In this document: positions 1 through 64,000 of the stretch, piece by piece | Layout: each line of letters opens with the position of its first letter | Numbering within the stretch: the first letter of the stretch is position 1 | Virus record (IMG/VR): IMGVR_UViG_2907233695_000001 | Span: 1 to 64,000 of that record | Origin: a virus | Lineage: Duplodnaviria > Caudoviricetes | Reading direction: 5' to 3' (one strand) | DNA: 64,000 bases | Translations under genes and position numbers: made by a program | The notes under the pieces: model-generated | The model's input: the letters and a program-made list of their open reading frames with translations, nothing else | The model's database searches: none | What the model was told of the DNA's origin: nothing

Positions 1-40
1 GTTGGCCTAAGTGTTTGTTGGTGATACCTATATAAGCGAT

Positions 41-79
41 AAAAAAATGCAGTCCCTTATGTGTGGGAGCTGCATTTTT
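41..79 (-). terminator. Intrinsic terminator (probably bidirectional) ending the minus-strand operon
   Basis: AAAAATGCAG-TCCC...GGGA-G-CTGCATTTTT inverted repeat with A/T tracts, just past the stop at 112. Confidence 0.75.
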
Positions 80-111
80 ATTTGGTATTAAATATATGTA
101 TCTTTAAGTGT

Positions 112-297
112 TCATTTAGCCATCTTATGTTTCTTACCTGTCAATGCTTCTAAGCATAATGCCTTAAATTGAGCTTGCCTCTCTGTCGGAAATTTAGCAA
201 AGACCTCTTCTGGGTCATTTCCTAAAAATTCTCCAGTGTATTTATCAACGAATGAAATTGTAATAATAAGCTCCTCATCTTCCTTCAATGGCATCAC
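112..297 (-). CDS. Hypothetical protein
   Basis: 61-aa ORF with GAGGTG RBS, co-oriented with the operon. Confidence 0.6.
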   Translation of the reverse strand: MMPLKEDEELIITISFVDKYTGEFLGNDPEEVFAKFPTERQAQFKALCLEALTGKKHKMAK

Positions 298-300
298 CTC

Positions 301-915
301 TCACACTACAACAATACGCTCAACCGGATTGTCCTTATCACAGTATTTTTTAATGGCTTCATCAATCATAATCCGAACATGATAATGATAATTTTTCTTC
401 TTCAAATAGTTCTTCAACTCAATCCCAATCTCTTCGCATATGTCTAAGGAGATACTGCTTTTGTTTACTTTACTTTTATATGTATGACTGCTCTTACCTT
501 GTGCTGTATGTTGGTATTTAACGAAGTCTTGGATATGTACAAAATATGTTTTGTTGTCGTATTCCCTAAAGTTAAATAGAAATCCGCTAATTGTATTTTC
601 ATATGTAGACGCTTCTAACAGGTTGTCGATTTGATGCTGCTTAATAATTTTCTCATCAAAACTAACCGATTTATTTCCGGTTGACTTAAGCTCTAAGGTC
701 AATAGGTAGCCTTGATCGAATAGCAAGCAGTCATATTTATTCTTAGTTACACGAACCCTTGCTCTCAAATCTGGAGGGATAAATGTATCCTTAATTCTTA
801 AAAAGAACATTTTAGGTTTCATGCTTTTAACACTTTGTTCAAGGGATTCCTCGAATCCTTTGCCTTCGTTCTTTCCCAACCTAACACCCCTTCCCCATTG
901 ACTTGTCTGCTTCAA
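301..915 (-). CDS. RecU-like Holliday junction resolvase (PD-(D/E)XK)
   Basis: GKGFEESL...YDCLL...LELKST...IKQHQIDNL motifs typical of RecU-family phage proteins. Confidence 0.75.
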   Translation of the reverse strand: MKQTSQWGRGVRLGKNEGKGFEESLEQSVKSMKPKMFFLRIKDTFIPPDLRARVRVTKNKYDCLLFDQGYLLTLELKSTGNKSVSFDEKIIKQHQIDNLLEASTYENTISGFLFNFREYDNKTYFVHIQDFVKYQHTAQGKSSHTYKSKVNKSSISLDICEEIGIELKNYLKKKNYHYHVRIMIDEAIKKYCDKDNPVERIVVV

Positions 916-1062
916 TTTGACTTTGTAACTCTCTCATGCCATTCTTCAAACCAACGACCCAACCTTTTAATATGGCATTTTCATCTTTTAGTTTTTTATT
1001 TTCTTCTTCTAAATGTTGAGTCCATTTCTTCAAACGTATGTAATTTTTGAACACTTCATCAT

Positions 1063-1251
1063 TCACTTTTCATCCTCCTCTCCTGCTGTAAATAGTTCGG
1101 CATCGACTAATGTTGGCAGACATTCTTTATGGCATATCTCATCTTGACATTTATAGACCAGTTCTAATTCATATATCCCCTGACCACAGGCTGCACAATG
1201 AGCTTTAATAGGTTGTTGTTGTGAGTCTCCTCTAGTATCAAATCGATCCAT
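1063..1251 (-). CDS. Small Cys/His-rich (zinc-finger-like) protein
   Basis: HCAACGQGIY...ICHKEC. Confidence 0.55.
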   Translation of the reverse strand: MDRFDTRGDSQQQPIKAHCAACGQGIYELELVYKCQDEICHKECLPTLVDAELFTAGEEDEK

Positions 1252-1545
1252 CTAGTTACCTCCCATACGCTTAGTTGTTTTGTTCCCATTTGATCCAATA
1301 GCAGAAACGAATTCAGATGTGCTATTGTTCAGGCTATAATGCTGCCTCCATGGAAACTTATTTGTTGATAAATATTTAATATGCGTTTTATGTATATTTT
1401 GTTCTTTAATATATGTATTTAACGACTCTTCACCACGGAACACCATTTGAAGTGGCGTATTGTCTGAGGTGATATATTGGAGATACCAACGTTGCTGTTT
1501 AGGTTGAGTTGCGTTTTTTCTTGGTCTACCTTTTAGAGTTTGCAT
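1252..1545 (-). CDS. Hypothetical protein
   Basis: 97-aa ORF with AAGGAGG RBS. Confidence 0.65.
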   Translation of the reverse strand: MQTLKGRPRKNATQPKQQRWYLQYITSDNTPLQMVFRGEESLNTYIKEQNIHKTHIKYLSTNKFPWRQHYSLNNSTSEFVSAIGSNGNKTTKRMGGN

Positions 1546-1563
1546 ATTTTATTCCTCCTTGAG

Positions 1564-4500
1564 TTATTTGAGTTTTCTTTCCCTTTTCCATACTTCTAAT
1601 GTCTTAATTTGATCAACAACAAATTGTGCGCCACTCTTTTTCGCCCTAACAACAATGTTTGAGCCTTTTTTGAGAATATCTTGATATTCAGCATACTGCT
1701 TTGCAAACACCATTCCTTCGATCATCTTATCTGGGGTCAGCAATTCTATATAAGCCATTGTAAGTCCATTCTTTTGTTTTTTACGTTTAATAGATGTAAT
1801 TGTACCAATTGGAACGCATATCTGACCTTCTTCATATTCGTCAAACGGTTTAAAAAAGTGAGATACACTATCAAATGGATTTCCATTGATGAAAATTGAC
1901 AATGTTTCATATTCATACATTTCGGGTGAGTCCATGTATTTTTCTCTGTAATCATTTATGTATTTTTCTCTTTTGACTCTCGCTTGCTCATTGTGTAATA
2001 CCTTTCTTCCATCATTGTACAATTCAAGCAATCTGTTTTTGTCGATTATATTCTCGTGGCCTTTCATAAAATCGAGTTCAAATAACTTACTTTTCGTCGG
2101 AATAGTTAACACTGGTTTATACTGAGATATTGGATAGAGCGTTTCAGCATATGATAATAGCAATTCATCTTTGTTCATTCCAAAGCAGCCACTTTTAATT
2201 AAGGCAATGATTGTTGCAGAATCTAGCTTGCATCTCTCAACGAAATTCAGCAATGATGTAAACTCTCCATTGTTTCTCTCGTTGATAATTTGCTCTACTG
2301 CTTTTTCGCCTACACCTTTAAGAGATTCAAGACCAAATAGGATTTCGCCATTATGAATAGTGTAAGAGCGATCAGATTTGTTAATGTTCGGAGGCGAAAC
2401 TTTAATATTCATCTTGTGACACTCTGATATATACTTGGTTGTTTGTTGATAGTCGCCAATCTCAGACGTTAGGAGTGCAGTCATAAAAGCAACCGGATGA
2501 TGATACTTTAGCCAAGCAGTAACATAAGATAGAAGTCCATAAGCTGTACTGTGCCCTGCATTAAAGGAATACGTTGATTGCGCCTCAACCAAATCCCAGA
2601 TGGACTTAATTTGTTCTCGCGTCCAATTCCTTGCAAGCAGTCCTTCTTCAAACTTGTCAAATAATTTCTTCATTGTCACTGCTTCTTTTTTCCCGATTGC
2701 TCTTCTCGCTTTATCTCTTTCATCTTCTGGAAATCCTGCAAGTTCAAACACTTTTAGAGCTTGCTCTTGATACAGCATTATTCCATTTGTAGAATTAAAA
2801 ATTGACCTTAAATCATCATGAATATATGTAATATTTTCTGGATTATTTTTATTACTTATGTATACTTTGTCCATTCCAACAGATAAGATAGCTGGTCGAT
2901 TCATTGCATTTACTGCAAAAACGTCATAGACGCTATCTGCCTTCATCTTCTTAAACATTTCTTGGGCTACGTATGCCTCCATTTGGAACACTCCATGTGT
3001 ATTCCCTTGTGCATATATTTCTTTGAATACTGCGCCATCTTCCAAGTCTAATTCACTAAGATCAATATCGTTCCATGTGAGATTTGCTAATTCAAGTGTT
3101 TTATCTACCACATCCATTGTTACTAGTCCAAGAAAGTCCATTTTGACGAGACCAATATCATCCATGGCATTGTGCATCTCAATTTGCATCATAATGTTGC
3201 CATTTTTGTTGAGCATCAATGGAGCATATTCAACAACAGGATTTGGTGCAATAATTACAGCAGAAGCATGACATCCAACTGATTTAGGTAAATTCTGAAG
3301 ATATTTAGAGTACTCAAAAAGCAACGGATACTGCCTTTCATATGATTGAAGTTCATCGGACTTCTCTAAGGCTCTTTCGATAGTCATTTTTTCTTGTGCA
3401 TCATCAGGTATCAGTTTCGATATTTTATCTCTAATATCATACGGAATTTTATAAGTTCCTTCTTCGTCAAATATTTTACCTAAGTCACGGATACAAACTT
3501 TAGGAGAGAGTGAATTAAAAGTTGCCACTTGTGCAATGCTTTCTTGTCCAAACAACTCCGATGCAATCTCTAGAGCCTCTTGTCTACGTAATTGGCTCAT
3601 GTCTAAGTCATAATCCGCTGCTGAACCTTTTCTCCCTTTGTTCGCAAATCGAGAAAAATCCAAATCCCATTTGATGCTGTCAATTTCAGTTACACCTATT
3701 GCATATAGTGTGAGGGAGTTCCCTCCTGATCCACGACTATAACCAAGTGGGATTTTTCTTTCCTTCATTTTGTCAACTAGTTGAGCAAGCATTATAAAGT
3801 AACTACAATAACCGAGATAATCTAATACCTCAAACTCTTTTTCTAGCCTCTCTTTGTACAATTTCTTTTGTTCAGGAGAAAATTTATTCCATCCTCGTTT
3901 CATCCAGCCAGTCCGAACGAGATGTTGCAAGTATTTTTGTTCTGACTCGAACATATCTGGAATTTTAATTTTTGGCATCAATTCTCGATGAAGTTGAATT
4001 TCAAGGTTACACTGTGATGCAATCTCGTCAGATGTGTCAATGCCAATCTCGACTGCTTCATGTCCGATCTGTTTATCCATTACACTATGTATTGTATCAA
4101 TATCTGTTTGCCAACAGCCTTCGTATGTCTCTCCAACTTCTCTGTCTTGAGAAATCTGAATGAACTTACGATGTACGTCTTTTTGTAACTCTGAACCATC
4201 ACGGATATGCGTATCGAATGTAATTGTATATTTTGTGCTTGTATCATTAGCGAGTTTCAAAAGTCTCTGATTGGCAATATTAGATGCTTCGGTGTCATGG
4301 GATTGAAGTTCAATATAAAAATTATCACCAAACACTTCTTTATATTTACCAACCCATTTTTTGGCTGATTTGTAATCTGGCACAAAATTGTAGCACTCAT
4401 CTTTTGCAAGTCCATCTGAACAACAAGAACATCTTCCACCATATAAAAGTCTGTCAATCCTAGAGCCTAAACACGCTGTCATACAAATGATGTCTTCCGA

Positions 4501-4878
4501 ATAATAGCTCATTAGATTCAAGTCCACTCTAGGCTTGCCATAGAAACCTGTGGTTGCTCCCTCGGTAACAATCTTGAACAGATTTTTTAATCCAAGGTCT
4601 GACTTGGCAAGAAGGATAAGGTGGTATCGATCAGCATCCTTCTCTTTATAGTTCATGTCTGATGTTTCGTAGACCTCACATCCAGCGATAAACTTGATTC
4701 CAAGTTTTTTTGCAGCTTTATAACCTTCAACAAATGAATGCATACTCCCATGTTCAGTGATTGCAATAGAATTAAAATTAAGATTGTACGCTTGCTCAAC
4801 CAGTTCTTTAGGTGACATTACAGCATCAAGGAGCGAATAATATGTATGGTTGTGTAAGCTTGAAAAGCGTTTACTCAA
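1564..4878 (-). CDS. dnaE: DNA polymerase III alpha subunit (DnaE-type, SPbeta YorL-like)
   Basis: PHP motif LHNHTYYSLLD; SRGSGG; catalytic DYDLD; KMDFLGL; YSFNAGH; C-terminal OB fold; 1104 aa, uninterrupted. Confidence 0.96.
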   Translation of the reverse strand: MSKRFSSLHNHTYYSLLDAVMSPKELVEQAYNLNFNSIAITEHGSMHSFVEGYKAAKKLGIKFIAGCEVYETSDMNYKEKDADRYHLILLAKSDLGLKNLFKIVTEGATTGFYGKPRVDLNLMSYYSEDIICMTACLGSRIDRLLYGGRCSCCSDGLAKDECYNFVPDYKSAKKWVGKYKEVFGDNFYIELQSHDTEASNIANQRLLKLANDTSTKYTITFDTHIRDGSELQKDVHRKFIQISQDREVGETYEGCWQTDIDTIHSVMDKQIGHEAVEIGIDTSDEIASQCNLEIQLHRELMPKIKIPDMFESEQKYLQHLVRTGWMKRGWNKFSPEQKKLYKERLEKEFEVLDYLGYCSYFIMLAQLVDKMKERKIPLGYSRGSGGNSLTLYAIGVTEIDSIKWDLDFSRFANKGRKGSAADYDLDMSQLRRQEALEIASELFGQESIAQVATFNSLSPKVCIRDLGKIFDEEGTYKIPYDIRDKISKLIPDDAQEKMTIERALEKSDELQSYERQYPLLFEYSKYLQNLPKSVGCHASAVIIAPNPVVEYAPLMLNKNGNIMMQIEMHNAMDDIGLVKMDFLGLVTMDVVDKTLELANLTWNDIDLSELDLEDGAVFKEIYAQGNTHGVFQMEAYVAQEMFKKMKADSVYDVFAVNAMNRPAILSVGMDKVYISNKNNPENITYIHDDLRSIFNSTNGIMLYQEQALKVFELAGFPEDERDKARRAIGKKEAVTMKKLFDKFEEGLLARNWTREQIKSIWDLVEAQSTYSFNAGHSTAYGLLSYVTAWLKYHHPVAFMTALLTSEIGDYQQTTKYISECHKMNIKVSPPNINKSDRSYTIHNGEILFGLESLKGVGEKAVEQIINERNNGEFTSLLNFVERCKLDSATIIALIKSGCFGMNKDELLLSYAETLYPISQYKPVLTIPTKSKLFELDFMKGHENIIDKNRLLELYNDGRKVLHNEQARVKREKYINDYREKYMDSPEMYEYETLSIFINGNPFDSVSHFFKPFDEYEEGQICVPIGTITSIKRKKQKNGLTMAYIELLTPDKMIEGMVFAKQYAEYQDILKKGSNIVVRAKKSGAQFVVDQIKTLEVWKRERKLK

Positions 4879-4902
4879 TGAATCAGCCTCCTTATAGAAG
4901 AA

Positions 4903-4946
4903 AAATATGGTATTGCTATCATACCATATTTAGTTTTACGTATCAA
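4903..4946 (-). promoter_or_regulatory. SigA-like promoter (TTGATA-17-TATGAT) for dnaE, overlapping an 11-bp inverted repeat
   Basis: -35 at 4941-4946, -10 at 4918-4923; hairpin AAATATGGTAT...ATACCATATTT at 4903-4931. Confidence 0.55.
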
Positions 4947-4949
4947 TAT

Positions 4950-5894
4950 TCATTTGTTATTTTTATTCTTGCCCAAGTAATCAATCAGCATGTCACCGTC
5001 TATAATACCATTGTGATAATAATCTCTAGCCAATAGATATGGAAGCTCATTCTCGTCGCAAAATCTCCTTAGTCCGATTTTTTCATTGTTATAAGAGACC
5101 CAAAAATAAATCGCTTCTTCGGAAATTTCATTCTCTGTAATCTTTTTCTTCACCACATCTAATCCGTTTGGGATGTTTTTTAAAATGATTGTATCAACAT
5201 CTCTACTTGCTTTTGCGGTAAATCTTATGTATCTCTTATCTGATGTTTGCAGTTTACAATCAAGGTTAAAATTTCTATGTATAATATCAAGCATTTTATC
5301 AACTTCAATTTCATTATACGGAGCAACACATAACTCCCAATATGTAGGACTTCTGCTGGCATCATCTAACATCCAAATGGAAAATGAAAATTCATTCAGT
5401 CTATCCATAACGTCACAAATTGGCATATCACGAAATCTTTTTAGATCATCTAAACTCCTAGTATTGAATCTAAAAGCATCTTGAGAAATATACACCTTGT
5501 CTCCGAATGGCTTTTCTGTTGATTTGATTAGCCTAGGACTTGTATTGCAAATGTCTTTTAAAATCTCATACTTCCAATATAAATAGTCCCTTTCATCCTT
5601 CGCATGTGAGACGATAAATAGTGGTATGTATTTTTCATTTGTTATGTGACCATCGCCTAATATTGAGCCGACAATTAAATCTTCTTGCCTCGAACTCAAT
5701 TTTTTAACTTCTTTTCTAATATTTCCAGTCAATCTATGTTTTTCAACAACCCATTTTTTAATTGTTCTGACCGTTGTATTTGCTTCTTTTGCCATCTCTT
5801 GATGATTTAAGCCTTCGATTACAAATTTCTGATAACACCAATTATAGTCGTGATAAATTTCGTTTGTATAACTCGCATTGCTTTTAGTAGCCAT
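4950..5894 (-). CDS. Free-standing LAGLIDADG homing endonuclease with N-terminal HTH
   Basis: LIVGSILGDGHI and SIWMLDDAS LAGLIDADG helices; paralogous to 32097..33056. Confidence 0.85.
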   Translation of the reverse strand: MATKSNASYTNEIYHDYNWCYQKFVIEGLNHQEMAKEANTTVRTIKKWVVEKHRLTGNIRKEVKKLSSRQEDLIVGSILGDGHITNEKYIPLFIVSHAKDERDYLYWKYEILKDICNTSPRLIKSTEKPFGDKVYISQDAFRFNTRSLDDLKRFRDMPICDVMDRLNEFSFSIWMLDDASRSPTYWELCVAPYNEIEVDKMLDIIHRNFNLDCKLQTSDKRYIRFTAKASRDVDTIILKNIPNGLDVVKKKITENEISEEAIYFWVSYNNEKIGLRRFCDENELPYLLARDYYHNGIIDGDMLIDYLGKNKNNK

Positions 5895-5895
5895 T

Positions 5896-6291
5896 TTACC
5901 TAACTCCTCGAATCAATGTCTGTCTAAGAACTTCTTTCGGCTTGAATGCTTCAGTTAAATAATCAATTGCAATATCTGGATCAGCAGTCCCACAGACATA
6001 GCAAGAAATCGCTGCAAACCCTTTGGACGGATATGTATGAATCCCTATATGTGATTCCTCAAGTAGTCCTAATAATGTGACACCACTTGGACGGAACTTT
6101 TTATCGATTGTACCAACAAGAGTTGCACCACATTTCTGGATTGCAATTTTAATCGAAGCTTCTATGTATTCTAGTGAGTCCAAAATATCGAAATCTACAT
6201 TCCAAAAATCTGCACATACTTCTTTGCCTTTTGTGTTATCATGGTCGTTCACTTTTTGCTTATCTCTCCTTTTGTATGCATTAGAATGCAA
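5896..6291 (-). CDS. speD: S-adenosylmethionine decarboxylase proenzyme (true start probably near 6252)
   Basis: FRPSGVT...LLEESHIGIHTYP...CYVCG: pyruvoyl self-cleavage E-SH site and catalytic Cys of class 1b AdoMetDC. Confidence 0.88.
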   Translation of the reverse strand: MHSNAYKRRDKQKVNDHDNTKGKEVCADFWNVDFDILDSLEYIEASIKIAIQKCGATLVGTIDKKFRPSGVTLLGLLEESHIGIHTYPSKGFAAISCYVCGTADPDIAIDYLTEAFKPKEVLRQTLIRGVR

Positions 6292-9200
6292 ATGAAATCG
6301 TCCTTAATGATATCCTTCTTCTTTATGCTTCTGAGCATGATGAAGTGCTTTCAGAATATGATAATTAAATTTATCATTATACTTTTTATACTCATCACAT
6401 TTTGTGTCCACCAAACTGTCTAACATATGCGAACAAACAATAGCTCGAAAATTATGCCAGTGATATTTAATTTTATGTATCATTTATTTATCTCCTTATA
6501 TGTATTCAAATCCTTGATAACCAATATAGAGGCCAAAAAAATATAGCGATAAAACTCGCAGTAACTTCATTCGCACCAAATTCTTCATCTTTTGTATTGT
6601 AAAGAAAATAAATCGCAGATAACACACCAATAAGCAAATATAATAGACTTCCGAAAAGCAGCATGAATCACCTCTTCCTCCTAAACTAAAGTTTCCTCAA
6701 TAGTTACATTTACTTCTATAATTTCCACTGATGGGATTGCTGCTTGTAACCACTTAATATCTTCTTCTTTTATATGAGTCGCAAATTGCTTTCTAAGTTG
6801 AAGATTGACGGAGCAAATATTTGAATAGCAGCTATGCACCCAAAGACTACCCACTTTTGCAATGTAATATTTTTGATTCTCCACCATAGTAGTTTTCACC
6901 CCCTGATAAAATTGTTCCTTCTTTAGATTTCCCAAGTTCCATAGCTCCACTGTCCAACTTTGATATTGCAATCTTTACAGGTAACAACCTTTTCAATGAC
7001 AATGAATCTACCATCTAAGTAATATTCTTTTTCATCAAAGTTTGTTGATTCGCAGTGGTAACATTTTAAAGGCTTGCCATCTTTGGCGATGTAACCCTTA
7101 TCAATCATTTCTTTTACATATTCATCGAATGATTGCAAAGATATCCTCCCTTCCGGTTAATCCTCTTCAAATTTTCGTCTACCTACAATTTCCCATCCAT
7201 CTTCCATCTTAGTTACGAAAATTTCAGTGTAGCCATCATCGACCATATCTTGCACCTTTTCACCAACTCGATAATCATAACTGGTTCCATCTGTTTGTTG
7301 TTCGTAGTCAAACATTTTTTTCAACTCCTATGTATTTTTACTTTTTAAAACTTCTTAGAATATCCATCACATTTGAAAATTTCTCATGGCTTCGCTGCAT
7401 GTATTCGCTTAATTCAATATAGTGTTCAAACAATTTTATGTGCTGATCAATCGGAATCATTGATACTCCACGCTGCTTCATCTCATTTAGATATAGGCCA
7501 TAACTTTGTATCTGCATTTCTTTTGTTGAATCCATTGCTCACCTCATCTTGTTTTCAACGTAAATCCATATACTTTACGTTCATAATAATATCGTTATTA
7601 GTTAGATATCGGTCTCCAGTTTTCTTGGCAAATTTCAATTCGGCAAAATTATCTGTATCACTCAAATCAACTGCATATAAGTGCCAATCTTCATCGAGTT
7701 TATATTCTTCTCTTCCTCGCTTCTCAAGTCGCTGCCATAGATTCAGATTTATCACTCCCCTGATAAAATCTAGTTTTCGACGGATTTTTTTACTTGAACA
7801 TCAATTGTAAGTTGTTCAGCAATCGTATTTGTAATTTCGTCTTTTAGTCTTGATGCCACTACTTTTTCAAAGTTAGTCCAGTAACTCCCCCTATCAATCG
7901 CTCTCTGTACTAAAAGATTCACATAGTTCGTTGTCATCCGTTCAATATCTCCATGATTGATAACTCGTTGAATTTCAGTTTGAACAGTCTCTACGATAAT
8001 TTTTTGAATATCTTCTTTGGTGATTCCAAGTGTATTGTGCATGTGATTTTTTACTGCATTGTACTCTGCTCGAAATTCCTTTGGTGGATTTTTCTTTTGC
8101 TCCATTTTAAAACCTCTTTTCCTTTTGAGATTCAAAGTTTATCTGATAATAATTCATCAATAATCGTTCAACCTCTTGATGTGTATACTTGGAGGCAGCA
8201 TCTCTCGCACTTCTCCATACGTTGTCATTAATTTCTTTTTCCCTCAGATCAAGAACAATCTGATTCATTAATCTTTTTGCATTCTGATTTATTAATCTGT
8301 ATTCTACTGTACTAAGAGGTATTGCATCTCCAGTCTTTTCGTTAATTCCACTACATACTCTACGGTCAAATACTTCAGTTTGATGATAGTATTCGAGCCA
8401 CTTTTTAAATGCATATTCATACTTTGGCTCACTAATGAAATAATTGTAATACTCTAACTCAAACTGTTCTCGATTTATTTGTAATCACCTTCTCCTTGAT
8501 CAATAACCAACTCATATGTATCAATTGAATCATCTAAAATCAATGGTACTCCGTCATATAAACTCATATATCCACTATATCCTTTACTCACTGGCAAGGT
8601 TTTGGCCTGAATTTGTTCAAGAAATGTTGGTAGATAGTTGCTATTGACCTTTGATTTCTTTGAGTCTAGGTTCACTTCGCATACGTTTAAACTCTTCAAG
8701 GAAATTCTCAAATTCTCTCTTTTTGAAGAATCCTCCGTTGTCGCCCCAATGACCATTCTGACCGAATGGCATGATATCGTCTAAGTGATCCATTGTTTAC
8801 ACCTCACGAAAATAAAGTTTTATTTACTGTAAGAGATACCATCTGTATTAATCTCAATCGACTTGCCGCAGTCACACTTAACTTCAAACCCTTCGATTCC
8901 CCATCCACCCACTCCATAATCAGACGAGTAATCTTTAATAATCTCAACTGTGAACTGGTCATCATTGCCACAACCACATACAATTTTCAATATTAAATCT
9001 CCTCATGAAATAGAATTTTATTTACTGTTTAAAATATCAATCGCTGATTGAGGCCATTTTGTCTCAGAATCCCAATTGTCTGTTTCGCTCTGCATTAGAT
9101 AGCAGTCAATATATTCTCCATCAATTTTAAGTTCAGGAGCTGCCCATGTGGATGCCAAATATGTATAATCATCGTAGTCTGGTTTACCATCAATAAAAAT

Positions 9201-9447
9201 TGTCCCACCTGTATACTCCCAATCTCCACTCAAACCAGCAGCAGCAAATTTAACATTTTTCTCTTTGATAAGAGTAGCAGCTTTATTCCAGTCAAATACC
9301 TTCAATTCTTTGCCTCTGTTCATTTCACCCATCATACATGCTGTCATTGTATTCATATGTATGTATCTCCTTTATATTTTATATTTTAATTATAATGAAA
9401 CTGAGATTTTATTTTGCTTGTCTAATTGCCTCTCTTCGCCTTTTACT

Positions 9448-9753
9448 TCATTTCGTTTTTTGTCTTTCCTTATTTTCAATGTATCGTTCAATTTCGCAGC
9501 GAACATATTCTTTAACGTGATAATAGTACTGTTCAAAACCGATACCTTCCATGTTGTGGAGAGCTATTATTAATCCTATACAACCAATTTGAATTAAATC
9601 TTCAATATCTTCATATTTCTCGTATTTACTTGCAACCCACACAACATATCGCAAACTATGTTCAATTAGTTTAGTTTTATTTGACTCAACATCTTGCAAC
9701 ATGATATTTAATTCTTTTGAAGATAGTGGATGTGCCAAGTTCGGACTAATCAT
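9448..9753 (-). CDS. Truncated sporulation-type sigma-70 factor (regions 1.2-2 only)
   Basis: PLSSKE...KLIEHSLRYVVWVASKYE..EDIEDLIQIGCIGLIIAL resembles SigE/SigK region 2; about 101 aa from ATG 9753; no region 4. Confidence 0.75.
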   Translation of the reverse strand: MISPNLAHPLSSKELNIMLQDVESNKTKLIEHSLRYVVWVASKYEKYEDIEDLIQIGCIGLIIALHNMEGIGFEQYYYHVKEYVRCEIERYIENKERQKTK

Positions 9754-10905
9754 TTGTTCACTTCCTTTACAATTGAAATTCATCTTTTATCTATTTATTA
9801 ATTTAACTGTTGTACCATGAAGATTATTTACCTTATTGATTTCCTTTTTGATGATCTGCTTAAATTGATTTTGGTCGTACACATCGTTCTTATGTTGCTT
9901 TCCATAAAATCTAGAATTGCCACAAATAAAAATCCCGTTTTTATCAAAGTCTACAACGTATCGATATTCATCGCCACCAAGAAACTGCTGCGACTTAACA
10001 ACAATCCACTTGCCCTCTTGAACACCTTCTATCCAAACTTCAGATGGATAAAACAATTTATTAGCATAATCTATATAGTATTGCATATGTGCTTCAATAG
10101 TAATATTATCTTCATTGTATAATTTATAATTTGTTTTATTGTTTGTATTCATCTTATCTCCCCACGAAATTAATTTTTTATCTCCAAAAGCCTACAGATA
10201 TATAAATTAAATCAATATCTATTCTATCTGTACTAATTTGAAATCCTAGAATTGGTCTGCTAAGTTTATGAATCATCGCATACGCAGTCCAACCTTTACC
10301 TAAGTACCATTCTTTAGTCATTACAGTGGTCATTGGCTATCTCCATCCTTTCCTATGAAATCTGAGTTTTATTTTGATTTATAATACTCGTTAAAATCCT
10401 TATCTCTACCTTGAAGCCAATCATATTTGATTCCCAAATTTTCTAAAGTTGCATAAATTCCATTTAAAGTTCCTGACCAAAAATACTCCGATTCAATCGT
10501 TCCATTTTCACCACTTATTTCACGATTCCATTTTGCATTTTCGTATAAAATTCTCATGAATTGCTCTGGTGAACAGTTTGAGATGTCCATCATGCCTGTG
10601 TTCATTTAATGGCTCCTTTCCTTTGAAACAGGCATTTAATTTGATCTATATATTAATCGTTTAATGATACCGTCTTCGCACTTAGCAAGCATCTTCCATC
10701 CAACACCTTCTGAGATTACAATAGTTTCTTTCATTTGTCTAACGACCTCCTTTCTTCCTAATGAAACTACACTTTTATCATATTATTAACATCGTAAGAA
10801 CGAGCATTAATGAGTATAAGTGAGATTGAACGAGTTCATTTTGCATACTTTAGAATACATTTCCAAATAATAAATTATCCTATCCACTAGTCCTACCCCT
10901 TAAAA

Positions 10906-10930
10906 TAATATATACTTTCCGTATATATTA
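10906..10930. promoter_or_regulatory. Perfect 10-bp inverted repeat (operator-like) upstream of the plus-strand membrane gene
   Basis: TAATATATAC-tttcc-GTATATATTA. Confidence 0.45.
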
Positions 10931-10964
10931 TAGTGATGACAACTGCATCGTAAGGAAGGTTACT

Positions 10965-11642
10965 ATGACCATTTTAGTTTACATGATAGTCGCAACATTT
11001 AGATGGTCTACGTTGTTTCATCTGGCCTTCTCACTATTCCGTTTTACAATTAAAGATAAGGTAATTTGTATAGTTGTGTCTTCTTTTATGTTAGCGTTGG
11101 TATCATACTTCATTAATGTAGATTTGAATCAGGATGGTTACATCGCGCTTGCACAAATGTTGTTCTATTGTTTGCTACTTTGGACAATGTTCGGGATTCA
11201 AAAGTTTTACGCAATCATTTTAGGAATAGTTAGCTATGTATTTTTCATTCTGTTAACTACGGCTTCACTATATCTTTACAAGTCAATTGGCGCAATTCAT
11301 CTTATTAGCGAAGTCTACTCTCTGGACACCACTGTTGCTTATTTAATGAGACTGACCACCATTGCTTTGATGATGATTAGCTGTCAACTAATTCAAAAGT
11401 ACAGGCTAGGATTCACCTTTGTACCAGAGGAGCGCACAGTAAGGAATGTTGTGTCTACATTACTAAACAAAATTATTATGTTTACCATTGCTGCAACTTC
11501 GACCCTGATCGCAATTGTCGCTCTAGAGTTACAGGATTTGAACGCGATTAGTCTATTGTTGATAATTTTTACTTTTTTATTCATACTTATTATCTATTTA
11601 ATTTGCAAGAAAGAGCAGTTTCGGTCTCGTCGGTATAGATGA
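10965..11642 (+). CDS. Multi-pass membrane protein resembling an AgrC sensor domain without kinase; paralog of 55993..56661
   Basis: About 7 hydrophobic segments; aligns by eye with 55993..56661 (SLFRF/SIFHF, SSFMLALVSY/SSVLLAGCSY, IVSYVFF/IVGYAAF); AAGGAAGG RBS. Confidence 0.7.
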   Translation: MTILVYMIVATFRWSTLFHLAFSLFRFTIKDKVICIVVSSFMLALVSYFINVDLNQDGYIALAQMLFYCLLLWTMFGIQKFYAIILGIVSYVFFILLTTASLYLYKSIGAIHLISEVYSLDTTVAYLMRLTTIALMMISCQLIQKYRLGFTFVPEERTVRNVVSTLLNKIIMFTIAATSTLIAIVALELQDLNAISLLLIIFTFLFILIIYLICKKEQFRSRRYR

Positions 11643-12071
11643 CTATGCCGACTTTTTATTTTCCGATGAAGCTGCAATTTTATTTTATTTTATTTTATCG
11701 CAATATTATCCATCGTCCATTAATCATTTCTTTATTTACCGCTACAATATTTTGAAATACGACAGGATTCCATGAATGCTCAGACCTTATTGCCAATCCC
11801 TCATCTCTCGCGGCTTTCCAAGCTGTCCAAAAGTCTACCCATTCAACTTCAATTTCCCAATCTTCGGCAAGCAAATAATTGAAATCGCAGACTACCTCTT
11901 TGCCACTTTCCTTGTGCCTAAATATCGCACCGCTATAAAAAATTCGCTCATCACATTCTTTTGAAAATGCCACTTGACCATCTTCCATAACTTTAACTAA
12001 CTCACACAAGTTCATTTGCACACAACTCCTTTATATATGTATCAATTTTATTTTTATCTACTTTGTTTATT

Positions 12072-12806
12072 TTAATCATCTCTTTTCAATCTACTATCAA
12101 CCGAATGTGTATTGTAACTTCCCTCGATAATTTCTAGGCAATTGAGTTTATACCCAAAAACGCATCCTCCATCAATCCCGATTTTTTCTTCGGAGAACCA
12201 AACCTCAGCAGAATTGTGTAGATTAACTGTTGGTGTATGTCCAAACACAACCATTTTATCAACTGATGTTTTATTGTTCAGGAAGATGTCTCTGATCCAG
12301 ATAAAATGTTCAGCCGGTTGCTCTTTCCAGTTTTCGTACATGGGGTGTAATCCAGCGTGGACATAGATGTGGTTATCGTCTTCATAGTGGCATCTCAGGG
12401 ATCGTAAAAATTGAATGTGATTCGTATAATGTTTCAAAATAAATTCCTTCGCTTGCAGATATCGCATATAGTCAAAACCTTGATATCCTTCAAACCAATT
12501 CAGTCCACAGTAACTTTCAATAGTTGAGATTCCACCGTTATGAAGGAATAGATAATCATCAGGTTCGTCGGAGAAGATATCTAGGAACATTTGATCATGA
12601 TTTCCTCTTAATGCAATTGCATCATCTTCATACACTAACTTCATTACTTGACTAACAACTTCTTTACTTTTAAAACCCCTGTCAACATAATCACCGAGCA
12701 GGATAAGATGGTCAGTTTTAGAGTTGTATCCACATTCTTTTAACAGTTTATTGAATTCATCGTGACAACCGTGGATATCACTGATAACGAAAGTTCTTTT
12801 ACTCAT
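12072..12806 (-). CDS. Metallophosphoesterase (lambda-PP/PrpA-like Ser/Thr phosphatase family)
   Basis: SDIHG, LGDYVDRG, RGNHD, VHAG, FGHTP, IDGG motifs. Confidence 0.9.
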   Translation of the reverse strand: MSKRTFVISDIHGCHDEFNKLLKECGYNSKTDHLILLGDYVDRGFKSKEVVSQVMKLVYEDDAIALRGNHDQMFLDIFSDEPDDYLFLHNGGISTIESYCGLNWFEGYQGFDYMRYLQAKEFILKHYTNHIQFLRSLRCHYEDDNHIYVHAGLHPMYENWKEQPAEHFIWIRDIFLNNKTSVDKMVVFGHTPTVNLHNSAEVWFSEEKIGIDGGCVFGYKLNCLEIIEGSYNTHSVDSRLKRDD

Positions 12807-13022
12807 GCATTCCCTCGATTCCTATGATATTAGCAGTTTTCTCATTTTTGAAGAGTAGTTTAACTCTATTTGAGGCAATCATTTCATCGATTACTTCTCC
12901 TGTAAGTGTATGTTTAACGTTATTTATTATGTATTTTTCATTTATGATTGGATTAATTACTCGAATCTCATTTCCATGAAAGCAGCGAGAGATAAAGGCT
13001 AATGCTGATTCGCTTAAGTTAT

Positions 13023-13592
13023 TCATACAATACACGCTAATGCCTTAATAATTTTTTTCTTTTCGCTCTGTATATTACACAATTCACTTTCTTTATCTTT
13101 TATGTATGTTTCAATGGCATTTATTCTTGCTTTACACGCACATCTGATTGATTCTGATCTTGTTTTCAATAATTTTAAATTCAACTGAGATAATTCAACA
13201 TTGAGTTCTGCTTTAATATAATCAACCTTCTTGTTGCAACTTTTTTCGCTTCGTTCTAGTTTTCGGATTTCTGTTTCATACAAACTCTTCAACTTTTTGT
13301 ATAGTGGCGTATTCGGTTCTGTTCTAGCAATGTGAGACCTGTTTTCGATTTCCATTAAAGTAATTACTTTTGATAAATCTTCTGATAGCACAATCATCAC
13401 TCCATGTCGAGAGAACATTAATCCTTCTCCGTTATCGCTGGTCGTTTTACCTATGTATTGCGCTGCACCTAAATGAGCTTTGCAGAAATTTAAAACATCA
13501 TTCCTATCCCTACGATTGAATCTTTCTTTGGCTCTTTTTACGGCATGTTCGGTAACTTGTAACTTCTTCATCTGAGACTTGGTGAGTTTCAT
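13023..13592 (-). CDS. Hypothetical protein (N-terminal TEHAVKR motif, C-terminal coiled coil)
   Basis: 189-aa ORF with GAGGGG RBS and its own promoter TTGAAC-17-TAATAT (13666-13694). Confidence 0.6.
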   Translation of the reverse strand: MKLTKSQMKKLQVTEHAVKRAKERFNRRDRNDVLNFCKAHLGAAQYIGKTTSDNGEGLMFSRHGVMIVLSEDLSKVITLMEIENRSHIARTEPNTPLYKKLKSLYETEIRKLERSEKSCNKKVDYIKAELNVELSQLNLKLLKTRSESIRCACKARINAIETYIKDKESELCNIQSEKKKIIKALACIV

Positions 13593-13711
13593 ACTTTACG
13601 TCATCCCCTCATAAAGAAAATGGTTAACGGAGATTTGACTTGTGTTTGTCTTGTCCGTTAACCATATATTAGCATTTATATATTATTTGTTCAATAGTTA
13701 TTTTCTATTTT

Positions 13712-14419
13712 TTACTTAATTAATTCTTCAATCGAAACAGGGAATCTCTGTTTAGCTAAATAGTATACTGCTTTAGCAAAATCCTGAATTTCTTTTTGAG
13801 CATCGTGCTCTAGACGCTGATTTAAGAAGTGGCATACGGATTGCAAAGATGCTGTCCAGTACCAACGAACATACATGCCATAAGAGGGCAAGAATAGTCG
13901 TGCTTGTTCTGCACAAATACCATCTTCAATAGCAGCCTCATATAATCGTTCTGCTTTGTTAATTAAATCATTAAGACTTTGAGTGTAGTATAGACCAAGT
14001 TTCTCCACAACTGGATCACCACTACCCTGCTTGCTATTCTCTGGTTTGCCTCTCCATTCATTGGGTTGCGGCCTATAGAAAACAGGCTCCTCGGTAATGT
14101 AACGACGACTTGACTCATTCCAAGCCTCCATAGAGTCTCCGGTGGCCTCTTGGTGAGTTGAACCAATTACGTACTTCCACCACTGTCTAGCAACCATCAG
14201 AGGGGCAAAAACTTCAAACTGAAGCATGGCATGACGAAAGGGTGATGTATGACCTTCACGAGCAAGGAATTTGATTAGGCGAATATCTTTATCTGTGAGT
14301 TCGAAGGACTCTTTGGCATAGGATACACGAGCTGCGTTTGCCACTGTAAGATCAGAACCTAATACATCGACAAGTCGCACATAACCATTATCAAGTACTT
14401 TTAGAATTTCTGTTGTCAT
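13712..14419 (-). CDS. thyX: Flavin-dependent thymidylate synthase
   Basis: ANAARVSY, GHTSPFRH, ARQWWKY, NESSRRY, EQARLFLP, AQKEI. Confidence 0.93.
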   Translation of the reverse strand: MTTEILKVLDNGYVRLVDVLGSDLTVANAARVSYAKESFELTDKDIRLIKFLAREGHTSPFRHAMLQFEVFAPLMVARQWWKYVIGSTHQEATGDSMEAWNESSRRYITEEPVFYRPQPNEWRGKPENSKQGSGDPVVEKLGLYYTQSLNDLINKAERLYEAAIEDGICAEQARLFLPSYGMYVRWYWTASLQSVCHFLNQRLEHDAQKEIQDFAKAVYYLAKQRFPVSIEELIK

Positions 14420-14458
14420 CTATTTGGTCTCCCTTGGGGTTGGAATTTGTTTGAAGAA

Positions 14459-14478
14459 GGACGATCCGAAGACCGTCC
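14459..14478 (-). terminator. C(UUCG)G-tetraloop hairpin, probable terminator downstream of the HNH gene
   Basis: Minus strand GGACGGTC-TTCG-GATCGTCC followed by TTCTT. Confidence 0.6.
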
Positions 14479-14485
14479 ACAAATT

Positions 14486-15175
14486 TTATAATAATTTAAC
14501 ATTTTTATATTTTTTGTTTGTATTGATATCTGAAACTCTTTTTCTATCTATTCCGCACATCAACGCTATCTCTTTTTGTAAGTACTTTCCTTCGAGTAGT
14601 AATTCTTTTACTTTCTTTACTGTTTCATCGGCAATTACTCTATCTTTCTTAGGGCGAGGAGTAAACTCTTTCCCAATATGAACCCAAGTTCTTCTTTGAT
14701 TGATGTCTTGAATTGTGGATTCATCAACAGAAAACATTTCCCCTAATTCTTTAAAGGTGATACTAGTATTCTGAAGCAGTTCCTTAATTTTTAGTACATC
14801 ATCATTGTTAAGTATTGACTGTCCAGATGTTTCACCATGAGGTTGAATTCCTGCTAAAACACTATCCTCAGAATTTTCTTTTGGTGTGCCAAATTTTAAA
14901 TGCGAAGGATTAATACATTTTTTATTATTACATAGATGTCTCACCACTAGTTTTTGATTTTCTTCTGTAAAACCGTATTCGTTAAGAGCAATCCATCTAT
15001 GCAACTTATACTTTTTACAATTTCTGCTTATATAGTAGTATCCATCTGTATCAAGATTTCTACCGTAAACATTCCAGCAGCCATTGTCACCTATTATGTA
15101 TTGGATTGGAGAAGATTTAAATTTCCCTTTGTAACCATCATTATATACATGTATTTTATTTTCCTGCATTCTCAA
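14486..15175 (-). CDS. Free-standing HNH homing endonuclease with C-terminal HTH domains
   Basis: LHR...VVRHLCNNKKCINPSHLKFGTPKEN; paralogous to 42771..43277. Confidence 0.88.
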   Translation of the reverse strand: MRMQENKIHVYNDGYKGKFKSSPIQYIIGDNGCWNVYGRNLDTDGYYYISRNCKKYKLHRWIALNEYGFTEENQKLVVRHLCNNKKCINPSHLKFGTPKENSEDSVLAGIQPHGETSGQSILNNDDVLKIKELLQNTSITFKELGEMFSVDESTIQDINQRRTWVHIGKEFTPRPKKDRVIADETVKKVKELLLEGKYLQKEIALMCGIDRKRVSDINTNKKYKNVKLL

Positions 15176-15653
15176 TTTGCCTCTTTATTTCCTCTTTAAT
15201 GGCTTCATCGGGAGGGACAAAGTGTGGTGGCTTAATAATTTTGCCATGTTCATCATATCTAGGCTTACCATCTTCCCATAACTTGTTCATATTAGCATCA
15301 TGTACTAAGTCAAATGGAGCATCTGGATCGAGTCCTAGAATTGTATAATTGCCGTTGTTGAAGTATTCGATATCAAGGAATCCATCAAACTGTCCTGTAA
15401 GAACATCAGCAACGCGCTCTTTTTTGGCTTGTTTTGCATAGGACAGCAACATTCGACCAATTAATTGATCATACATTTGAGAAAATTCCGTATCATCTTT
15501 GGATGTAACATGCAGGACTTCAATCATTTCTTCTGCAATAAAACCTAAACGGTTCAATACCATTTCCATGGACATTGGAGTTGGCTTATCGGCCATAGGG
15601 TAATTGAATGCTTTGTGAAACTCTTTTACTTTTTGATATTTAGATTTAGACAA
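15156..15653 (-). CDS. All-alpha NTP pyrophosphohydrolase (MazG-like/PRA-PH fold, possible dUTPase)
   Basis: VKEFHKAF...FIAEEMIE...FDGFLDIEY...VHDANMNK...DGKPRY..GKIIKP; adjacent to thyX and nrd genes. Confidence 0.75.
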   Translation of the reverse strand: MSKSKYQKVKEFHKAFNYPMADKPTPMSMEMVLNRLGFIAEEMIEVLHVTSKDDTEFSQMYDQLIGRMLLSYAKQAKKERVADVLTGQFDGFLDIEYFNNGNYTILGLDPDAPFDLVHDANMNKLWEDGKPRYDEHGKIIKPPHFVPPDEAIKEEIKRQIENAGK

Positions 15654-15672
15654 GGAAACTCTCCTCTGTAAA

Positions 15673-15918
15673 TTATTGTTGAAAAAATTCAGCGAATTCG
15701 TTCAATTCTTGAGGCTTAAATCCAACTGAACGTCTGATTTCTACTCCATCGCTGCTTAATAGGATGACAACAGGAACAGACATGATTCCGTAATTACTGG
15801 CTTGTTCTGGATCATCCCATACATTTATTTTTTCATATTTAATATTCTTATTGTCCAAGTACTCACTGACTTGAGTGCATGGAGCACAATTCGGTTGCTG
15901 GAATTTTAGTAGTTTCAT
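15673..15918 (-). CDS. Thioredoxin/glutaredoxin-like NrdH-redoxin
   Basis: CAPC active site, GIMSVP; directly downstream of nrdF. Confidence 0.85.
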   Translation of the reverse strand: MKLLKFQQPNCAPCTQVSEYLDNKNIKYEKINVWDDPEQASNYGIMSVPVVILLSSDGVEIRRSVGFKPQELNEFAEFFQQ

Positions 15919-15933
15919 TTGAGTCTCCTAAGA

Positions 15934-16905
15934 TTAAAAGTTAAATACAAAATCAGCATCAGTCAATTTCTCTACCTTCAAGGTACGAATATAGCCGTTA
16001 CCCTTTTTCGAGAAGAAGTCGTGTTGTTTGGTGCTTGTCTTAATACCATTCATTACAATTGGGTTAATATCTTCTTCTGGGAAATAAGGCTCAAATCCTA
16101 GATTCATAAATGCTTTATTTGCATTATAGCGACTGTACTTCTTGACTTCTTCTTGAAGTCCAATTGCAGAATACAGTTCATCAGTATAAAGATTCTCATT
16201 AGAATTCAATTGAAACAGTAAACGATCCAGTTGATCTTTTGCTTTCTCTTTGTCACGTTTACTTAGCGAACTATATTCCTCTTGAGCTAGTTGACCGATA
16301 TACAGGCCATGGATGCTCTCATCTCGGAGGATCAGGTCAATAATTTCTCCGCTGGCTGTCATCTTACCCTGTCCAGCAAGATACAATGGGAAAAAGAAAC
16401 CAGAATAAAAAAGATACGACTCAAGCAATACACTTGCTGCTAAGGCCATAAACAAATCTTTTTTAGTCTTAATATTTCTATAGTAATGCGAGATGATTTG
16501 AATTTTATTTTGTAGGTACTTATTAGATTCCACCCAAGCAAAAATCTCATCAATCTCTTCAGTTGTAGCCAGTGTTGTGAAAATACTACTATAACTTTTA
16601 GCGTGAATTTGCTCCATCATGCCCATAAATCCAAGTACAGCCTTACGTTGCAACCCTTCTACGTGATCGATAATCTTAGGCATACCAACTCCACCTTGAA
16701 CAGTATCAAGCAAAGTCAGGCCACCAAGAACTCGCTTATAGACTTCTTGTTCAGATTTATTGAGGTCAATCCAAGACATCTTATCATCTGACAATGGGAT
16801 TTCTTCATCAGTCCAAAATTGCATAATATTCTGATCCCAAAATGTTTTTGTAAAATCATCATCAGGTCGATTCCAGTTAACAGCTTTAAACAATGTTCTA
16901 GTCAC
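15934..16905 (-). CDS. nrdF: Class Ib ribonucleotide reductase beta subunit
   Basis: AVNWN, FWTDEEIPLSDD, GLTLLDTVQ, EQIHAKSY, RDESIHG, HDFFS.KGNGY. Confidence 0.96.
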   Translation of the reverse strand: MTRTLFKAVNWNRPDDDFTKTFWDQNIMQFWTDEEIPLSDDKMSWIDLNKSEQEVYKRVLGGLTLLDTVQGGVGMPKIIDHVEGLQRKAVLGFMGMMEQIHAKSYSSIFTTLATTEEIDEIFAWVESNKYLQNKIQIISHYYRNIKTKKDLFMALAASVLLESYLFYSGFFFPLYLAGQGKMTASGEIIDLILRDESIHGLYIGQLAQEEYSSLSKRDKEKAKDQLDRLLFQLNSNENLYTDELYSAIGLQEEVKKYSRYNANKAFMNLGFEPYFPEEDINPIVMNGIKTSTKQHDFFSKKGNGYIRTLKVEKLTDADFVFNF

Positions 16906-16954
16906 TCCTATGAGTAAATGTATTTTATAAAGGGGGATTTCTCCCCCAATTTAA

Positions 16955-19039
16955 TTAGATTGCACAAGAAGTACATTCTTCAGGGCTTAATCTGTTTGTT
17001 CGAGTGTAATATAAGGACTTCAAATTTTTCTTAGCTGCATAAACATAATAACGTGCCAATTCTCTAGTCGATACATCACTATTTACATAGAGAATGGTGC
17101 TTACACCTTGATCGATGTGCTCTTGAATTTCTGAGATGAGGTCGATCATTTTGAACATATCAATATTGTATGCCGATTTGTAGTAGAAGTAATTATCTCT
17201 GGATAGATAAGGCATCGGATAGTATGTTGTAGAATTGGCATATGTTCTTACTTCAATATGCTCAACAATCGGCATTACGCTAGAAGTTGCATTTTGAACA
17301 TAACTAATTGATTGAGTCGGTGCAATTGCAAGGCGATATGCGTGATACAGACCATGCTGTGCAACATCTGCTTTCAACTTCGCCCAATCTTTCCTAGTTG
17401 GGAAAGGCATACCTGCGAATAATTTCTTAACCTTCTCCGTTTGTGGAGAATAATCATTCTTAAGATATTTGTCAAAGTATACGCCACTCGCATAATCGGA
17501 TTTATCAAAGTCTTTAAATGATCCTTTTTCTTTGGCAATCATCATCGATTTCTCAATGGAATAGAAGTTCATTGCGCTGAAGAATGCTCTCACGAAATCA
17601 ATTGCTTCTTTGCTTTCATATGCAATCTTATTCTTGGCTAAATATCCATGGAGATTCATTGCTCCAAGGCCAACACTGTGTAATTCCCTGTTCGCCTTCG
17701 CAGTAGTTGGCGAGTTTGCAATATCCGTATCATCTGATACTACTGTTAGCACATCCATTGCAGTATGTACAGATTCGCGCAAATTTTTACGTTCCATAAC
17801 TGGAGCAATATTTAACGAGGCAAGATTGCAGTTAATGTCTCGATTGATGATATCAGGCTGCCCATAGTCCGTAATTGTAGAGACTTCTTGCAACATAAAA
17901 ATTTCGGTACAGAGATTAGACATCTTCACAGTTCCAATTTTACCAAGAGCATGTTGTTTGTTTGCGTTTGTTTTGTTCATCAGATATGGATAGCCTGATT
18001 CAAGCTGAGTTGTAGCAATTTTGATTAGCATCTCTCTTGCGTCCATAACTTGCTTTTTTTGCACTTTTGGGTTTGCAACCAATTCATCGTACATTGTATC
18101 AATGTCCAAATCATCCAAGTGAATGCCATATTCTTTATAGACAGAATATGGAGCAAAGATAAAGTATGGCTTATTTTGTTCTGCCAGATCATAAAATTTT
18201 TGTGGAACAATGAGTCCGAGAGAAAGTGTTTTGAGTCGAATTTTCTCATCAGCATTAATCTTCTTGCTATCCAAAAACTCGATTACATCCCACCCGAAAA
18301 TGTTGTAATAGCCTGCCCCTGAACCTTTTCTCTGCCCCATCTGATCCGCGTAGGAGAATGCATCTTCCATGAGTTTCAGTACAGGCATAATTCCTTTTGC
18401 TGCGCCCTCAACCCCTTTAATTGGTTCGCCTCTACCTCTGAGTTTAGAGACGTTCACGGCTACGCCGCCACCCGATTTCGAAAGCTGCATACATACACCT
18501 AGAACAAAGTTAATGGAATTGAGGCTATCATCCATGTCTAGAAGGAAACAACTTACCATTTCTCCTCGTCTACTGCGTCCTGCATTCAGATATGTAGGGG
18601 TAGCTGGTTGCACTCGTTGCTCCATGAAAGCTCGAACTAAAATCTCTGCCGCTTCCACATTTCCCTTACCAAAATATAAAGCCACCAGAGCATTGTGCTC
18701 ACTATACGTTTCAAGATATTTTCTATCTAATTTGTCATTTGTCTTGAGGGCATAGTCGGAATAGAATTTAGACGCTGCCATATAAGACTCGAACTTAAAA
18801 TTGTATGATTCGGCAATTTTATAAATTTTCTCAATTTGCTCATATGTATAGAAATCATAGAAATTGATGTAATAATCGTTATTGATAAGGTAATCAATTT
18901 TTTCTTTTAAATTACTGAAGTATACGGTGTTTTTCTGGACTACCTTAATAAATTCTTTTACGGCCTCCTTATCTTTTTCTAGATCAAAGAAACCATCTTT
19001 CTTAATGAGAATTTCATTGTTTAACTCAATGTGCCTCAA
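16955..19039 (-). CDS. nrdE: Class Ib ribonucleotide reductase alpha subunit
   Basis: QPATPT, VSCFLL, MSNLCTEI, IAPTQSISY, KSLYYTR, C-terminal CTSC. Confidence 0.96.
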   Translation of the reverse strand: MRHIELNNEILIKKDGFFDLEKDKEAVKEFIKVVQKNTVYFSNLKEKIDYLINNDYYINFYDFYTYEQIEKIYKIAESYNFKFESYMAASKFYSDYALKTNDKLDRKYLETYSEHNALVALYFGKGNVEAAEILVRAFMEQRVQPATPTYLNAGRSRRGEMVSCFLLDMDDSLNSINFVLGVCMQLSKSGGGVAVNVSKLRGRGEPIKGVEGAAKGIMPVLKLMEDAFSYADQMGQRKGSGAGYYNIFGWDVIEFLDSKKINADEKIRLKTLSLGLIVPQKFYDLAEQNKPYFIFAPYSVYKEYGIHLDDLDIDTMYDELVANPKVQKKQVMDAREMLIKIATTQLESGYPYLMNKTNANKQHALGKIGTVKMSNLCTEIFMLQEVSTITDYGQPDIINRDINCNLASLNIAPVMERKNLRESVHTAMDVLTVVSDDTDIANSPTTAKANRELHSVGLGAMNLHGYLAKNKIAYESKEAIDFVRAFFSAMNFYSIEKSMMIAKEKGSFKDFDKSDYASGVYFDKYLKNDYSPQTEKVKKLFAGMPFPTRKDWAKLKADVAQHGLYHAYRLAIAPTQSISYVQNATSSVMPIVEHIEVRTYANSTTYYPMPYLSRDNYFYYKSAYNIDMFKMIDLISEIQEHIDQGVSTILYVNSDVSTRELARYYVYAAKKNLKSLYYTRTNRLSPEECTSCAI

Positions 19040-19388
19040 ATTGTCGCAACCTTTCCATTAATGAATTTACATCGCTACTCAAGCCTGATAATTCAAACCT
19101 GAGTAGAATAGGTACATTGTATTTTTGTGATATAATGTCTGCTGCTCTTGCATAGGAATCACCCCAGTTACGGTTTCCACTACAAGCTACACCAAGCATA
19201 TGTTGATGGTTATGTTCTAGAAAATCCAATGTACTCTGTGGGACTTTACCCATACCAGTTGTATATGTAATTAGCACAAATGGCTCATCAACAATTATGT
19301 CATTATGTATTTTTACTTTTTCTATTCCTTCTAGTTTATTAACAAAGCGCTCAACATTTCCTGTCCGACTATCCCAAACTACAATCAG
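19026..19388 (-). CDS. nrdI: NrdI flavodoxin-like protein; extends upstream of the ORF-track start, probable CTG start
   Basis: In-frame upstream sequence reads LIVVWDSRTGNVERFV; also YTTGMGKVP, SGNRNWG, RFELSG; GGGAGAG RBS upstream of CTG at 19388. Confidence 0.88.
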   Translation of the reverse strand: MIVVWDSRTGNVERFVNKLEGIEKVKIHNDIIVDEPFVLITYTTGMGKVPQSTLDFLEHNHQHMLGVACSGNRNWGDSYARAADIISQKYNVPILLRFELSGLSSDVNSLMERLRQFEAH

Positions 19389-19431
19389 TAAGCAGCACTC
19401 TCCCAGATGAATTAACTATTGTATTGCCTTA

Positions 19432-19585
19432 CTACTCATTTCTAGCGATTGAAGCATTCGCCCAAAATACAGCCTGTTCCAATATAAGCAAATTCTTTGG
19501 CCTTATTGCGGATATTCTCATATGTTTGTGGTTGACCATCTTTAGTTGGATGATACTTAAAATTGTTTTCAATTTGTGAGTTCAA
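19432..19585 (-). pseudogene. Internally deleted, frameshifted small helical-hairpin phage protein (Acb2/Tad1-hairpin-like family)
   Basis: AAGGAGGTG RBS then TTG; NSQIENNFKYHPTKDGQPQTYENIRNKAKEFAY in one frame and LEQAVFWANASIARNE* in another, joined near 19483. Confidence 0.6.
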
Positions 19586-20069
19586 TATTGTCACCTCCTT
19601 ATTTTGCTCTACTCTTGCGTTTAGCCTCATTAACCTGAGCCTTATAAACAGCCTTATGCTGCACTCGTTCAGGTTTAGCCCCATTGTATACAGGTTCAAA
19701 TGCCACACCATTTGCTTTTGCTTCTTCTCTACGTTGTTGACGAGGTGCGAGTCCAGCCAATTTGTTTGTGTTTTTCTTCATTTGATTTAATCTCCCTTGT
19801 ATGTATAGTTTTGTTTTATTAGAATAAAGAACGGCTTGATAGGAATTAATTTAAGACCACTTTTGGATATAATGGATTGCATCCTTCAGAATAACAGCGT
19901 CATCGGTTACAAGGAACAGACTGCCATTTTCAACAAAACGTTGGGCGAAATCATCAAACGATTCATTACTTACTTCAGTCTCAATTTCTCTTTCATTTTT
20001 TAAAGTGACTAAAATTGTCATTTTCATTTCTCCTTTTTTATTCTTAATAAAATGTTAATTTGGTTTGGT

Positions 20070-20411
20070 TTAGTATTTTCCATACTTGCTCAATTGTTCT
20101 TGGATGATATTAAGCATTTTATATCCATCAAATTCTTTTGTTTTTACACCGTTAATTGTTACATTAATCACATTACCTGCGTCCTTATTTTCAACCTCTT
20201 CGATGCTCAAAACTTCTAAACTAGCACCAGTCGTGAAAATGTAATCATGCTTAAAAAATTTATCTAACGCATATTCAACTGCTCGTGACTCTGCATCAAG
20301 AGGAAGTCCATCTTCGTCAAAAAGCTCATAGTCACTTAAAGTTACAATAAAGTTAATCTCTCTCGATCCAGCAGCGAATGAATGTTTGAAAGTTACATTA
20401 AATAATTTCAT
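20070..20411 (-). CDS. Hypothetical protein flanked by junction motifs (20048, 20432)
   Basis: 113-aa ORF with AAAAGGAG RBS. Confidence 0.65.
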   Translation of the reverse strand: MKLFNVTFKHSFAAGSREINFIVTLSDYELFDEDGLPLDAESRAVEYALDKFFKHDYIFTTGASLEVLSIEEVENKDAGNVINVTINGVKTKEFDGYKMLNIIQEQLSKYGKY

Positions 20412-20477
20412 TTTACATCTCCTTTTTCTAATGAAACGTGACTTTTATCGGATTTTTAGTTTCAAAAAACTCAGTAT

Positions 20478-20888
20478 TTATAAGGAATTTTCGATTGCCT
20501 CTTTCAGTCTCTCATGGGATTTATAATCGAACTGTTTACCTTTTCTCTTATAAGATGACATTCTGATTAAAACTTCTTCTCGAAATGCTTTCTTTGCGTT
20601 TTCGCTGATCCCAATTTTCTCTTCGATTCTTCTCATTAACTTTTCATCTGGATCATAAAGAGCACCATCAACATCCACTTTCGTCCAATTGCAATAAGCT
20701 TCAATGTGAGTAAGATAGAGGAGAAACAATTCTTGAGCGGTATTATTGAAATAGAATTCTTGCAGGTAATCTTTGGCTACTTCAACAATCGCTAACTCTT
20801 TTTCAACTGCTTCAAGTTGTTCCTTAAGTTGTAATTGCTTATCCTTAAGTTGCAATTCTCTTTCGCTTAACCATTTGATAGTGTCCAT
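20478..20888 (-). CDS. Coiled-coil fused to a PrkA C-terminal fragment
   Basis: IEAYCNWTK...PDEKLMRRIEEKIGISENAKKAFREEVLIRMS..KRKGKQFDYKSHERLKEAIE closely matches the Bacillales PrkA C-terminal region; no AAA+ domain. Confidence 0.85.
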   Translation of the reverse strand: MDTIKWLSERELQLKDKQLQLKEQLEAVEKELAIVEVAKDYLQEFYFNNTAQELFLLYLTHIEAYCNWTKVDVDGALYDPDEKLMRRIEEKIGISENAKKAFREEVLIRMSSYKRKGKQFDYKSHERLKEAIENSL

Positions 20889-20904
20889 TTAACTCCTCCT
20901 TTTA

Positions 20905-21354
20905 TTAAAACACCAACACATAGAACATATATCCAAAGTACGCAGCCCATAGTAGTGAAAGAACAACTTGTAAAAATGTACGCTTTTTCGGCTTCAATAA
21001 CTCTGCTTTATAGATAATCAACTCTTGCTCATTCATCTCGGATGTTTTCTTGCTCTTCTTCATTCTAAGAAAACAAATAATAACAATTGCTACTGCCAAG
21101 ATTGAAGGATACTTATATGGATCAATTTCAATTGCCTTGATGATATATACAATCTGAGCAACAAACAGCGCCATTCCTGCAATTAACGAAAAACATCCGA
21201 ACTTAACGAATTCTTTTGTATAAGCCTCGTCATTACCATCGCCTAAACGCTTAAGTTCCAGTTGTTTCATTTTTTGATTCAGGGATTGAAAAATCCCTTT
21301 ATTGAAAAGAGTGAGTAGACTCGTTGTAATAAATACAAGCGTCCAAAATATCAT
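20905..21354 (-). CDS. Hypothetical membrane protein (about 4 TM)
   Basis: Hydrophobic segments; ATG overlaps the upstream stop. Confidence 0.65.
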   Translation of the reverse strand: MIFWTLVFITTSLLTLFNKGIFQSLNQKMKQLELKRLGDGNDEAYTKEFVKFGCFSLIAGMALFVAQIVYIIKAIEIDPYKYPSILAVAIVIICFLRMKKSKKTSEMNEQELIIYKAELLKPKKRTFLQVVLSLLWAAYFGYMFYVLVF

Positions 21355-21629
21355 TAGCGTTTACCCTTTCCACTTCTAGGGGTTGGCAATCCGCTGCTAA
21401 AGCGCTTCTGCATTGTGCTCTCTTTCTTCTCAACATTGCCCACTGGACGGATTCCTTGAAAAATGAGGTCTTGTTTTGCACATTGTTCTTGAGCTTGACG
21501 AAGTGCTGTTGGATAGAAATCGGATAGATTATCAATAACTACGGATTTTCCAGTTTGAGTTTGTGCGATAGCGTAAAGTTTTTGCATGATTTGTTTTGTC
21601 TCCCTTAAATTATATATAGTTTATATATG

Positions 21630-22415
21630 TTACTTATAAATACAATTACATCGTGAATTACACAATTGGTTAGCAAAGAAGTCGCGCTTACCATCCACCA
21701 TTTCACATCTTGGTTTCCAATCAGTATGTTGTTCAATCTTAGCTACAGTATCAATTACCCATTCCTTTGTCCTCTCTAACTTTTCAATTTCAAATGGATA
21801 AGCAAACTCTTTTTGTCCTTTTTCTCTGGGGAAGATATAAACTAAATGATCAGGATATTTTCCATATTTCTCTTTAATGGGAATGCTGTAGAGATAAAGT
21901 TGCATTAAATTATGATCCAGTTTATCTCCCTCATACTTCTTAGCTGTCTTATAATCAGCAATTACAAATCCATATTTATCGTGATTAGCAACTAGATCAG
22001 GGAATCCCTTTACTTTAACATTTCCTACATCAAATATTTTTTCTTCTTCTGATTCTAACACTTTGTACTGAGAGAAGATTTGTTCATAACTTCCGTCATC
22101 GAAAAACCTATGTATTGATTCTTCATAAGATTTGCCCATTGCAGGGAATGGTGCTTTAAATTCGAAGTTCCTCATTCCTGTTGTGATCTCTTGTTTAATG
22201 TCCCATTCGAACAATTCATTCTTCATCAACTTCTCAATTGTTTCATGAAACAGAGTTCCGTAGAGGCCAAAATAGTTATTGATTCCTCGATCATGCTCTA
22301 TGTATGTTTTATACCAATTCCAGTAGCATCCCTCTCCCATCTCAGCTAATGCAAACCCATTGATACGACTAAACGAATAAATTTTTTCATGCTGCTCTAA
22401 TTGTTCTTCGCTCAA
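21630..22415 (-). CDS. PD-(D/E)XK exonuclease, Cas4/AddB-like with a probable Fe-S cluster
   Basis: YSFSRI, GTLFHE, KGFPDLV, IADYKT, QLYLY; one N-terminal Cys plus a C-terminal Cys cluster. Confidence 0.85.
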   Translation of the reverse strand: MSEEQLEQHEKIYSFSRINGFALAEMGEGCYWNWYKTYIEHDRGINNYFGLYGTLFHETIEKLMKNELFEWDIKQEITTGMRNFEFKAPFPAMGKSYEESIHRFFDDGSYEQIFSQYKVLESEEEKIFDVGNVKVKGFPDLVANHDKYGFVIADYKTAKKYEGDKLDHNLMQLYLYSIPIKEKYGKYPDHLVYIFPREKGQKEFAYPFEIEKLERTKEWVIDTVAKIEQHTDWKPRCEMVDGKRDFFANQLCNSRCNCIYK

Positions 22416-22659
22416 TCAATCACCTCCTTGTATTAATTTACCTTGCTTGGTTAATATATCATCATTTCTTTAGAGCGGTCAATAGTTTTTCAATATTTAT
22501 ATTCATAATTTATTCTTCCATTTTGATTCTCATAACTACCATAATTATTATAAAAATACTCGGCAACAGCCTCCAACGCTTGCAATGTTACTGGAATTGT
22601 CGTTGCAGTTTCTCCATCACGCACACAGATAGCATTAAGCTCTTTCACATATTCAACCT

Positions 22660-23241
22660 TCACTGTACCCACTCCACTCTTTTCACATTGGGAATAGCCA
22701 TGAGTAAACTTTCTACAGCTTTATTTGTTTTCAATCTAGTTTCACTCAACAACTTCTCGTCATGCATCACATCAGTCTTTGCATTAACTCGCATAAACTC
22801 ATATATCCCCTGCTGATCCTCAAATGACAATTCACTTCTCAGCAGCCCCACATTTCTCTCTACGCTAATTTCGTTCATGGGAATATCCATGGATATTAAC
22901 TTAACCTCTGGTTTATGTATGACAATCGTTGTACCGCTAATGCTTATGTTTTTGATGACATCTTCAACGTCATAGCCTAGTTTGAGATAGCATACAGCGG
23001 TGTAATGATACTCTCTGTGACCATAAAATTTGTTATCTATGTATTTGTATTCTTTTGTAACTGTAGCACTTAAGCCAACAATTTGACTTGAGGAGGACAA
23101 TGATTTGATAACCATCGCCCTGTCTATGGTGAATTGTGGGAGATGCATTTCTGCTGGTTGTGGCGTTGGAGATTTATTATGCTCTCTCAATAACATAGCA
23201 ATAAGAAGCAGGGACATTATGATAATTATTATCTTTTTCAT
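22660..23241 (-). CDS. Membrane-anchored DUF4230-like protein
   Basis: N-terminal TM; LKLGYDV...I...P.V pattern. Confidence 0.6.
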   Translation of the reverse strand: MKKIIIIIMSLLLIAMLLREHNKSPTPQPAEMHLPQFTIDRAMVIKSLSSSSQIVGLSATVTKEYKYIDNKFYGHREYHYTAVCYLKLGYDVEDVIKNISISGTTIVIHKPEVKLISMDIPMNEISVERNVGLLRSELSFEDQQGIYEFMRVNAKTDVMHDEKLLSETRLKTNKAVESLLMAIPNVKRVEWVQ

Positions 23242-23244
23242 ATG

Positions 23245-23505
23245 TTACTTACCACAACCTACAGGTTTGCCATCCTTATCAAGTAAAGCAGTAATACCAC
23301 TTGAATCTTTATTATCCTTCATTAAATACTTGCAGCCAGTTTCATGATCCGTAACAATGTAATAGTAGCCATCGATTAACGAATTCTGAACCTGTTCTCT
23401 AGTAAATCTTGATTGAACATCTTCTTTCGCTCGTGCATGACCACAGCTTGACAATAACAACATTAAACTCACAAACAATAACAGTTTATTTTGTATCTTT
23501 TTCAC
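23245..23505 (-). CDS. Small lipoprotein
   Basis: Lipobox LSSC; DHETGCKYL...GITALLDKDGKP. Confidence 0.7.
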   Translation of the reverse strand: MKKIQNKLLLFVSLMLLLSSCGHARAKEDVQSRFTREQVQNSLIDGYYYIVTDHETGCKYLMKDNKDSSGITALLDKDGKPVGCGK

Positions 23506-23544
23506 CTCAATTCAGAATAAAACCTTCATTTTAACGGAATAATG

Positions 23545-24453
23545 TCAGCTAAAAACGCTTGATTTTACTTGTTTTACTCTGTTTATTGTAAGGGTGTTAA
23601 GCGTCTTGAAGTCAATCTTGGGATTCTTAAACTTCTTCAAGATGTTCCAAGTCTCTTCTTTAATCAACTCTGAAAATACTCTTCCTAACAACATAGGAAT
23701 GTACTTACTTTGCCAACCTTCATTCTCATTAACAATCTTAGCGTATTCTTTTTCAACAAACGCTTCAGTCACAAACTCATCTACAATTTGCTGTTCAACA
23801 ATTTCTTTAAGTTGCACTTCTGGGCATCCCATTGTCTTATAATGCTTCTCCTTAAACTCACTTGTAACAATCTTCGCCCATGTTTGACGTTTGTATTTGT
23901 TGTAGAAGTCGTAGTTTTTGATTACGATTCCTTCACCATTTCCTTGACCATCTTTAATTAGAAAATTATTCTGTTCAAGAGTTTTGATGAAACTTTCATA
24001 TGTTCCGTTTTTAAGTTTAACCAGTGGAGCAATATAATCTAATTCGAACTCTTCCAACATTGGCTTATAGATATCATAAGGAATGTACTCTACGTGCTCT
24101 TCATCTTTATCAATTGTTACGTCGAAGATATAGAACCTTCTCCATGCGTCTTCTCTGTAAGTTTTGATCGTATGAGGAACAAGAAATTCTCCATAAAGCC
24201 TATGTGTTGGATGTTTCTTAAGGTATGCTTCAATGTTCTTGTTTGTTAGAATATAAGCATAAAATCCAGCGTTATCCTTGTCTAAGCTCAACTCCCTATT
24301 TCTGCTTCCTGCTTTTACGTTACCTTCATCATCAAGCCAAACTGAAGCATTCGTACCATCCAGTTTAGGGAACACAAGACATTCGCCAAGTTCAATTCCA
24401 TCAACTTCATCTGTAGAATATCGTTCCAAATGCTGATATTTTCTAAACTCCAT
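23545..24453 (-). CDS. RNA ligase (Rnl2-type nucleotidyltransferase)
   Basis: Motif I KLDGTN; GSRNR, LYGEF, FYIFDV, GEGIVIK, AKIV. Confidence 0.85.
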   Translation of the reverse strand: MEFRKYQHLERYSTDEVDGIELGECLVFPKLDGTNASVWLDDEGNVKAGSRNRELSLDKDNAGFYAYILTNKNIEAYLKKHPTHRLYGEFLVPHTIKTYREDAWRRFYIFDVTIDKDEEHVEYIPYDIYKPMLEEFELDYIAPLVKLKNGTYESFIKTLEQNNFLIKDGQGNGEGIVIKNYDFYNKYKRQTWAKIVTSEFKEKHYKTMGCPEVQLKEIVEQQIVDEFVTEAFVEKEYAKIVNENEGWQSKYIPMLLGRVFSELIKEETWNILKKFKNPKIDFKTLNTLTINRVKQVKSSVFS

Positions 24454-24485
24454 ATGACACTCTCTTTTCTATGTATTCTTATTTT

Positions 24486-27400
24486 TTACGCATAATGCAT
24501 TATGTTTGATTGATCAATAGTTCCCAGTAGCCCAAAAACGACTTCTAATTCACCTTCATCCATACCTAAGACGTTAGCTCCTTCACTACACAAACCAATC
24601 CATTTAATTATAAATTCAATAAATGTTTTTGCATATGTTGCTTCTAAATTAATTGAACAAGATTCGCTCTCTCCGTTTAGTACTCCTGATTCTTCGATCC
24701 CATTATAAAACAAATGCAATACAGGGTACTCATGAGTCTGTATATCTAAATCAGACCAGTGATCAAACGCCATTGCAAAACTCTTTTCTAGTGCTCCGTA
24801 TAGCGACCTTGCTTTTTTCGCTTCGAATGAAACTGGAAGATAAATCCTTTCGATTGTTTCAGTGGTTTTGATTAATTGATAATCCAGTTTGATCAACTCC
24901 TCTCGGCTTGTACAAGTACTTTACCATCTTTTACATTTTACGGTCAATAGTTTTATACTAAATTTATCTTAATAATTTCCATTGTGATTCTATAAAAAAT
25001 CGACTTAAACCGACAATCTCACCATTGTCCCATAGGACATCTCCATACTCGTCCTTTTTGATGATGTAGTTGTGGTATATCCCGTTGACTCCAATGGCTC
25101 TCTGGCCTCGTCTGAGCGTTCTGGCTGTGTCTAAGCCGGATAGTAATGGTTCTATAGGTATCACCTCATTCTTCTCGCCTTGAAGCTTTTTGAACAGTTC
25201 TCTAAACTCATGCAAGGCGCGTTCGTCTTGAAAAATAACTTCCTTGTTTTCATGTAATAACTTCTCAATTTCCTTGATTCTGGACTCTTTTTCTTTATCC
25301 ATCCCATGTTCACCCCATATTCATTGAATTACTTCAAAATTAACCATCCGAACGCTGTTCCAAGCGCAAAAGCAATTACAGCAGTTATGCCGATATTCGT
25401 TAAAATTCGTTCCCGATTCAAATGTTCACCGCCTGTTCATTTTGATCTTTGGGGTTCAAAATTTCGCGCATCCAAATGCCCATCAAAGTCGTACTGCATA
25501 CAACTGTCACAAGGTTTTTCATCCGAAACTATATCGGAATGTTTGCAGTCATTACAAATAGACTCACTCATACCCAAGTACACCCTCTTCATTTTGATGT
25601 CTTATTCTTTTTATCTGACTTTTGGCAGTTGTTACTACACCAAAGGAACCTTGACCAATTACCGTATCCTTACGCCACCATACCCAACCTTGAAGAATAC
25701 CAAGACCGAAGGCTGTAATCAATCCTAGATTGATGAATATAATTTCAGCCATTGCCATGAACACCACCTTTCCTCATGAAACGATAGTTTCGTTACACTA
25801 ATTGAAACTATCCCTTAACTGTTTAACCCATAAGTTGCGCTCATTTGTGCGCTCTACTTCTTTTTCCCACTCTTTAGAATGATATTCGATATCTCTCAGG
25901 CAACGTTCAATATTGCTATTCAACCATTCTTGAGCAGTTTGTTTCTTAACACTCTCAGGGTTGTAGTACCCCTCCATGTTGTCACAGTCCCATTTAATAC
26001 TTTCTTTTAATTGGTCAATACAGAATTGTTTAAGCTTGCCATGATCAGATGTTGGTGCTTGCCAAGCATAAACATCTACCAGCATTTTTGTATATCTATT
26101 TTTCGTTTCAAGCTTTTCTTGAGCATACTTCTTTTTTCTTTTCAGTTCAGACTGATACTCACCTTCTGTTTGTGCTTCGATCTCATCATTACTCATACAC
26201 TGCAATTCCTTTAACCGCTCCCTTGCTTTTTCTATTGCATTCTTACTATATGTACTTGGTTCAAACTCTGGGATTGGTGTGCCTAATGGCTCATCTCTCA
26301 TCATAATTGTAGCACCAAAAGCACGAGCACATTGCATAATATAATCTTTTACATCTGTAATTTTACCTTCGCTTACATCATGAGTATAACCTGTTGGCAT
26401 ATCCTGAACATCTCCTTTAATTTTTTTAGAATGAAACTGTTAGTTTATTTGCTTTTTATACTTTATATAATCAATGATTGTCGCCACTCCAAACATTAAT
26501 GAACCCAAAAACCAGAACCAAGATGTAAATGTATTGGGCACAATATATCCATACAATCCTGCAAAAAGTGCCCCTATAGTACAGACGCATCCAAAGATCA
26601 CTGCTACCAAGCTCATATTCATATTGATCCAATCCCTTTCTTACATTAAATGCAGAATACATTCAAACGGTATCGCCGTAAAGATGATTCCAAGAATAAA
26701 CCAAAGTAAATGTCCATGTGTCATCTTCCACTTGCGTCCATTTCCATATATCACGTTAACTGTTGCAAATAACATTGAAACGATCATCCAAATATAGAAT
26801 ATAATAGTCCACATTTTATGTATTCAACTCCTTCGAAATCGCTATTTTATTTGGATTAATTATACGATGCTTCTGGTTCTTTATCAGGTATCACTTCATC
26901 AGAACTTCCATCTTCATCAATAATTAACTTTGTATAGTTTTGGGTTAATTTCATAAGATAAATTTCAAAATCGTTTAAATGTCTCAATGATTTTAAAGTG
27001 TGTTCCTGATCAAATCCAATATCCCATCCTTCTTTCTTATCCTTTTTCCATCGAGACAAACGAATGGTAAAATTCATTTCCTCATCATGCTCACATTCAA
27101 AATTTAGTACTGCATATTCGAACGAACTCCAACTTTTATCCTCGTTATAGTCAATATTATAGCTAACTTCTACAGGTTCATAACTTACACCTTCATCATA
27201 ATTTATCTCTAAATCATCCGTTTTTACATTCTCCGCTACATATTTCATCCACTTCTCATAAAGTTCCGATACTTTAATTGTCTTGAGTTCATCTTGTGGC
27301 TCAATTAAAGACTTGAAATTGCCAAGAATTTTCTTGTTTTCTAAAGAAGAGTTCTTCAAGACTTCAACTAAGACATTATCCAATTTCACAATATAATCAG

Positions 27401-30400
27401 AGTAATCATAGTTTTCGAGATAAGGAATCATAACAGACTTAACTTGTTTTTCAATAATCTTAGTTACGTCTCCATATGAACCAAACATACTGTCTAGTGC
27501 ATTTTTAATTCCCTTTTCAAGTTGTTCTGAGATTAATGTCTCCACTACTCCATCTGCAAGTTTAGCTGCAATTACGTCTTTAATACTATTTTCTAATGTC
27601 ATATGTATTTATCTCCCTTTTAATTTTCCTAATAAAAATCGTGTTTCATTTCCATTCTTCTAAATAAACATCATCATCAATTTCAGTTATAACAATATTT
27701 TCAGTAAAACCTAATTCATTCTGAATCCATACTCTTGATTCTGGATTGATGTTTTTTAAATATTCAATTAGTTCCCCAACATTCATTTTCTATCTCCCTA
27801 GACAATCGTTGTTTTATGCCGATTTATTTTTTAATTCTTTTAGGTACATTTCTTGATATTCAATTTCGGAAATGGTCTCTACTAACCCCTCGCTGCGTTC
27901 CTGCAAGTTAAAACTCGCCTGATAATAAATATCGTTTTCGCTTGTCACAAAACTCGAAAGTTCTTCTCCTTGAAATCGCATAACTCCATAGATAAAGTTT
28001 ATTTCGCCAAGTTGTCTAAAATCAGATAATCCTTCATCGGTAACAATCTGTCTGTATTGCTCAAGCGTCTCTTTTGCTCTTTTAGTATTGTTTTTCAATT
28101 TACCGTTCTTACCAAATAACTTTTTATTTTCGTCTTTAGTGAGATCATTGAATTCCACCCAAAGTTCATCAGGCACAAGTGCCATTTTGTCAATCTTTTC
28201 ATTTAGCATCGCACTCACTCTTACGAATACGTTGTGCCACAATGGTTTCTGTTTAAAATGTTTCTTAACCGCTTTATCATAGTCTGTCCCACGTGTAATT
28301 TTAAAACACTGATTCATCTATACCTCTCTCCTCTTACCATGTTCTGAAGTGCATTCTATCCTCATCTAGAAAATCTACAAAGTCACTTACTCCGTTTTTT
28401 AGAAATCCAACTTCAAAAATATCAACTAATTTTTCACTTGCTTTACCTAAGATGTTAATTTGACCCTCATTCGAAGCCAAAGTAAAATGATCTTCTTTTT
28501 GAATCAATTCATAATCCAAATCCTTAGTCCATGTGTGAGGGAATAACTCTAGGTTATCCTTTGCGTAAACTCTGTATTTTTGCATATGTACTGCCTCCTT
28601 GTATAATTTCATCTTCTATGTATTTTACGTTGCAAAATCATCTTAACCACATTCACACCTAGTAGAGATATTAGTACGTATAGGGCTGGAGGAGATATTT
28701 TGATTAGTGTGTATAAATACGGATGTTGACTAGCCCATTGCCACATTAACCATTCAGTAACATGGCTGTTTGATCCACTACCACTTAACCAATTATTGAA
28801 CATTTAACGCCTCCTTTAATCTTCGTCAAACTCATTATTAAGATTTGCCAATCCATAATATAGATGATATTTCGCACACGACAAGTCTAATGCTGGATTA
28901 TGTCCAGCTTCTATTACTCGCTTTACAATTTCATATGCCTGCTCAATTAAGCCTGCTGCTTCTCTCTCTGTCACTGTCTCACTCCTTGATAATTGGAAGT
29001 CGATGAGATAATTTTTCCTTAGCCCCATGCAACTGATTCCATTCTTTTTTGTCATAATCCCATCTATGTATTGATTTTGGAACTTTATCAAAGCTCACTT
29101 GAACTTCAGCATATAAGTCCCATGAAGTCCAATTATCAGGAGCAGGAACAGTAATGATTGCATGAGATTCATCTTCCGTTACATAGCAATAATAATCTAC
29201 ATAAAATTCTCTCTTATCTTTTTTATGGCTTTCTTCTTCGGTTGTAATTTTTATATCTCTTGGGTTCTTCAAATGACGGTTTAGCATTGTTATTCACCTC
29301 TTGAAATTAGTCTTTTATTCCTTTACAAATTGGACACGAAATTTAGTTCTATCACTGGCGCATTCGCCTACTACTTTAAAGTAGTATATATCTTCTTCAT
29401 CACCAATTTTAAATCCAAACTTATCAAAATTGCTTGACTTTGATACTCTGAAGATTTTTCCTACATTAGATTTATCCTGTATAACTTCGCAAAGAATCCG
29501 CATATTTCACCCCACCAATTCATCAATTCGACTATATGCTGCTTCGATCATGTCCTCGATTCTCTCTGCTTCCAATCTCCACTGTGCAATTTGTTCTCTC
29601 AACTCTTGAATCTGCCGTTCGTTTTTCATATGTATAACACCTCATATTATGTATTTTAGTTTTATACCAGTACCTTATTACGCTTGCACCAAGCTTCGTA
29701 ATATTTCTTCCAATGCAACTCCTTAAGCTCCTCGCTCACCTGATAAATCTTAGCCTCAGTATCCTTGTACATATCCACTACTTCGCCATTCCTGTAAACA
29801 AAGTTGAGATGATAATATCTCTTAGTAAGAGTGCCATCTTCTGCTCTGGCAATAACCGTTCCCAATTCTACGCAGCGAGTGACTTTATACTCAATCTCTT
29901 CATCGCTTTCACACTTTGATGAGCTTAGTGGACAAATTTGCTGATACTTTTCGATTACCTGCTTTGAAATTTTCAGATTAACCAGTTCCCTTCCTTGTCG
30001 CTAAATTTCTCTTTTAATTTTTTCAACTCATCAATTCTTGCCCAAACCTGTGAATTTTGAAATGCGTCCTCATTCCTGATGCTTGTTAATCTAAGTTGTT
30101 TTAATTGATCCATTCTTTTATCAACATATTCGGTAACTGACATTGGCGTATTCCCCTTGTTTTGGTTTCGTGGCTGTACTGGCCTGTTGTGTTTGTTTTC
30201 GTTCTTCAACTGGTAAAGAGTAATATTTTATGATATCGTCTATGTTGTTAAGCTTCATCTATTTCATCCAATCCATATCCATTTTATATGTATTATTTAT
30301 GTATTTATCTATAGTAATCTTCGCCTAAACGTTCCTTTTCCTTTTTACTTGATTCCGATAGAAACGATATTGTGATGCCAGCCATGAAGAGCCAAATTAG

Positions 30401-30852
30401 AACGATGATTGTCATGAGGATCATCGTTCACTTCCTTCCATGACTTCCTCAAATTCGCCTTTAATCCAATCCATGATCTCATCTCTGCTTTGTTGCTTGG
30501 ATTGAGATGCTGCCGACATGCTTCCTGTGCTGATATCATCAATCAATTCCAAAAATAAATTCAACGGATAGTTTTTGTACATTTCATAAATATCCAAAGT
30601 GATTCGATAAACTTGGATAGGCGAAAGTAAATCCCCCCAATAAATATCATACGTGACTGCATCGATTTCATTGAAATGTTTGACAGAGATAGACGTTTGA
30701 ACATTTACTTTCCCACTCTCATTGTCATTCATTAAAGTATCTTCTGTGATAAGCACATTATTTTTTAGCATATCATCGTTGTAGTAGTACACTCTCTCGT
30801 ATTCGTCTGAATGTTTAACTTTTAAACCTTTGTGATTAAGTAGAAGTTCCAT
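24486..30852 (-). other. Array of small or unknown accessory genes
   Basis: ORFs 24486..24896, 24964..25302, 25798..26400, 26856..27602, 27814..28317, 28334..28612, 28979..29287, 29315..29503, 30421..30852 and others; junction motifs at 25777, 26432, 26834, 27633, 27801, 29302. Confidence 0.7.
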
Positions 30853-30894
30853 TTTTAATTCTCCTTTTTTAATTTGTTATGTATAAAAAATGAA

Positions 30895-30952
30895 AAGTGC
30901 TATACTTCATGTCTGTGATGTAAGTATAGCACTTAGATGGTAAATTTGTCCA
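30895..30952 (-). promoter_or_regulatory. 13-bp inverted repeat downstream of primase, containing the -10 of a promoter (TGGACA-18-TATACT)
   Basis: AAGTGCTATACTT...AAGTATAGCACTT at 30895-30934. Confidence 0.5.
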
Positions 30953-30979
30953 CTATTTTTTTAATTGTTTTTGCGTTTT

Positions 30980-32089
30980 TTACGTGTATTTATAAATGTC
31001 ATTCTCCAGCAAGTCCATAAAGATGCGATATCCATTATCAGTAGGAGATTGTTTATCTTTGAATCGATCAATATCTGGGATTCCATCGGGATTATCCAAG
31101 AGATAGTATACGTTTCTGTTCTTGATCTGCTTGATTTGCTTCTCAATAAAGTCCTTTGATTTACCTTTGTCCCACGCGAAGATTAAGTCAATGTCAAGGC
31201 CAATACCTTTAAGCAGCATAGCTTGAACAGGACTAAGACGGTCTCCTTCGATACTTACTGCGTTCTTAATGCCCCATTCCCAAAGAAACATTGTAGTCTT
31301 GGCTCCTTCTACAATGAAAACCTGTTTTTTCTCTTTAATATATGGCAATGCACGAAAAAGGTTAAACAGTTCTATGCTCTTGCTACAGGGGATGACATAT
31401 ATATACTTCTGTCCAAACTCATCAATAACACGAGTGTCTAATCCGTAATATCGACCTTTTGCGCCAATAAGTTGACCATATTGATTGTGGACAGGGATTA
31501 TAACTCTTTCAGTTTGCAAGTCATAACAAATACCAAATTCTTGTTGCGTTCTGATGGATAATCCTTCATGTACCCATCCAAGCCAAGGATAATGAACAAA
31601 TTGATTTAAGACAATTGGATCAAGAACATGATTTTCAGTTATCTCTATTTCACGTTTACGCTGCTTCTGAATATCACGGAGCCACCAATTCCAATCTGTT
31701 TTAGGAACAGGCTTATCCGCGAAATCATTGCCTATGTTTTCATAACCTAAAGTGTTGCATATGTATGTTTTAATCTGGTATAGATGTTCTCTAACATGAT
31801 CAAAAGTTTGACAATCATAAAGAATATATCCAACAATTGAATAGATATCCCCTTCGATTCCACGGTTAACTATGTATGAGTTTAAATTAGGGTTAATATA
31901 GATTTGAACGCTTCGGCTATTTTGAGAGTCAGGCAATCTGGCAGTTACTAAATCATCACCAGAACGCCCTTCTTTGCGTTTTACGTTGTCGCATCCTAAT
32001 TCCTCAAGTAATTGCTCAACATTGCCATCTTCTTGCGATATGCGCTCTTTTAGTTGTTTGAGACTGTCTGACATGCCACCTCCTCCCAT
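30980..32089 (-). CDS. dnaG: DNA primase (DnaG-type TOPRIM, SPbeta YorJ-like)
   Basis: RVIIPVHN...IGAKGR, KYIY, LFNL, IVEGAK, FAWD; downstream of the helicase. Confidence 0.85.
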   Translation of the reverse strand: MGGGGMSDSLKQLKERISQEDGNVEQLLEELGCDNVKRKEGRSGDDLVTARLPDSQNSRSVQIYINPNLNSYIVNRGIEGDIYSIVGYILYDCQTFDHVREHLYQIKTYICNTLGYENIGNDFADKPVPKTDWNWWLRDIQKQRKREIEITENHVLDPIVLNQFVHYPWLGWVHEGLSIRTQQEFGICYDLQTERVIIPVHNQYGQLIGAKGRYYGLDTRVIDEFGQKYIYVIPCSKSIELFNLFRALPYIKEKKQVFIVEGAKTTMFLWEWGIKNAVSIEGDRLSPVQAMLLKGIGLDIDLIFAWDKGKSKDFIEKQIKQIKNRNVYYLLDNPDGIPDIDRFKDKQSPTDNGYRIFMDLLENDIYKYT

Positions 32090-32096
32090 TGAGGAT

Positions 32097-33056
32097 TTAT
32101 GCTAATAACAATAATTTATAGGCCATTGTTTCTCTTGCCATTTTACCTAACTCAGAATTTTTTACTACATTAATTAATTTTTCTGTATCTGCAATATCAA
32201 ATTTTAAACCAGAATAAATTCCTTCTTCTTTTTTTCTCCATTTTATTTTAGCATTTATATTAAATTTATTTTTAAACATCTGTATGGCGTATTCAATCTC
32301 GTCTCTGTTTAACCATTTCATGGCGAACTGTATATGACCGTTACCCTTACGGTAATTTTTAATTTCAAGCGATCCATCATCTAGATACCACACTGTCAAA
32401 CTGTTTGGGTTGAGATTGTTTAGTAATTCATAAGTATTCATATCGTTATACCTATTTAAATTACGAATGTATCTAGTGTAAAAATAAAATTGATTTTGTC
32501 TGTTGTATCCATCGCTTTCATTAAGTCTATATGAGAATTTTAATTCATTAATGGGACATAAATTTCTCATAACATCAAACTTGGCTTGACAATACTCCTT
32601 TTGTGATTCTTGATGAAAAACTGTAAGAATACTGCTCTCACCTTTTCTTGTCAAAGCACCATCGCCAAGCACACTGCCAATTATTACATCATGTTGTAAT
32701 TCACTAATTAAAAATTGTTCATGATGTTTTTCTTTTTGCATCTCATAAGTAATATTAAATTTTTGCAATCTCCTTCTAATTACGGTATGAGTAGTATTAT
32801 ATATTTCAGCGATTTCTTCTGGTGATTTTTGTTCTTCTATGTATAAGTTATACAGGCATTCTCTTGTGTATTTATTTTTTTCTGGATCGTTCCTATCTCT
32901 GTCTTCCCAAGTTATACCGTATTTCCGCAAATTAACATTTACTGTTACTGTTGTACATCCATAAATATCAGCTATTTCCTTGGTAGTTTTGAGTTGATTT
33001 ACAAACAAATCATATAATTCTTCTTTGTCGAATTTAAATTTAATTACACTCGCCAT
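32097..33056 (-). CDS. Free-standing LAGLIDADG homing endonuclease with tandem N-terminal HTH repeats
   Basis: IIGSVLGDGAL and VWYLDDGSL; two EIA.IY..T HTH repeats; sits between helicase and primase. Confidence 0.85.
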   Translation of the reverse strand: MASVIKFKFDKEELYDLFVNQLKTTKEIADIYGCTTVTVNVNLRKYGITWEDRDRNDPEKNKYTRECLYNLYIEEQKSPEEIAEIYNTTHTVIRRRLQKFNITYEMQKEKHHEQFLISELQHDVIIGSVLGDGALTRKGESSILTVFHQESQKEYCQAKFDVMRNLCPINELKFSYRLNESDGYNRQNQFYFYTRYIRNLNRYNDMNTYELLNNLNPNSLTVWYLDDGSLEIKNYRKGNGHIQFAMKWLNRDEIEYAIQMFKNKFNINAKIKWRKKEEGIYSGLKFDIADTEKLINVVKNSELGKMARETMAYKLLLLA

Positions 33057-33072
33057 TTATTACCTTCTCTCA

Positions 33073-34578
33073 TTAATAATTTTTATCGTCATAAACAGTT
33101 GTCCAACCAACTTCTTTGAATGTATTGTTATTAAAATTAGGTTTTAGAACAAGAACTCGTTGACCAGTTTTATTATCCATCCCTCGCCTGTTCTTTGACG
33201 TGAATAATAAAATCCACTGCTCTCCTTTATCAAGAGTAAATTCCTCTTCCTTATATCCTCCCATAAATGGATCAGGAACATATCTGGTTACTTTCAATTC
33301 GTGCTTCCCACCAGTTAATTCATCATCCCATACAGTACGAGACATAAACATTACAGAAGCCTCATTTTTTATTTTTTTACTTTCACCAAGAGCATGTTCA
33401 TTTAAAAATCTACGGTTTAACGCAGAGTCGGATAATTGAACGTTGACCCACATTGCAAGGTTCAACCCTCCTCCGTTTGTTCTAGCCAATTTATAAAGTT
33501 CTTTGAAATCATCGGTCATAACTTCCCATCTTGCCTTATCGCTCATACCCTCGCTAGGCTTTCCGGTATCTACCAGAACTCTTCTGATTCCCCTAGCTGC
33601 ATAATGCTTAATCAATTTCTTAACATCATCAATGATGTAATTTTCCATAAAAACGAATGTGACAATTTTTTCATCACCTTCGCATAACTCTTTTACCCAA
33701 TCCGCTGCTTTTTTCAGTTTTTCATGTTCTTCATCCGTAAAATTACCCTCATTTAACCTTTGTCTTTGTATGGAAGACTTCGTTCCAACTCCCATCGCTG
33801 TTACATAGAGAAGCTTTTTAAACTCACTCAATGACTGCTCATTACAGATTACCAATAGTTTTTCTTTATGTTCGATACAAGACATAACAACCTTGTTAAA
33901 AACTATGCTCGTTTTCCCAGACCCCCCGAAGCCACCAAATATGTATACATTTCCATAGTCCCAACCTGTACAAATTCGCGTCATTTTCTCGCTTTGATAA
34001 AATGGAAGTCCTACAGCAGGATTTTGATCCCACTCCTCTACTGCATCCTCTAGCCCTTCTAGAAGATAATGTTCATCATATTTGTTATCACCATCCAAAG
34101 CTAATTGATTTAGCTTGTCATTCCAATATGTATGCAATTGCTCTTTAGTCATCTTTTTATAATTATATTTTCCATCTGACTCCAAAACTTTTTCACCAAA
34201 TAAATCAACTAAACTTTTAATCAAATTGTATTTTTTAATTTCATTATAGTGTGCATCTAAGTTATCCTCCTTCCCCTTTACTTCTTTCATCAACTCCTGA
34301 ATTGTTTCAGTCCCACCGTATTTTTCGTGATATTTATCCAATTTCATTTCTTGAATAATTTTAGCAACACTAATATCATCAAAAATAACAATTCCCTTAT
34401 TTGCTAACTCTCTTCCTAGTCCATAAAAATAGCCATAAACTTCATTTAAGAATGTTTTTGAGTTAATTTTCTCTTGAGAATAAAAATTATATAAATCTGG
34501 ATTATTCCAAAATAAAGCGGCAAGGTATCCTTCTGATACAACAACTTCTTTTTGTAATCTCTCTTTAATTGTTGTCAT
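33073..34578 (-). CDS. dnaB: Replicative DNA helicase (DnaB-like, SPbeta YorI-like)
   Basis: Walker A GFGGSGKT, NEQ, VLVDT, VQL, KNRRG. Confidence 0.85.
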   Translation of the reverse strand: MTTIKERLQKEVVVSEGYLAALFWNNPDLYNFYSQEKINSKTFLNEVYGYFYGLGRELANKGIVIFDDISVAKIIQEMKLDKYHEKYGGTETIQELMKEVKGKEDNLDAHYNEIKKYNLIKSLVDLFGEKVLESDGKYNYKKMTKEQLHTYWNDKLNQLALDGDNKYDEHYLLEGLEDAVEEWDQNPAVGLPFYQSEKMTRICTGWDYGNVYIFGGFGGSGKTSIVFNKVVMSCIEHKEKLLVICNEQSLSEFKKLLYVTAMGVGTKSSIQRQRLNEGNFTDEEHEKLKKAADWVKELCEGDEKIVTFVFMENYIIDDVKKLIKHYAARGIRRVLVDTGKPSEGMSDKARWEVMTDDFKELYKLARTNGGGLNLAMWVNVQLSDSALNRRFLNEHALGESKKIKNEASVMFMSRTVWDDELTGGKHELKVTRYVPDPFMGGYKEEEFTLDKGEQWILLFTSKNRRGMDNKTGQRVLVLKPNFNNNTFKEVGWTTVYDDKNY

Positions 34579-34588
34579 TTAAGCCTCC

Positions 34589-35155
34589 TTAAATAAAACT
34601 TGATATGTCATTATTTACTTCTTTCTTTTTGAATTCGACTTTTGTCTCAATCTTTTCTTGTGATTTATTTTTTTGAATTTCAGCCAACTCTTTTCTTCTC
34701 TTCTCATTGATGGCGTGATTCTTCGCATCTGCAAGATTATTTCTAACTATAGCTAATCCGTATTTTAATTCTGCTTGGAGATTCTTAAATCGAACAGTTT
34801 TTCTTGCTAGTCGAATCTTATCTTTGCAAAACTCAAGAGTGTATTCAATCCCTTCGTAAGGAATGCCATTTTTATAAGACTTCCCTAACTTTCCAAAGAG
34901 TTTAGAATCGTTTCTGATATCTTCGATATAAGGCCAGATTTGATGAGGAATCATTTGAATCGATTCTAGTTCATATATTTCCGCAATCTTTTCAGCAAGC
35001 TTATCCTTCTTATCGCGTTCTATTCTCTTGAATTCTTTATCTTTTATGTATTTCGGCAAACATTCTAAGTGTATGTATCCTTTTGGATGCTCCTTAGTCA
35101 TCTTTTCTTTTAAATCTTTTGCTTCACACCATTGGCATTTAACTTGTGCCAACAT
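34589..35155 (-). CDS. Zn-ribbon protein upstream of the helicase (YorH-like, possible loader/initiator); start corrected to 35155
   Basis: GGAGGTG RBS then ATG LAQVKCQWC...YIHLEC; position matches SPbeta synteny. Confidence 0.6.
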   Translation of the reverse strand: MLAQVKCQWCEAKDLKEKMTKEHPKGYIHLECLPKYIKDKEFKRIERDKKDKLAEKIAEIYELESIQMIPHQIWPYIEDIRNDSKLFGKLGKSYKNGIPYEGIEYTLEFCKDKIRLARKTVRFKNLQAELKYGLAIVRNNLADAKNHAINEKRRKELAEIQKNKSQEKIETKVEFKKKEVNNDISSFI

Positions 35156-35167
35156 CTCACCTCCCAT

Positions 35168-35212
35168 TTGCCACTCAATCAATATTCCATTATAATATAA
35201 GAACATATATTC
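35168..35212 (+). promoter_or_regulatory. SigA promoter TTGCCA-17-TATAAT with a LexA (Cheo)-like box at the start site
   Basis: -35 at 35168-35173, -10 at 35191-35196, GAAC-atat-ATTC at 35201-35212 (one mismatch to GAAC-N4-GTTC). Confidence 0.65.
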
Positions 35213-35228
35213 CCGTAAAGGTGATACC

Positions 35229-35612
35229 ATGACTAACAACCACGCAACTAACGAAGAGATGGAACTAATCAAGAAGCACATTATCCTTCCCTTGATGCTG
35301 GATGTAGTGCAGAAAAACATAGAGGATTTGAGCCTCAATCAGTCTACGCTTAAACCACTTTACATTGCTTCCTGCGAAGCCGTGATGAATCTAATCCATC
35401 AGGATATGGCAGAGAATAGAAAGTTGCTTAAACAAGCTAACATAAAGATATTTGATCGAGATCAATCCAAGTATCCTTTGTTCCACTATCCATACATGGT
35501 GCGAGGATACCATTTCACGTTTCAAATGCGCAGAGAGTTAATCAAGAGTGAGATGAGCACGATGCTCCCCAAGTATGTCAATCGCGTTATCCAAATTATG
35601 AATGGGCAATGA
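35229..35612 (+). CDS. YhjD-like protein
   Basis: EMELIKKHIILPLMLDVV...LKPLY...YMVRGY pattern recalls Bacillus YhjD; AAAGGTG RBS; own promoter. Confidence 0.6.
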   Translation: MTNNHATNEEMELIKKHIILPLMLDVVQKNIEDLSLNQSTLKPLYIASCEAVMNLIHQDMAENRKLLKQANIKIFDRDQSKYPLFHYPYMVRGYHFTFQMRRELIKSEMSTMLPKYVNRVIQIMNGQ

Positions 35613-35622
35613 AACCGAGATT

Positions 35623-35817
35623 TTAATGCAACTCAATCTTCTTAAATCTTGGTTTTGCACCATGTTCAGTCTCAACAAATCCGAAGAACATATCCTTTGG
35701 ACGTAGCCAAATGTTGCCACTTTCATTCTGATACACAACATATTCTTCTAGTGTTTCCGTATGTACGCCTTCACCAATGTATGTATAGATTCCACCTTTG
35801 TAATGCTGAAACTTCAT
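35623..35817 (-). CDS. DUF1653 family protein
   Basis: FQHYKGGIY...HTETLEEYVVY...WLRPKDMF...PRF. Confidence 0.85.
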   Translation of the reverse strand: MKFQHYKGGIYTYIGEGVHTETLEEYVVYQNESGNIWLRPKDMFFGFVETEHGAKPRFKKIELH

Positions 35818-35833
35818 ATTTTATCCTCCTATG

Positions 35834-35906
35834 TATAGATGATATAATCACTACCAAGATTTAACTCGGTAATGTGATTATATCATCTATAGTTTATTTT
35901 AAACAA
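35834..35906 (-). promoter_or_regulatory. 18-bp perfect inverted repeat containing a TATAAT -10 box
   Basis: TATAGATGATATAATCAC (35834-35851) / GTGATTATATCATCTATA (35874-35891); TTGTTT-18-TATAAT on the minus strand. Confidence 0.55.
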
Positions 35907-35925
35907 TACTTTTTCGTAATTTATT

Positions 35926-36456
35926 TTAACTAATTCTTAGATGCATTTTATCGGTAATGAGCTGCACACCCTCAATTTCTTTACCTGCTTTCAAATCCTC
36001 TAGGATGCTCTTATTATCGATTTTGTCAGGTTGAGGGATACGATAAGCCTCTGGGATTTTTGTCTCATCTACAACGCCAACAGATGGGTTGTTCTTTTGT
36101 AGTCTTGCAGTAAACTTACCAGCCTTAATCTTATCAATGCCATTTACCTCAAGAACACTTTGCGTATATGATTTCAGGCCATCAAACTTATTCTCCAGAT
36201 ACTTGCGCTTTTGAGCCAAACGTTTCTCTTCTTCTTTATACGCCTTAATATCCCCTTCGATATTCTTCATAAACTTGGCGATATTCTCAACCTTATTCTC
36301 CAATGCATCTTGAATGCCATCAAGAGTATCGATGAACATCTGCAAATCGTCTTCGGTCAAATCCTCTTGATCCAATGCAGCTTCAACAAATTCATTAAAT
36401 GCTCTGTACTGGTCAGCCAATGCGTAAAGTTGTGTCATATGTATACACTCTCCCAT
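35926..36456 (-). CDS. Siphovirus Gp157 family protein
   Basis: LYALADQY...DTLDGI..ALENKVENIAK..KN...EEKRL...QKNNPSV...IP...DNKSI...LKAG.EIEG. Confidence 0.85.
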   Translation of the reverse strand: MGECIHMTQLYALADQYRAFNEFVEAALDQEDLTEDDLQMFIDTLDGIQDALENKVENIAKFMKNIEGDIKAYKEEEKRLAQKRKYLENKFDGLKSYTQSVLEVNGIDKIKAGKFTARLQKNNPSVGVVDETKIPEAYRIPQPDKIDNKSILEDLKAGKEIEGVQLITDKMHLRIS

Positions 36457-36560
36457 TATTTATTTAATATTATTTATGTATTTTGCATTTAATTTATGTC
36501 GTTAAAATTACAATTTCATCGTAATTTACGTATTAAAAATTCCTTATAATCATTGATTTT

Positions 36561-37406
36561 TTAAACAGCCTCGTGGTGCAATTTTTTTAATCTCTCAACG
36601 GTTTTTTCACAATATCCTCGATCCTGTTCAATACATATCCATTTTCTATTGTTTATCTCTGCTGCAACAGCCGTAGTTCCACTACCGCTTGTATTGTCAA
36701 GAACAACATCTCCTTCACTTGTATAGGTTTTAACCAGCCACTCAAATAATTCAACAGGTTTTTGAGTTGGATGTAATTTGCCACTAGAGTTATGAACACA
36801 TTTTATGTATAACATTTCATTTTCAAGTTCTAATGCATCTAATGCATAAGCGTCTTCATAATCAATTACATCATCTGGCATAAGCCAATCACTTTGACGA
36901 TCTATGTATTCTTCTCTCTGCTTACCGTAATTTGTTGTCTTAGAGTTTGTCTTATTCCCTGATTTAACTTGAAATGTTCTTGGAATCTGCTGCGGATTAT
37001 AAGTTGGAGGATTTTTATAAAATACAACAATATCCTCAAATGCACCCATCGGCATTTTCCTAGCATTGAGATTTCCTGTTTTTAAATTTTTGCGCCACAC
37101 CATACAATATTTGAATAGTTTTTGGTTACTCATTATAAGCATACTTGTAAATGGTTGTTTACCAGTTAAAACGATTGCTCCGTTATCAGCAATGATTCTC
37201 TCGTACTGTTCCCAAAGTTTGTTAAAAGGAATGACTTCATCCCATTTATTTTGAGTTGTACCGTATGGAAGGTCAGCCAAGATTAGATTAATCGATTTTT
37301 CTGGTAATTTAGACATTTCTTCAATAGTTTCACCATTTAAGAGCATACCAAATTTATTGTAATAGAAACTTTGTTTTGCCAGTTCTCCTAATTTGATAAA
37401 TATCAC
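36561..37406 (-). CDS. Orphan beta-class N6-adenine/N4-cytosine DNA methyltransferase
   Basis: Motif IV variant ADLPYG, HPTQKP, motif I VLDNTSGSGTT; no adjacent restriction gene. Confidence 0.9.
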   Translation of the reverse strand: MIFIKLGELAKQSFYYNKFGMLLNGETIEEMSKLPEKSINLILADLPYGTTQNKWDEVIPFNKLWEQYERIIADNGAIVLTGKQPFTSMLIMSNQKLFKYCMVWRKNLKTGNLNARKMPMGAFEDIVVFYKNPPTYNPQQIPRTFQVKSGNKTNSKTTNYGKQREEYIDRQSDWLMPDDVIDYEDAYALDALELENEMLYIKCVHNSSGKLHPTQKPVELFEWLVKTYTSEGDVVLDNTSGSGTTAVAAEINNRKWICIEQDRGYCEKTVERLKKLHHEAV

Positions 37407-40102
37407 CTCAAAGTTATTGTTTAATTAAGATAAAATCATGTTTTCGTGGGCTTTTCTGTTTTGAAAAACCCTTATAAATGCTGAATTTTTAACACATGTC
37501 TACCACGGTCAAAACTTTCCTCAAGTTGTCTTTAAACTCATCTAGTGTGTAATAAAAAGCAGTATAATCATTTCCATGGTTCTCAAAATGACACACAACC
37601 CACTTGGGCAAATTTTCAAATTTGTGTTTATGTGCATGGCTCAACCAAGACATCCATGTATTATCATCGGCATTTCCTGAGTGCAACTGCTCATATAGTT
37701 CAACCTGTGTTTCATCTTCAAAATAAACTAATTTAATTTGCTTGTTGTAAGCAGGGAAGTAATCAGAGATGTCAATTTGATTGATAAGATTAAGTGTCTC
37801 GTGAACTAATGCATCTTCTTCTCTTTCGAATTCTCTTCCATCTGCTGTGACAAAAATTTCTTTCTCTTGCATCTGCTCAACTTTTACAGGAACTTGCTTC
37901 ATGATCTTTTCCATTCTATATTCTCCTCCTCTTAATCAGCCACAGCATAAGCATGTTCGCACTCAGCCGTTTCAACTCTATCCTTACACTTGCAACCATT
38001 ACCTTTCTCGCAGTCCCAATACACTCTCCTGTTCCCACAGTCGCAGCGACTATCTACCCCATCCCAACCTCTACAATCTTCACATTTATCATCACCAGCA
38101 AAATCAAACCAAACTTCATTGTTATCCATTGGTTATACATTCTCCTTTGCATATGTATATAAATGTTCGCTTATGTAAATAATTTTAATGCATCGAAGAA
38201 CTTGCTTCCCTTCCGAAGAGTCTGCCATTGGGTGGACTCTTTTTCATGAGGAAATGCTGCTTTTATCAACTTTCAAGTTCATTAAGAAGATATCTAAACT
38301 CGGCTAATTTTGTACAATAAAATTCATATTTCTGTTGCGCTAACTCATATTTATGCTTATGTTCTATTCGTTCTTGATCAAAATTAGCAACACATTTTTC
38401 ATAACTATTAATATATTTTTGTAAATTGGCCTTGGTTGATTCAATGCTCATTTTAGAATCCCTTCCTTATAAATTCTTTATTGCGAATAAAAATTACTGA
38501 ACTTGTCTTCGATTGATTTAAGCTTATTCATAACAATTCGCAAGTCCTCTTCGATTTCTTCTTTAAACCTCTCAATACTACCGTCATAAAAGTATAAATC
38601 GGCAGATAAATCAGTTGCTTTACATTTGAGTCTATGGTACTCATGCAAATATTCAATGGCCTGATTTTTCATATTTCACCCTTTGAAATCCAAGTTTATT
38701 GTAAATCACTTTTGTTACAATACTCATGACAACTTTCTGCCTCTGTTAAGAAGTCGCCTATTGGTTTATTAAATTCCCCACAATAAATCATGTATATTTT
38801 TTCTTTGACATCACTACTTCTAACCTCGCACCATCCATCTGTATGAATACATCTAGTGCATGATTTTTCATTGTCCCAATTAGGGAATAACTCTTTAACT
38901 TTCGAAACCAATTCCTCCCAATCTTTTCCCACCTCGGCGCACTCCATTCGAAATACAGATTTATTTGCTTAAATACTCAGTATATCTATTTGAATTTGCA
39001 GCAAAATCATACAATACATCGACAAACTTGTCTGCGTTTTGATTGCCGCTATCGTAAGCAGCGTTCACAATTCTCCATAGATCAATCGCATCTTCTAAAG
39101 ACATTGTAAGTGTGAATTCTGGCTTAACTGGCTTCGTTGTTTCATTTAACTCCATGCATCATTCTCCCATTGAAATAAGATTTTTATTTGCCTTTTCATT
39201 CTGGTTGCATAGAAATAAAGTAATTATCTAAATCATCAATATGTTCCATTTCCTCTAAGTTACCATTGTCTTTTGCAGAATAATAACCTCGCTCCAATAA
39301 TTTACGAAGTAGATGATAATCCTTTTCGGTAATTTCAATTTGTAATGTTTTCATTTTTAACCTCCCTATGAAAGAAGAATTTTAATTTATTTTCTTTCGA
39401 TAACATTTGCGGCATATGTTTTAGGGTAAGCCCCAATTTTACCTAGAGCTTTTAAAATAATGTCCTTTTCAGTGGAATTTTCTTCAATTTCAACCTCTAC
39501 AACTTTAGATGCTTTCATGAATGGATTTGGTACATAAACACCAAAGTAAAAATAAACATCATACGTTTTTATTTTCATCATCCTCCAAATACTTCTCCAA
39601 TGCCCACTGAAGATGCTGCGACTTAGTTTGGTACTCCACTCTACTCATACGAATGTCATGGAGCACCTTCTTTATGTCCTTACCCTGTCTCATTATTTCA
39701 TTAACCATATCATCAATCTCATTTTTGTTTATGTATTCAATTACTTTGTTTATGTTTATCAACACCAGTTCTCAACTTGAAGTGTTCTTCACCTTTGACT
39801 TCCTGTTCAGTGGATCGTCTACATCTTAAGCAGCGGTTCAAATGTTCGCTTGCATATAGTTCAACTTCGTGGCCTTCAAATGCACAGTGGATACAGGTCT
39901 CTTTAGTTATGGCTTCTCAACTCCCTCAATTGCTCAAGTGCCTTCAGTTGATCTTCGAGCGAGTATTTGCCGAGGAGAGTTGCAAGCTCAGATAGAACAT
40001 CATCAAATTTTTCTTCTGGGATTGAATGAATCAGTTCTTTAAAATTCGATAATGACTCTTTCGGTTCCATGTTATCAACTCCCGTTGAAAGCATTGTTTG
40101 AT

Positions 40103-40900
40103 TTAGAACATAATAGCACTTGAAATACTCTCTACAGTCTTCAAAACGTCATTTTTTTCACGTAATACATGAGCATTAAATTTGCTATTTTGAACATTTC
40201 GATATGCGCTCATAATTGTACTGCTTCGACTATATTGATTGATTTCAACATATTCGAACTGATTTACTTTGTTCAAGATATCCTTTAATACACGAACAGA
40301 TACATCATTGTCGCTCGTAAGATTATCGCCATCACTATATTGGAATACATAGATATCTTGATTCTCATAATCAATATAGTTAATGCGTTCATTTGCTTTA
40401 TTTAGGCCAGAGGAGATAATAGTCCCACCTGATTCGCCTTTTACAAAGAATACATCTCTATGTACTTCTTGCGCTTCGGTATGGTGAGAAATAAACCTAT
40501 GGTTAACTTTCTCATACTTTAGTTCAATTAATTTTTCAGTCCACAATGACACGCATTGGCTCAAATACTTTTCAAATGATCCCATAGAACCAGAAGAGTC
40601 AATAATGGAGATAATCGTTGCAGATTTTTTCTTGGTGATTGGAGTAACAATATTCAATTTGTTTTTTAGTGCTGTAAATATAGATTCTACATTTTCATTT
40701 CCGATAATTACATATTCGTCTGCCAGTGAATACTTCAGATCAGTAGTTGTAATAATATTGCTTTGCATACGTTTTAGGATTTCATTTTTCATATCTTCGA
40801 CTTGTCTGTGAAGTTGTGGCTCTTTATCGAAAGCAGCTCTACCAAATGATTTTGCAAAATCCTCTAGAAGTTTCTTGTTATCAATTGTATTAAGTTCCAT
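40103..40900 (-). CDS. YhbH/YeaH (DUF444) C-terminal vWA-like domain with an unrelated N-terminus
   Basis: IIDSSGSMGSFEKY, FISHHTEAQEV, FFVKGESGGTIISSG, IYVFQYSDGDNLTSDN; ATG 40900 with AAGGAG RBS. Confidence 0.85.
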   Translation of the reverse strand: MELNTIDNKKLLEDFAKSFGRAAFDKEPQLHRQVEDMKNEILKRMQSNIITTTDLKYSLADEYVIIGNENVESIFTALKNKLNIVTPITKKKSATIISIIDSSGSMGSFEKYLSQCVSLWTEKLIELKYEKVNHRFISHHTEAQEVHRDVFFVKGESGGTIISSGLNKANERINYIDYENQDIYVFQYSDGDNLTSDNDVSVRVLKDILNKVNQFEYVEINQYSRSSTIMSAYRNVQNSKFNAHVLREKNDVLKTVESISSAIMF

Positions 40901-42025
40901 GTTATTTCTCCTTTTTTTATGTATTAAAGGTTTATTTATCTTCGATTCCGTCAATTTCTATATAATATAACCTTGATAACAAACTTTTGGGGTCTTTACC
41001 TCCTACTTTTCCGGTTAAAATCTACCTTTCATTTCCAATAAATGATTGGATTAGCCCAAAAATGAATCATTTGTCTAATTGATTTATTTATCACTTCTTT
41101 TGTTTCTTCAGTTAGATTGTCTTGCTTAAGCAAATTCAAGAAATAATCCATTTCCTCTTTAAAATTATCCCAAGTTTTTAATTTAACTTCTTCCAATTCC
41201 ATAGGTGTAGTAATTAATTGTGATGGCAATGCTATATCTTGTTCCAATAACTTCACCTCGATTCCAATCAAATTTGCCTTTCAAAGGTATTTATCAATGA
41301 ACCATTGACATCCAAAAGAGAACATGGCTATGGAAACTATTAAAACTTTTTCAACTCTAAATTGAGTTTGTTCCACTATTCCATAAGAGATTCCAAACAT
41401 TAAGGATGACCAATTCCACTCTGCAAACAAATTTACATTCTTAGTCATTCTTTCCTCCGTATTCATTTCATCTATTGTAATTCCAATTTATATAATTAAT
41501 TTCTAAATGTCCTAACGATAAAGTCCAATCAAGACAAGAATCGATTCCTTTTCTTGCTCCATTCGTACTAATCCCCCATTGTGCTTCCGTGTTGGCATCA
41601 GAATCATCTGGATATAGCCGTTTATTTTCTTTTCTGATTCCACGAAACCACGATATATTTAAAGTTCTTGTGTTCTTTTTCCACCACAATTCAAAAATTC
41701 TCATTTTCATCTCCCTCATAAAATTCGCTTTTCAACGGTTTTTCAACTCGTCAATTTCATTCTGCTGGTCTTCGATTATCCTCTTTAACCTATCAATGAA
41801 TAACTCTTTACCGACCATCAATTCATTTACTCTGTTCGTCTGTGATTTAAGACGCTTAATCTCTTCTTCGTACCACATGTCATTATTCTTTACTTTTCCA
41901 AGTGTATAATTTACTTTATCTGCTGCAAGAGATGCGATATGATCCATCTGTTCATTACTTAACGTAACATTAAAACTTAAACCCTTCAGAGTACATCACC
42001 TCACTTTCCTCAAGAAAGTTCCATT

Positions 42026-42298
42026 TTATCCAATTACTCGATACCTCGTATAGTGCTCATGAACTTCTGGCTCTAGAATTTTTTCATCGACCATTCGATT
42101 GATCAAGCGCTCTCCCTGTTTATAGCCTACTCTACAAGTCCTTTGTAATAACGATACAGAAGCGTATGCCTCATTCTCCGGATGGCTCTCTTTGGCTTTT
42201 ATTACAGCAGCTACAGCAAGAGGATATTTTTCTTCTTCCTGTTGTCTAAGAAATGCTTCCCATCTTTCATTTTCTTCTTTTTTTGGCTTCTTAGCCAT
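42026..42298 (-). CDS. Stand-alone FtsK/SpoIIIE gamma (winged-helix) domain protein
   Basis: ASVSLLQRTCRVGYKQGERLINRMVDEKILEP matches the gamma consensus ASxSxLQRxxRIGYxRAxRLIxxxExxGIV; 90 aa. Confidence 0.75.
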   Translation of the reverse strand: MAKKPKKEENERWEAFLRQQEEEKYPLAVAAVIKAKESHPENEAYASVSLLQRTCRVGYKQGERLINRMVDEKILEPEVHEHYTRYRVIG

Positions 42299-42329
42299 TA
42301 AGTTTATGCCTCCTCATAAAAGTCCAATT

Positions 42330-42716
42330 TCAAACCCATTCCATCAACTCTCGAACAGTAGGAATATCGGCCTCAAGAAAATCATACATCCAAAGTTCAT
42401 CTCTCTTAATCCAAGCTAAAGCTTCATGTTCGTAAAGTACTGGTTTACCCAATTCGATATCGCACATATATGTAAGCAATCGAATGTTGTCGTGTTGAAC
42501 ATCTTTTACCATATCACCGACTTTTACTTCGCATCCAATCTCTTCGATTACTTCTCTCCGCAAAGCTTCTTCAGGGGTTTCGTCTTCTTCAACTTTCCCA
42601 CCAATAAACTCCCATTTGTTATATTTATATCGCTTACCACATAAAAATCTGTCAGTATCGCTGTTATAGATTACTGCTCCGACAACTAATTGCATTTTGT
42701 CACTTCCTAATATCAT
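42330..42716 (-). CDS. Nudix hydrolase (MutT/NudG-like)
   Basis: WEFIGGKVEEDETPEEALRREVIEEIG Nudix box. Confidence 0.9.
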   Translation of the reverse strand: MILGSDKMQLVVGAVIYNSDTDRFLCGKRYKYNKWEFIGGKVEEDETPEEALRREVIEEIGCEVKVGDMVKDVQHDNIRLLTYMCDIELGKPVLYEHEALAWIKRDELWMYDFLEADIPTVRELMEWV

Positions 42717-42722
42717 TGGGGT

Positions 42723-42768
42723 TTAACTTCCATACTCCTGAAACACATCTCGTCTACCGCGTTTATAA
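42723..42768 (-). repeat. Diverged 46-bp duplicate of the 3' end of gene 43267..43563
   Basis: Encodes YKRGRRDVFQEYGS* versus YKKGRRDIFQEYGK* at 43267-43312; gapless alignment. Confidence 0.85.
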
Positions 42769-42770
42769 AT

Positions 42771-43277
42771 TTATACGGTCTCTCTATTGACATGCTTCCA
42801 TGTTATCCCTAGTCTAATTTTTGATATTGCATCAGCTATTACACCGTACTTCCTTCCTAAATCTGCATTCGTGCTGGATTTATCTTTGAGTATTTCAAGC
42901 ACATGCTCTTCGGTTAATTTAGAAGTGTGTACCTTTTCTCCTTTTGCTTGTCTATTTCTTTCAACTTTATCACGCACATTGTCTCCTTGCGTTCCCAATA
43001 TTAAGTGTTCTGGGTTAATACATTTTGGATTATCGCAAGTGTGCCTTACCACCAACCCTTCTGGAACTTCGCCAAATAATTCATTGTAAATGAATTTGTG
43101 CATTACGGAAACTTTTTTGTCGAACCAATACCTTATATGACCGCCGCTTTCTTCACTGCTGGCGTAATGTGAAGTACAAACAAAACACCCATTGTCATCA
43201 ATGATAAATTCTATGGGTTTCCTCTTAAAACGACCATCATCTTTCATTTTCCCTTTATTTTCTTGATTATTTTCCAT
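42771..43277 (-). CDS. Free-standing HNH homing endonuclease (start corrected to ATG 43277)
   Basis: VVRHTCDNPKCINPEHLILGTQGDN; C-terminal HTH. Confidence 0.88.
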   Translation of the reverse strand: MENNQENKGKMKDDGRFKRKPIEFIIDDNGCFVCTSHYASSEESGGHIRYWFDKKVSVMHKFIYNELFGEVPEGLVVRHTCDNPKCINPEHLILGTQGDNVRDKVERNRQAKGEKVHTSKLTEEHVLEILKDKSSTNADLGRKYGVIADAISKIRLGITWKHVNRETV

Positions 43278-43563
43278 ATTCCTGAAATATATCTCTCCTA
43301 CCTTTTTTATAATCTTGTAGTGGATCATCAACTTTTTTACCCCACTTAAACTTACCAGAATGGTCACAGACGGACTTTCTTGACTCAACACGGTAGTCAG
43401 TGCCTTCTGGGAGGATATCAGTCCAATATGTATCTCCTAGCTCTTCAAGCAATTCCACAAATTTATGCTGCCAATCTTCAGGCATGGATTGTAATACACT
43501 TCGAGGAATGGTTAAGTATTGAGCATATGTAAGGCCAAACCACAAATGGATGTCTTTCTTCAT
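43267..43563 (-). CDS. Conserved phage hypothetical protein (probable HNH target gene)
   Basis: IHLWFGLTYAQYLTIPRSVLQSMPEDWQ. Confidence 0.7.
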   Translation of the reverse strand: MKKDIHLWFGLTYAQYLTIPRSVLQSMPEDWQHKFVELLEELGDTYWTDILPEGTDYRVESRKSVCDHSGKFKWGKKVDDPLQDYKKGRRDIFQEYGK

Positions 43564-44567
43564 TCAATAAGCATTCCTTTGCAATCTCATCGAATTACGT
43601 GTTGCTTCCAATACCTGTATAACAACATCTAATGATTTAATGTCATCGAATTTCATAACCACATGTGTATCAAAACTGTCTAATGTTTGTCCTTTTGACT
43701 CCTCCCACTCTGATCCAATTTCTCTTGGTTGCGACAGTATAAAAGCAACACCTTCTGTACGCCCATTATCATCTTGGATGTCTCCGACAAATATATCTCC
43801 ATAACCAAAATGCAAACACTTTATATTGTCCCTAGTGACGATTGGCATCTTTGCCCTCCTTATAAAAACCAAATTTCCTTAGCTTTTAATTTATTTCGCA
43901 GAGTCCTCAAACAGCTTAATTTCCTCTAGTATTTCTTCAAAAGCTACCCTTGCCAGATCGATTGGGTCATCCATTCTCCAACTCCTTTGAGTGATAGTTG
44001 CAATGTAATTTAATTTCCGTTTTGTCAGTTCAACTAACTCCCAAGCCTTCTTCTCACTATCAATTAGACTGTAAATTTCCTTTTTGTCTAATCTCACATA
44101 TCCATCATAATCAGCGTATTGCAAAGCAAGGTCTTTTTCGTTATCGTTCATTGTGCTATCCCCTCCTAAAATTTCCCCTTGAAAACGTCATTTTATTGGA
44201 AATATGCTTTAGAAAAACCCTTATATATCAAGGGTTTTTCAACTGGTACTTAACCTTAATCCTGCCCCAATCCCAATCAGATGAGAAATCAACATATTTA
44301 ATCTTCTCAGAGTTCTCTCTGATCCATTTATGCATTAAATCAATTGCTTCGTTGTGTGTTTTCCCTTCAAATGTTTTAAATAGCATTATGTATTTTGATC
44401 ATAACTCCTCAGTCCTTGTAAATTGATTGGAAGATAATATTCTGGGTTAGTATCCTGCTTTTTAATTTCCTTCTGATGCTGCCATTTTGATTTATTATTG
44501 AAATACGGTTTATATTTACTTTTTTCACTTTTAAATATTGTGGTCAACTTATCAACCTCCAAAAAGT

Positions 44568-45137
44568 TTAATTCTTATCAACCATTCGCTGACCTAAGAG
44601 GCCATAACCTGTAATATCGAGATAACAATTCTCATCCATCAAATCTGTTTCAGGATTATTAAAAATCCTGTTCTGTTTATCTATTACTCTGACCATCAAC
44701 AATAAATGTTTCAACAATGCATCAGAAATTGTATAAGTTCCATCTTCATTACGCCATTTCTCCAAGAAAATCTGCATCAATCTATAACTCTTTTCAACAC
44801 TATCACCATAAGCCAATTGTTTCTTATCAACCAGTTGACCAATGTTAAGTCCCATTTGCTCAAAGTATCCTGCTTGAACTGGCTCTTCCGATGGATAATT
44901 AAGTGGGATATCGCTTTCATATGCTTGAATAATTTCTTCTTCTGACACAGGGAAATCTTTGCCGTTCTCAAAAACAATAGTAAGATATAGTTGACTGCCA
45001 CTTGGAATCTGCTCGACTACGGCTACTCGATTGGTATAATACTTGATGTCATCAGCATGTTCTGGTTCATGTTGCTTAAAAAAAATATCCAGCCCTCGCT
45101 TATTAAACTTGACCTTATCACCAATTTTAAATTTCAT
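44568..45137 (-). CDS. SH3/KOW-like N-terminus plus an all-alpha nucleotide-modification-associated (dNTP pyrophosphatase-like) domain
   Basis: FKIGDKVKF; KKQLAYGDS...RVIDKQNRI...DENCYLDITGYGLL. Confidence 0.55.
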   Translation of the reverse strand: MKFKIGDKVKFNKRGLDIFFKQHEPEHADDIKYYTNRVAVVEQIPSGSQLYLTIVFENGKDFPVSEEEIIQAYESDIPLNYPSEEPVQAGYFEQMGLNIGQLVDKKQLAYGDSVEKSYRLMQIFLEKWRNEDGTYTISDALLKHLLLMVRVIDKQNRIFNNPETDLMDENCYLDITGYGLLGQRMVDKN

Positions 45138-45418
45138 TGCTTCTCTCTCGCCTTTCTGAGTCTGTCTGCTGCTGCTTGACGTTGTTCGTCACTCATTGGT
45201 TTGCGCTTGCTCACTGACCGGAATGAAACTTGACTAAAAGGAATATCCTTGTACCAATGCATTCCATCGTCAGTGACTTTATAAGGCTCAAGATTAGACT
45301 TCTTCAACTTTGTAATGACTGTTGGCTGACAACTTGTAATAGTCCAAGTTTTGCTTTCATCATCACACTGTAAAACAGTTTCACGTTCTGCTGGTGTATA
45401 ACTCATCCATTTTCTCCT

Positions 45419-46078
45419 TTAGTCATTACTAACTTTTACTTTCACGTGTTTCAATAAATCTTCGTTCTGCCATCCAGAACGTAATCGACTTCTAATCACA
45501 CCTGACGCAATTCCGCTTTCTTGAGACCATTCGCCAACTGTTTTTGTAACATTATTGATTTTCACATAAATTGTATTATTTTTATTATTCGCTTGAACTA
45601 TCTTTGTCGCCCATCTGCAATTACTCGGTTCATAGTTTCCGTCAGATTCAATTCGATCAATAGTTAGATTTTCGCTATACCCATTTTCCATAGACCATTT
45701 AAAGAAATTAGGGAAGCCATTATTTTCGTCGCTCCAATCGTCACAAACAGTAATCCCTTTTTCTCCATACCACTTAAACTCTCGGCAGTTCTCATTAAAG
45801 CAACGACGATTCATATCGTTCCATATCGTATAAATCCTTTTACTCTGCAACCTGATATCATATTTACGATTTACATTGGAGGCTAACTCTTTCTGAAAAC
45901 AACCGCAACTTGTAGAATCTCCTGTTTTTAGGACTGAACTACTGAGGGGTTTTTGAGTTTTGCTATCACAACTGCATTCGCATAACCACATCGCTCTACC
46001 TACTTTATTGTTCTCTACCCTTTTTAGTACAGTCCATCTTCCAAATTTACGTCCCGTTAAATCGTCAACAGTTGCCAC
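45419..46078 (-). CDS. Homing-endonuclease-like HNH protein
   Basis: DLTGRKFGRWTV...WLCECSC...SCGC...YGEKGITVC..W...TIDRI..DGNYEPSNCRWAT...QANN. Confidence 0.8.
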   Translation of the reverse strand: MATVDDLTGRKFGRWTVLKRVENNKVGRAMWLCECSCDSKTQKPLSSSVLKTGDSTSCGCFQKELASNVNRKYDIRLQSKRIYTIWNDMNRRCFNENCREFKWYGEKGITVCDDWSDENNGFPNFFKWSMENGYSENLTIDRIESDGNYEPSNCRWATKIVQANNKNNTIYVKINNVTKTVGEWSQESGIASGVIRSRLRSGWQNEDLLKHVKVKVSND

Positions 46079-46762
46079 CTATCCACCCCTTTCAAATTCA
46101 GACTTGTACTCTTTTACTGTTTTCAAATATTCATTATTACGTTTGTTTATTATGTATTTTTTACTTCCTTCAATCCCATGATGGAAACTTAAGATTGTCA
46201 TATCAAACACTTGTTCTTCTGACATCCATTTGCTTCTCCAATAGTCCCTAAGGTAAGATAACAACCAAATTGTCATATCAATATTCGTTTTAGGGTCAAG
46301 TAGGTTGTATTTCTTGAGTCCCATTTCAGAAGCAATCCATCCAACCGTGTTAGGTTGATGCAGTTGGAATAGACCATAATCGTCAGTGCTGCTTATAGAT
46401 TTATAGTCAAACTTGGATTCTGTATTCGCAAGTGCTAACAGCATCTCGTATGAGAAATTAGATTTATTTGAACACTCCCAAAGGTATTGCTGAACTTCTT
46501 CTGGAAGAGGAACATCTAATTGTGGACGTTTAGGCTTAACTTGTTCAACCGGAATTGGAACTATTGGATTAACTTCTTCTGCAACTTTAATTGCTGTTGC
46601 TAGATGATGAATGTTATTTTTAAAATTATCTTCAGCCATTTGCGACTGGTAAACGGGTTTTAAGGTGTCTGTTTTCGCTTCTCCTGCGCTTAAACTCCCT
46701 GCTGTGAGTAAGACACTGCTCACCAAAGCAAGTGCGAGAGAGTGCTTTGTAATCGGCTTCAT
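46079..46762 (-). CDS. Secreted lytic transglycosylase (SLT domain)
   Basis: Signal peptide; LALANTESKF, YGLFQL, LLDPKTNI. Confidence 0.8.
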   Translation of the reverse strand: MKPITKHSLALALVSSVLLTAGSLSAGEAKTDTLKPVYQSQMAEDNFKNNIHHLATAIKVAEEVNPIVPIPVEQVKPKRPQLDVPLPEEVQQYLWECSNKSNFSYEMLLALANTESKFDYKSISSTDDYGLFQLHQPNTVGWIASEMGLKKYNLLDPKTNIDMTIWLLSYLRDYWRSKWMSEEQVFDMTILSFHHGIEGSKKYIINKRNNEYLKTVKEYKSEFERGG

Positions 46763-47108
46763 TTGTCATCTCCTGTTGTGTATATTGGTGAAAATGCTCT
46801 CTAGAACTTTCTGTTTGGATTATTCTAGAGAGCGTGGATCGAACGTTGTTATATGTATTATTCAGTTTTATTCTGCAAGCGTGAAATCAACGTAATACTC
46901 TTTGCCCTCTTCAAATTGTTCTTGCGCTTTCTCGTTATCAACGCTCATCTGAATTTGACCAAATGGCGTATATTTCCAAAATTGCTCATTCTCTTCTGAT
47001 CCAGAAATTACAGCCTCTAAGCGTACACTATTTCCTTCTTTAAAAGCGCACTTGAATTTTGCTCTCACCATGTTTCTTCACCTCACTTTTTCATTTAAAA
47101 TAATTCTT

Positions 47109-48080
47109 TTATAGGGATTTCGTGTACTCATACATTGCTTGCAGAGTTTTTTCATCCTTAACATCTTTATACTTAGCAGTCTTAAACTTATCCGTCAATC
47201 CTTTAGCGAGTTCTTTCTTCTGATCCTGAGACAGAGTTGCAATAATGGTATCGATTTTAGAAATCAATTCATCAACTTTATTGCCTTCAGGATTACTCAA
47301 ACTTTCTGCTTCTGCATTTAGAGTCTCATCGAAGTTTTTAATTTCTTCTTTGGTAATCTTTCTGCCAGTTTGAGCCTTTGCAATAGCTGCTTTCCAATGA
47401 TTGTAATTTGGCATTTCTACGATATCGCCAATGTTAAATGTTTTAGTACGATCCTTTTCAACTTTTCCAAAAGACTTTCCATCTTTAGTATAAGTTTGAA
47501 CAACAACATCGAAATCAAATTTACTACCCTTTGGAAGATTCGGCTTCACTCCAACTTTAACACTAATTTGATTACCTTGAGCGTCTGTACGGCTCTCAGT
47601 TTCATCACTGGCTTCAGCAACATAGGATAGATTTTTACCCATCTTCACATATGTTAGAAGCTTTGCAAAGAATCTGTCATAGTGCAGACCCATTACACCG
47701 TATTCCTTAAACGAAAGCCCTTCGCCTTCAAGAAGACGATTAGATTTTCTAGCACGTTGTTCAACCACTTTTAGAGCAGCATGTTTCATGTTCTCATGAT
47801 AGCGAGTAGCACTATCAATATTGATCGTTTCTACTTGATTGAACAGTTCTTCATCACTTTCAAAATCGTCTAGATCATCATTCATTTCTTTAAAGACAAG
47901 AGTATTGGACTCCATCAAAATGTTGTCATTATACTCTTCGTAAAACTTAGTCCCACCATCACTATCAAACAATAGTTGATTAGGGAAGGAAAGACCAGTT
48001 GGAGTCTTCCCTGTCGCAGATTCACCGTACCAAAGAAATGTTACACCTTCACGTTTTTTCTCGCGTTTTTGCAATGCCAT
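47109..48080 (-). CDS. AAA_24/Sak4-like P-loop ATPase (SPbeta YorG-like)
   Basis: WYGESATGKT, TINIDS, FDFDVV, EKDRT. Confidence 0.75.
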   Translation of the reverse strand: MALQKREKKREGVTFLWYGESATGKTPTGLSFPNQLLFDSDGGTKFYEEYNDNILMESNTLVFKEMNDDLDDFESDEELFNQVETINIDSATRYHENMKHAALKVVEQRARKSNRLLEGEGLSFKEYGVMGLHYDRFFAKLLTYVKMGKNLSYVAEASDETESRTDAQGNQISVKVGVKPNLPKGSKFDFDVVVQTYTKDGKSFGKVEKDRTKTFNIGDIVEMPNYNHWKAAIAKAQTGRKITKEEIKNFDETLNAEAESLSNPEGNKVDELISKIDTIIATLSQDQKKELAKGLTDKFKTAKYKDVKDEKTLQAMYEYTKSL

Positions 48081-48145
48081 TTAAAATAATCCTCCTAATA
48101 TTTTATATTTTACTTAATTAGACTCACTATTTTTACTTATTTGGT

Positions 48146-49129
48146 TCAGAAGGGAAGGTCGCTGTCCTCGATGTCTAGAGCGTTCGATTGTTCAAATGGA
48201 TTATCTACAATGAAGTCATCTTCTTTGTACACTTTTGCCGTATGACTCATTACATTGGTAATCTGCAATTCATTAATCTTGTTTCGAATTGCTTTTTTGC
48301 CTTGTCCTGTTGGAGTCTCGCCACCCCAATTCAATTCTGGCTCTTCCTCTACTTCCGCTAACTCAACTCCACTGCGAATGACACCTTGGACTTTCAACAA
48401 ATCGCCAAATTTTGTTTTCTTATATACATTGTTTGCAAGTGTCTCATACTTGTTAGCATCAACAACGAAAGTGATATCTTTCCATGTTTTATCCCAACCA
48501 ATGATACGAGCACCGACATAAAGCTTTCTTGCTTCTTTGTCTAACTGGTGTTCTGTTACTACAAATTCTTGCTCAAAAGATGCTACTTCTTTGAAGTTAT
48601 CAGCGTCAAAGTCCATCTCGTCTTTCAAACCAATTCTTGCAATTGTGTATTTTACATTTGTTTTTGTTTCACCGTTTGATTCATATGTATTAATGTTAAA
48701 TTCTCCATCGATCCAAACAGGAGTATCGTTATGTAGATTATCCTTGATTGCTTTAACGCCATCATAGTTAAAGTAATTTTTCATTTTCAGTCTGCCATTC
48801 TCTTGTTCAAATCCTGTTCCCACTGTGCCAAATCCGAAACAAGTAAATCCATCTGGCATCTGATCACGTTCATCAAAATCAATCTCCATCTGCTGCTTGT
48901 TGCCATTTTTATTGGAGAAGATTTTAACTTTCTTATTAGGCACTTGACCAAATAGGTCGATGTTATAAATAGTGTTCGTTGGAGAAGTTTTTACTGATGT
49001 GCTGATGCTACGATATGGTTGACCTTCGCCATTCTTTGTTCTACCTTCGCGGTAAGCACCTTCAGCTTCCAGACCTTGAATCTTACCTTCAATTCGAATC
49101 TTACCAACTGTTTGTTTCAACTCTGCCAT
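48146..49129 (-). CDS. Single-stranded DNA-binding-like protein (tandem OB folds)
   Basis: Acidic C-terminal tail DIEDSDLPF; adjacent to the Sak4-like ATPase. Confidence 0.7.
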   Translation of the reverse strand: MAELKQTVGKIRIEGKIQGLEAEGAYREGRTKNGEGQPYRSISTSVKTSPTNTIYNIDLFGQVPNKKVKIFSNKNGNKQQMEIDFDERDQMPDGFTCFGFGTVGTGFEQENGRLKMKNYFNYDGVKAIKDNLHNDTPVWIDGEFNINTYESNGETKTNVKYTIARIGLKDEMDFDADNFKEVASFEQEFVVTEHQLDKEARKLYVGARIIGWDKTWKDITFVVDANKYETLANNVYKKTKFGDLLKVQGVIRSGVELAEVEEEPELNWGGETPTGQGKKAIRNKINELQITNVMSHTAKVYKEDDFIVDNPFEQSNALDIEDSDLPF

Positions 49130-49421
49130 TATGTATTCAATCTCCCTTATTTATATTATAGTTTATTATTATTTTATGTTTGTTTTAAGGGAGTCTTTCT
49201 GGTGGCGATCGACTAGCTGCTATGCTTTATCACCTACTTTCAATCAACCATTCCTTTCTGTTTAAGATGATTTCTCATCTATGTTATCAGGCTTTTGGCC
49301 TGTTGTTTTATTGGCGTTCCTCATTGCTTCCTTATAATACACCCATATCCAAAGCTTGGCAATATTTTTTATACATTATTTTTCGTTTTTTATTTAATTA
49401 TTCTCCGAGGAATTTACACCA

Positions 49422-52400
49422 TGAAACATGAAATTCATTTGGTTATGATCTTAACGATATCTCCGCAATGCAACTTTACCAATCAATTGAAGATTGCTGC
49501 TTTTACATGGTAATTTAAAACCATACCAATCATCAGCACCTATGTATGATCCTCTAGGACAGACATAAACTAAATAATAATTACTTCTAAAAAGCCAATA
49601 TCTCCACGTGTCGATTGTAATCAGATAATTATCTATATAAAACTGATGCGTTTCTCCTGCTGGAGTGTTGAACAATAAATATCAACTCCCAAGGAAATCT
49701 CAATTTCTTTGGTTTTAATCTATATGTATGTAGCAATCGCCATTTAGCCATTTATTTATCTTCAGAAGTCTCTCGTATGTAAAAAAAGGATTATGTTCAT
49801 TGTACCACTCATCTAAATCAAATTCCCACTTTTGACTATTGCAATTCTTACATGATGGAATACAATTACTCAGATCGTTCGCACCATTATCATCAACATG
49901 TTCTTTATGTAGATCAGTCCATTTGAACTCGCCAGCATATTTTATAAAGTGTTCACTTATATGCAAACCACAATATGCACACGAATCATCAAAGTACAAC
50001 TTGCATTTAGTCCATTCTTCTTTGCTAATTATATGTTTCTTTGCTTTTCTCCTTTCACGGCTCTTTTTATGTGCCAGTTTACCTCTTTCTGATTGCTGCC
50101 ATTCTTTATGTCTTCCATCCTTCAATCTACGTTTAGAACTTAATCGAGTAGATACTACTTGATTTTCAGGTCTATTCGCGTTATGTTTTTCTTTTAACTT
50201 TTTGTACTGTTCTGGATTCTCCTTTTGCCAAAGTTTCGATTTTTTAATAGTACATTCCTTGCAATAAGCATTATATCCATCCATTTTGTTTTGTTTATTT
50301 TTATAATAATATTCGCTGTTACAAGGAAACCATTGTAAACATGTATTACAAAGTTTATATTCCACACCTTCTACTAGTTTATGACACTCCTCATATTTCA
50401 GCGGCTTTTTCTTTTCACTTATAATCCATCACACCTTTCCCGATAAATCTTCGAATTTATCCCCAAATAAAGTATCCAATTCCGATTCCAACACCCAAGC
50501 AAAGCAGCGGTAAAACAATACAATAAAACAGGATAGCGTTTGCCATATCGTTCAAAAGACTATTCAACGTTTTCCTCCTTACACCTGAGCAACTTTTGCG
50601 TCTTTTTCAAAAAACTTTGGATCATAATTTTCCAAAACTTCCTTAACTGCCTCTTCGTAATTCCACTTATTAATAATCAAAGTTCTTTCTTTATTTGTAA
50701 AGACAAACATTTCTTAAATCACCTCTTCACTATGTATATACTTAGGCAGTTCCTCTAACTCTTCACATCTTAAACACTCGATATAAGGCTCAAAATGAAT
50801 ATCAACATTGACTCTCCCTTTGCCATGTCCACATTTCAAACATTTAAAAGTTATTTTAATCATTCTTCAATTATCTCTACTGTAATTCGTACCTTCATTG
50901 TCTTTACGCTTTGCAGTAGGTCACACAGTGTATCTGCTGGATAAATCCCTCGTTCTGCATCTTCCTTTGTATCAAAGATGCCCAAATCATCGTAATTTCC
51001 ACCAAGCCAACCCTCGATAATCAATATATCACCTCACGAAAGATTCATTTTATCGAACCTGAGTAATTGTGACATCAAACGACACATCGAACTCACCATT
51101 ATCATAATAGCCATTAAAAATTTCAATTAAGTGGCATTTTGAGCACTTTGCGTACCCCAACGAATCAATGTATCCATTCGATATATGATCATCAGAGCAG
51201 GAAGTTCGGCTATGATTAAGTAAACTTAAAATAATATCTCTATATTGTTCCAGACCATCAATTTTTTCTTTAACAATTTTTCTTTTCTTCTTCATTTCTT
51301 GTTCTTTTATTGCGTTCTTTCTTGATTCCAACTCATTTTGCAGCTTCTCGATTTCTTCAATCGACATCGAATTAATGTCCTTTTCCATCCTTACCTCCCG
51401 TTGAAAGATGACTCTGTTTTCGCTCTACATTTTAAGCAAAAGGTGTAACCATCAAAATTCAATTTTTCTGCATCGTGCTTTGCAAATCTCATCAAAATAA
51501 ACGCTATACCACCATCTATTAATCCTTTTGGAGTTTAATTTGAAATGATGCTGAATATACTGTTCTTTTCTTATATTGTTGAACACGAAATCTCTTACAG
51601 TGATTTTCAATCCAACTTCAATAGGAATTACTCGATATGCGTTATCCATTCACACCATCCACCATCCTGTTGAAAGACTCGATTTATCTTAAATTTCTTA
51701 ACTTCTCCAGAGTTTCAATCATAATCATTTTTGCCTCTTTATATTTCAATGGACTAAAATCTCTCGATGATTCGTCGCTATAGTTCCACAAAGCTCTGCA
51801 CATTATTGTAGCCAAATCCCAATCATCATCCATATTTATATATGAAGCAGGAGGCTCTAACTCCTTAAATTTATTTAACTCTTCGTCAGACGGAAGTTCT
51901 CCATAATATTCGATTTCAAACCACATGCTAATCACTCCTGTTAAAAGAATTGTTTTAACGTAAAATTTCAAAATACTTACCATCAATAACTGGTTCAAAC
52001 TCTCTACCGTTATCATCTATAATACAGAATTCTCCGTCTTCATTCATATGCATTTCATAGACTCTACCTGCGGTTGTCATTCGATAACCTAGAATATTAA
52101 GATTTCTAATACAAATGACTTTCATACCCCTATTACCACCTTATGAAAGTATTATTTCAAGCGAAAACAAATTGACTTGTTACAGGATTATAGTTCCTAA
52201 AGTAGCCAGATTTGCATCAAGTCCAGTCATTTTTCTGTCTTGCTCATGACAAACTTTCTTTAATTCCTCAATTAATCTCTGCGCTGTTAAGGCACGATCC
52301 TTTAAATGTTGCTGCATCAGTTCTTTCATTCCGACATCTCCTCACGAAATATTTGTTTTATCTGTAGTATCGGCAGATTCTTTGAAAATTACATCGAAAT

Positions 52401-53867
52401 CCTTGCTTGATAGTTTCTTCAATAATTTGATGTGTTCTTTTGTCCAACCGTTTACTTCAAGCAATTCTGCTTCAAGAAGATGGTCAACCGCTTCCTTAAC
52501 CAAATCCTCAACCTTGACATCCATCTATATATCACCCTCTACTTATCTTCGAATTTCTTAATAATCTCTTCTGCTTCTTCTTCAGTACCGACCTTTTCAA
52601 CGAACATAGCCCAATTTTCTTCAATAAATTCTTTAATCATTACCTTTTCGTAAAACTCCAACTCATTCATATCTGAATCTCTCCCTTAATAAAATTATCT
52701 TTTCATTACCTAATCTTCGATTCTTGACCAAGAACAATTAATCTTCTCATGTAACCATTTATCATAATGGTCTTCGATCAAAGACTCTGCCTCTTGTTCA
52801 CTCAAACCGTCAAAATCTTCATCATCAATCTCATATATATCTTCTCGTTTACTTCCTGCATATCCAGTGCTAACACTAAAAATTTAGCCATATCTCAATC
52901 CCAACCCCTCTGTTATTTGAATGAACTTAACCTTTCATCACTCTTTACATTCATCGCAAACTTCACGGTGGTGTCCACAATCCAAACAAGGTTTTCCAAC
53001 ATTCCCACAGTGAAAATGGTAACTAGTAACTGTCCCATCGTTCTCCATGCGATTTAGAGAAGCATGTTCAAAAGGGATTTCATAATTACATTTCCCACAT
53101 CTGTTTTCCATTTTAATTACACACCCCTTCGAAATATCTATTTTATTCGCTTATAATAGTCTTGATTCGTCTCAACTGATCCAACGTCAAATCAATCTTT
53201 CCTAAAGTATCAAATACTTTTCTTATCTCCCATTGCAATTTGCTAACTTCCTCTTCGTCTAGAATTTCCTGCTTAGAAAAGTACAACTGCCAATCTGCAA
53301 TATACCCTCCCATTTTCTGCTGCTTGTCTTCGATTCTAAACTTAAGTGGCCTTAAACCATCGCCCACCTCAAAATACTTCCTGCCAACCTTAGATATGAT
53401 ATCCTCTCTAATATATACTTCTTTTCGACCTCTGGCATTATTCCCAACGGCCTTCAGATATACTTTGTCTCCAACTTGCACCTTTATCACTTCCTCATGA
53501 AATTTCGGTTTCATCATCCACAACCTTATCACCAGAAACAGATGATGAAACCGAACAACAACTTTAGATTTCTTCTAGTGCTCCAGCACCCTGTAATTCG
53601 TTTACTCTAATTGGAATAGCATTGCCCTTTAGCCCAACCCCATCATCACAGATCATCTCTAAATTCACTTGCTGTCTTGTGCCTAGCAATAGGCTAGTCA
53701 ATTCATTTTGTGCGCCATCAATGCCCACAGTCCAAAATTTCATTCCATTACCACTAGTAGTTACGGTTATAAATCCAACTTCGAAGGATAATTCTCTTCC
53801 ATCAACTTTGATCGACGATAATTTCTTTTGCATTCTGTTGGCCTCCTAGAATAAAGTAACCATTTCG
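49422..53867 (-). other. Early accessory gene array with junction motifs
   Basis: Motif copies at 49422, 49693, 51037, 51402, 51671, 51942, 52144, 52345, 52690, 53130, 53498, 53852; promoter-like TTGACT-18-TATATT near 53902-53931 heads the array. Confidence 0.75.
49715..50365 (-). CDS. HNH endonuclease
   Basis: CAYCG...LHKEHV...NDLSNCIPSCKNCNSQK; N-terminal Zn ribbons. Confidence 0.85.
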   Translation of the reverse strand: MEYKLCNTCLQWFPCNSEYYYKNKQNKMDGYNAYCKECTIKKSKLWQKENPEQYKKLKEKHNANRPENQVVSTRLSSKRRLKDGRHKEWQQSERGKLAHKKSRERRKAKKHIISKEEWTKCKLYFDDSCAYCGLHISEHFIKYAGEFKWTDLHKEHVDDNGANDLSNCIPSCKNCNSQKWEFDLDEWYNEHNPFFTYERLLKINKWLNGDCYIHID

Positions 53868-53983
53868 TGCCGTTATGTATCCAATTACTTCCTGTATTTA
53901 GAATATAACATACATAAAAAATATAAGTCAATATATTTTAACGTTTATTTATACATTATTTATTTTGTCAAAATATAAAGAAA

Positions 53984-54001
53984 AGCTGAGTTTCCTCAGC
54001 T
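53984..54001 (-). terminator. Probable terminator closing the agr-like/LytTR unit
   Basis: AGCTGAG-tttc-CTCAGCT followed by a T-rich tract on the minus strand. Confidence 0.5.
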
Positions 54002-54024
54002 CACCTCAATACTACCTACTTTTC

Positions 54025-54297
54025 CTAACTGTTATCGCCAAGTTTCGATTGTATGTAGCGCCTTGTAGTGGCCTCTAATCCCTCTGGATTGAAGTCACCA
54101 TCGTAATGGTCGATCCAGAAGATTAGATCGCTGTCAGAACAAACAGAAGAGTCAATGATTTTATATAGACCAGACTCTTTGGATAAGCCACAAACAAACT
54201 CCAGCCAAATCATAAAAAACTGTCTACCTCTATCCCAATTTTCAAGATAAAAATCATAATCAAAGTTTTGTTTATCTAATCTGGCTGCATGTGGCAT
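54025..54297 (-). CDS. Hypothetical protein, last gene of the LytTR unit
   Basis: 90-aa ORF with AAGGGGA RBS. Confidence 0.6.
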   Translation of the reverse strand: MPHAARLDKQNFDYDFYLENWDRGRQFFMIWLEFVCGLSKESGLYKIIDSSVCSDSDLIFWIDHYDGDFNPEGLEATTRRYIQSKLGDNS

Positions 54298-54317
54298 AAA
54301 TTTTTCCCCTTTAGTTA

Positions 54318-54800
54318 TTATATTTTTGTTGCCCTTAAATTTTTCTCATCATGTGATAGCCGTTTAATAATCGATGCTAGAATTTTTGTTATGCCCTTTT
54401 TGTTTCTGCTCTGCTGAGCAAATTCATAATCACTCTCTTTTATAGACGCACCGAATTTAATCCGTTTTAAAGTAAACTTGATATAATCCTCATGTATTCT
54501 CGCTACACTTCCGAGCAACTCTTTATTATCGTAAAAATTAACATTGCCATTCTCATCCATTGACTCAATTTGATGCAGGTTTAAGATGTTATTTCTATCA
54601 GTTTGTCTAAAATTATCAAAGAACAAAATGTCGCTCCATTGCTCAATTGTATTTGCTATTTTGTAACGGTCAGTTGCGGTGATGAAAATAACTCCCTTTT
54701 CACCTAACTCAGTTTCGATCATGATAATATCTGATTTATTTACTATTTCTAATATACTTGATCTTATGTTAAGCAAAACTAAATTATCGCCAGTCATCAT
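54318..54800 (-). CDS. Stand-alone LytTR DNA-binding protein (no receiver domain)
   Basis: VNKSDIIMIE...VIFIT...TIEQWSDIL...FRQTDRNNILNLHQIE. Confidence 0.75.
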   Translation of the reverse strand: MMTGDNLVLLNIRSSILEIVNKSDIIMIETELGEKGVIFITATDRYKIANTIEQWSDILFFDNFRQTDRNNILNLHQIESMDENGNVNFYDNKELLGSVARIHEDYIKFTLKRIKFGASIKESDYEFAQQSRNKKGITKILASIIKRLSHDEKNLRATKI

Positions 54801-55122
54801 TCAAATCACAACCTTTAGCGTTTGTCAATGAATTTTCACAGTCCATGAAAAGTAATTTACATACACTGTGCATTAACTTATAATCATTCTTGTAAGATAC
54901 AGCGCAACACAAGCGTTACACATACTCCTTAACATAGTGAGCTGTCGCCAAACAAATCCACTTAGTTAGGGAGTATTTTTTATTACAATCATATGTATCA
55001 CCTCTTTTAATGTTTGTAAGTTCAGTATTACATTTGTTAAATATACCACAATTTACTTCGCTTGGAACTACAGATTTTCGCATAAAAATCTGCGTTTACA
55101 ATGCCTTATTTTTATGTATATG

Positions 55123-55151
55123 TGTCGAATTTTTGTCGATTCCTTGTCGAA
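55123..55151 (+). promoter_or_regulatory. Three tandem Spo0A-box-like heptamers at 11-bp period
   Basis: TGTCGAA 55123, TGTCGAT 55134, TGTCGAA 55145 (0A consensus TGNCGAA). Confidence 0.65.
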
Positions 55152-55169
55152 TATAAAAAAGAAGCGTGT

Positions 55170-55712
55170 TCATATCAGAACATCGCTTCTTTTTTTCGGG
55201 AAACTTAACTTAGATGAATATATGCCAACTTGAGTATTGATGTCATTTTCTTTTCCGAGTGCCTTTGATATATTCCCCTTTATACAATCTCCAGAAACAG
55301 TTACATATAACTTAGTTTCATGGGTTGCATTTTCATCAAAATATACTCGCATGTAGTAACTGTCATATTTTTTGGCTAACCTCATATTTACATATTGTCT
55401 TTTATGAGTTGGTATAAAACCATATTGAGCCAAAAACCTGTCGAAGTTACCACTTCCTTTACTACAAGTCAGTCGCTCATAAACAATCGACCGAGTATAA
55501 AACATCATTATGTCTTTTGGCTGCTCTAAAAATAAAATGGTGTTTAATGGAACCCACTCTATTTCTTTTGATGATGTATTTACCAGCGGTATAGATCGCT
55601 CAGGTTCAGTGGAAATCTCATCGGCAACTTCAAGAGATAATTTATCAATTTCATCTGTTGTGATTTTTGATCCAAGTTTATCAAGGAGCAATGCTTTGAC
55701 TCTTTCAAGCAT
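55170..55712 (-). CDS. Stand-alone LytTR DNA-binding protein (no receiver domain)
   Basis: EWVPLNTILFLEQ...MFYT...FDRFL..YGFIPTHKRQYVNMR...VYFD...VTVS. Confidence 0.78.
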   Translation of the reverse strand: MLERVKALLLDKLGSKITTDEIDKLSLEVADEISTEPERSIPLVNTSSKEIEWVPLNTILFLEQPKDIMMFYTRSIVYERLTCSKGSGNFDRFLAQYGFIPTHKRQYVNMRLAKKYDSYYMRVYFDENATHETKLYVTVSGDCIKGNISKALGKENDINTQVGIYSSKLSFPKKRSDVLI

Positions 55713-55733
55713 CTTGATTCATCCCCCTGTTAT

Positions 55734-55766
55734 GGTTGCCATAAACGGGAGTTATTTATGGCAACC
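55734..55766. terminator. 12-bp stem-loop between agrD and the LytTR gene (attenuating or mRNA-stabilising)
   Basis: GGTTGCCATAAA...TTTATGGCAACC; no clear U tract. Confidence 0.55.
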
Positions 55767-55779
55767 CAATAGAGAATCA

Positions 55780-55950
55780 TTAGTTCTTTTGGGACATTTT
55801 TTCAAGCAAAGATGCTGGAGCTTTTGGCTCGTTAACAAAACCAGCAGACGATGGAGTGATAACAACATCACCAGTTGTTGGAGTTGTATCAGTATAGGCA
55901 GCATCAACAGCAGTTTTCATGATTGCTTTAGTAAGAAGTTTGTTCAACAT
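55780..55950 (-). CDS. agrD: AgrD-like cyclic lactone autoinducer precursor (56 aa, absent from the ORF track)
   Basis: AAAGGAGGTG RBS; MLNKLLTKAIMKTAVDAAYTDTTPTTGDVVITPSSAGFVNEPKAPASLLEKMSQKN; S-x4 ring followed by the EPxxPxxL recognition tail; in the agrB operon. Confidence 0.85.
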   Translation of the reverse strand: MLNKLLTKAIMKTAVDAAYTDTTPTTGDVVITPSSAGFVNEPKAPASLLEKMSQKN

Positions 55951-55992
55951 GTATTTTCACCTCCTTTAATGAAATATGCGAAAGGCAATAAT

Positions 55993-56661
55993 TTACATTC
56001 TACTAAACTCTTCCTTATTACGTTTGCTTGAGAAATATATTGTAACCATCGTTATCAAAATTAGAATAACGACGAATGCAATCAATGCTGTAGCGTTTTT
56101 TTCTGAAAAGTACATGTAACTAAACACCGCTAACTGGATCACAACAAGTACACCCAAATTAAGGAATACAATATTCTTCGTTGTTACATTTTCTTTTCCG
56201 TCTAACTCAAATCCAAAGCTCGTATTTGTGAATTTTATGTACCAACAGAAAATGTAAATGATGGTTACTGTGACAACTTGTAATGCATGTCCTTCGAATG
56301 AATCAGGTTGAATTTGTTCAAGATCGACAATGTTATACATTTTTATGATGAAGACTAAAAGTCCTTGAACACTCAGGAAAGCAGCATACCCAACTATTGA
56401 AGTAAAAAATCCATAGAGTAATTTCTGCTTGAACATCAGAATCATCATAGCTACAACTAACAAAACTTGAATCGGAATTGCGTATTGCTGCATATTAAGC
56501 AGTTCAATAATTATGTAAGAACAACCTGCCAAGAGTACCGATGATCCAACTAACTCTTTGATGTAATACTTTACGTGGAAGTGGAATATTGACATTACCA
56601 ACAATAAAATCGATGAAAACTCAAGAGATGACAATAGAATAAATAACGCCTTTTCCAACAT
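55993..56661 (-). CDS. Multi-pass membrane protein resembling an AgrC sensor domain, with no cytoplasmic kinase
   Basis: About 7 TM segments in 222 aa, ends right after the last TM; lies between agrB and agrD. Confidence 0.75.
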   Translation of the reverse strand: MLEKALFILLSSLEFSSILLLVMSIFHFHVKYYIKELVGSSVLLAGCSYIIIELLNMQQYAIPIQVLLVVAMMILMFKQKLLYGFFTSIVGYAAFLSVQGLLVFIIKMYNIVDLEQIQPDSFEGHALQVVTVTIIYIFCWYIKFTNTSFGFELDGKENVTTKNIVFLNLGVLVVIQLAVFSYMYFSEKNATALIAFVVILILITMVTIYFSSKRNKEEFSRM

Positions 56662-56681
56662 TAGAATAACCTTCTCTCTTT

Positions 56682-57200
56682 TTAATGGTTTCTATTTAAT
56701 TTAAATAATGTTGTTAAGGATTGAACAAAAAATGCTACTGTTATTGTTTCATAATTTATTGTCAGCAAGTTAAGCAGGACTATTAGGATAGAGATAAATT
56801 TTAGTTTCAGATATACTTTACTTTGCCAATTTGCTTTAACCTTGTATGTTAACGGTGCTCCAATGAATAGTATTACTATCGAGACTATAGACATTATAAG
56901 CGCAGTCTGTTCAGTTACTTTTATTAGAGGGATCGTTGTTAATATGATGGTTGATATCAACACACACATCTCAGATGAATTTACATGTAGGCCACCAGAA
57001 TATCGCCTTAGTAAAGCGAAGCAGAAAATTGCTAGAATAATGTCTAGAAAATGACTTCCGATGATCAATCCTATTGTTATCGTGAACGTAATAACAAATA
57101 TGTAATTTAACCATAAACTTAAGCCATATTGCAGCCACTCAACTTCTACATCCGATTCTTTATCCCACTTCTTGACTAAAACAGCCAATCCGTAGGCCAT
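56682..57200 (-). CDS. agrB: AgrB-family peptide maturation endopeptidase
   Basis: LQYGL, FALLRRYSGGLHVNSSEMC (catalytic His and Cys), GAP, QSLT. Confidence 0.9.
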   Translation of the reverse strand: MAYGLAVLVKKWDKESDVEVEWLQYGLSLWLNYIFVITFTITIGLIIGSHFLDIILAIFCFALLRRYSGGLHVNSSEMCVLISTIILTTIPLIKVTEQTALIMSIVSIVILFIGAPLTYKVKANWQSKVYLKLKFISILIVLLNLLTINYETITVAFFVQSLTTLFKLNRNH

Positions 57201-57300
57201 ACGACTTATGATTGCAATCTCCCCCTTCTAGAAACATAGTCCCAATTATACATTATCTATTTAATCTCTTCAAGCAATTTAACTCGTCCTTACATTTATT

Positions 57301-57330
57301 AATTTACCATGTTTTACATGTATAAGTCAA
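57301..57330 (-). promoter_or_regulatory. SigA-like promoter for the agrB operon
   Basis: TTGACT-18-TAAATT with an extended TG. Confidence 0.5.
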
Positions 57331-57392
57331 CAGTTTTTTATATATTATTTGTATATTTTATTTTATTTGAAAAATAAGAATACCCTCGTAAT

Positions 57393-58361
57393 TTAACGAG
57401 GGTACAGATTGCGAATTGTCTCCACATTTAAAAATTCTGACTTGATCCTATACATTGATTGCTCACCATCGATGCCGAATTGTTTCATAATCAAACTATA
57501 GTCTTCAGAGCTTAGTTGATCTTTCGAACCAAGTAACGAATTCGCCATTTCTAACATGCCACTATATGCAATATGCTTTGGCACAAACATCGGCTCCTGC
57601 AAATCCGCAGCAATTTTAGTAAGTCTTCGGTGAATTATATTCTTTTCGCTTTGCGAGTAGCTTTTGGTATTAGTATTAGCTGTCTTAATTACAAATTCCG
57701 TGTCGATCAGATTTGCAATATCAGCTTTGCGGTTGACGTTCGGCTCTCCGTTCATTTTTTCATAATCGAGTTCCAGAGATGCGCGGACAACTAATTTGAT
57801 ACATTGAGGGCTTACTTTAATTGTTCGTCTGTTCCCTTCGTCGTCCGTCAGAGTTAACGTCTCATTGTCTCTATCTACATCAGATGCCTTAAGATTAAGG
57901 AGCTCGCTACTTTCTTTCCCTGAGACCCCATTTCTAAGCAAACTAATTACCACTCCGTCTTGAGCGTTAACACAACTATCAATAATCTTGTCTAATTCCT
58001 CTCCAGTCCAATACTTTTTAATTTGATTATTGACAAACTGGATTGCCCAATCATTAGGGGTGAAATCAAGTGGATTCAGTCCTTTTTTTGCTCCAGAATC
58101 TAAGGCAAATGAAATATATTTGCTAATCCAGCTTATATTCTGTTTGCTGGAATACTCTGTTGTAGGCCTGAACAAATATAATAACTGTCTGATTTGCTCA
58201 ATGTTGAAATCATAAAGGTCTTTTCCTAAATCGCTCTCTTTATTAAAAGAAATCTTAAATATTCTACCCAAAGTTTTTTGTGTCCCTTTGCCATACTGAG
58301 ACATAAATTCATTTTTAAATTCTTCGTTGTATATCTGATCCCCATAAAGAATATTGGACAT
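57393..58361 (-). CDS. Integrase-fold protein with a degenerate catalytic site; probable lysogeny master repressor (SPbeta YopR/MrpR-like)
   Basis: E..LGKDLYDFN N-terminal domain; NGVSGKESSELLNLK lacks the catalytic Arg; PKHIAYSGM lacks HxxR; follows a YopQ-like gene. Confidence 0.75.
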   Translation of the reverse strand: MSNILYGDQIYNEEFKNEFMSQYGKGTQKTLGRIFKISFNKESDLGKDLYDFNIEQIRQLLYLFRPTTEYSSKQNISWISKYISFALDSGAKKGLNPLDFTPNDWAIQFVNNQIKKYWTGEELDKIIDSCVNAQDGVVISLLRNGVSGKESSELLNLKASDVDRDNETLTLTDDEGNRRTIKVSPQCIKLVVRASLELDYEKMNGEPNVNRKADIANLIDTEFVIKTANTNTKSYSQSEKNIIHRRLTKIAADLQEPMFVPKHIAYSGMLEMANSLLGSKDQLSSEDYSLIMKQFGIDGEQSMYRIKSEFLNVETIRNLYPR

Positions 58362-58388
58362 CGCTAAACAATTCCTCTCCCACGAAAA

Positions 58389-59840
58389 TTAATTAATCAA
58401 ATCATCTATAGTTACATTGCCATCAGGTTCAGTTCCCTTAACTTGTTTTTCAAAAAACTTTCTAATTAAATCTTTAGTCTGATTAGAGTTTCTATTTCCT
58501 TGCTCTTTCATAATTGTTCCATACTCAGAATCCTTGCTCATATCGATTGAGTTAACTAATTGAGTAACACTCTCAACTGAAAGAGATTTATTATCATATA
58601 AATGTTTCGCTATTACACAATACCCTACAAAGGTATTATGATGATTCAACCAATCTTCTTTCGACTTTGCAAGAATGTTTGTTTTGAAGTGTTCAGGATA
58701 AGAATTGAGAAGAATCCCAAAGAATCTCTTGAGATGTTCAAATACCATTTCTTCTTCTAAGTCGTTTTTAATTTCAAAAATAGTTCCAATTGATTTAGAA
58801 AGTACATCAATGTTTGTAAGCTGCCCCAGTTTTTTATCGACTCTCGTTCTAATTGACACTTTACCTTCTAATGCAGAATCATCCATAAGTCTTTTAGCAA
58901 TATTTCTTTCTGACCCTTTTTCATTGTAATGCTTTGCCAATACCTTATCAAATGGATTGACCGTATTGAACTGCCCCAAGGCTTCCTGTGCCTTCTTGAG
59001 AGTGTAATGCTTGATTGACACGTTCATATAACCTTCTAGATTTGGATCGATTTGAAGTGCTCTAACCATACCCTGAAGTCTGTGCCAACCGTCAATAATA
59101 TCAACTTCTGTACCCTCATAAATTGTCAAATCGCCATTATCATATTCGATCTTATCGTTTCCGTTCACCAAAATGTTGAAGATGATGGTGTCAGTACTAA
59201 AATCGCCTTTTAACATTTTGTCAGCAATTGCTTCTACACTTTTCTTGACTGTCTTAGGTTTGACTGTTACTTTTCCTTTCTTTGTTGCTTTTTCAATCGG
59301 AAGTCTTTGACACTTGAAGTTGTACGTAATCATGTCTGCCAAGTACCATCCTACAATCTCTTTATATGACATGGCAGTTATGAATTCTGTCTTACCAGTT
59401 CTAATTACATTTACAATTGTATAAGGGAAAGTTGGTAATTCACTTTCGTATTCATACTTTAAGGCTTTATTTATTTCTCTAGAACTGTAAAATGACTTTG
59501 GATCAATTCTTTTATCATCTGTAATTTTGTGAACTACAATTGTAAGCAGAGTTAATTCTTCTTGTGATAACTGATCCAGTCGCTCATTGTGAATTAGAAT
59601 TTCATTAAATCTTCCTCTTGGAATATGGTGCTTCGCAAGTTCATCATCTATCTGCATTTGTTGTTCTTTTTTCTTATTTACGTCTTGTAGAACTAAACTT
59701 AATGCATCAATTAAATCTAAATTTTCAGCAACGTTACTCATCAAGACCATCCCCTCATATTTTTTATCCATTACTTTAATTATACACCAAATAAATAAAA
59801 AAATACACATAAATGAAAATTGCAGTCTACGCAATTTCAT
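58389..59840 (-). CDS. DGQHR/DndB (ParB-like) domain protein, SPbeta YopQ-like (true start probably near 59741)
   Basis: ITYNFKCQR, IIDGWHRL, F..NT motifs; paired with the integrase-fold repressor. Confidence 0.75.
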   Translation of the reverse strand: MKLRRLQFSFMCIFLFIWCIIKVMDKKYEGMVLMSNVAENLDLIDALSLVLQDVNKKKEQQMQIDDELAKHHIPRGRFNEILIHNERLDQLSQEELTLLTIVVHKITDDKRIDPKSFYSSREINKALKYEYESELPTFPYTIVNVIRTGKTEFITAMSYKEIVGWYLADMITYNFKCQRLPIEKATKKGKVTVKPKTVKKSVEAIADKMLKGDFSTDTIIFNILVNGNDKIEYDNGDLTIYEGTEVDIIDGWHRLQGMVRALQIDPNLEGYMNVSIKHYTLKKAQEALGQFNTVNPFDKVLAKHYNEKGSERNIAKRLMDDSALEGKVSIRTRVDKKLGQLTNIDVLSKSIGTIFEIKNDLEEEMVFEHLKRFFGILLNSYPEHFKTNILAKSKEDWLNHHNTFVGYCVIAKHLYDNKSLSVESVTQLVNSIDMSKDSEYGTIMKEQGNRNSNQTKDLIRKFFEKQVKGTEPDGNVTIDDLIN

Positions 59841-59925
59841 ACTATGTATATTCGGAAATTATATAAATGTGTTCTATGTGATTTTGCAGAAGTTAAAATT
59901 AACAGAGTGAATCTCAATTTCAAAT

Positions 59926-61311
59926 TTAAACTTCATCTATGAAATCAACTTTATATGCCCATCTAAACCCACCTGCTGTTTTTCGTTTTCCGTTACACAC
60001 TGAAGAAATATTTTCAATTGATACTTTACATTTTTCTGAAGCAACAGTCGCACTTATATATTCACAGATAAATTGACCATTCAATGTCAACTGAACAATA
60101 GGTTTTCTCGTTTTTACACCTGCTTTAGCACTTCCATTTCTCGATTCTTTTGTTGGATCATACGCACACCAACCTAATTCCAACCCAATCTTAAGATATT
60201 TAATTATCGTAGGTTTAGATATTTTCATTATTTCAGAAATTTCATTAGCGGTAATATTGTCGTTATTGAAGTATTCACAAGCTATTTTTATCATTGATTT
60301 TAAACTTAGTTCGTGGCACGAATCCCAGTTTATTCTACTCAAATTAATAATTGTTGCCAATTCACTATTTAGAATACTGCCTTTTATATAATTCAACTCT
60401 GACTTGCTACAATTAATCACTATATAATACCTTATATTATGACGTAAGGCCATATCTCGTTTAAAACAGTCATTCATTTTTTCCTCATCTAATGTTCTTT
60501 TGCCTAATGTGTTTTCCTCATAATGCTGTCTCCCGTGAGTTTCAATGATACAGTTTAAGGATGGGATATAAAAATCAAAACTCTTTTTTTCTGACCACTC
60601 AAAAGATTTTTGATATTCAAAATCAATACCTGCTTGAAATAGTAGATTGTACATAAGCCTTTCTGGGTAAGGAATTGTATTAGAACATTTGGGGCAAGAA
60701 ACACCGTACAAGCTAACAGAACTTATTCTTTTATTCTTTATTTTACTTAAACAATCAGGACATTTAAAATCAACATGTTTTTTGCTCATGATTGTATACC
60801 GATATCCATCTTCATGATTCCAAAGTAGGGTGCCTAAAATTGGATCGACAGTATGAATATCATTAATCCCCTTTACAATCTTTCTTGGGGCAATACAACA
60901 TGCATTACAACCTGCTCCGCGAGATATAGCTGCCTCTCTTATTTTGTCTTCATTTCCGCAATTTAGACACTTATAAAAATAAATCTTAGCCTTCTTATTG
61001 TCTTTATATTTTCCCGTTATCTCTAGTTTCCCAGAATTAACGTTGTCGATAATACTTCCAATCTCGTGAAAATGATCAGAGGTTATTTTCCCCAATAAGC
61101 ACCCTAGCTTGCAACTCGTAAATCCGCTTATATACATCGAATGAATTCGATTTTTATATTTTAGCTTTATGTAGTAATTCTCATTATACTCCAGTATCTC
61201 AACAAACCCAGACATTCCTTCATAAATAAAACCAACGCTCAACCCTACACATCGTTTCCAGTCAACATACTTTCCCTTTTTCGGAAGGTCATCTAAAAAT
61301 ACTTTATTCAA
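59926..61311 (-). CDS. Homing-endonuclease-like protein: Zn ribbons, Vsr/PD-(D/E)XK-type nuclease and NUMOD1-like C-terminus
   Basis: Multiple CxxC; FDFYIPS..CIIETHGRQHY; KPIVQLTLNG...S...A...ISSVCNGKRKTAGGFRW. Confidence 0.75.
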   Translation of the reverse strand: MNKVFLDDLPKKGKYVDWKRCVGLSVGFIYEGMSGFVEILEYNENYYIKLKYKNRIHSMYISGFTSCKLGCLLGKITSDHFHEIGSIIDNVNSGKLEITGKYKDNKKAKIYFYKCLNCGNEDKIREAAISRGAGCNACCIAPRKIVKGINDIHTVDPILGTLLWNHEDGYRYTIMSKKHVDFKCPDCLSKIKNKRISSVSLYGVSCPKCSNTIPYPERLMYNLLFQAGIDFEYQKSFEWSEKKSFDFYIPSLNCIIETHGRQHYEENTLGKRTLDEEKMNDCFKRDMALRHNIRYYIVINCSKSELNYIKGSILNSELATIINLSRINWDSCHELSLKSMIKIACEYFNNDNITANEISEIMKISKPTIIKYLKIGLELGWCAYDPTKESRNGSAKAGVKTRKPIVQLTLNGQFICEYISATVASEKCKVSIENISSVCNGKRKTAGGFRWAYKVDFIDEV

Positions 61312-61743
61312 TTATTATCCACCACCTTTATATTATAGAATACCATATTTTACTTCTTTGTTAAATATAAAAAATACACACTAATATAAAATAAAAATGT
61401 ATATTTAAAATTATGTTTGATAATCTTTACTGAGCTAGGAAATAATACTCTAAGTTGCAGAAATATCAACTTCAACTTGATCGATCAATTCCCACTCGTT
61501 AAACTTATCTTCAGTTTGAAGATACACTAATATACGAGCTGGCACATTATAGCTGTAATGTAGTTTCTGCGCCTTTAGAATTTCTCTTCTCGCATGAAGA
61601 ATAACAGTGTATTGTTTTCTCGCATAATGAGGTTTGAGTGATACGCCAAACATCTTGATTTCACTTTTGTATTTGAGCATCAAAACATCACCATTTACTT
61701 AGTTTTATTAATCATAATAAACAGAAAACATTTAACTTAAACG

Positions 61744-61760
61744 TTCGACACTTTGTCGAA
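61744..61760. promoter_or_regulatory. Inverted pair of Spo0A-box heptamers
   Basis: TTCGACA-ctt-TGTCGAA in the intergenic region upstream of 61450..61683. Confidence 0.5.
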
Positions 61761-62045
61761 TAAAATTAAGTTTTTCTACCAATTATATATTAGGTTAATG
61801 TATCCTTGGTAGCAAAAACCCCCTACCCTTGCACACTAAAAAGGTAAGTATTTTGGTTTCTTCAACTCATTAGAAAGTCTATGCAAGTCTTGATCCACAT
61901 GTTCTGCATCACTAATAAGTAATACACTAATTAAGTCATCTTGTTCTGTTGTAAAAGTAAGATGAAGTTCTCCTCCAACATCAATTGTTCCAATGTAAAA
62001 CTTGTTCATTACCTTCAAAAATCTCCCCTCGAAAAATTCCCAATT

Positions 62046-62251
62046 GATCAGAAATTATTTTCTCCGAATCTCTGCATACTTGGCAGGTTCTTCTTCTCTA
62101 CTTTCGTCTCTATGCTCTCTTGCATATCGCAATACATCATCATAGTTATTGAAAGTAGTATCCAAAGACTTTAATGGACAAACATCTCAGCGATGTTTAA
62201 AGTCACGTAGGCGCAATTCAACACCTTTTGATATTTGATACAAACTTGATA
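62046..62251 (-). ncRNA. Putative omega/re-RNA of TnpB
   Basis: Nested stems directly downstream of tnpB (GACTTTAA/TTAAAGTC 62167-62204; CTACTTTC/GAAAGTAG 62098-62158) and a terminal hairpin AGAACCTGCC..GCAGAGATTC (62066-62091). Confidence 0.55.
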
Positions 62252-63685
62252 CTAAACTACACTTAATTTCTTGTCCATCATTTCAAGTCTACCAACCTCT
62301 ACATCATGCAACCTCAAAAAGTTGTCCCAAGTTTCAATACATTTTTCTCTATTAACTTCATTTAATTTACTATTCACATTCATAATCAAAAAAGCACTAT
62401 ATAAATCACGTTGCACTAAATTATTTCCAATCTTCTTCCATCTTTCTTCTATAGTAGATTTTTTGTATGTGTCATCAATGTGACTGTACTGACTTGCTCT
62501 TGTCGATCTTGTGTCAATTTCGTTTAAAAGCAATCCATAATAACTCAATTTATTTTTTAGTATATTAATAAACATTGAAGGCGCTTTATTACTTATTGAT
62601 TTACCATATCTCTTTTTGCTCTTGAATTTTCCATGTTTATTCTTCTCTGTTTCTTTGGATCGTCTACTCAATCCAGCATAAGATATTGGCTCTATATAAA
62701 ATTCATTTCCAAGTGATACAATTTCGTTAGCAAGAACATTATGATCCATTTTTCTTATGCTTGCTAATTTGCGTTGTAATTCTGCCAGTGCGTTTTTCGT
62801 TTTAATATAACTCTTACTTAAAATCCATTTGTCTTTATTTCCTTTTTTAATTGTCCCGTCTTCATTGAATTTATGAGGATTATTCGCCCTACATTGACGA
62901 TCTAATTTGCGTTGCAATCTACGTTTTTCTTTATCAATACTGTTGATACTTGGTGCAAGCTCATATATTTTAGCAGAAGTTTCACACGACACAGCCATAA
63001 TCTGTAATGATGTATCAATCCCAACTTTACCTTCGCCAAATTTATGTTTAAACATTCCAGTTTCATTGTCAATCTTTTTTGGAGGGATGCCTTCAAGTAC
63101 AAGTTGAATATAATACCTAGTTTCACCTCTAATCAATTTGCGAACAATACGACAATATTTAATTTTTCTTGTTAATGCTTCATATGCATAATCGTCATTC
63201 TTCTTAAGAAGGACTGGAATTTTTAATTTATTCCATTCAAGATGCTCGTTACGATACTTAATACCTTGTCTATTACTTGCACCTTCAATTGAGTCCATTT
63301 CGCCAACTCGTTTAATATATACCCTCTTGGCTCTGCCGATCATTATTTTAAACGTTGCAGCAAAAGCTCTTTGTGCTAATTTCTGAGTTGTACTTGAATC
63401 AATGCCGTTAAATTCATTCACACGCAAAGGAGTTGAAAACATGATCATGTCATTTTTAGTAAATTTAAATTCAGTTTGAATTCGTGCGTATGCCTTAGAC
63501 TGTTCTTTTTTTGGCAGATTTTTAATATTTCGATATTGTCTTGATTGTCGCATTAGATTGAGCCGTTTTAGCGACTCTTTTAGTAAGGCATTGTAAAGTT
63601 TGCGAGACAACTCAAAGTATTTCTCTAACGCATGATTGTCAGAAATTGATGAATTTAAAGGTAATTCTAAAATAAATGTTGACAA
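62252..63685 (-). CDS. tnpB: TnpB-family RNA-guided endonuclease (IS200/IS605-like), no tnpA nearby
   Basis: RKLYNALL N-terminus; RuvC I VGIDTS, RuvC II FYIEP, RuvC III QRDLYSAFLI. Confidence 0.85.
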   Translation of the reverse strand: MSTFILELPLNSSISDNHALEKYFELSRKLYNALLKESLKRLNLMRQSRQYRNIKNLPKKEQSKAYARIQTEFKFTKNDMIMFSTPLRVNEFNGIDSSTTQKLAQRAFAATFKIMIGRAKRVYIKRVGEMDSIEGASNRQGIKYRNEHLEWNKLKIPVLLKKNDDYAYEALTRKIKYCRIVRKLIRGETRYYIQLVLEGIPPKKIDNETGMFKHKFGEGKVGIDTSLQIMAVSCETSAKIYELAPSINSIDKEKRRLQRKLDRQCRANNPHKFNEDGTIKKGNKDKWILSKSYIKTKNALAELQRKLASIRKMDHNVLANEIVSLGNEFYIEPISYAGLSRRSKETEKNKHGKFKSKKRYGKSISNKAPSMFINILKNKLSYYGLLLNEIDTRSTRASQYSHIDDTYKKSTIEERWKKIGNNLVQRDLYSAFLIMNVNSKLNEVNREKCIETWDNFLRLHDVEVGRLEMMDKKLSVV

Positions 63686-63721
63686 GAAATATTTTCACCT
63701 CCTATCTCGCGTAGAAAAATT

Positions 63722-63943
63722 CTAAATCATTTCTCTTTCAATGTACGACTCCAAAACTCCTGCTGTTATCGCAATATTTCGTCCTGAAGTGTCCAAGTAG
63801 TCGTACCAGTTCTCACCTGTCACCTCAGATAAACTTGGTGCTTTCTTAATGCCATGAGCCTCATCTACAATTCTAACATATCTACGTCCAATGAAGTATT
63901 TATATTCTTTACCTTTAACTTCAATTGACCTCATATGGCTCAC
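63722..63943 (-). CDS. Hypothetical protein
   Basis: 73-aa ORF with GGGAGGTG RBS. Confidence 0.65.
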   Translation of the reverse strand: MSHMRSIEVKGKEYKYFIGRRYVRIVDEAHGIKKAPSLSEVTGENWYDYLDTSGRNIAITAGVLESYIEREMI

Positions 63944-64000
63944 CTCCCTTTAGAATTTTTTTTGATTTAACATCACTTATTAATTACATACTGTTCATAC

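Follow-up and report, generated by a model that had tools for sequence, protein, structure and literature searches.

A 16-bp palindrome with address-like centres at the gene junctions of SPbeta-like phages

Phage genomes are mosaics, and it has long been asked how whole genes come to be replaced with such clean borders; for the "linkers" that classic models of modular evolution invoke, there has, to our knowledge, been little sequence support so far. A large SPbeta-like Paenibacillus phage raises the question in a concrete form, with some 50 intergenic copies of a 16-base palindrome, TRAAA-N6-TTTYA. What reads this element, and does it take part in exchanging the genes that it separates? The initial annotation had drawn on a window of 64 kb, i.e., bases 1 to 64000 of the phage contig C13 (164,118 bp, 35% GC, contained in a genome of 7.56 Mb with 51% GC), and had read some 40 such sites as a site-specific, integron-like system for gene capture.

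The palindrome and its positions

As an observation, the recurring palindrome at gene junctions is confirmed. Strict matches to YRAAA-N6-TTTYR number 31 in the window, compared with 6.9 expected from dinucleotide shuffles (standard deviation, 2.35; largest value, 16), and 51 on the contig, corresponding to 3.1 per 10 kb versus 0.44 per 10 kb genome-wide. Most of the contig sites (42/51) are mostly intergenic, with non-coding DNA at approximately 19% by crude gene calls, and a reversed-pattern control yielded 12 sites, 4 of them intergenic. When spacings of 0 to 14 were scanned, enrichment appeared at 6 bp only (51 copies, with 4 to 21 at every other spacing). The symmetrised profile is a dyad with weak outer arms, giving a conserved unit of 16 bp, or at most about 28 bp with those arms included; strong conservation is limited to 5 to 6 bp per arm. 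All 51 spacers on the contig are distinct, and each centre is unique within the genome.

Thirty of the 40 positions originally listed are strict matches and stand. The other ten, entered below as candidates, carry one mismatch and are without statistical support: since one-mismatch matches as a class are not enriched (192, versus 208 for the reversed-pattern control), these sites are plausible by position only. The positions are as follows (L022, L036 and L037 are compared phages).

7764..7779, strict, TAAAA-TCTAGT-TTTCG on the + strand; upstream ORF stop is the TAG inside the spacer
8807..8822, strict; upstream stop is the first 3 bases (gene orientation), next start 13 nt on
9396..9411, strict, intergenic; stop 39 nt before the site, start 39 nt after
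9774..9789, strict; stop codon at offset 0
10165..10180, strict; stop codon at offset 0
10356..10371, strict; stop codon at offset 0
10624..10639, candidate, one mismatch; tight junction geometry, but class not enriched
10762..10777, strict; divergent intergenic region
11667..11682, candidate, one mismatch; convergent genes either side
20432..20447, strict; start codon 20 nt on
23518..23533, strict; both arms of TAAAA type
25777..25792, strict; upstream stop 8 nt before the site
26432..26447, candidate, one mismatch
26834..26849, junction palindrome, strict
27633..27648, strict; upstream stop is the TGA of the arm
29302..29317, strict; stop codon at offset 0
35610..35625, strict; stop codon at offset 0
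36503..36518, junction palindrome, strict
37431..37446, junction palindrome, strict
38250..38265, candidate, one mismatch
39171..39186, junction palindrome, strict
39369..39384, strict; spacer TTCTTC (gene orientation) common to L037:19776, no flank homology by tblastx
40086..40101, candidate, one mismatch
41016..41031, strict; stop codon at offset 0
41268..41283, candidate, one mismatch
41719..41734, strict; 16-mer identical to L037:14779, neither flank with detected homology (tblastx); stop codon at offset 0
42013..42028, candidate, one mismatch
42317..42332, strict; stop codon at offset 0
43863..43878, candidate, one mismatch
44180..44195, strict; terminator-like hairpin upstream of the site
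47096..47111, strict; at the stop codon of a conserved AAA_24 gene
51037..51052, strict; stop codon at offset 0
51671..51686, candidate, one mismatch
51942..51957, strict; stop codon at offset 0
52144..52159, junction palindrome, strict
52345..52360, strict; start codon 15 nt on
52690..52705, strict; 16-mer identical to L022:11926, spacer and right arm as in L036:3877; the three phages differ from one another on both sides
53130..53145, strict; spacer TAGATA and right arm common to L036:3721; upstream gene at 48% protein identity
53498..53513, strict; GTG start 16 nt on, with ribosome-binding site
53852..53867, candidate, one mismatch

A strict site is present at about a quarter (26/104) of the junctions with enough room. 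Sites are spread over the whole genome, including the structural region, and occur between co-directional, convergent and divergent genes in early and late regions alike; many of the genes that lie between them are small and of unknown function. At 19 of about 45 intergenic contig sites, 14 of which fall in the window, the first three bases of the site (in gene orientation), TAA or TGA, also terminate the upstream ORF. The minus-strand array has the GG of the ribosome-binding site 3 to 4 nt past the site, and in the late region the sites directly follow stop codons, at a distance from the following start codon. As the initial annotation had remarked of the core blocks, no strict site was found in the dnaE block (1 to 7.7 kb), the nrd/thyX block (12 to 20 kb), the dnaB/primase block (30 to 35.5 kb) or the agr/MrpR block (54 to 64 kb). 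No promoter signal was found at the sites, and no duplicated modules or cassettes were found on the contig.

The motif is common to the SPbeta-like group and not peculiar to the Paenibacillus phage, with motif versus control counts of 42 versus 9 in SPbeta, 18 versus 5 in Alicyclobacillus KKP_3916, 29 versus 5 in Tsamsa, 42 versus 10 in Geobacillus E3 and 52 versus 6 in Perkons. Two unrelated phages, SPO1 (1 versus 0) and K (5 versus 5), showed no enrichment. SPbeta, a member of the family, has been studied for fifty years; our literature search found no paper describing the junction palindrome.

Replacement boundaries and conserved centres

Comparison of related phages showed that the sites mark replacement boundaries. 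When SPbeta relatives were aligned by blastn, a site was no more than 20 nt away from 28 of the 74 alignment ends (2.4% expected), and a homology breakpoint is found at 87 of 97 motif junctions (90%) versus 150 of 293 others (51%), an odds ratio of 8.3, for which P values are inflated because the junction statistics pool related genomes. This concentration of breakpoints at the motif upholds the claim that the sites delimit exchangeable genes, as do exact 16-mers that outlast their replaced flanks, being kept as islands while the left, the right or both flanks are non-homologous. On 122 of 186 non-homologous sides, identity ends 0 to 2 nt beyond the 16-mer.

The centres, in addition, keep their order, several of them with no detected flank homology. 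Spacers are colinear in five phages, in two regions. The lineage of the window itself has five oriented spacer matches to distant relatives, likewise colinear, with 0.46 to 0.59 expected (P between 5e-5 and 2.5e-4); core genes of the relatives in this comparison have 49 to 81% protein identity, and their neighbouring genes mostly differ. Flank homology went undetected at three of four of the window's shared addresses, and the fourth (53130) has the homologous upstream gene listed above. At the position of site 47096, a site is likewise present in the relatives, and the spacers are related (GAATTA, GAAATA and GAAAGA). Two elements of the earlier description are not supported by this comparison. 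The centres had been called freely variable, with non-matching spacers tolerated by the recombinase; instead, each address keeps its own centre, as would be expected if spacers had to match. Of gene capture there is no evidence, the relatives showing allelic replacement at fixed positions, with order kept. The borders in this model phage family are marked by a concrete, countable sequence element, the centres of which behave like addresses beyond detectable gene homology.

Regulatory, RNA-level and integron-like readings

One way to account for the dyad without a dedicated recombinase is to regard it as the site of a phage or host DNA-binding protein, serving silencing, roadblock, bending or nucleoid organisation; exchange would then be a by-product, with the site kept by selection and its arms the sole microhomology between unrelated segments. 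We consider this, the main rival reading, unlikely, though by no means far-fetched. About 50 mostly intergenic copies per genome, in the 5-6-5 dyad form typical of dimeric regulators, would suit it, as would the absence of sites from the lysogeny module, whose genes a prophage would be expected to express, and the frequent breakpoints at non-motif junctions. SPBRE with its reader MrpR is one precedent; another is offered by the L5 repressor stoperators, reportedly described in cluster A mycobacteriophages by Brown et al. in 1997, in which one short site likewise recurs tens of times in the narrow gaps between genes, across a temperate phage genome. Stoperators, however, are asymmetric sites that follow the direction of transcription and have a fully conserved sequence, whereas the sites described here are orientation-free dyads with centres conserved by address. 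A regulatory site also predicts a free spacer, yet the spacers are conserved by address even where flank homology is lacking and core proteins are about 50% identical, and the sites are not placed in any constant way relative to promoters, terminators or the direction of genes. Should the dyads nevertheless be regulator binding sites, an undescribed element present some 50 times in SPbeta would still be of value to know about.

A more specific proposal is that the motif serves as the operator of a repressor encoded in the window, as an expanded form of SPBRE:

57393..58361, - strand, MrpR-like master-repressor homologue (Pfam PF22822 and PF22823) with a tyrosine-recombinase fold

MrpR, a protein with the recombinase fold, recognises a repeated element whose inverted arms are ATACA/TGTAT, and a 5-6-5 dyad would be a suitable target for a protein of this kind; SPBRE and the dyad further share the phage group and the character of a repeated intergenic dyad. 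Even so, we hold an MrpR operator to be very improbable. SPBRE differs from the dyad in sequence (ACAAATACAAAWAATATGTATA), in lying inside sigma-A-like promoters and in being bound by MrpR at about 10 copies (PMC10516654); its sequence, as derived from ten published target promoters, is unrelated to the junction dyad. SPbeta carries its 42 copies of the motif, yet ChAP-seq of MrpR, the one mapped global regulator of that phage, gave ten peaks, all confined to SPBRE and none on the motif (PMC10516654), which counts against regulatory readings more generally. KKP_3916, moreover, has a separate SPBRE-like promoter motif in addition to the dyad. The MrpR operator was rejected on the unrelated SPBRE sequence together with the missing ChAP-seq peaks on the motif, and the MrpR-like protein of the window is probably not the reader of the sites.

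Slighter still is the chance of a function in the RNA, with the motif as a hairpin or protein site in the polycistronic mRNA that couples termination to initiation of the next gene, or as a mark for RNase cleavage. The tight order of stop codon, motif and ribosome-binding site in the early array invites such a reading, and a weak C at -4 mirrors the GG at +19/+20, so that the ribosome-binding site could fall within a lengthened stem. No stable fold results, however: the mean dG is -3.0 versus -2.5 for shuffles, a central hairpin forms in 15 of 43 sites, and the commonest form, TAAAA...TTTCA, puts A opposite C in the stem. In SPbeta, as in the late region, the sites are distant from ribosome-binding sites, others lie between convergent or divergent genes, no Rfam family matched, and the conservation of spacers by address would be left unexplained.

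The integron-like system of the initial annotation, in which an integrase would capture circular promoterless cassettes at attI and the 16-mers would be the equivalents of attC, is the least probable of the readings and close to refuted. It has in its favour that the sites lie at the 3' end of accessory genes, most of them small, often over the stop codon as attC does, that they mark exchangeable units and that the suspected enzyme is a tyrosine recombinase. No array is headed by an IntI-type integrase, attI or Pc, though: among the large ORFs of the window, Pfam found only the MrpR-like protein, and the two PF00589 genes of the phage, at 92 kb and 125 kb, are not array heads. The sites, 16 to 28 bp long and unfolded, contrast with folded attC sites of 57 to 141 bp; they occur genome-wide, structural region included. 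All relatives compared show positional replacement with colinear spacers, not reshuffling, and the cassettes are not duplicated. PeSL elements, reportedly described in T4-type phages by Arbiol et al. in 2010, resemble the dyads in being intergenic repeats on either side of small accessory genes, with a proposed role in modular shuffling. They differ in that each joins a stem-loop to an early promoter and in working through homologous recombination, whereas the dyads have neither promoter signal nor stable stem.

Candidate crossover sites and recombinases

The explanation that we favour, at a probability of roughly one half, is that the 16-bp dyads are heterospecific crossover sites of the tyrosine-recombinase type, with the spacer as address. 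A paired protein would read the dyad, the two arms of 5 to 6 bp forming the common recognition element, and the 6-bp centre, different at every junction, would be the address, like the overlap region of a tyrosine-recombinase core. Related phages meeting in one cell, by co-infection or as phage and prophage, would exchange only between copies with the same centre, and the gene or genes between two addresses would be replaced with gene order undisturbed. Exchange would be catalysed at the site and require matching centres, the enzyme being a YopP-like or YomM-like recombinase of the phage or host XerC/XerD. The architecture of tyrosine-recombinase sites, as first proposed, is borne out in that the dyads are DNA-level elements with a 5-6-5 core geometry; such a core generically has inverted arms around an overlap region of 6 to 8 bp, and its partners need matching overlaps; address-specific conservation of the centres fits a requirement for matching. 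Of the original site-specific recombination reading, the recombinase-type geometry and the exchange borders remain, without its integron-like character, free centre and gene capture.

More tentatively, the SPbeta-like phages of Bacillales may carry a natural array of about 20 to 50 heterospecific sites, at which a conserved recombinase, of the YopP/YomM type or the host Xer pair, would cut at the centre edges and join identical centres only. The centres would then constitute a genome-wide address code, through which single accessory genes, anti-defence genes included, could be swapped between related phages at high frequency with order never scrambled. In engineered heterospecific lox/FRT sets, which have 13-bp arms and 8-bp spacers, spacer variants recombine only with themselves. 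The logic proposed here is the same, with common arms, differing spacers and each site pairing with its twin only, the difference being that those sets are laboratory constructs; no natural array of some 50 heterospecific sites is known to us. If a recombinase reads the sites, they would be the natural counterpart of such sets and would let accessory and anti-defence genes turn over rapidly.

Several points count against crossover sites. The conserved arms, at 5 to 6 bp, are shorter than the 11- to 13-bp arms of Cre, Xer or Flp sites; about half of the non-motif junctions are breakpoints as well; selection for intact genes, together with microhomology of the arms, could position breakpoints without a dedicated enzyme; and the case in the lineage of the window consists of five shared spacers.

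Half-sites were compared with those of Xer systems. In 34 of 43 intergenic contig sites, a TAAAA half-site is paired with a YGAAA one (21.5 expected, p = 1e-4), a bias that could be explained by binding of two distinct subunits, as in the XerC/XerD pair, and that is absent in SPbeta, KKP_3916 and L021/L022. Likeness to Bacillus dif, which may differ from the dif of the host, appears weak. For the pdif sites of Acinetobacter plasmids, XerC/XerD was likewise inferred as the recombinase from site anatomy (Mindlin et al. 2019, PMC6449649). They too are numerous short dyads with a 6-bp centre that lie in accessory regions and flank discrete modules, which recur in different backbones. They differ in resembling chromosomal dif, with 11-bp XerC and XerD arms where the phage sites have 5 to 6 conserved bp, and in that pdif modules move between plasmids, whereas phage modules are replaced at fixed, ordered addresses with unique centres. 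The opposite XerC-XerD orientation of the sites flanking a pdif module was not found on the contig, where hetero-arm sites have a polarity that does not alternate along the array; its relation to gene direction (22 versus 12, by hand count) is not significant.

As to candidate enzymes, the initial annotation had seen no intact recombinase, which holds for the window, where the MrpR-like protein is the only recombinase-fold match among the large ORFs searched against Pfam. It does not hold for the phage, which has two tyrosine-recombinase genes (PF00589) elsewhere on the contig:

92095..93147, - strand, YopP-like
124851..125873, + strand, YomM-like

Both proteins keep the alignable catalytic residues (first Arg, H-x-x-R box, His or Trp, and Tyr). 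SPbeta YopP and YomM have HSFK and HLFK, respectively, at the expected active-site H-x-x-R and may be inactive because of these replacements, though the exchange pattern is clearest in SPbeta. The phage end carries a serine integrase, as in SPbeta.

The phage on C13 and its junction motif

Contig C13, whose first 64 kb make up the window, is 164,118 bp long with 35% GC (the enclosing assembly comprises 7.56 Mb at 51% GC) and matches SPbeta-like temperate phages in gene content and arrangement. The closest catalogued phage is Alicyclobacillus phage KKP_3916 (DnaE identity, 60%), and in protein searches the MrpR-like and AAA_24 proteins had their closest homologues in Paenibacillus genomes and run assemblies. 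A search of viral and genome contig collections with the MrpR-like protein as query found no relatives, and these were retrieved via protein searches instead. Public archives listed neither a sequencing run nor an RNA holder for the window.

Features of C13 and, where stated, of the window
C13: replication and nucleotide genes (DnaE-type polymerase, class I ribonucleotide reductase, ThyX, DnaB-like helicase)
C13: AgrB/LytTR locus
C13: DndB-like gene, then MrpR-family gene
C13: TubZ and FtsK-like ATPase
C13: two PF00589 recombinases
C13 162666-164090, right end: large serine recombinase
Window 57393-58361: MrpR-family protein
Window 56682-57200, minus strand: AgrB
Window 54318-54800, minus strand: LytTR protein
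Window 4950-5894, 14486-15169, 32097-33056 and 59926-61311: free-standing homing endonuclease genes

The agr-like locus (window 54025-57330) lies immediately downstream of the MrpR-like repressor, whereas the lysogeny region of SPbeta contains the arbitrium system; among Paenibacillus relatives, AgrB adjoins MrpR in L037 too, and L022 has no agr locus between the same conserved genes. The homing endonucleases (two LAGLIDADG, one HNH and one I-HmuI/NUMOD-like) are encoded next to dnaE, thyX/nrd, the helicase/primase genes and the DndB-like gene. Where two transcription directions switch, a cluster (C13 95669-101768) encodes a TubZ-like tubulin, a TrbL/VirB6-like membrane protein and a 769-amino-acid FtsK/SpoIIIE ATPase. 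GTTGGCC is found at both ends of the contig (1-8 and 164111-164118), which consists of phage DNA only; these ends may reflect an assembly break at the attachment site or a phage that was extrachromosomal in the sequenced culture. Finally, the 8-mer AATACATA occurs 63 times on the whole of C13, versus about 16 expected, nearly always on the coding strand, mostly within genes and frequently as aaaAATACATAg (e.g., window 7336, 24477 and 28624), an excess that may stem from codon or dipeptide bias or may represent a signal.

The recurrent palindrome at gene junctions described in the initial annotation, YRAAA-N6-TTTYR, proved to be real, with 31 strict (mismatch-free) copies in the window versus 6.9 ± 2.35 in shuffles. 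Since an EM motif finder gave diffuse, A-rich profiles, dyad counting was used in its place. The whole of C13 carries 51 copies, 42 of them intergenic, at a density sevenfold above that of the genome as a whole, and enrichment was limited to the 6-bp spacing, as it was in SPbeta and KKP_3916. Thirty of the 40 sites originally listed are strict; the other 10 carry one mismatch, and one-mismatch matches as a class were not enriched. Strict copies were indeed absent (zero) from the core blocks named in that annotation. All 51 16-mers are mutually distinct, and a self-comparison of C13 found no duplicated modules.

Read in gene orientation, the profile is aa-T(A/G)AAA-N6-TTT(C/T)(A/G)-t. An order of stop codon (often within the arm itself), site and ribosome-binding site had also been described. 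The first three motif bases do form the upstream stop at 19 of about 45 intergenic copies, and in the early array the GG of the ribosome-binding site follows 3 to 4 nt past the motif. In the late, plus-strand half of C13, however, the site directly follows the upstream stop while the next start is 86 to 198 nt away and a terminator hairpin usually intervenes; the position of the site thus does not depend on that of the ribosome-binding site, and the tight order seen in the window is an effect of compact junctions. The two half-sites are paired unevenly, 34 of 43 intergenic C13 copies combining TAAAA with YGAAA (21.5 expected; p = 1e-4). This bias is missing from SPbeta (nearly all TAAAA/TAAAA), KKP_3916 and the relatives L021 and L022; which half-sites are preferred seems to vary between lineages.

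Occurrence in other phages and rejected functions

Besides the Paenibacillus relatives (L021, L022 and L036 to L038), several phages contain the motif.

Motif copies per phage, with the reversed control
SPbeta: 42 copies, control 9
KKP_3916: 18 copies, control 5
Tsamsa: 29 copies, control 5
Geobacillus E3: 42 copies, control 10
Psychrobacillus Perkons: 52 copies, control 6
SPO1 (unrelated): 1 copy, control 0
Staphylococcus phage K (unrelated): 5 copies, control 5

Because SPO1 and K are AT-rich and unrelated and show no excess, base composition alone does not yield the motif. In SPbeta, the dyad has a weak outward extension (TYT-N3-TAAAA-N6-TTTTA-N3-ARA), and copies are found between codirectional, convergent and divergent genes, before or after terminators and also adjoining promoters with SPBRE, the element bound by the master repressor MrpR. 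This placement, regardless of gene direction and terminators, points to a role at the level of DNA rather than of the transcript.

An RNA hairpin or translational coupling was rejected: 40-nt windows averaged -3.0 kcal/mol versus -2.5 for shuffles, a central hairpin was predicted at 15 of 43 sites, and the commonest form of the motif sets A against C; no Rfam family matched the motif sites. Nor do the sites form a sigma-70-type promoter array, with 79 promoter-like matches versus 78 in shuffles, and a phage-specific promoter was dismissed because the dyad is free of orientation; with SPbeta YonO as query, no homologue of this SPbeta-type phage RNA polymerase was found.

An MrpR operator was considered on account of the MrpR-family gene in the window. 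SPbeta MrpR, which has a tyrosine-recombinase fold, binds the repeated element SPBRE, and all ten of its ChAP-seq peaks are at SPBRE (PMC10516654). As derived by us from the ten published target promoters, SPBRE reads ACAAATACAAAWAATATGTATA, lies within sigma-A-like promoters and is unrelated in sequence to the junction motif. Since SPbeta contains 42 copies of TAAAA-N6-TTTTA (control, 9) and yet shows peaks only at SPBRE, this reading was dropped, and the junction motif is probably not an MrpR operator. Separately, KKP_3916 carries about 25 copies of TTGACAAATGCAACAATAAGTGA upstream of genes (e.g., record positions 57702, 97113 and 98636), the 5' half of which matches SPbeta SPBRE (GACAAATACAA); in KKP_3916, this sequence probably serves as the MrpR-type promoter/operator, in much expanded copy number.

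Shared centres and replacement boundaries

With the AAA_24 protein (window 47109-48080) as query, closer relatives were found at 81%, 79% and 76% identity, and 21 kb around each was compared. Between 17 window sites and 75 sites of five relatives, five oriented centres were shared (0.46 to 0.59 expected; P between 5e-5 and 2.5e-4).

Addresses (junctions marked by one particular centre) shared with relatives
TAGATA: window 53130, L036:3721
AGATAA: window 52690, L036:3877, L022:11926
AGCGAA: window 41719, L037:14779 (entire 16-mer identical)
TTCTTC: window 39369, L037:19776

Their order is identical in every genome, with the AAA_24 gene between the second and third addresses, and the relatives also share centres with one another in consistent order. 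By tblastx, the flanks of AGATAA, AGCGAA and TTCTTC showed no homology; upstream of TAGATA lie homologous genes whose proteins are only 48% identical, whereas the spacer and right arm match exactly. Because a 6-mer is unlikely to survive neutrally at such divergence, the centres appear, from these comparisons, to be either selected for or homogenized by exchange. Between TAGATA and AGATAA, L036 has about 140 bp of apparently noncoding DNA with inverted repeats (3737-3876), and the window has a 57-codon gene instead. A Gad2-family (anti-Gabija) gene is located inside a site-punctuated accessory array of L037 (20733-20975), and in SPbetaL phages the corresponding array contains Gad1/Gad2, which places anti-defense genes among the exchanged units.

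Two SPbeta regions (81.5 to 101.5 kb and 110 to 134.4 kb) were compared with Goe13, Goe11, phi3T and SPbetaL1, L3 and L4. In a comparison of the kind called for in the initial annotation, gene-replacement breakpoints mapped to the motif, at 87 of 97 motif junctions versus 150 of 293 others (odds ratio, 8.3), figures that pool related genomes, so that P values overstate independence and the effect size is what counts. Among nonmotif junctions with gaps of 16 nt or more, 115 of 197 had a breakpoint. Of the 74 blastn alignment ends in the first region, 28 were no more than 20 nt from the centre of a site (2.4% expected), and a breakpoint coincided with 10 of the 12 sites. The whole 16-mer, centre included, was retained while the left, right or both flanks were unrelated (e.g., TAAAAGATGCATTTTA in Goe11 and L4 and TAAAAAGACTGTTTTA in phi3T and L4); identity stopped 0 to 2 nt beyond it on 122 of 186 nonhomologous sides, by an ungapped criterion that overcounts nonhomology, and the islands inspected by eye were clear. 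In both regions, centres were colinear in all five phages, though only 38 to 75% of the DNA aligns.

Candidate mechanism and related systems

The arms, address-conserved centres and identity islands at replacement boundaries give these copies the look of heterospecific tyrosine-recombinase sites, and, judging from sequence comparison, we put at about one half the probability that a recombinase uses them as crossover points, with the centres coding the address. Short inverted arms and an address-specific 6-bp centre would then constitute a heterospecific set of core sites, and exchange would follow the logic of spacer-variant lox sites, each recombining only with its twin. Against this stand the shortness of the arms, the numerous breakpoints at motif-free junctions and the presence of Lys for the second active-site Arg in SPbeta YopP and YomM. 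The main alternative, which we consider less likely, is that the copies are bound by a protein chiefly for some other purpose, exchange being a by-product.

As for an enzyme that might act at the sites, the serine recombinase at the end of C13 is probably the phage integrase, as in SPbeta, which leaves as candidates the two PF00589 proteins, homologues of YopP (31% identity) and YomM (26% identity). Both retain the first Arg, H-x-x-R, His or Trp, and Tyr (read off the pairwise alignment for the YopP-like protein and from alignment to XerA, PDB 4a8e, for the YomM-like one), and the YomM-like gene has its own stop codon within a site (125871). Host XerC/XerD would be an alternative candidate, and the TAAAA/YGAAA bias would fit two different subunits.

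The integron-like system originally proposed could not be upheld, the C13 sites differing from integrons in platform, site structure and order. In the literature library searched, which does not include the 1999 SPbeta genome paper, no description of the motif was found. Among described systems, the pdif/dif modules of Acinetobacter plasmids (PMC6449649) come closest.

Follow-up and report, generated by a model that had tools for sequence, protein, structure and literature searches.

A composite of hairpin element and junction dyad at gene boundaries of an SPbeta-like Paenibacillus phage

Closest described systems

In T4-like phages, small composite cassettes known as PeSL (promoter-early stem-loop), in which an early sigma-70-type promoter accompanies a stem-loop terminator, sit at the boundaries of small accessory open reading frames (ORFs), with many copies per genome (PMC2839356, PMC4122927). 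The composite described here was found in the first 64,000 nucleotides (the window) of a 164-kb contig of an SPbeta-like Paenibacillus phage (IMG/VR record IMGVR_UViG_2907233695_000001). It resembles PeSL in this placement and also in its occurrence at junctions of indels or replacements among related phages, seen here for the composite in relatives and for the dyad in the pair SPbeta/phi3T. However, the hosts here are Firmicutes and the phages SPbeta-like siphoviruses, no sigma-70-type promoter was found (no copy has a −35/−10 pair with a 16- to 18-bp spacer), and the component that accompanies the stem-loop is a 16-bp dyad that overlaps a stop codon, abuts an SD sequence, and keeps a fixed spacing of 16 to 17 bp.

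Cluster K mycobacteriophages also have a short conserved motif (SAS) shortly before many start codons; it is kept across relatives, and a subset (ESAS) has a second inverted-repeat element immediately upstream (PMC3203893). The ribosome-binding region is part of SAS, which nearly always has one orientation, and the spacer of ESAS is variable (PMC3203893), whereas the dyad of our phage takes in the upstream stop codon and occurs in either orientation, and the spacer of the composite is fixed. Since sequences and hosts are unrelated, the likeness points to a possible way of working and not to descent.

From the same phage group comes SPBRE, the MrpR (YopR) operator of SPbeta, a multicopy intergenic dyad that sometimes lies just upstream of an SD sequence (PMC10516654), and an MrpR-family protein is also encoded by our phage. 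SPBRE, however, reads AATACAAAWAATATGTATA, its about 12 sites are embedded in sigma-A promoters (PMC10516654), and MrpR ChAP-seq peaks were reported at ten SPBRE-containing promoter regions of SPbeta. SPbeta itself has 36 copies of our dyad, TRAAA-N6-TTTYA, at other places than SPBRE, and most of them lie outside the ten ChAP-seq promoter regions; the dyad is not private to the phage studied here. Because the motif differs and SPbeta has both motifs in different places, we rejected the dyad as an SPBRE/MrpR operator. Nor is the MrpR-family homologue likely to bind the dyad, given that the motif bound by SPbeta MrpR is another one.

Cluster A mycobacteriophages have dozens of short protein-binding sites, the stoperators, dispersed over the genome in short intergenic spaces, where they stop elongating RNA polymerase; they are asymmetric, have one orientation, and are bound by a known immunity repressor (PMC9283540), whereas the dyad occurs in both orientations and its putative roadblock role is read from geometry only. 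Integron attI/attC sites (an earlier, sequence-only reading of this DNA had suggested an attI-like entry point) share with the composite a position at which small co-oriented accessory genes have their 3′ end, imperfect palindromes, and the gene exchange there. However, the arms of the dyad are TRAAA/TTTYA and not RYYYAAC/GTTRRRY, the sequence of the second element is constant and its structure is not (TATAAGGGTTTTT is invariant, with folding energies from −14 to −0.7 kcal/mol), and copies are found in the late structural region, too. With no intI-type integrase adjacent at sites 1 to 4, no R/L boxes, and no conserved fold, we set the integron assignment aside; that the composite is an integron-type recombination site is unproven. 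A lambda attP-type core site is not supported, either: the 5-6-5 geometry is present, but the N6 overlap is not identical between sites.

Sequence, spacing, and conservation of the composite

The dyad TRAAA-N6-TTTYA is present in 37 exact copies compared to 6.4 expected, and only the 6-nt spacer is enriched; the core palindrome reported earlier is therefore real. The N6 is different at essentially every site. The upstream gene usually ends on a TAA or TGA at a fixed position in the 5′ arm, and the 3′ arm abuts the SD sequence of the next gene, 0 to 5 nt upstream of it at most junctions. With respect to transcription, about 12 dyads are sense and 7 antisense in the region from 1 to 75 kb. In the late region, dyads lie 3′ of genes without a downstream SD sequence and adjoin ordinary terminators, in one case (contig position 129548) across a gap of 16 nt.

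At four of the dyads in the window (starting at 20432, 36503, 37431, and 44180), a 28-bp A-run...T-run element with TTATAAGGRWTTTT lies 16 bp away (Table 1). The exact 16-bp spacing claimed by the sequence-only reading is borne out with the boundaries chosen there; it becomes 17 bp at sites 3 and 4 if the leading G is not counted. In all four cases the order along transcription is stop, hairpin, dyad, and SD sequence. Our coordinates agree with the earlier observation that the adjacent ORF stops inside or at the edge of the element (4/4), the site 1 element is indeed the reverse complement of the others, and the names given to the flanking PrkA C-terminal fragment and N6/N4 DNA methyltransferase were confirmed; the other flanking genes are a Gam-like gene and unknowns.

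Table 1. Positions of the composites and associated genes in the window
Feature	Position	Strand	Remarks
Site 1 dyad	20432-20447	.	TAAAAGTCACGTTTCA on minus strand, then SD and ATG of ORF 20070-20411
Site 1 second element	20464-20491	+	AAAAAACTCAGTATTTATAAGGAATTTT; inverted vs sites 2-4; barely folds; stop TAA of PrkA-fragment ORF (20478-80) within its TTATAA
Possible degenerate fifth composite in window	23518-23575		Dyad 23518-23533, 17 bp, AAAAACGCTTGATTTTACTTGTTTT (23551-23575); upstream ORF reads through
Site 2 dyad	36503-36518	.	TAAAATTACAATTTCA on plus strand
Site 2 second element	36535-36562	-	GGAATTTT variant; barely folds; methyltransferase stop TAA (36561-63) at its edge
N6/N4 DNA methyltransferase gene	36561-37406	-	Between composites 3 and 2, direct orientation
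Site 3 dyad	37431-37446	.	TAAAATCATGTTTTCG on plus strand; one mismatch vs consensus
Site 3 second element	37463-37490	-	Minus strand contains TATAAGGGTTTTT; stop TAA (37489-91) of ORF 37489-37914 at its edge
Site 4 dyad	44180-44195	.	TAAAATGACGTTTTCA on minus strand, then SD and ATG of ORF 43891-44151
Site 4 second element	44212-44239	.	Perfect A-run/CCCTT...AAGGG/T-run hairpin, −14.1 kcal/mol, bidirectional terminator type; stop TGA (44228-30) of ORF 44228-44386 (...YQLKNP*) in loop
MrpR(YopR)-family repressor homologue	57393-58361	-	Pfam MrpR_N_CB and MrpR_C_cat; adjoins YopQ/DndB-like gene 58389-59840

Allowing one mismatch at most, the 14-mer TTATAAGGRWTTTT has four matches in the window compared to 0.55 expected, a number reached by none of 100 shuffles. 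The related pattern TATAAGG[AG][AT]TTT occurs five times in the 164-kb contig, each time at 16 to 18 bp from a dyad, while the chance of a dyad at such spacing is ~0.0065 per copy by our own arithmetic. The fifth copy, at contig position 123427 beside a dyad, lies downstream of a virion structural protein gene, and the 3′ side of such a gene is a classic position for a terminator. The second element has the form A-run, inner stem (often CCCTT), loop, TATAAGGG, and T-run, with the A-run in all copies and the T-run in nearly all. Its 3′ half, TATAAGGGTTTTT, is nearly invariant, whereas the 5′ half decays, which suggests sequence-specific recognition; ordinary terminators do not evolve with one half constant and the other decaying.

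The second palindrome of ~28 bp, described earlier for all four sites, stands as such at site 4 only: its folding energy there is −14.1 kcal/mol, whereas sites 1 and 2 hardly fold (−0.7 kcal/mol each) and site 3 folds weakly (−1.9 kcal/mol) or in a shifted register; GGGTTTTTC of site 3 also pairs with GAAAAGCCC of the spacer. Together with site 4 (at 44.2 kb), the copy at 123.4 kb (−11.6 kcal/mol) and those in the relatives L075 and L076 form perfect terminator-like hairpins (−11.6 to −14.1 kcal/mol). Bona fide copies pair at 7 to 10 of the 10 stem positions, a compensatory change has AAAATC...GATTTT in the L012/L024 group in place of the AAAAAC...GTTTTT of other copies, and homologous loci differ by an in-place flip of the hairpin loop, which a structural palindrome would be expected to show. 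The features of an intrinsic bidirectional terminator (stable G+C-containing stem-loop, U-tract, and upstream A-tract) are complete at site 4 and in the 123.4-kb copy. With almost no hairpin energy, sites 1 and 2 cannot be autonomous terminators, and a consensus terminator scan flagged none of the four sites in the window.

No close relative of this phage was found. The composite recurs in unrelated IMG/VR phages with a spacing of 16 to 18 bp and at gene boundaries, and a module of ~80 nt is kept in relatives while both flanking genes are replaced; the second element may lie on either side of the dyad, with the spacing kept. A 13-mer of the element has six extra copies in the genomes G061-G065, which were not chosen for a nearby dyad, and three of the six have one 16 to 17 bp away. 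Furthermore, a profile made from relatives alone recovers the copies at 44.2, 123.4, and 37.4 kb, with E-values of 1e-6 for site 4 and 6e-4 for site 3; the E-value of site 1 is 0.13. The second element is phage specific and absent in such a context from the host chromosome. Spacing and gene-boundary position, named beforehand by the sequence-only reading as the properties to look for in relatives, are both conserved there. The fixed distance is not due to AT-richness, in line with the earlier argument, and the composite forms a functional unit.

Proposed transcription punctuation and rival explanations

Our best explanation, which we put forward tentatively, is a hairpin of the terminator type that insulates gene units from each other and lies upstream of a protein-bound junction dyad, at the distance of one RNA-polymerase footprint. 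The hairpin would be a (bidirectional) intrinsic terminator or insulator, and a protein at the dyad, 16 to 17 bp past the T-run, could halt RNA polymerase while the active site is at the U-tract; this roadblock geometry is deduced from the 16 to 17 bp, roughly as far as an elongating polymerase reaches downstream. Such a stall may improve release where the hairpin is weak by itself, and independently regulated units would thereby be kept apart. An example is the methyltransferase gene, which looks like an insulated, moron-like unit. A promoter for restarting transcription after the terminator was not found in promoter scans or by eye.

The closeness of the dyad to the SD sequence and the fixed stop codon in its 5′ arm would also suit an action in the mRNA, with dyad and upstream hairpin serving processing, ribosome loading, or translation control 5′ of the SD sequence. 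Indeed, the dyad moves with the downstream gene in mosaics, and some of the sites are preceded by an inverted repeat, as in ESAS (PMC3203893). We nevertheless consider an RNA-level function unlikely: the dyad occurs in both orientations with respect to transcription, its commonest sense form has A opposite C in the would-be stem, 4 to 5 A-U pairs are too weak for a hairpin, late-region dyads follow genes without a downstream SD sequence, and neither the orientation of the second element nor the side of the dyad on which it lies is fixed. A promoter in the second element, with TATAAG/TATAAA as a −10-like box (and TTGATA as −35 in some copies) for a host or phage-modified RNA polymerase and with the dyad as operator, appears improbable to us. 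TATAA is invariant, TTGATA lies directly upstream of it in several relatives and at site 4, SPBRE, the repressor operator of SPbeta, lies within sigma-A promoters and in some cases just upstream of an SD sequence, and a small phage protein (9448-9783) matches Sigma70_r2. However, no copy has a sigma-A-type −35/−10 arrangement at 16 to 18 bp, by eye or in scans; TTGATA lies directly against TATAAG, and a spacer of 19 nt would be required for the candidate −10 boxes. Furthermore, the orientation of the element with respect to the downstream gene varies (inverted at site 1, in L077, and in L078), and SPbeta and G061-G065, which all have the dyad, lack the sigma-like protein. For YonO, only one initiation site is known (PMC5467207).

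Mosaic junctions and possible gene exchange

Homology blocks shared by SPbeta and phi3T have a boundary exactly on dyads (83687, 86899, 87603, 92392, 92747, 95123, 113654, and 131149), and 9 of the 22 junction-located breakpoints bear a dyad compared to 18 of 106 junctions overall (binomial p ~0.01, our own estimate from one phage pair). These block ends and the excess of breakpoints would fit a role of the dyad or composite as a place where gene cassettes are exchanged, either in a site-specific manner (YopP-, YomM-, or MrpR-like) or driven by homology as in PeSL, and so would the conservation of the composite between replaced flanks and the inversion of the site 1 second element with respect to the homologous junction in L080. 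The 5-6-5 geometry also fits a tyrosine-recombinase core site, and the phage has YopP-like and MrpR-like genes. We regard such an exchange function as rather unlikely, although the breakpoint data speak for it. Classical tyrosine recombination requires identical overlap regions; the N6 varies from site to site, and therefore, classical strand exchange between the sites is not expected. Dyads mark the accessory junctions, where packing is loose, which is a confounding factor, and a viable breakpoint must fall at the dyad or SD sequence because the intergenic space is little more than these two. In addition, the arms have no similarity to integron R/L boxes, and a second element constant in sequence and variable in structure is the opposite of attC.

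The sequence-only reading had asked whether the best copy lies next to a recombinase gene. Recombinase-like genes were identified at 57.4, 92, and 124.9 kb of the contig; none was seen alongside sites 1 to 4, and the fifth site (123.4 kb) is the only one near a YomM-like gene, at a distance of 1.4 kb. The attI-like entry point proposed for the four sites is thus unproven. The same applies to the proposed arm-type or accessory recombinase site: the MrpR-family protein has core-binding and catalytic-like domains only, with no arm-binding domain, the N6 is variable, and the element is a hairpin with A-run and T-run that makes a good intrinsic terminator in its best copies, has a loop that flips in place, and may lie on either side of the dyad.

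In sum, the composite looks like an extended form of the gene-junction signal of SPbeta-like phages, a transcription punctuation at mosaic gene boundaries. The ~80-nt module, conserved between unrelated neighborhoods, may offer portable homology for gene shuffling, as do the PeSL cassettes of T4. It is a long shot that the dyad of SPbeta-like phages, including SPbeta, is the crossover site of an orphan tyrosine-recombinase-like protein (YopP- or YomM-like) and the composite the full site for enzyme loading or directionality; if true, the dyad crossover system would give a virus an integron-like device for gene shuffling.

The composite sites and the phage that carries them

Direct reading of the window gives, at each of four sites, a 16-bp dyad (TRAAA-N6-TTTYA, N6 being its 6-nt spacer), a further 16 bp, and a 28-bp second element that opens with an A-run, holds TTATAAGG and closes with a T-run, as the sequence-only reading had reported. 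With one mismatch at most, TTATAAGGRWTTTT has four matches in the window (0.55 expected), and TATAAGG[AG][AT]TTT occurs five times across C13, always with a dyad 16 to 18 bp away. A generic search for A-run...T-run boxes 14 to 19 bp from dyad-like sites returned six matches against 1.0 expected and added a decayed copy. The set now includes a fifth member (at 123427) and possibly a sixth. As had also been claimed, the upstream ORF stops in the element or at its edge, and the flanking genes do include a PrkA C-terminal fragment and an N6/N4 methyltransferase. With a composite on either side, the methyltransferase gene resembles an insulated unit of the moron kind. The claim that the second element is palindromic holds for the 44.2-kb copy, the only true palindrome of the window's four (−14 kcal/mol); the copy at 37.4 kb has only a weak or register-shifted fold, and those at 20.4 and 36.5 kb have hardly any. 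An Rfam search of the window gave no match to a known RNA family.

Features of C13 discussed in the text, with positions in C13
Feature	Position	Strand	Remarks
Composite, 20.4 kb (site 1)	20432
Composite, 36.5 kb	36503
Composite, 37.4 kb	37431
Composite, 44.2 kb	44180
Composite, 123.4 kb	123427		position of the TATAAGG[AG][AT]TTT copy
Decayed composite	23518-23575		dyad TAAAACCTTCATTTTA, 17 bp, AAAAACGCTTGATTTTACTTGTTTT; upstream ORF (23545-24453) now translates through the element
Locus L081	129548-129620		dyad TAAAACATTCGTTTCA, 16 nt, unrelated strong A-run hairpin terminator AAAAAAACTGCATCTATAAGTATAGGTGCAGTT
Locus L082	105873-105901		beyond the window; lone second element GAAAAATCCAGTAAAAATAAGGGTTTTTT, no dyad near
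111-aa ORF	9448-9783	minus	Pfam match to Sigma70 region 2 at 28.5 bits, which exceeds the cut-off; no region 4
YopR homologue	57393-58361	minus	two MrpR Pfam domains

C13 (164,118 bp, 35% G+C), the contig whose first 64 kb form the window, is part of a 7.56-Mb assembly whose large contigs have a G+C content of about 52%. By its gene content it is an SPbeta-like phage, since its large terminase subunit shares 69% identity with YonF of SPbeta and since the portal, YonN, YopP and a neighbouring YopQ-YopR pair are all present. Every plausible gene from 1 to ~72 kb lies on the minus strand, and the closest relatives of the YopR homologue are Paenibacillus records (49 to 55% identity). For a direct indel test, a close relative of C13 was sought among GenBank phages (megablast), in 60 related host genomes and, with the MrpR protein, in IMG/VR, and none came up. 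The difference in G+C content between C13 and the 7.4-Mb Paenibacillus-type assembly (35% versus ~52%) is large for a resident phage; an episome, an infecting phage and a contaminant are candidate states.

At L081, the distance from dyad to hairpin equals that of the composites, though the hairpin is a different one. The lone second element of L082 is flanked by a homologue of the HU-like YonN and by an ORF of 863 aa that occupies the place of yonO in SPbeta. No significant Pfam match and no tblastn match to YonO were obtained for this ORF; a tblastn search for YonO in C13 at E 1e-3 likewise gave no match.

The dyad and the second element in related phages

The dyad is present in 37 copies in C13, against 6.4 expected, and the enrichment is confined to the 6-nt spacer. 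One TAAAA arm is combined with one TGAAA arm in 28 of these 37, an asymmetry (a single G:C arm) that exceeds the expectation from independent arms. Read on the coding strand, the upstream ORF ends with the TAA of the 5' arm (TGA if reversed) at no fewer than 25 sites, and the next gene has its Shine-Dalgarno (SD) sequence and start codon within the following 12 to 31 nt. Both orientations of the dyad relative to transcription are found, which speaks for recognition at the DNA level or, at the minimum, makes an RNA signal tied to one strand less likely. SPbeta has 36 copies, compared to 0 to 8 with other spacer lengths, and most overlap a stop codon. Its dyads (NC_001884; loci L001, L002 and L005; for example at 83688, 86886, 92394, 113664 and 131162) mostly read TAAAA-N6-TTTTA, the TAA being the stop of a gene. 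A Paenibacillus relative has 24 dyads within 21 kb, and five complete IMG/VR phages have 24 to 47 each, against 3 to 5 for a control pattern. In host contigs the dyad is not enriched; the N6 enrichment is phage specific.

The dyad is probably not the operator of the MrpR-like repressor. The experimentally defined operator of SPbeta, SPBRE, is AATACAAAWAATATGTATA (PMC10516654), a different sequence with ~12 sites in SPbeta that are mostly embedded in sigma-A promoters, and the 36 dyads of that phage are separate from it. ChAP-seq peaks are reported at SPBRE-containing promoter regions. Furthermore, the dyad sequence is unchanged in phages whose MrpR homologues share only 28 to 55% identity with that of C13 (28 to 35% in the five IMG/VR phages).

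A search of IMG/VR with the composite pattern yielded 61 loci, with a gap, as that pattern defines it, of 18 nt in 33 and 19 nt in 15; dereplication left ~10 independent families with the 18-nt gap. When the five complete genomes were scanned with the 13-mer only, 11 copies were found, with a dyad 17 to 18 bp downstream in five, 16 to 17 bp upstream in three and none in three. Measured uniformly from T-run or A-run to dyad, the distance is 16 to 18 bp in nearly all real members, and the fixed spacing seen in the window therefore extends to relatives. A profile built from relatives only recovers three members in C13, that at 44.2 kb with E = 1e-6, that at 123.4 kb with 4e-6 and that at 37.4 kb with 6e-4; the 20.4-kb copy has E = 0.13, the 36.5-kb copy is only weakly detected, and the lone element of L082 is also picked up.

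In the second element, TATAAGGG is preceded by an A-run at a distance of 9 nt and followed by a T-run; the left end is often TRAAA, stop codon included. Pairing of the stem is possible at 7 to 10 of 10 positions in bona fide elements. At one extreme the copies are perfect hairpins (−11.6 to −14.1 kcal/mol), at the other they barely fold; one lineage has a compensatory stem change (AAAATC...GATTTT). The element is absent from SPbeta and, in dyad context, from the host chromosome. A host-derived type of terminator is disfavoured by the near absence of the 13-mer from the 7.4-Mb host contigs and by the restriction of the N6 enrichment to phages. Nor is the composite bound to one gene family, the flanking proteins across phages being unrelated save for one pair. 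A reading of the second element as a dyad with a long spacer was likewise rejected: its right ends are inconsistent, and spacers of 19 to 20 nt are no multiple of a helical turn.

Candidate functions of the composite

Most likely, the second element is a hairpin of the terminator type, and the composite is the usual junction in an insulated form. This is suggested by the order in coding sense, which at all four window sites is upstream stop, hairpin element, 16 to 17 bp, dyad, SD and next gene, by the position of the 123.4-kb composite after a virion structural gene, and by the other dyads of the C13 late region, which adjoin ordinary terminators, one with the identical 16-nt gap. Elongating RNA polymerase has a downstream reach of ~16 to 17 bp, as known from published roadblock studies, and the constant 16 to 17 bp from T-run to dyad would match this reach. 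It is therefore imaginable that a protein on the dyad holds the polymerase on the U-tract, which may help release at weak hairpins. However, the two hardly folding window copies and the unusual invariance of TATAAGGGTTTTT weaken the terminator reading.

A role in recombination, which could be homology driven, as in the T4 PeSL cassettes (PMC4122927, PMC2839356), or site specific, is in our view rather unlikely, although the mosaicism of SPbeta and phi3T speaks for it. Homology blocks of these two phages start or stop precisely on dyads at 8 places, and dyad and N6 usually move together with the downstream gene. Dyad-bearing junctions hold 9 of the 22 junction breakpoints and make up 18 of 106 junctions, an excess with a binomial estimate of p ~0.01 in which endpoints are partly non-independent and junction type confounds. 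Between the IMG/VR phages G061 and G065/G064, a composite of ~80 nt (A-run, hairpin, T-run, 16 nt, dyad, SD) is kept between flanking genes that are unrelated on both sides. A third homologous locus has the hairpin loop flipped in place, and there the dyad arms change from TGAAA...TTTTA to TAAAA...TTTCA with identical N6; site 1 of the window is an inverted version of the homologous junction in G061. At homologous dyads of G061 and G065 (L075 versus L095, L078 versus L101), both arms switch jointly in this way at constant N6, and the dyad thereby retains exactly one G:C arm. Against a site-specific mechanism, N6 is heterogeneous between sites, these junctions have no non-coding bases beyond the dyad and the SD, and no recombinase gene was seen next to the four window sites; the attI-like or arm-type site proposed by the sequence-only reading is a minority possibility.

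The free orientation of the dyad speaks against an RNA-level, start-associated role like that of SAS/ESAS (PMC3203893). As a promoter, the composite fails on spacing and orientation: no acceptably spaced −35/−10 pair of a sigma-A promoter is present on either strand, whether in the second element or in the spacer, and consensus promoter scans were uninformative, with match counts at or below shuffle expectation. The 111-aa ORF may, judging from its Pfam match, encode a minimal phage sigma-like factor; recognition of the motif by a phage sigma factor was rejected, as SPbeta and the five other dyad-bearing phages (G061-G065) lack a homologue of this protein. A YonO promoter was also rejected: C13 has no tblastn match to YonO at E 1e-3, and SPbeta has a single known YonO start site.

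Significance for SPbeta-like phages

In sum, the composite is a real, conserved junction signal of SPbeta-like phages. It is apparently undescribed, a full-text literature search that included a set of SPbeta papers having returned no description of the dyad or of the hairpin-plus-dyad composite, although SPbeta has long served as a model temperate phage. The dyad marks the exact base of gene-module swaps between SPbeta and phi3T, and the composite persists as the genes on either side change. Whether regulated terminator/roadblock, translation signal or recombination site, the module is a simple handle for bench tests. For annotation, the dyad is a precise marker of gene ends and starts in SPbeta-like phages. 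More broadly, the signal is relevant to the punctuation, and possibly the reshuffling, of the long rows of small accessory genes in large Firmicute phages, among them genes for counter-defence and host takeover.

Follow-up and report, generated by a model that had tools for sequence, protein, structure and literature searches.

The canonical agr system (agrBDCA) of Staphylococcus aureus, present also in Listeria and clostridia, combines an AgrB peptidase that has a His/Cys pair with an AgrD precursor whose amphipathic leader is joined to a five-residue ring position and a charged x-P-x-x-P tail; its sensor is polytopic, with a membrane fold of the AgrC type, and its output binds DNA through a LytTR domain. 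These features recur in the locus described here, which spans positions 54025-57330 of the window, i.e., the 64,000-nucleotide stretch of viral DNA analyzed. In contrast to canonical agr, the sensor of this module lacks the DHp and HATPase domains and its regulator lacks a receiver, so that no phosphotransfer is expected. Furthermore, the predicted ring nucleophile is Ser instead of Cys, the operon promoter carries no sites for the regulator, and the putative output site, with its 11-bp period, lies downstream of the regulator gene.

Kinase-free signaling logic is known from the LytTR regulatory systems HdrRM and BrsRM of Streptococcus mutans (PMC6193735), in which a receiver-less LytTR regulator is likewise co-encoded with a membrane protein and has a direct-repeat target. 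Their membrane proteins, however, are small, unrelated (DUF2154 in HdrM) and have no known ligand, whereas that of the present module is a predicted AgrC-type seven-helix sensor accompanied by its own peptide-making genes; the gene order also differs, and the module has no autoregulatory repeats at its operon promoter. The arbitrium system (AimR/AimP/AimX) of SPbeta and phi3T is similar in being a phage peptide system located next to the yopMNOPQR/MrpR lysogeny operon in large SPbeta-like phages, with a phage-specific peptide sequence and a dedicated small output unit. Its linear hexapeptide is imported and recognized by a cytoplasmic TPR receptor of the RRNPP type, whereas the cyclized peptide of the module would be sensed at the membrane; moreover, the present phage has no AimR homolog and its cassette lies downstream of mrpR, not upstream.

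Phage-borne agrB and agrD genes are known from phiCDHM1, which encodes a full AgrC kinase, unlike the present module, and kinase-less cassettes (AgrB, AgrD and AgrC-like membrane proteins) were noted in passing in the Brevibacillus phages Davies, Emery and Abouo by Hargreaves et al. 2014 (PMC3901668), where the LytTR gene and the cis elements are not noted. Homology links gp44-gp47 of Abouo with the window's membrane protein (E 1e-13), AgrB and LytTR. The Abouo-type cassette has the order TM-agrB-agrD-LytTR, encodes a bare 122-aa LytTR protein and lies in a 45-kb phage between the integrase and CI-type repressor genes, whereas the window's type is characterized by the order agrB-TM-agrD-LytTR1, an N-terminal extension of LytTR1, the TCGACA block and MrpR synteny. 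The kinase-less architecture is also common on Paenibacillaceae chromosomes, in TM-AgrB-AgrD-LytTR-GGDEF-EAL loci with homologous membrane protein, AgrB and AgrD and a LytTR domain in the adjacent gene (a LytTR ORF occupies the equivalent place in 25 of 30 related chromosomal loci). These loci have no phage link, and the host's own (contig C93), a second and likewise kinase-less agrB locus, has as output a LytTR-fused c-di-GMP synthase/phosphodiesterase (LytTR-GGDEF-EAL) in place of the module's DNA-binding regulator. No paper describing or testing a cassette of the window's type was found in the literature, nor one describing the chromosomal LytTR-GGDEF-EAL loci. The original prediction of a phage-borne agr-type module with neither kinase nor receiver, and not based on AimR, is borne out by domain searches and synteny, but the module is less novel than the prediction implied in view of the cassettes of Hargreaves et al. 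and the chromosomal loci.

Genomic Setting and Distribution

The module is carried on a 164-kb SPbeta/Tsamsa-like contig from a Paenibacillus host. The window contains phage genes for DNA polymerase, ribonucleotide reductase, primase, DnaB and Sak4, and its GC content is 35%, compared with 50.7% for the genome; the 123-nt overlap of one contig end with a contig of host GC indicates an integrated prophage. On the minus strand, to which all coordinates given below refer, the order is DndB/YopQ-like gene, mrpR, terminator, promoter, agrB, the gene of the seven-helix protein, agrD, stem-loop and LytTR1 gene, followed by a terminator, three TCGACA repeats, LytTR2, a 90-aa ORF and a further terminator. 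The upstream neighbor outside the module is a 483-aa YopQ-like protein of the DndB/DGQHR family (58389-59840; Pfam DndB, E 1.7e-14), whose orthologs (30-45% identity) precede MrpR in related prophages. It is followed by a 322-aa homolog of the MrpR/YopR-type master repressor (57393-58361; PF22822, E 1.9e-26; PF22823, E 6e-18), relatives of which occur in 75 phage records, mainly of large Bacillus phages, and the mrpR transcription unit ends at an intrinsic terminator (57380-57405; 10-bp stem and T-run; -16.1 kcal/mol, z -5.7). The original prediction had listed an agrB with intact catalytic His/Cys, a seven-TM protein with no kinase domain, agrD, a hairpin and two LytTR-only proteins, without histidine kinase or receiver; every part was found at its place on the minus strand, with the MrpR operon on one side and the early promoter at 53902-53931 on the other, and the flanking genes were identified by Pfam.

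At least eight further prophages of Paenibacillaceae have the cassette after MrpR, placed between mrpR and the gene of the 90-aa protein (orf90). The synteny DndB-MrpR-agrB-TM-agrD-LytTR1 is observed in P. vulneris, P. ferrarius, Paenibacillus sp. FSL H7-0331, P. oleatilyticus, P. filicis, P. xylaniclasticus and strain CAVE-418. The CAVE-418 phage probably recurs as a 217-kb viral contig, which has its layout and identical AgrD and repeat sequences. A Brevibacillus gelatini prophage carries the cassette at the equivalent place in a different gene order, with a receiver-LytTR gene adjoining it. In genome G123 the cassette is chromosomal and not part of a phage; it forms an island flanked by panE and a two-component system. 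Coding and non-coding parts of the cassette alike are retained across many prophages at 25-35% protein identity, among them the repeat block and the position of the hairpin. As judged from this gene order, the recurring post-MrpR position argues for a tie to the lysogeny control region; a neighborhood of lysogeny genes is also typical of morons acting on the host.

AgrB, AgrD and the Membrane Protein

The 172-aa AgrB (56682-57200), a predicted AgrD-cyclizing peptidase, is matched by Pfam AgrB (E 2.2e-17) and phrog_10353 (E 8e-29). The SGGxH72 motif and C79 are invariant in the alignment, and the spacing of His72 and Cys79 equals the seven-residue spacing of the catalytic His/Cys pair of S. aureus AgrB. 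The 56-aa AgrD precursor (55780-55950) scores 14.2 bits with TIGR04223, under the NCBIfam cut-off of 19, and its assignment is backed by position and by the motif register, as the register SAGFV|NEPKAP is common to the small ORF at the equivalent spot in homologous loci. In general form, [C/S]x4-[H/N/F]-x-P-x-x-P, it is found in nine homologous loci. The predicted ring is a five-residue Ser lactone, SAGFV, followed by NEPKAP..LL; in the closely related FSL H7-0331 prophage, AgrD has Pro at the expected position of the ring nucleophile.

The gene between agrB and agrD (55993-56661) encodes a 222-aa membrane protein (phrog_15604), proposed to be the peptide receptor. Its AlphaFold2 model (pLDDT 93.8) consists of seven helices with no kinase domain and superposes on the membrane domains of HATPase_c_5/SPOB_a kinases (four clusters) with TM-scores of 0.66-0.72 over 202-216 residues. 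No Pfam or NCBIfam family matched the protein, a Foldseek search against solved structures gave no match at E ≤ 0.001 (the top rows, rhodopsins and GPCRs, reach a TM-score of only ~0.2), and the family profile against the phiCDHM1 AgrC sequence was not significant (E 0.16). Kinship with AgrC sensors is suggested by the predicted folds only.

The membrane-protein family comprises 426 clusters, and 149 of the 150 best representatives are 149-272 aa long. Open frames of ~215-290 aa are present in 93 of 136 host-family genomes, and a search for longer relatives found none. These lengths do not agree with a truncated agrC whose relatives all keep the kinase, which the original prediction had considered, and the kinase-less form is the native one. 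Truncated AgrC was rejected as the identity of the protein, with relatives of ~220 aa that lack the kinase. The sole longer protein among the best 150 representatives, from Paenibacillus sp. Leaf72 (408 aa), is fused to AgrB, and such a fusion would also fit a role in peptide making or export. The membrane-protein and agrB genes overlap in many loci, and PHROGs assigns the former to the category "moron, auxiliary metabolic gene and host takeover".

LytTR Proteins and Cis Elements

The 180-aa LytTR1 (55170-55712) is modeled as an N-terminal two-helix hairpin followed by a divergent LytTR domain, with no receiver. The protein itself has no Pfam match; 10 of its 14 homologs match Pfam LytTR. Its AlphaFold2 model (pLDDT 83.9) retrieves in Foldseek the LytTR domains of ComE 4cbv, 3d6w and AgrA 4g4k/3bs1 with probability 1.0 and E 5e-6 to 4e-4, and the modeled fold is that of LytTR. 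The second LytTR-only protein, LytTR2 (54318-54800; 160 aa; Pfam LytTR, E 9e-9), occurs in the modules of P. vulneris, FSL H7-0331, P. oleatilyticus and G123 and is missing from other related modules. No kinase or receiver domain is found in any module protein, and the 164-kb contig contains no HATPase_c_5 match and none of the 123 receiver-domain matches of the genome; likewise, an NCBIfam search of the whole genome, the rest of the phage included, gave no AimR match at the cut-off. LytTR domains accompany the membrane protein, with variation in the output domain: the partner is LytTR alone in eight of nine IMG/VR contigs and in phage Abouo, and XRE-HTH-LytTR genes adjoin membrane-protein paralogs, with no AgrB within those 3-kb loci.

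Promoters and terminators divide the region into two transcription units. A consensus scan located two sigma-A-type promoters upstream of agrB (57245-57330; TTGACT-18-TAAATT with TG, and TTGAAG-17-TATAAT). A strong TG-extended promoter is present at the pre-agrB position in every related prophage, and the -35 context TTGACTTATA of the pre-agrB promoter is found again at the promoter heading the array of small early genes (TTGACT-18-TATATT with TG, from the same type of scan). Within the operon, a stem-loop between agrD and the LytTR1 gene (55725-55774; -21.3 kcal/mol, z -4.75; no U-tract) overlaps the LytTR1 Shine-Dalgarno with its base; hairpins of unrelated sequence (-19 to -24 kcal/mol) occupy the equivalent position in four other loci. 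The agrB-TM-agrD-LytTR1 operon ends at a strong intrinsic terminator (55149-55195; 12-bp perfect arms; -23.4 kcal/mol, z -5.7) that leads into a U-run and whose stem contains the LytTR1 stop codon.

Just 3' of the LytTR1 gene, and kept in 11 loci, lies a cis block (55094-55152) of three TCGACA copies with an 11-bp period (55123-55150) and a TTGTAAAC box (55094-55101), proposed as LytTR1 operator and output promoter. The repeat pair occurs only once on the 164-kb contig; a core promoter 3' of the repeats can be placed only tentatively. An autoinduction loop is typical of agr and LytTR regulatory systems; there are no TCGACA repeats at the agrB promoter, and therefore no such loop is visible here. 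The 11-bp period of the block is uncommon among LytTR sites. The first and third copies form a pair of 9-bp direct repeats 13 bp apart, a geometry similar to that described for the LytTR family, in which 9-bp repeats are separated by 11-13 bp (PMC6193735). The final gene 3' of the block, orf90 (54025-54297), encodes a conserved protein with no family in Pfam or PHROGs searches, and the LytTR2-orf90 unit ends at a terminator (53983-54002; -15.7 kcal/mol, z -3.9). Homologs of orf90 come after the module in four prophages and directly after mrpR in two module-less ones (P. profundus and P. apiarius).

Proposed Mechanism and Alternatives

The best reading of the locus is a peptide-sensing switch over the genes 3' of the repeats, with a proposed receptor-LytTR coupling and a possible lysis-lysogeny role. 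The first operon, transcribed from the strong early-type sigma-A promoter just 3' of the mrpR terminator, would supply AgrB, the seven-helix sensor, AgrD and LytTR1. The product of AgrD cyclization by AgrB would be the five-residue, short-tailed Ser lactone SAGFV; after export it would be bound by the membrane protein on the outer side. Because the latter has no kinase, the signal would be relayed by holding or releasing the receiver-less LytTR1, similarly to the membrane inhibitors of streptococcal LytTR systems, and free LytTR1 on the three TCGACA repeats 3' of its own terminator would control transcription of LytTR2 and orf90. In relatives without the cassette, orf90 is the gene immediately after the master repressor; the cassette would therefore place the first gene after the repressor under the control of cell or phage density, and an arbitrium-like input to the lysis-lysogeny switch is plausible. 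A precedent for a communication module linked to this repressor is given by SPbeta, where MrpR represses the arbitrium gene aimR (PMC10516654).

The same parts could instead form a lysogenic-conversion module that signals for the lysogen (kin recognition, host behavior, superinfection control), with orf90 and LytTR2 acting on host targets and no lysis-lysogeny input. This would agree with the non-phage island of G123, the relatives with c-di-GMP-enzyme output common on chromosomes including the host's, the PHROGs placement of the membrane protein among morons and host takeover, and the module's own promoters and terminators. It is nevertheless rather doubtful, considering that at least nine prophages, with two gene orders among them, have the cassette directly after the master repressor, that the TCGACA block occurs once on the phage, directly 5' of conserved phage genes, and that orf90 belongs to the phage backbone even without the cassette.

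The full-length fold match to the sensor domains of AgrC-type kinases, and the paralogs that adjoin HTH-LytTR genes in 3-kb loci free of AgrB, make it quite unlikely that the membrane protein is an AgrB accessory (export, second cleavage, self-immunity) and not a receptor, with LytTR1 regulated otherwise (e.g., by re-imported peptide on its N-terminal helices) or not at all. The AgrB fusion in one Paenibacillus genome, the gene overlap in many loci and the extra N-terminal helical hairpin of LytTR1-class proteins are in line with an accessory, but the fusion is one among 150 listed representatives, and overlapping genes readily fuse through frameshift or sequencing error. A requirement for host phosphotransfer, in which a host histidine kinase partners the sensor, or a host AgrC-type kinase reads the peptide, and the LytTR proteins are merely downstream, is highly improbable. 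Although the host genome contains 12 HATPase_c_5 kinases and 123 receiver domains, a receiver-LytTR gene lies beside the B. gelatini cassette, and phiCDHM1 is thought to depend on host AgrA (PMC3901668), the phage LytTR proteins have no receiver to phosphorylate, the second agrB locus of the host is also kinase-less, and the membrane-family profile matched none of the eight host HATPase_c_5 kinases examined. That the cassette is decaying or inert, captured from bacteria and with no remaining signaling, has the smallest probability of all: AgrD is under the family cut-off, LytTR1 has no Pfam match and one related prophage lacks the ring nucleophile of AgrD, yet every ORF is full length and sized like its homologs, the catalytic residues are intact, and coding as well as non-coding parts persist across many prophages at the protein divergence given above.

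An intact, self-contained agr-type cassette that dispenses with phosphotransfer, and in which LytTR1 gates the post-repressor genes in response to the peptide, is on the whole reasonably probable. The module may thus represent a phosphorylation-free route for phage communication.

Gene Order and Prophage Setting

The window covers the first 64 kb of a contig of 164,118 bp with a GC content of about 35% throughout, against 50.7% for the 7.56-Mb genome, and it carries phage replication genes for a DNA polymerase, a ribonucleotide reductase, a primase, DnaB and Sak4. Because the start of the contig shares a 123-nt overlap with a contig of host GC content, the element is an integrated prophage, and the relatives recovered in a genome comparison assign its host to Paenibacillus. 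All features described here for its lysogeny region lie on the minus strand. MrpR, a master-repressor homologue of the YopR type, is encoded at 57393-58361, matches PF22822 and PF22823 above both cut-offs, and is 30-35% identical to the MrpRs of Bacillus, Geobacillus, Alicyclobacillus and Psychrobacillus siphoviruses (120-170 kb). It is preceded in the direction of transcription by a DndB/DGQHR protein (58389-59840; Pfam DndB, E 1.7e-14), an arrangement that qualifies the region as an SPbeta-like lysogeny region.

An intrinsic terminator (57380-57405) follows mrpR, and two sigma-A-type promoters (57245-57330) precede agrB (56682-57200). The gene of the 222-aa membrane protein (55993-56661), agrD (56 aa, 55780-55950), a stem-loop devoid of a U-tract (55725-55774; -21.3 kcal/mol, z -4.75) and the gene of LytTR1 (180 aa, 55170-55712) come next, closed by a strong terminator (55149-55195; -23.4 kcal/mol). 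After a spacer of 370 bp, LytTR2 (160 aa, 54318-54800) and orf90 (90 aa, 54025-54297) form the last unit, which ends in a terminator (53983-54002) and is followed by the promoter heading the early small-gene array (53902-53931). Every item in the parts list of the original prediction is correct. An Rfam scan of 53600-57500 returned no known RNA family.

The nearest neighbour upstream of the DndB gene encodes a 461-aa HNH/homing-endonuclease-like protein (phrog_4538, 59926-61311). A 477-aa transposase-like protein (phrog_506, 62252-63685) is found farther upstream, and two LAGLIDADG-type proteins (4950-5894 and 32097-33056) adjoin the polymerase and the primase.

Predicted Signal Production by AgrB and AgrD

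AgrB is recognized by Pfam above the cut-off (E 2.2e-17). In the motif SGGxH72 ... C79, the His and Cys residues are invariant in the alignment and spaced by 7 residues, as are the catalytic residues of S. aureus AgrB. AgrD scores 14.2 bits in NCBIfam, under the cut-off of 19. Its sequence, SAGFV/NEPKAPASLL (the slash marks the predicted cleavage site), places a Ser, the predicted ring nucleophile, five residues before this site, and the C-terminal tail that would serve for recognition is charged. In homologous loci, the small ORF found at the agrD position keeps a single register throughout: Cys/Ser, a stretch of four residues that are for the most part hydrophobic, and [H/N/F]-x-P-x-x-P-x-[E/S/D]-L. 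Examples are CVGLV/HEPELP, CVSIF/HEPEMP, CTGAW/HEPEMP, SVFWI/NKPVAP, SAWFI/NKQEVP, STWFV/HRPEAP, CFGIW/FEPEAP and SAALI/HQPEAP. Judged from sequence, this register is the layout of an AgrD, with a ring that differs phage by phage.

Two prophages depart from this pattern. In the closely related one of Paenibacillus sp. FSL H7-0331 (loci L051, L069 and L084), AgrD reads PVGIW/HEPKMP, with Pro at the place of the Cys/Ser nucleophile; it may yield a linear peptide, mark a silent "listener" phage, or be a decaying copy. In P. xylaniclasticus (locus L085), the small ORF at the agrD place is atypical and has no x-P-x-x-P tail.

A Membrane Protein with a Predicted Sensor Fold That Ends after Helix 7

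The 222-aa membrane protein belongs to no family in Pfam or NCBIfam. A profile search of 1.84 billion representatives gave 426 clusters, and among the best 150 of these the relatives measure 149-272 aa in 149 cases. The sole long protein among these best 150 is P0073 (WP_056042551, Paenibacillus sp. Leaf72, 408 aa), in which the membrane-protein family (residues 7-223) is fused to AgrB (242-382); this could be a true fusion or a frameshift joining two overlapping genes. In the host's family, at least one copy is present in 93 of 136 genomes, with open frames of about 215-290 aa. A search limited to longer, kinase-fused relatives, with the family alignment as query, returned none, which the tool itself rates as weak evidence. 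The window's protein stops after helix 7, and no kinase domain (DHp plus HATPase_c_5) is present. The possibility of a truncated agrC with kinase-bearing relatives, raised in the original prediction, is therefore not borne out: the relatives are about 220 aa long, and no kinase-fused one was found.

The AlphaFold2 model, of high confidence, consists of seven helices (pLDDT 93.8, pTM 0.90). In the sequence, Lys and Arg are concentrated in the C-terminal tail and in three loops, those that follow helices 1, 3 and 5, a distribution that points to an N-out, C-in topology. The tail carries the sequence KRNKEE, and the cytoplasmic loop 146-160 occupies the position of an NEGFxF motif of the subfamily that the window's protein has not retained. 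In a comparison with the ESM Atlas, 202-216 residues of the model could be superposed on the membrane domains of proteins in four clusters, with TM-scores by query of 0.66-0.72 between what are predicted models on both sides. The matched clusters are Bacillota proteins of 311-460 aa with HATPase_c_5 and/or SPOB_a, that is, AgrC-type kinase domains, and in its predicted model the protein shows the 6-7-helix fold common to HPK10 (AgrC/ComD-type) kinases. Against the AgrC of phiCDHM1, hhalign aligned the family profile in register from the N-terminus, but without significance (E 0.16, probability below 1%). No match was obtained with the sequences of solved structures or between the N-termini of the eight host HATPase_c_5 kinases tested and the family profile. 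Foldseek against solved structures (TM of about 0.2) and VIA-align, whose matches were confined to the last helical hairpin, were uninformative either way, and an Atlas look-up based on language-model features and on the Atlas's own model of lower quality gave no information. The protein is therefore called here a kinase-less AgrC-type sensor fold, a name taken from predicted structures only.

LytTR Proteins and the Stem-Loop ahead of LytTR1

LytTR2 matches Pfam LytTR. LytTR1 itself gives no Pfam match; among its homologues, 10 of 14 match Pfam LytTR. The AlphaFold2 model of LytTR1 (pLDDT 83.9) shows an N-terminal two-helix hairpin followed by a beta fold that resembles those of ComE, AgrA and a LytTR domain from Bacillus cereus (Foldseek probability 1.0). 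A receiver domain is found in neither LytTR1 nor LytTR2; genome-wide, receiver domains give 123 matches, none on the prophage contig, and HATPase_c_5 is likewise without a match on this contig. Across loci, the stem-loop that separates agrD from LytTR1 keeps its position and stability but not its sequence; values for four other loci are -19 to -24 kcal/mol. Its base overlaps the ribosome-binding site of LytTR1, and its probable role is to balance the output of LytTR1 against that of the upstream genes.

Recurrence of the Cassette in Phages and Chromosomes

Against 50,697 phage records, the DNA of the module had no match, nor did tblastn with the membrane protein match any phage; the AgrB search against phages gave a single match, Brevibacillus phage Abouo. 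Word-based homologue searches with the membrane protein and LytTR1 returned the query itself only, and scans of viral contigs with membrane-protein alignments found no relatives or had no conserved stretch usable as query. Homologues of these two proteins were obtained instead by HMMER against representatives and by whole-genome searches. In Abouo, the genes lie between the integrase and repressor genes, as gp44 (membrane protein, E 1e-13 to that of the window), gp45 (AgrB), gp46 (42-aa AgrD-like) and gp47 (122-aa LytTR). In IMG/VR contigs with an AgrB relative, the membrane gene adjoins it in 9 of 9, and a small LytTR gene is also present in 8 of these.

A chromosomal, likewise kinase-less version in the host itself occupies a 34% GC island and encodes the membrane protein, AgrB, AgrD and then a LytTR-GGDEF-EAL protein (locus L001, genome G000, contig C93, approximately 38-42 kb; genes at 2-571, 786-1511, 1474-2037, 2027-2149 and 2219 onward). 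The first gene of this locus encodes a CPBP/CAAX-type membrane protease with EExxxR and FxxxH motifs, reminiscent of MroQ. Here the membrane protein has 241 aa, and the 40-aa AgrD reads TATFN/RPETPEELL, with neither Cys nor Ser at the ring position.

In the best 30 chromosomal loci of the host's family, AgrB adjoins the membrane gene in all 30, and a LytTR ORF occupies the equivalent place in 25. Other paralogues of the membrane protein stand beside XRE-HTH-LytTR fusion genes in 3-kb loci that contain no AgrB. Loci L064, L065, L066 and L067 (genomes G026, G094, G099 and G104) encode, beside one or two such paralogues, proteins of about 225 aa; all of these proteins have an XRE-type HTH (HTH_3), and Pfam LytTR is matched in 3 of 5 tested, the others being recognized by an in-house LytTR profile only. 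The sequences of these fusions suggest that a LytTR domain can couple rather than bind DNA. From the sequences compared, the constant pair is a membrane sensor and a LytTR domain, while the output varies between LytTR alone, an HTH and a c-di-GMP enzyme. Of the indirect arguments for the LytTR domain as the partner to which the sensor signals, this constancy is the strongest.

Regarding the position next to the master repressor, the order DndB, MrpR, agrB, membrane protein, agrD, LytTR1 (and LytTR2) also occurs in low-GC prophages of seven other hosts: P. vulneris, P. ferrarius, Paenibacillus sp. FSL H7-0331, P. oleatilyticus, P. filicis, P. xylaniclasticus and Paenibacillaceae strain CAVE-418. 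This layout is also seen in an IMG/VR contig of 217 kb, which is probably the CAVE-418 phage again, since its AgrD and repeat sequence are identical. Among MrpR loci in species-representative genomes, the cassette directly follows mrpR in 8 of 20, including Brevibacillus gelatini, where it sits in the same place with another gene order (membrane protein, then agrB). In this B. gelatini prophage (strain DSM 100115; L092, 7107-9736), MrpR is followed by the membrane protein, AgrB, an AgrD with SAALI/HQPEAP and a 116-aa LytTR protein; a 265-aa full receiver-LytTR response regulator comes after the cassette, and no kinase was detected among the locus ORFs tested. In two published relatives, Alicyclobacillus phage KKP_3916 and Psychrobacillus phage Perkons, small early genes directly follow MrpR. 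Homologues of orf90 lie after the cassette in four prophages and directly after mrpR in the cassette-less prophages of P. profundus and P. apiarius. The cassette has therefore been inserted between the master repressor and the first downstream backbone gene. One chromosomal, non-phage copy of the window's cassette type was found (genome G123), between panE and a two-component system.

The palindrome YRAAA-N6-TTTYR is also worth recording: it has 31 copies where 6.9 are expected. The copies lie between 799 and 53513 of the window and, with a single exception, in the phage gene arrays (7764 to 53513); none occurs in the agr-cassette stretch 53834-57400. This absence fits a separate insertion of the cassette.

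The TCGACA Block, Promoters and Spacer

Just after the LytTR1 terminator, three TCGACA repeats, ATTCGACAAGG, AATCGACAAAA and ATTCGACACAT, are arranged with an 11-bp period (55123-55150), and a TTGTAAAC box (55094-55101) lies about 20 nt beyond them. The repeat pair occurs once on the 164-kb contig, here, downstream of LytTR1. The block recurs at the equivalent place in 11 loci of the window's cassette type, phage and chromosomal, and is absent from Abouo-type cassettes. Repeats 1 and 3 constitute 9-bp direct repeats, ATTCGACAA and ATTCGACAC, 13 bp apart, close to the rule for the LytTR family, in which 9-bp repeats are spaced by 11-13 bp (PMC6193735). They sit between the operon terminator and the next unit rather than at the operon promoter, and no periodic repeats were found upstream of agrB. 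As the agrB promoter has no TCGACA repeats, an autoinduction loop of the agr or LytTR-regulatory-system type is not seen. We infer that the block is a candidate LytTR1 operator and the start of an output unit comprising LytTR2 and orf90; no convincing -35/-10 pair could be placed downstream of the repeats.

The agrB promoter resembles the phage early promoter: the -35 context TTGACTTATA is common to both in the window, and ATATTGACAGC is common to the two corresponding promoters of the CAVE-418 phage. In SPbeta, the early promoters and aimR are repressed by MrpR (PMC10516654); if the analogy holds, expression of the cassette may fall into the early phase of infection or induction. A 17-nt box, AAATA(G/A)ATAATGTATAA, is present on the minus strand at the agrB promoter (57246-57262) and just upstream of the early promoter (53949-53965). 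With just these two copies at up to 1 mismatch on the 164-kb contig and no counterpart in other prophages, it is not claimed as an operator. A 55-aa ORF (54916-55083) in the LytTR1-LytTR2 spacer is not counted as a gene, having no homologue among related prophage ORFs. The 15-nt TTTGTTTGGCGACAG inside it (minus strand, 54942-54956) has an identical counterpart at the equivalent place of the FSL H7-0331 prophage; this stretch alone recurs, in that one relative.

Comparison with Known Systems

The cassette resembles agr (agrBDCA) in signal production, sensor fold and LytTR output. In contrast to canonical agr, however, the AgrC kinase, the AgrA receiver and the autoregulatory repeats at the operon promoter were looked for and are absent, so the cassette is not a canonical agr system. 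It shares with LytTR regulatory systems a membrane protein co-encoded in one operon with a receiver-less LytTR regulator, but the membrane protein is unrelated, the gene order is another and operon-promoter repeats are missing; it is thus not a LytTR regulatory system as defined. The cassette also sits where arbitrium would be expected to act. The original prediction held it to be distinct from arbitrium, and the genome-wide check agrees: no AimR reaches the NF038310 cut-off in the whole genome (the best contig match has 19 bits and 3 stop codons), and the cassette is therefore not arbitrium. By analogy, it would work like a hybrid of agr and a LytTR regulatory system.

AgrB, a putative AgrD and membrane proteins devoid of an ATPase domain were noted in phages Davies, Emery and Abouo by Hargreaves et al. 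2014, who treat these cassettes in a single paragraph (PMC3901668). Homologues of agr are mentioned for Bacillus and C. difficile phages in a 2025 review, which, with reference to two papers, also reports them for SPbeta-like phages (PMC11945551). In our literature search, we found no description of the LytTR partner, of the repeat block or of the MrpR synteny, and no experiment.

Proposed Mechanism and Alternatives

The feature is real, intact and conserved, and it probably operates as a peptide-signalling switch. A lactone peptide would be read by the kinase-less membrane sensor, which would control LytTR1 through direct contact; LytTR1 would in turn act through the TCGACA block to control LytTR2 and orf90. 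The lysis-lysogeny decision as the output of this switch is a tentative proposal, which we hold with less than even confidence. Doubtful to a similar or slightly greater degree is the broader scenario, in which the Paenibacillus SPbeta-like lineage has swapped arbitrium for a membrane-sensed cyclic peptide, phosphorylation-free contact between sensor and LytTR1 turns orf90 on and thereby decides between lysis and lysogeny, and the same mode is general in Bacillota.

The main competing explanation, a lysogen-serving module that acts on the host, is rather unlikely. The fusion of the membrane protein to AgrB in P0073 prompts another explanation, that the membrane protein helps to make or export the peptide, which we consider improbable. 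A dependence of the cassette on host kinases is more improbable still, and inert cargo is scarcely credible.

The window provides an exact parts list, gives evidence that the kinase-less state is the native form, and defines the insertion point between mrpR and orf90 as well as a candidate operator. The cassette is small (four genes and one candidate operator), and because its parts are defined to the base, reconstitution with a reporter in Bacillus subtilis is feasible. To our knowledge, few phage communication systems are understood, namely arbitrium and the eavesdropping of some phages on the quorum-sensing receptors of their hosts. If the proposal is true, the cassette would represent a second, mechanistically different phage "language", a membrane-sensed cyclic peptide wired to the master-repressor region. 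It would also show how an AgrC-type receptor can signal in the absence of a kinase, which matters for the many agrBD loci that are orphans in Bacillota and for the ligands to which LytTR regulatory systems respond. In the broader scenario, the coupling of the sensor to LytTR domains, with an HTH or GGDEF-EAL as the output, would extend to Bacillota in general as a mode of one-step transmembrane signalling that is as yet undescribed.
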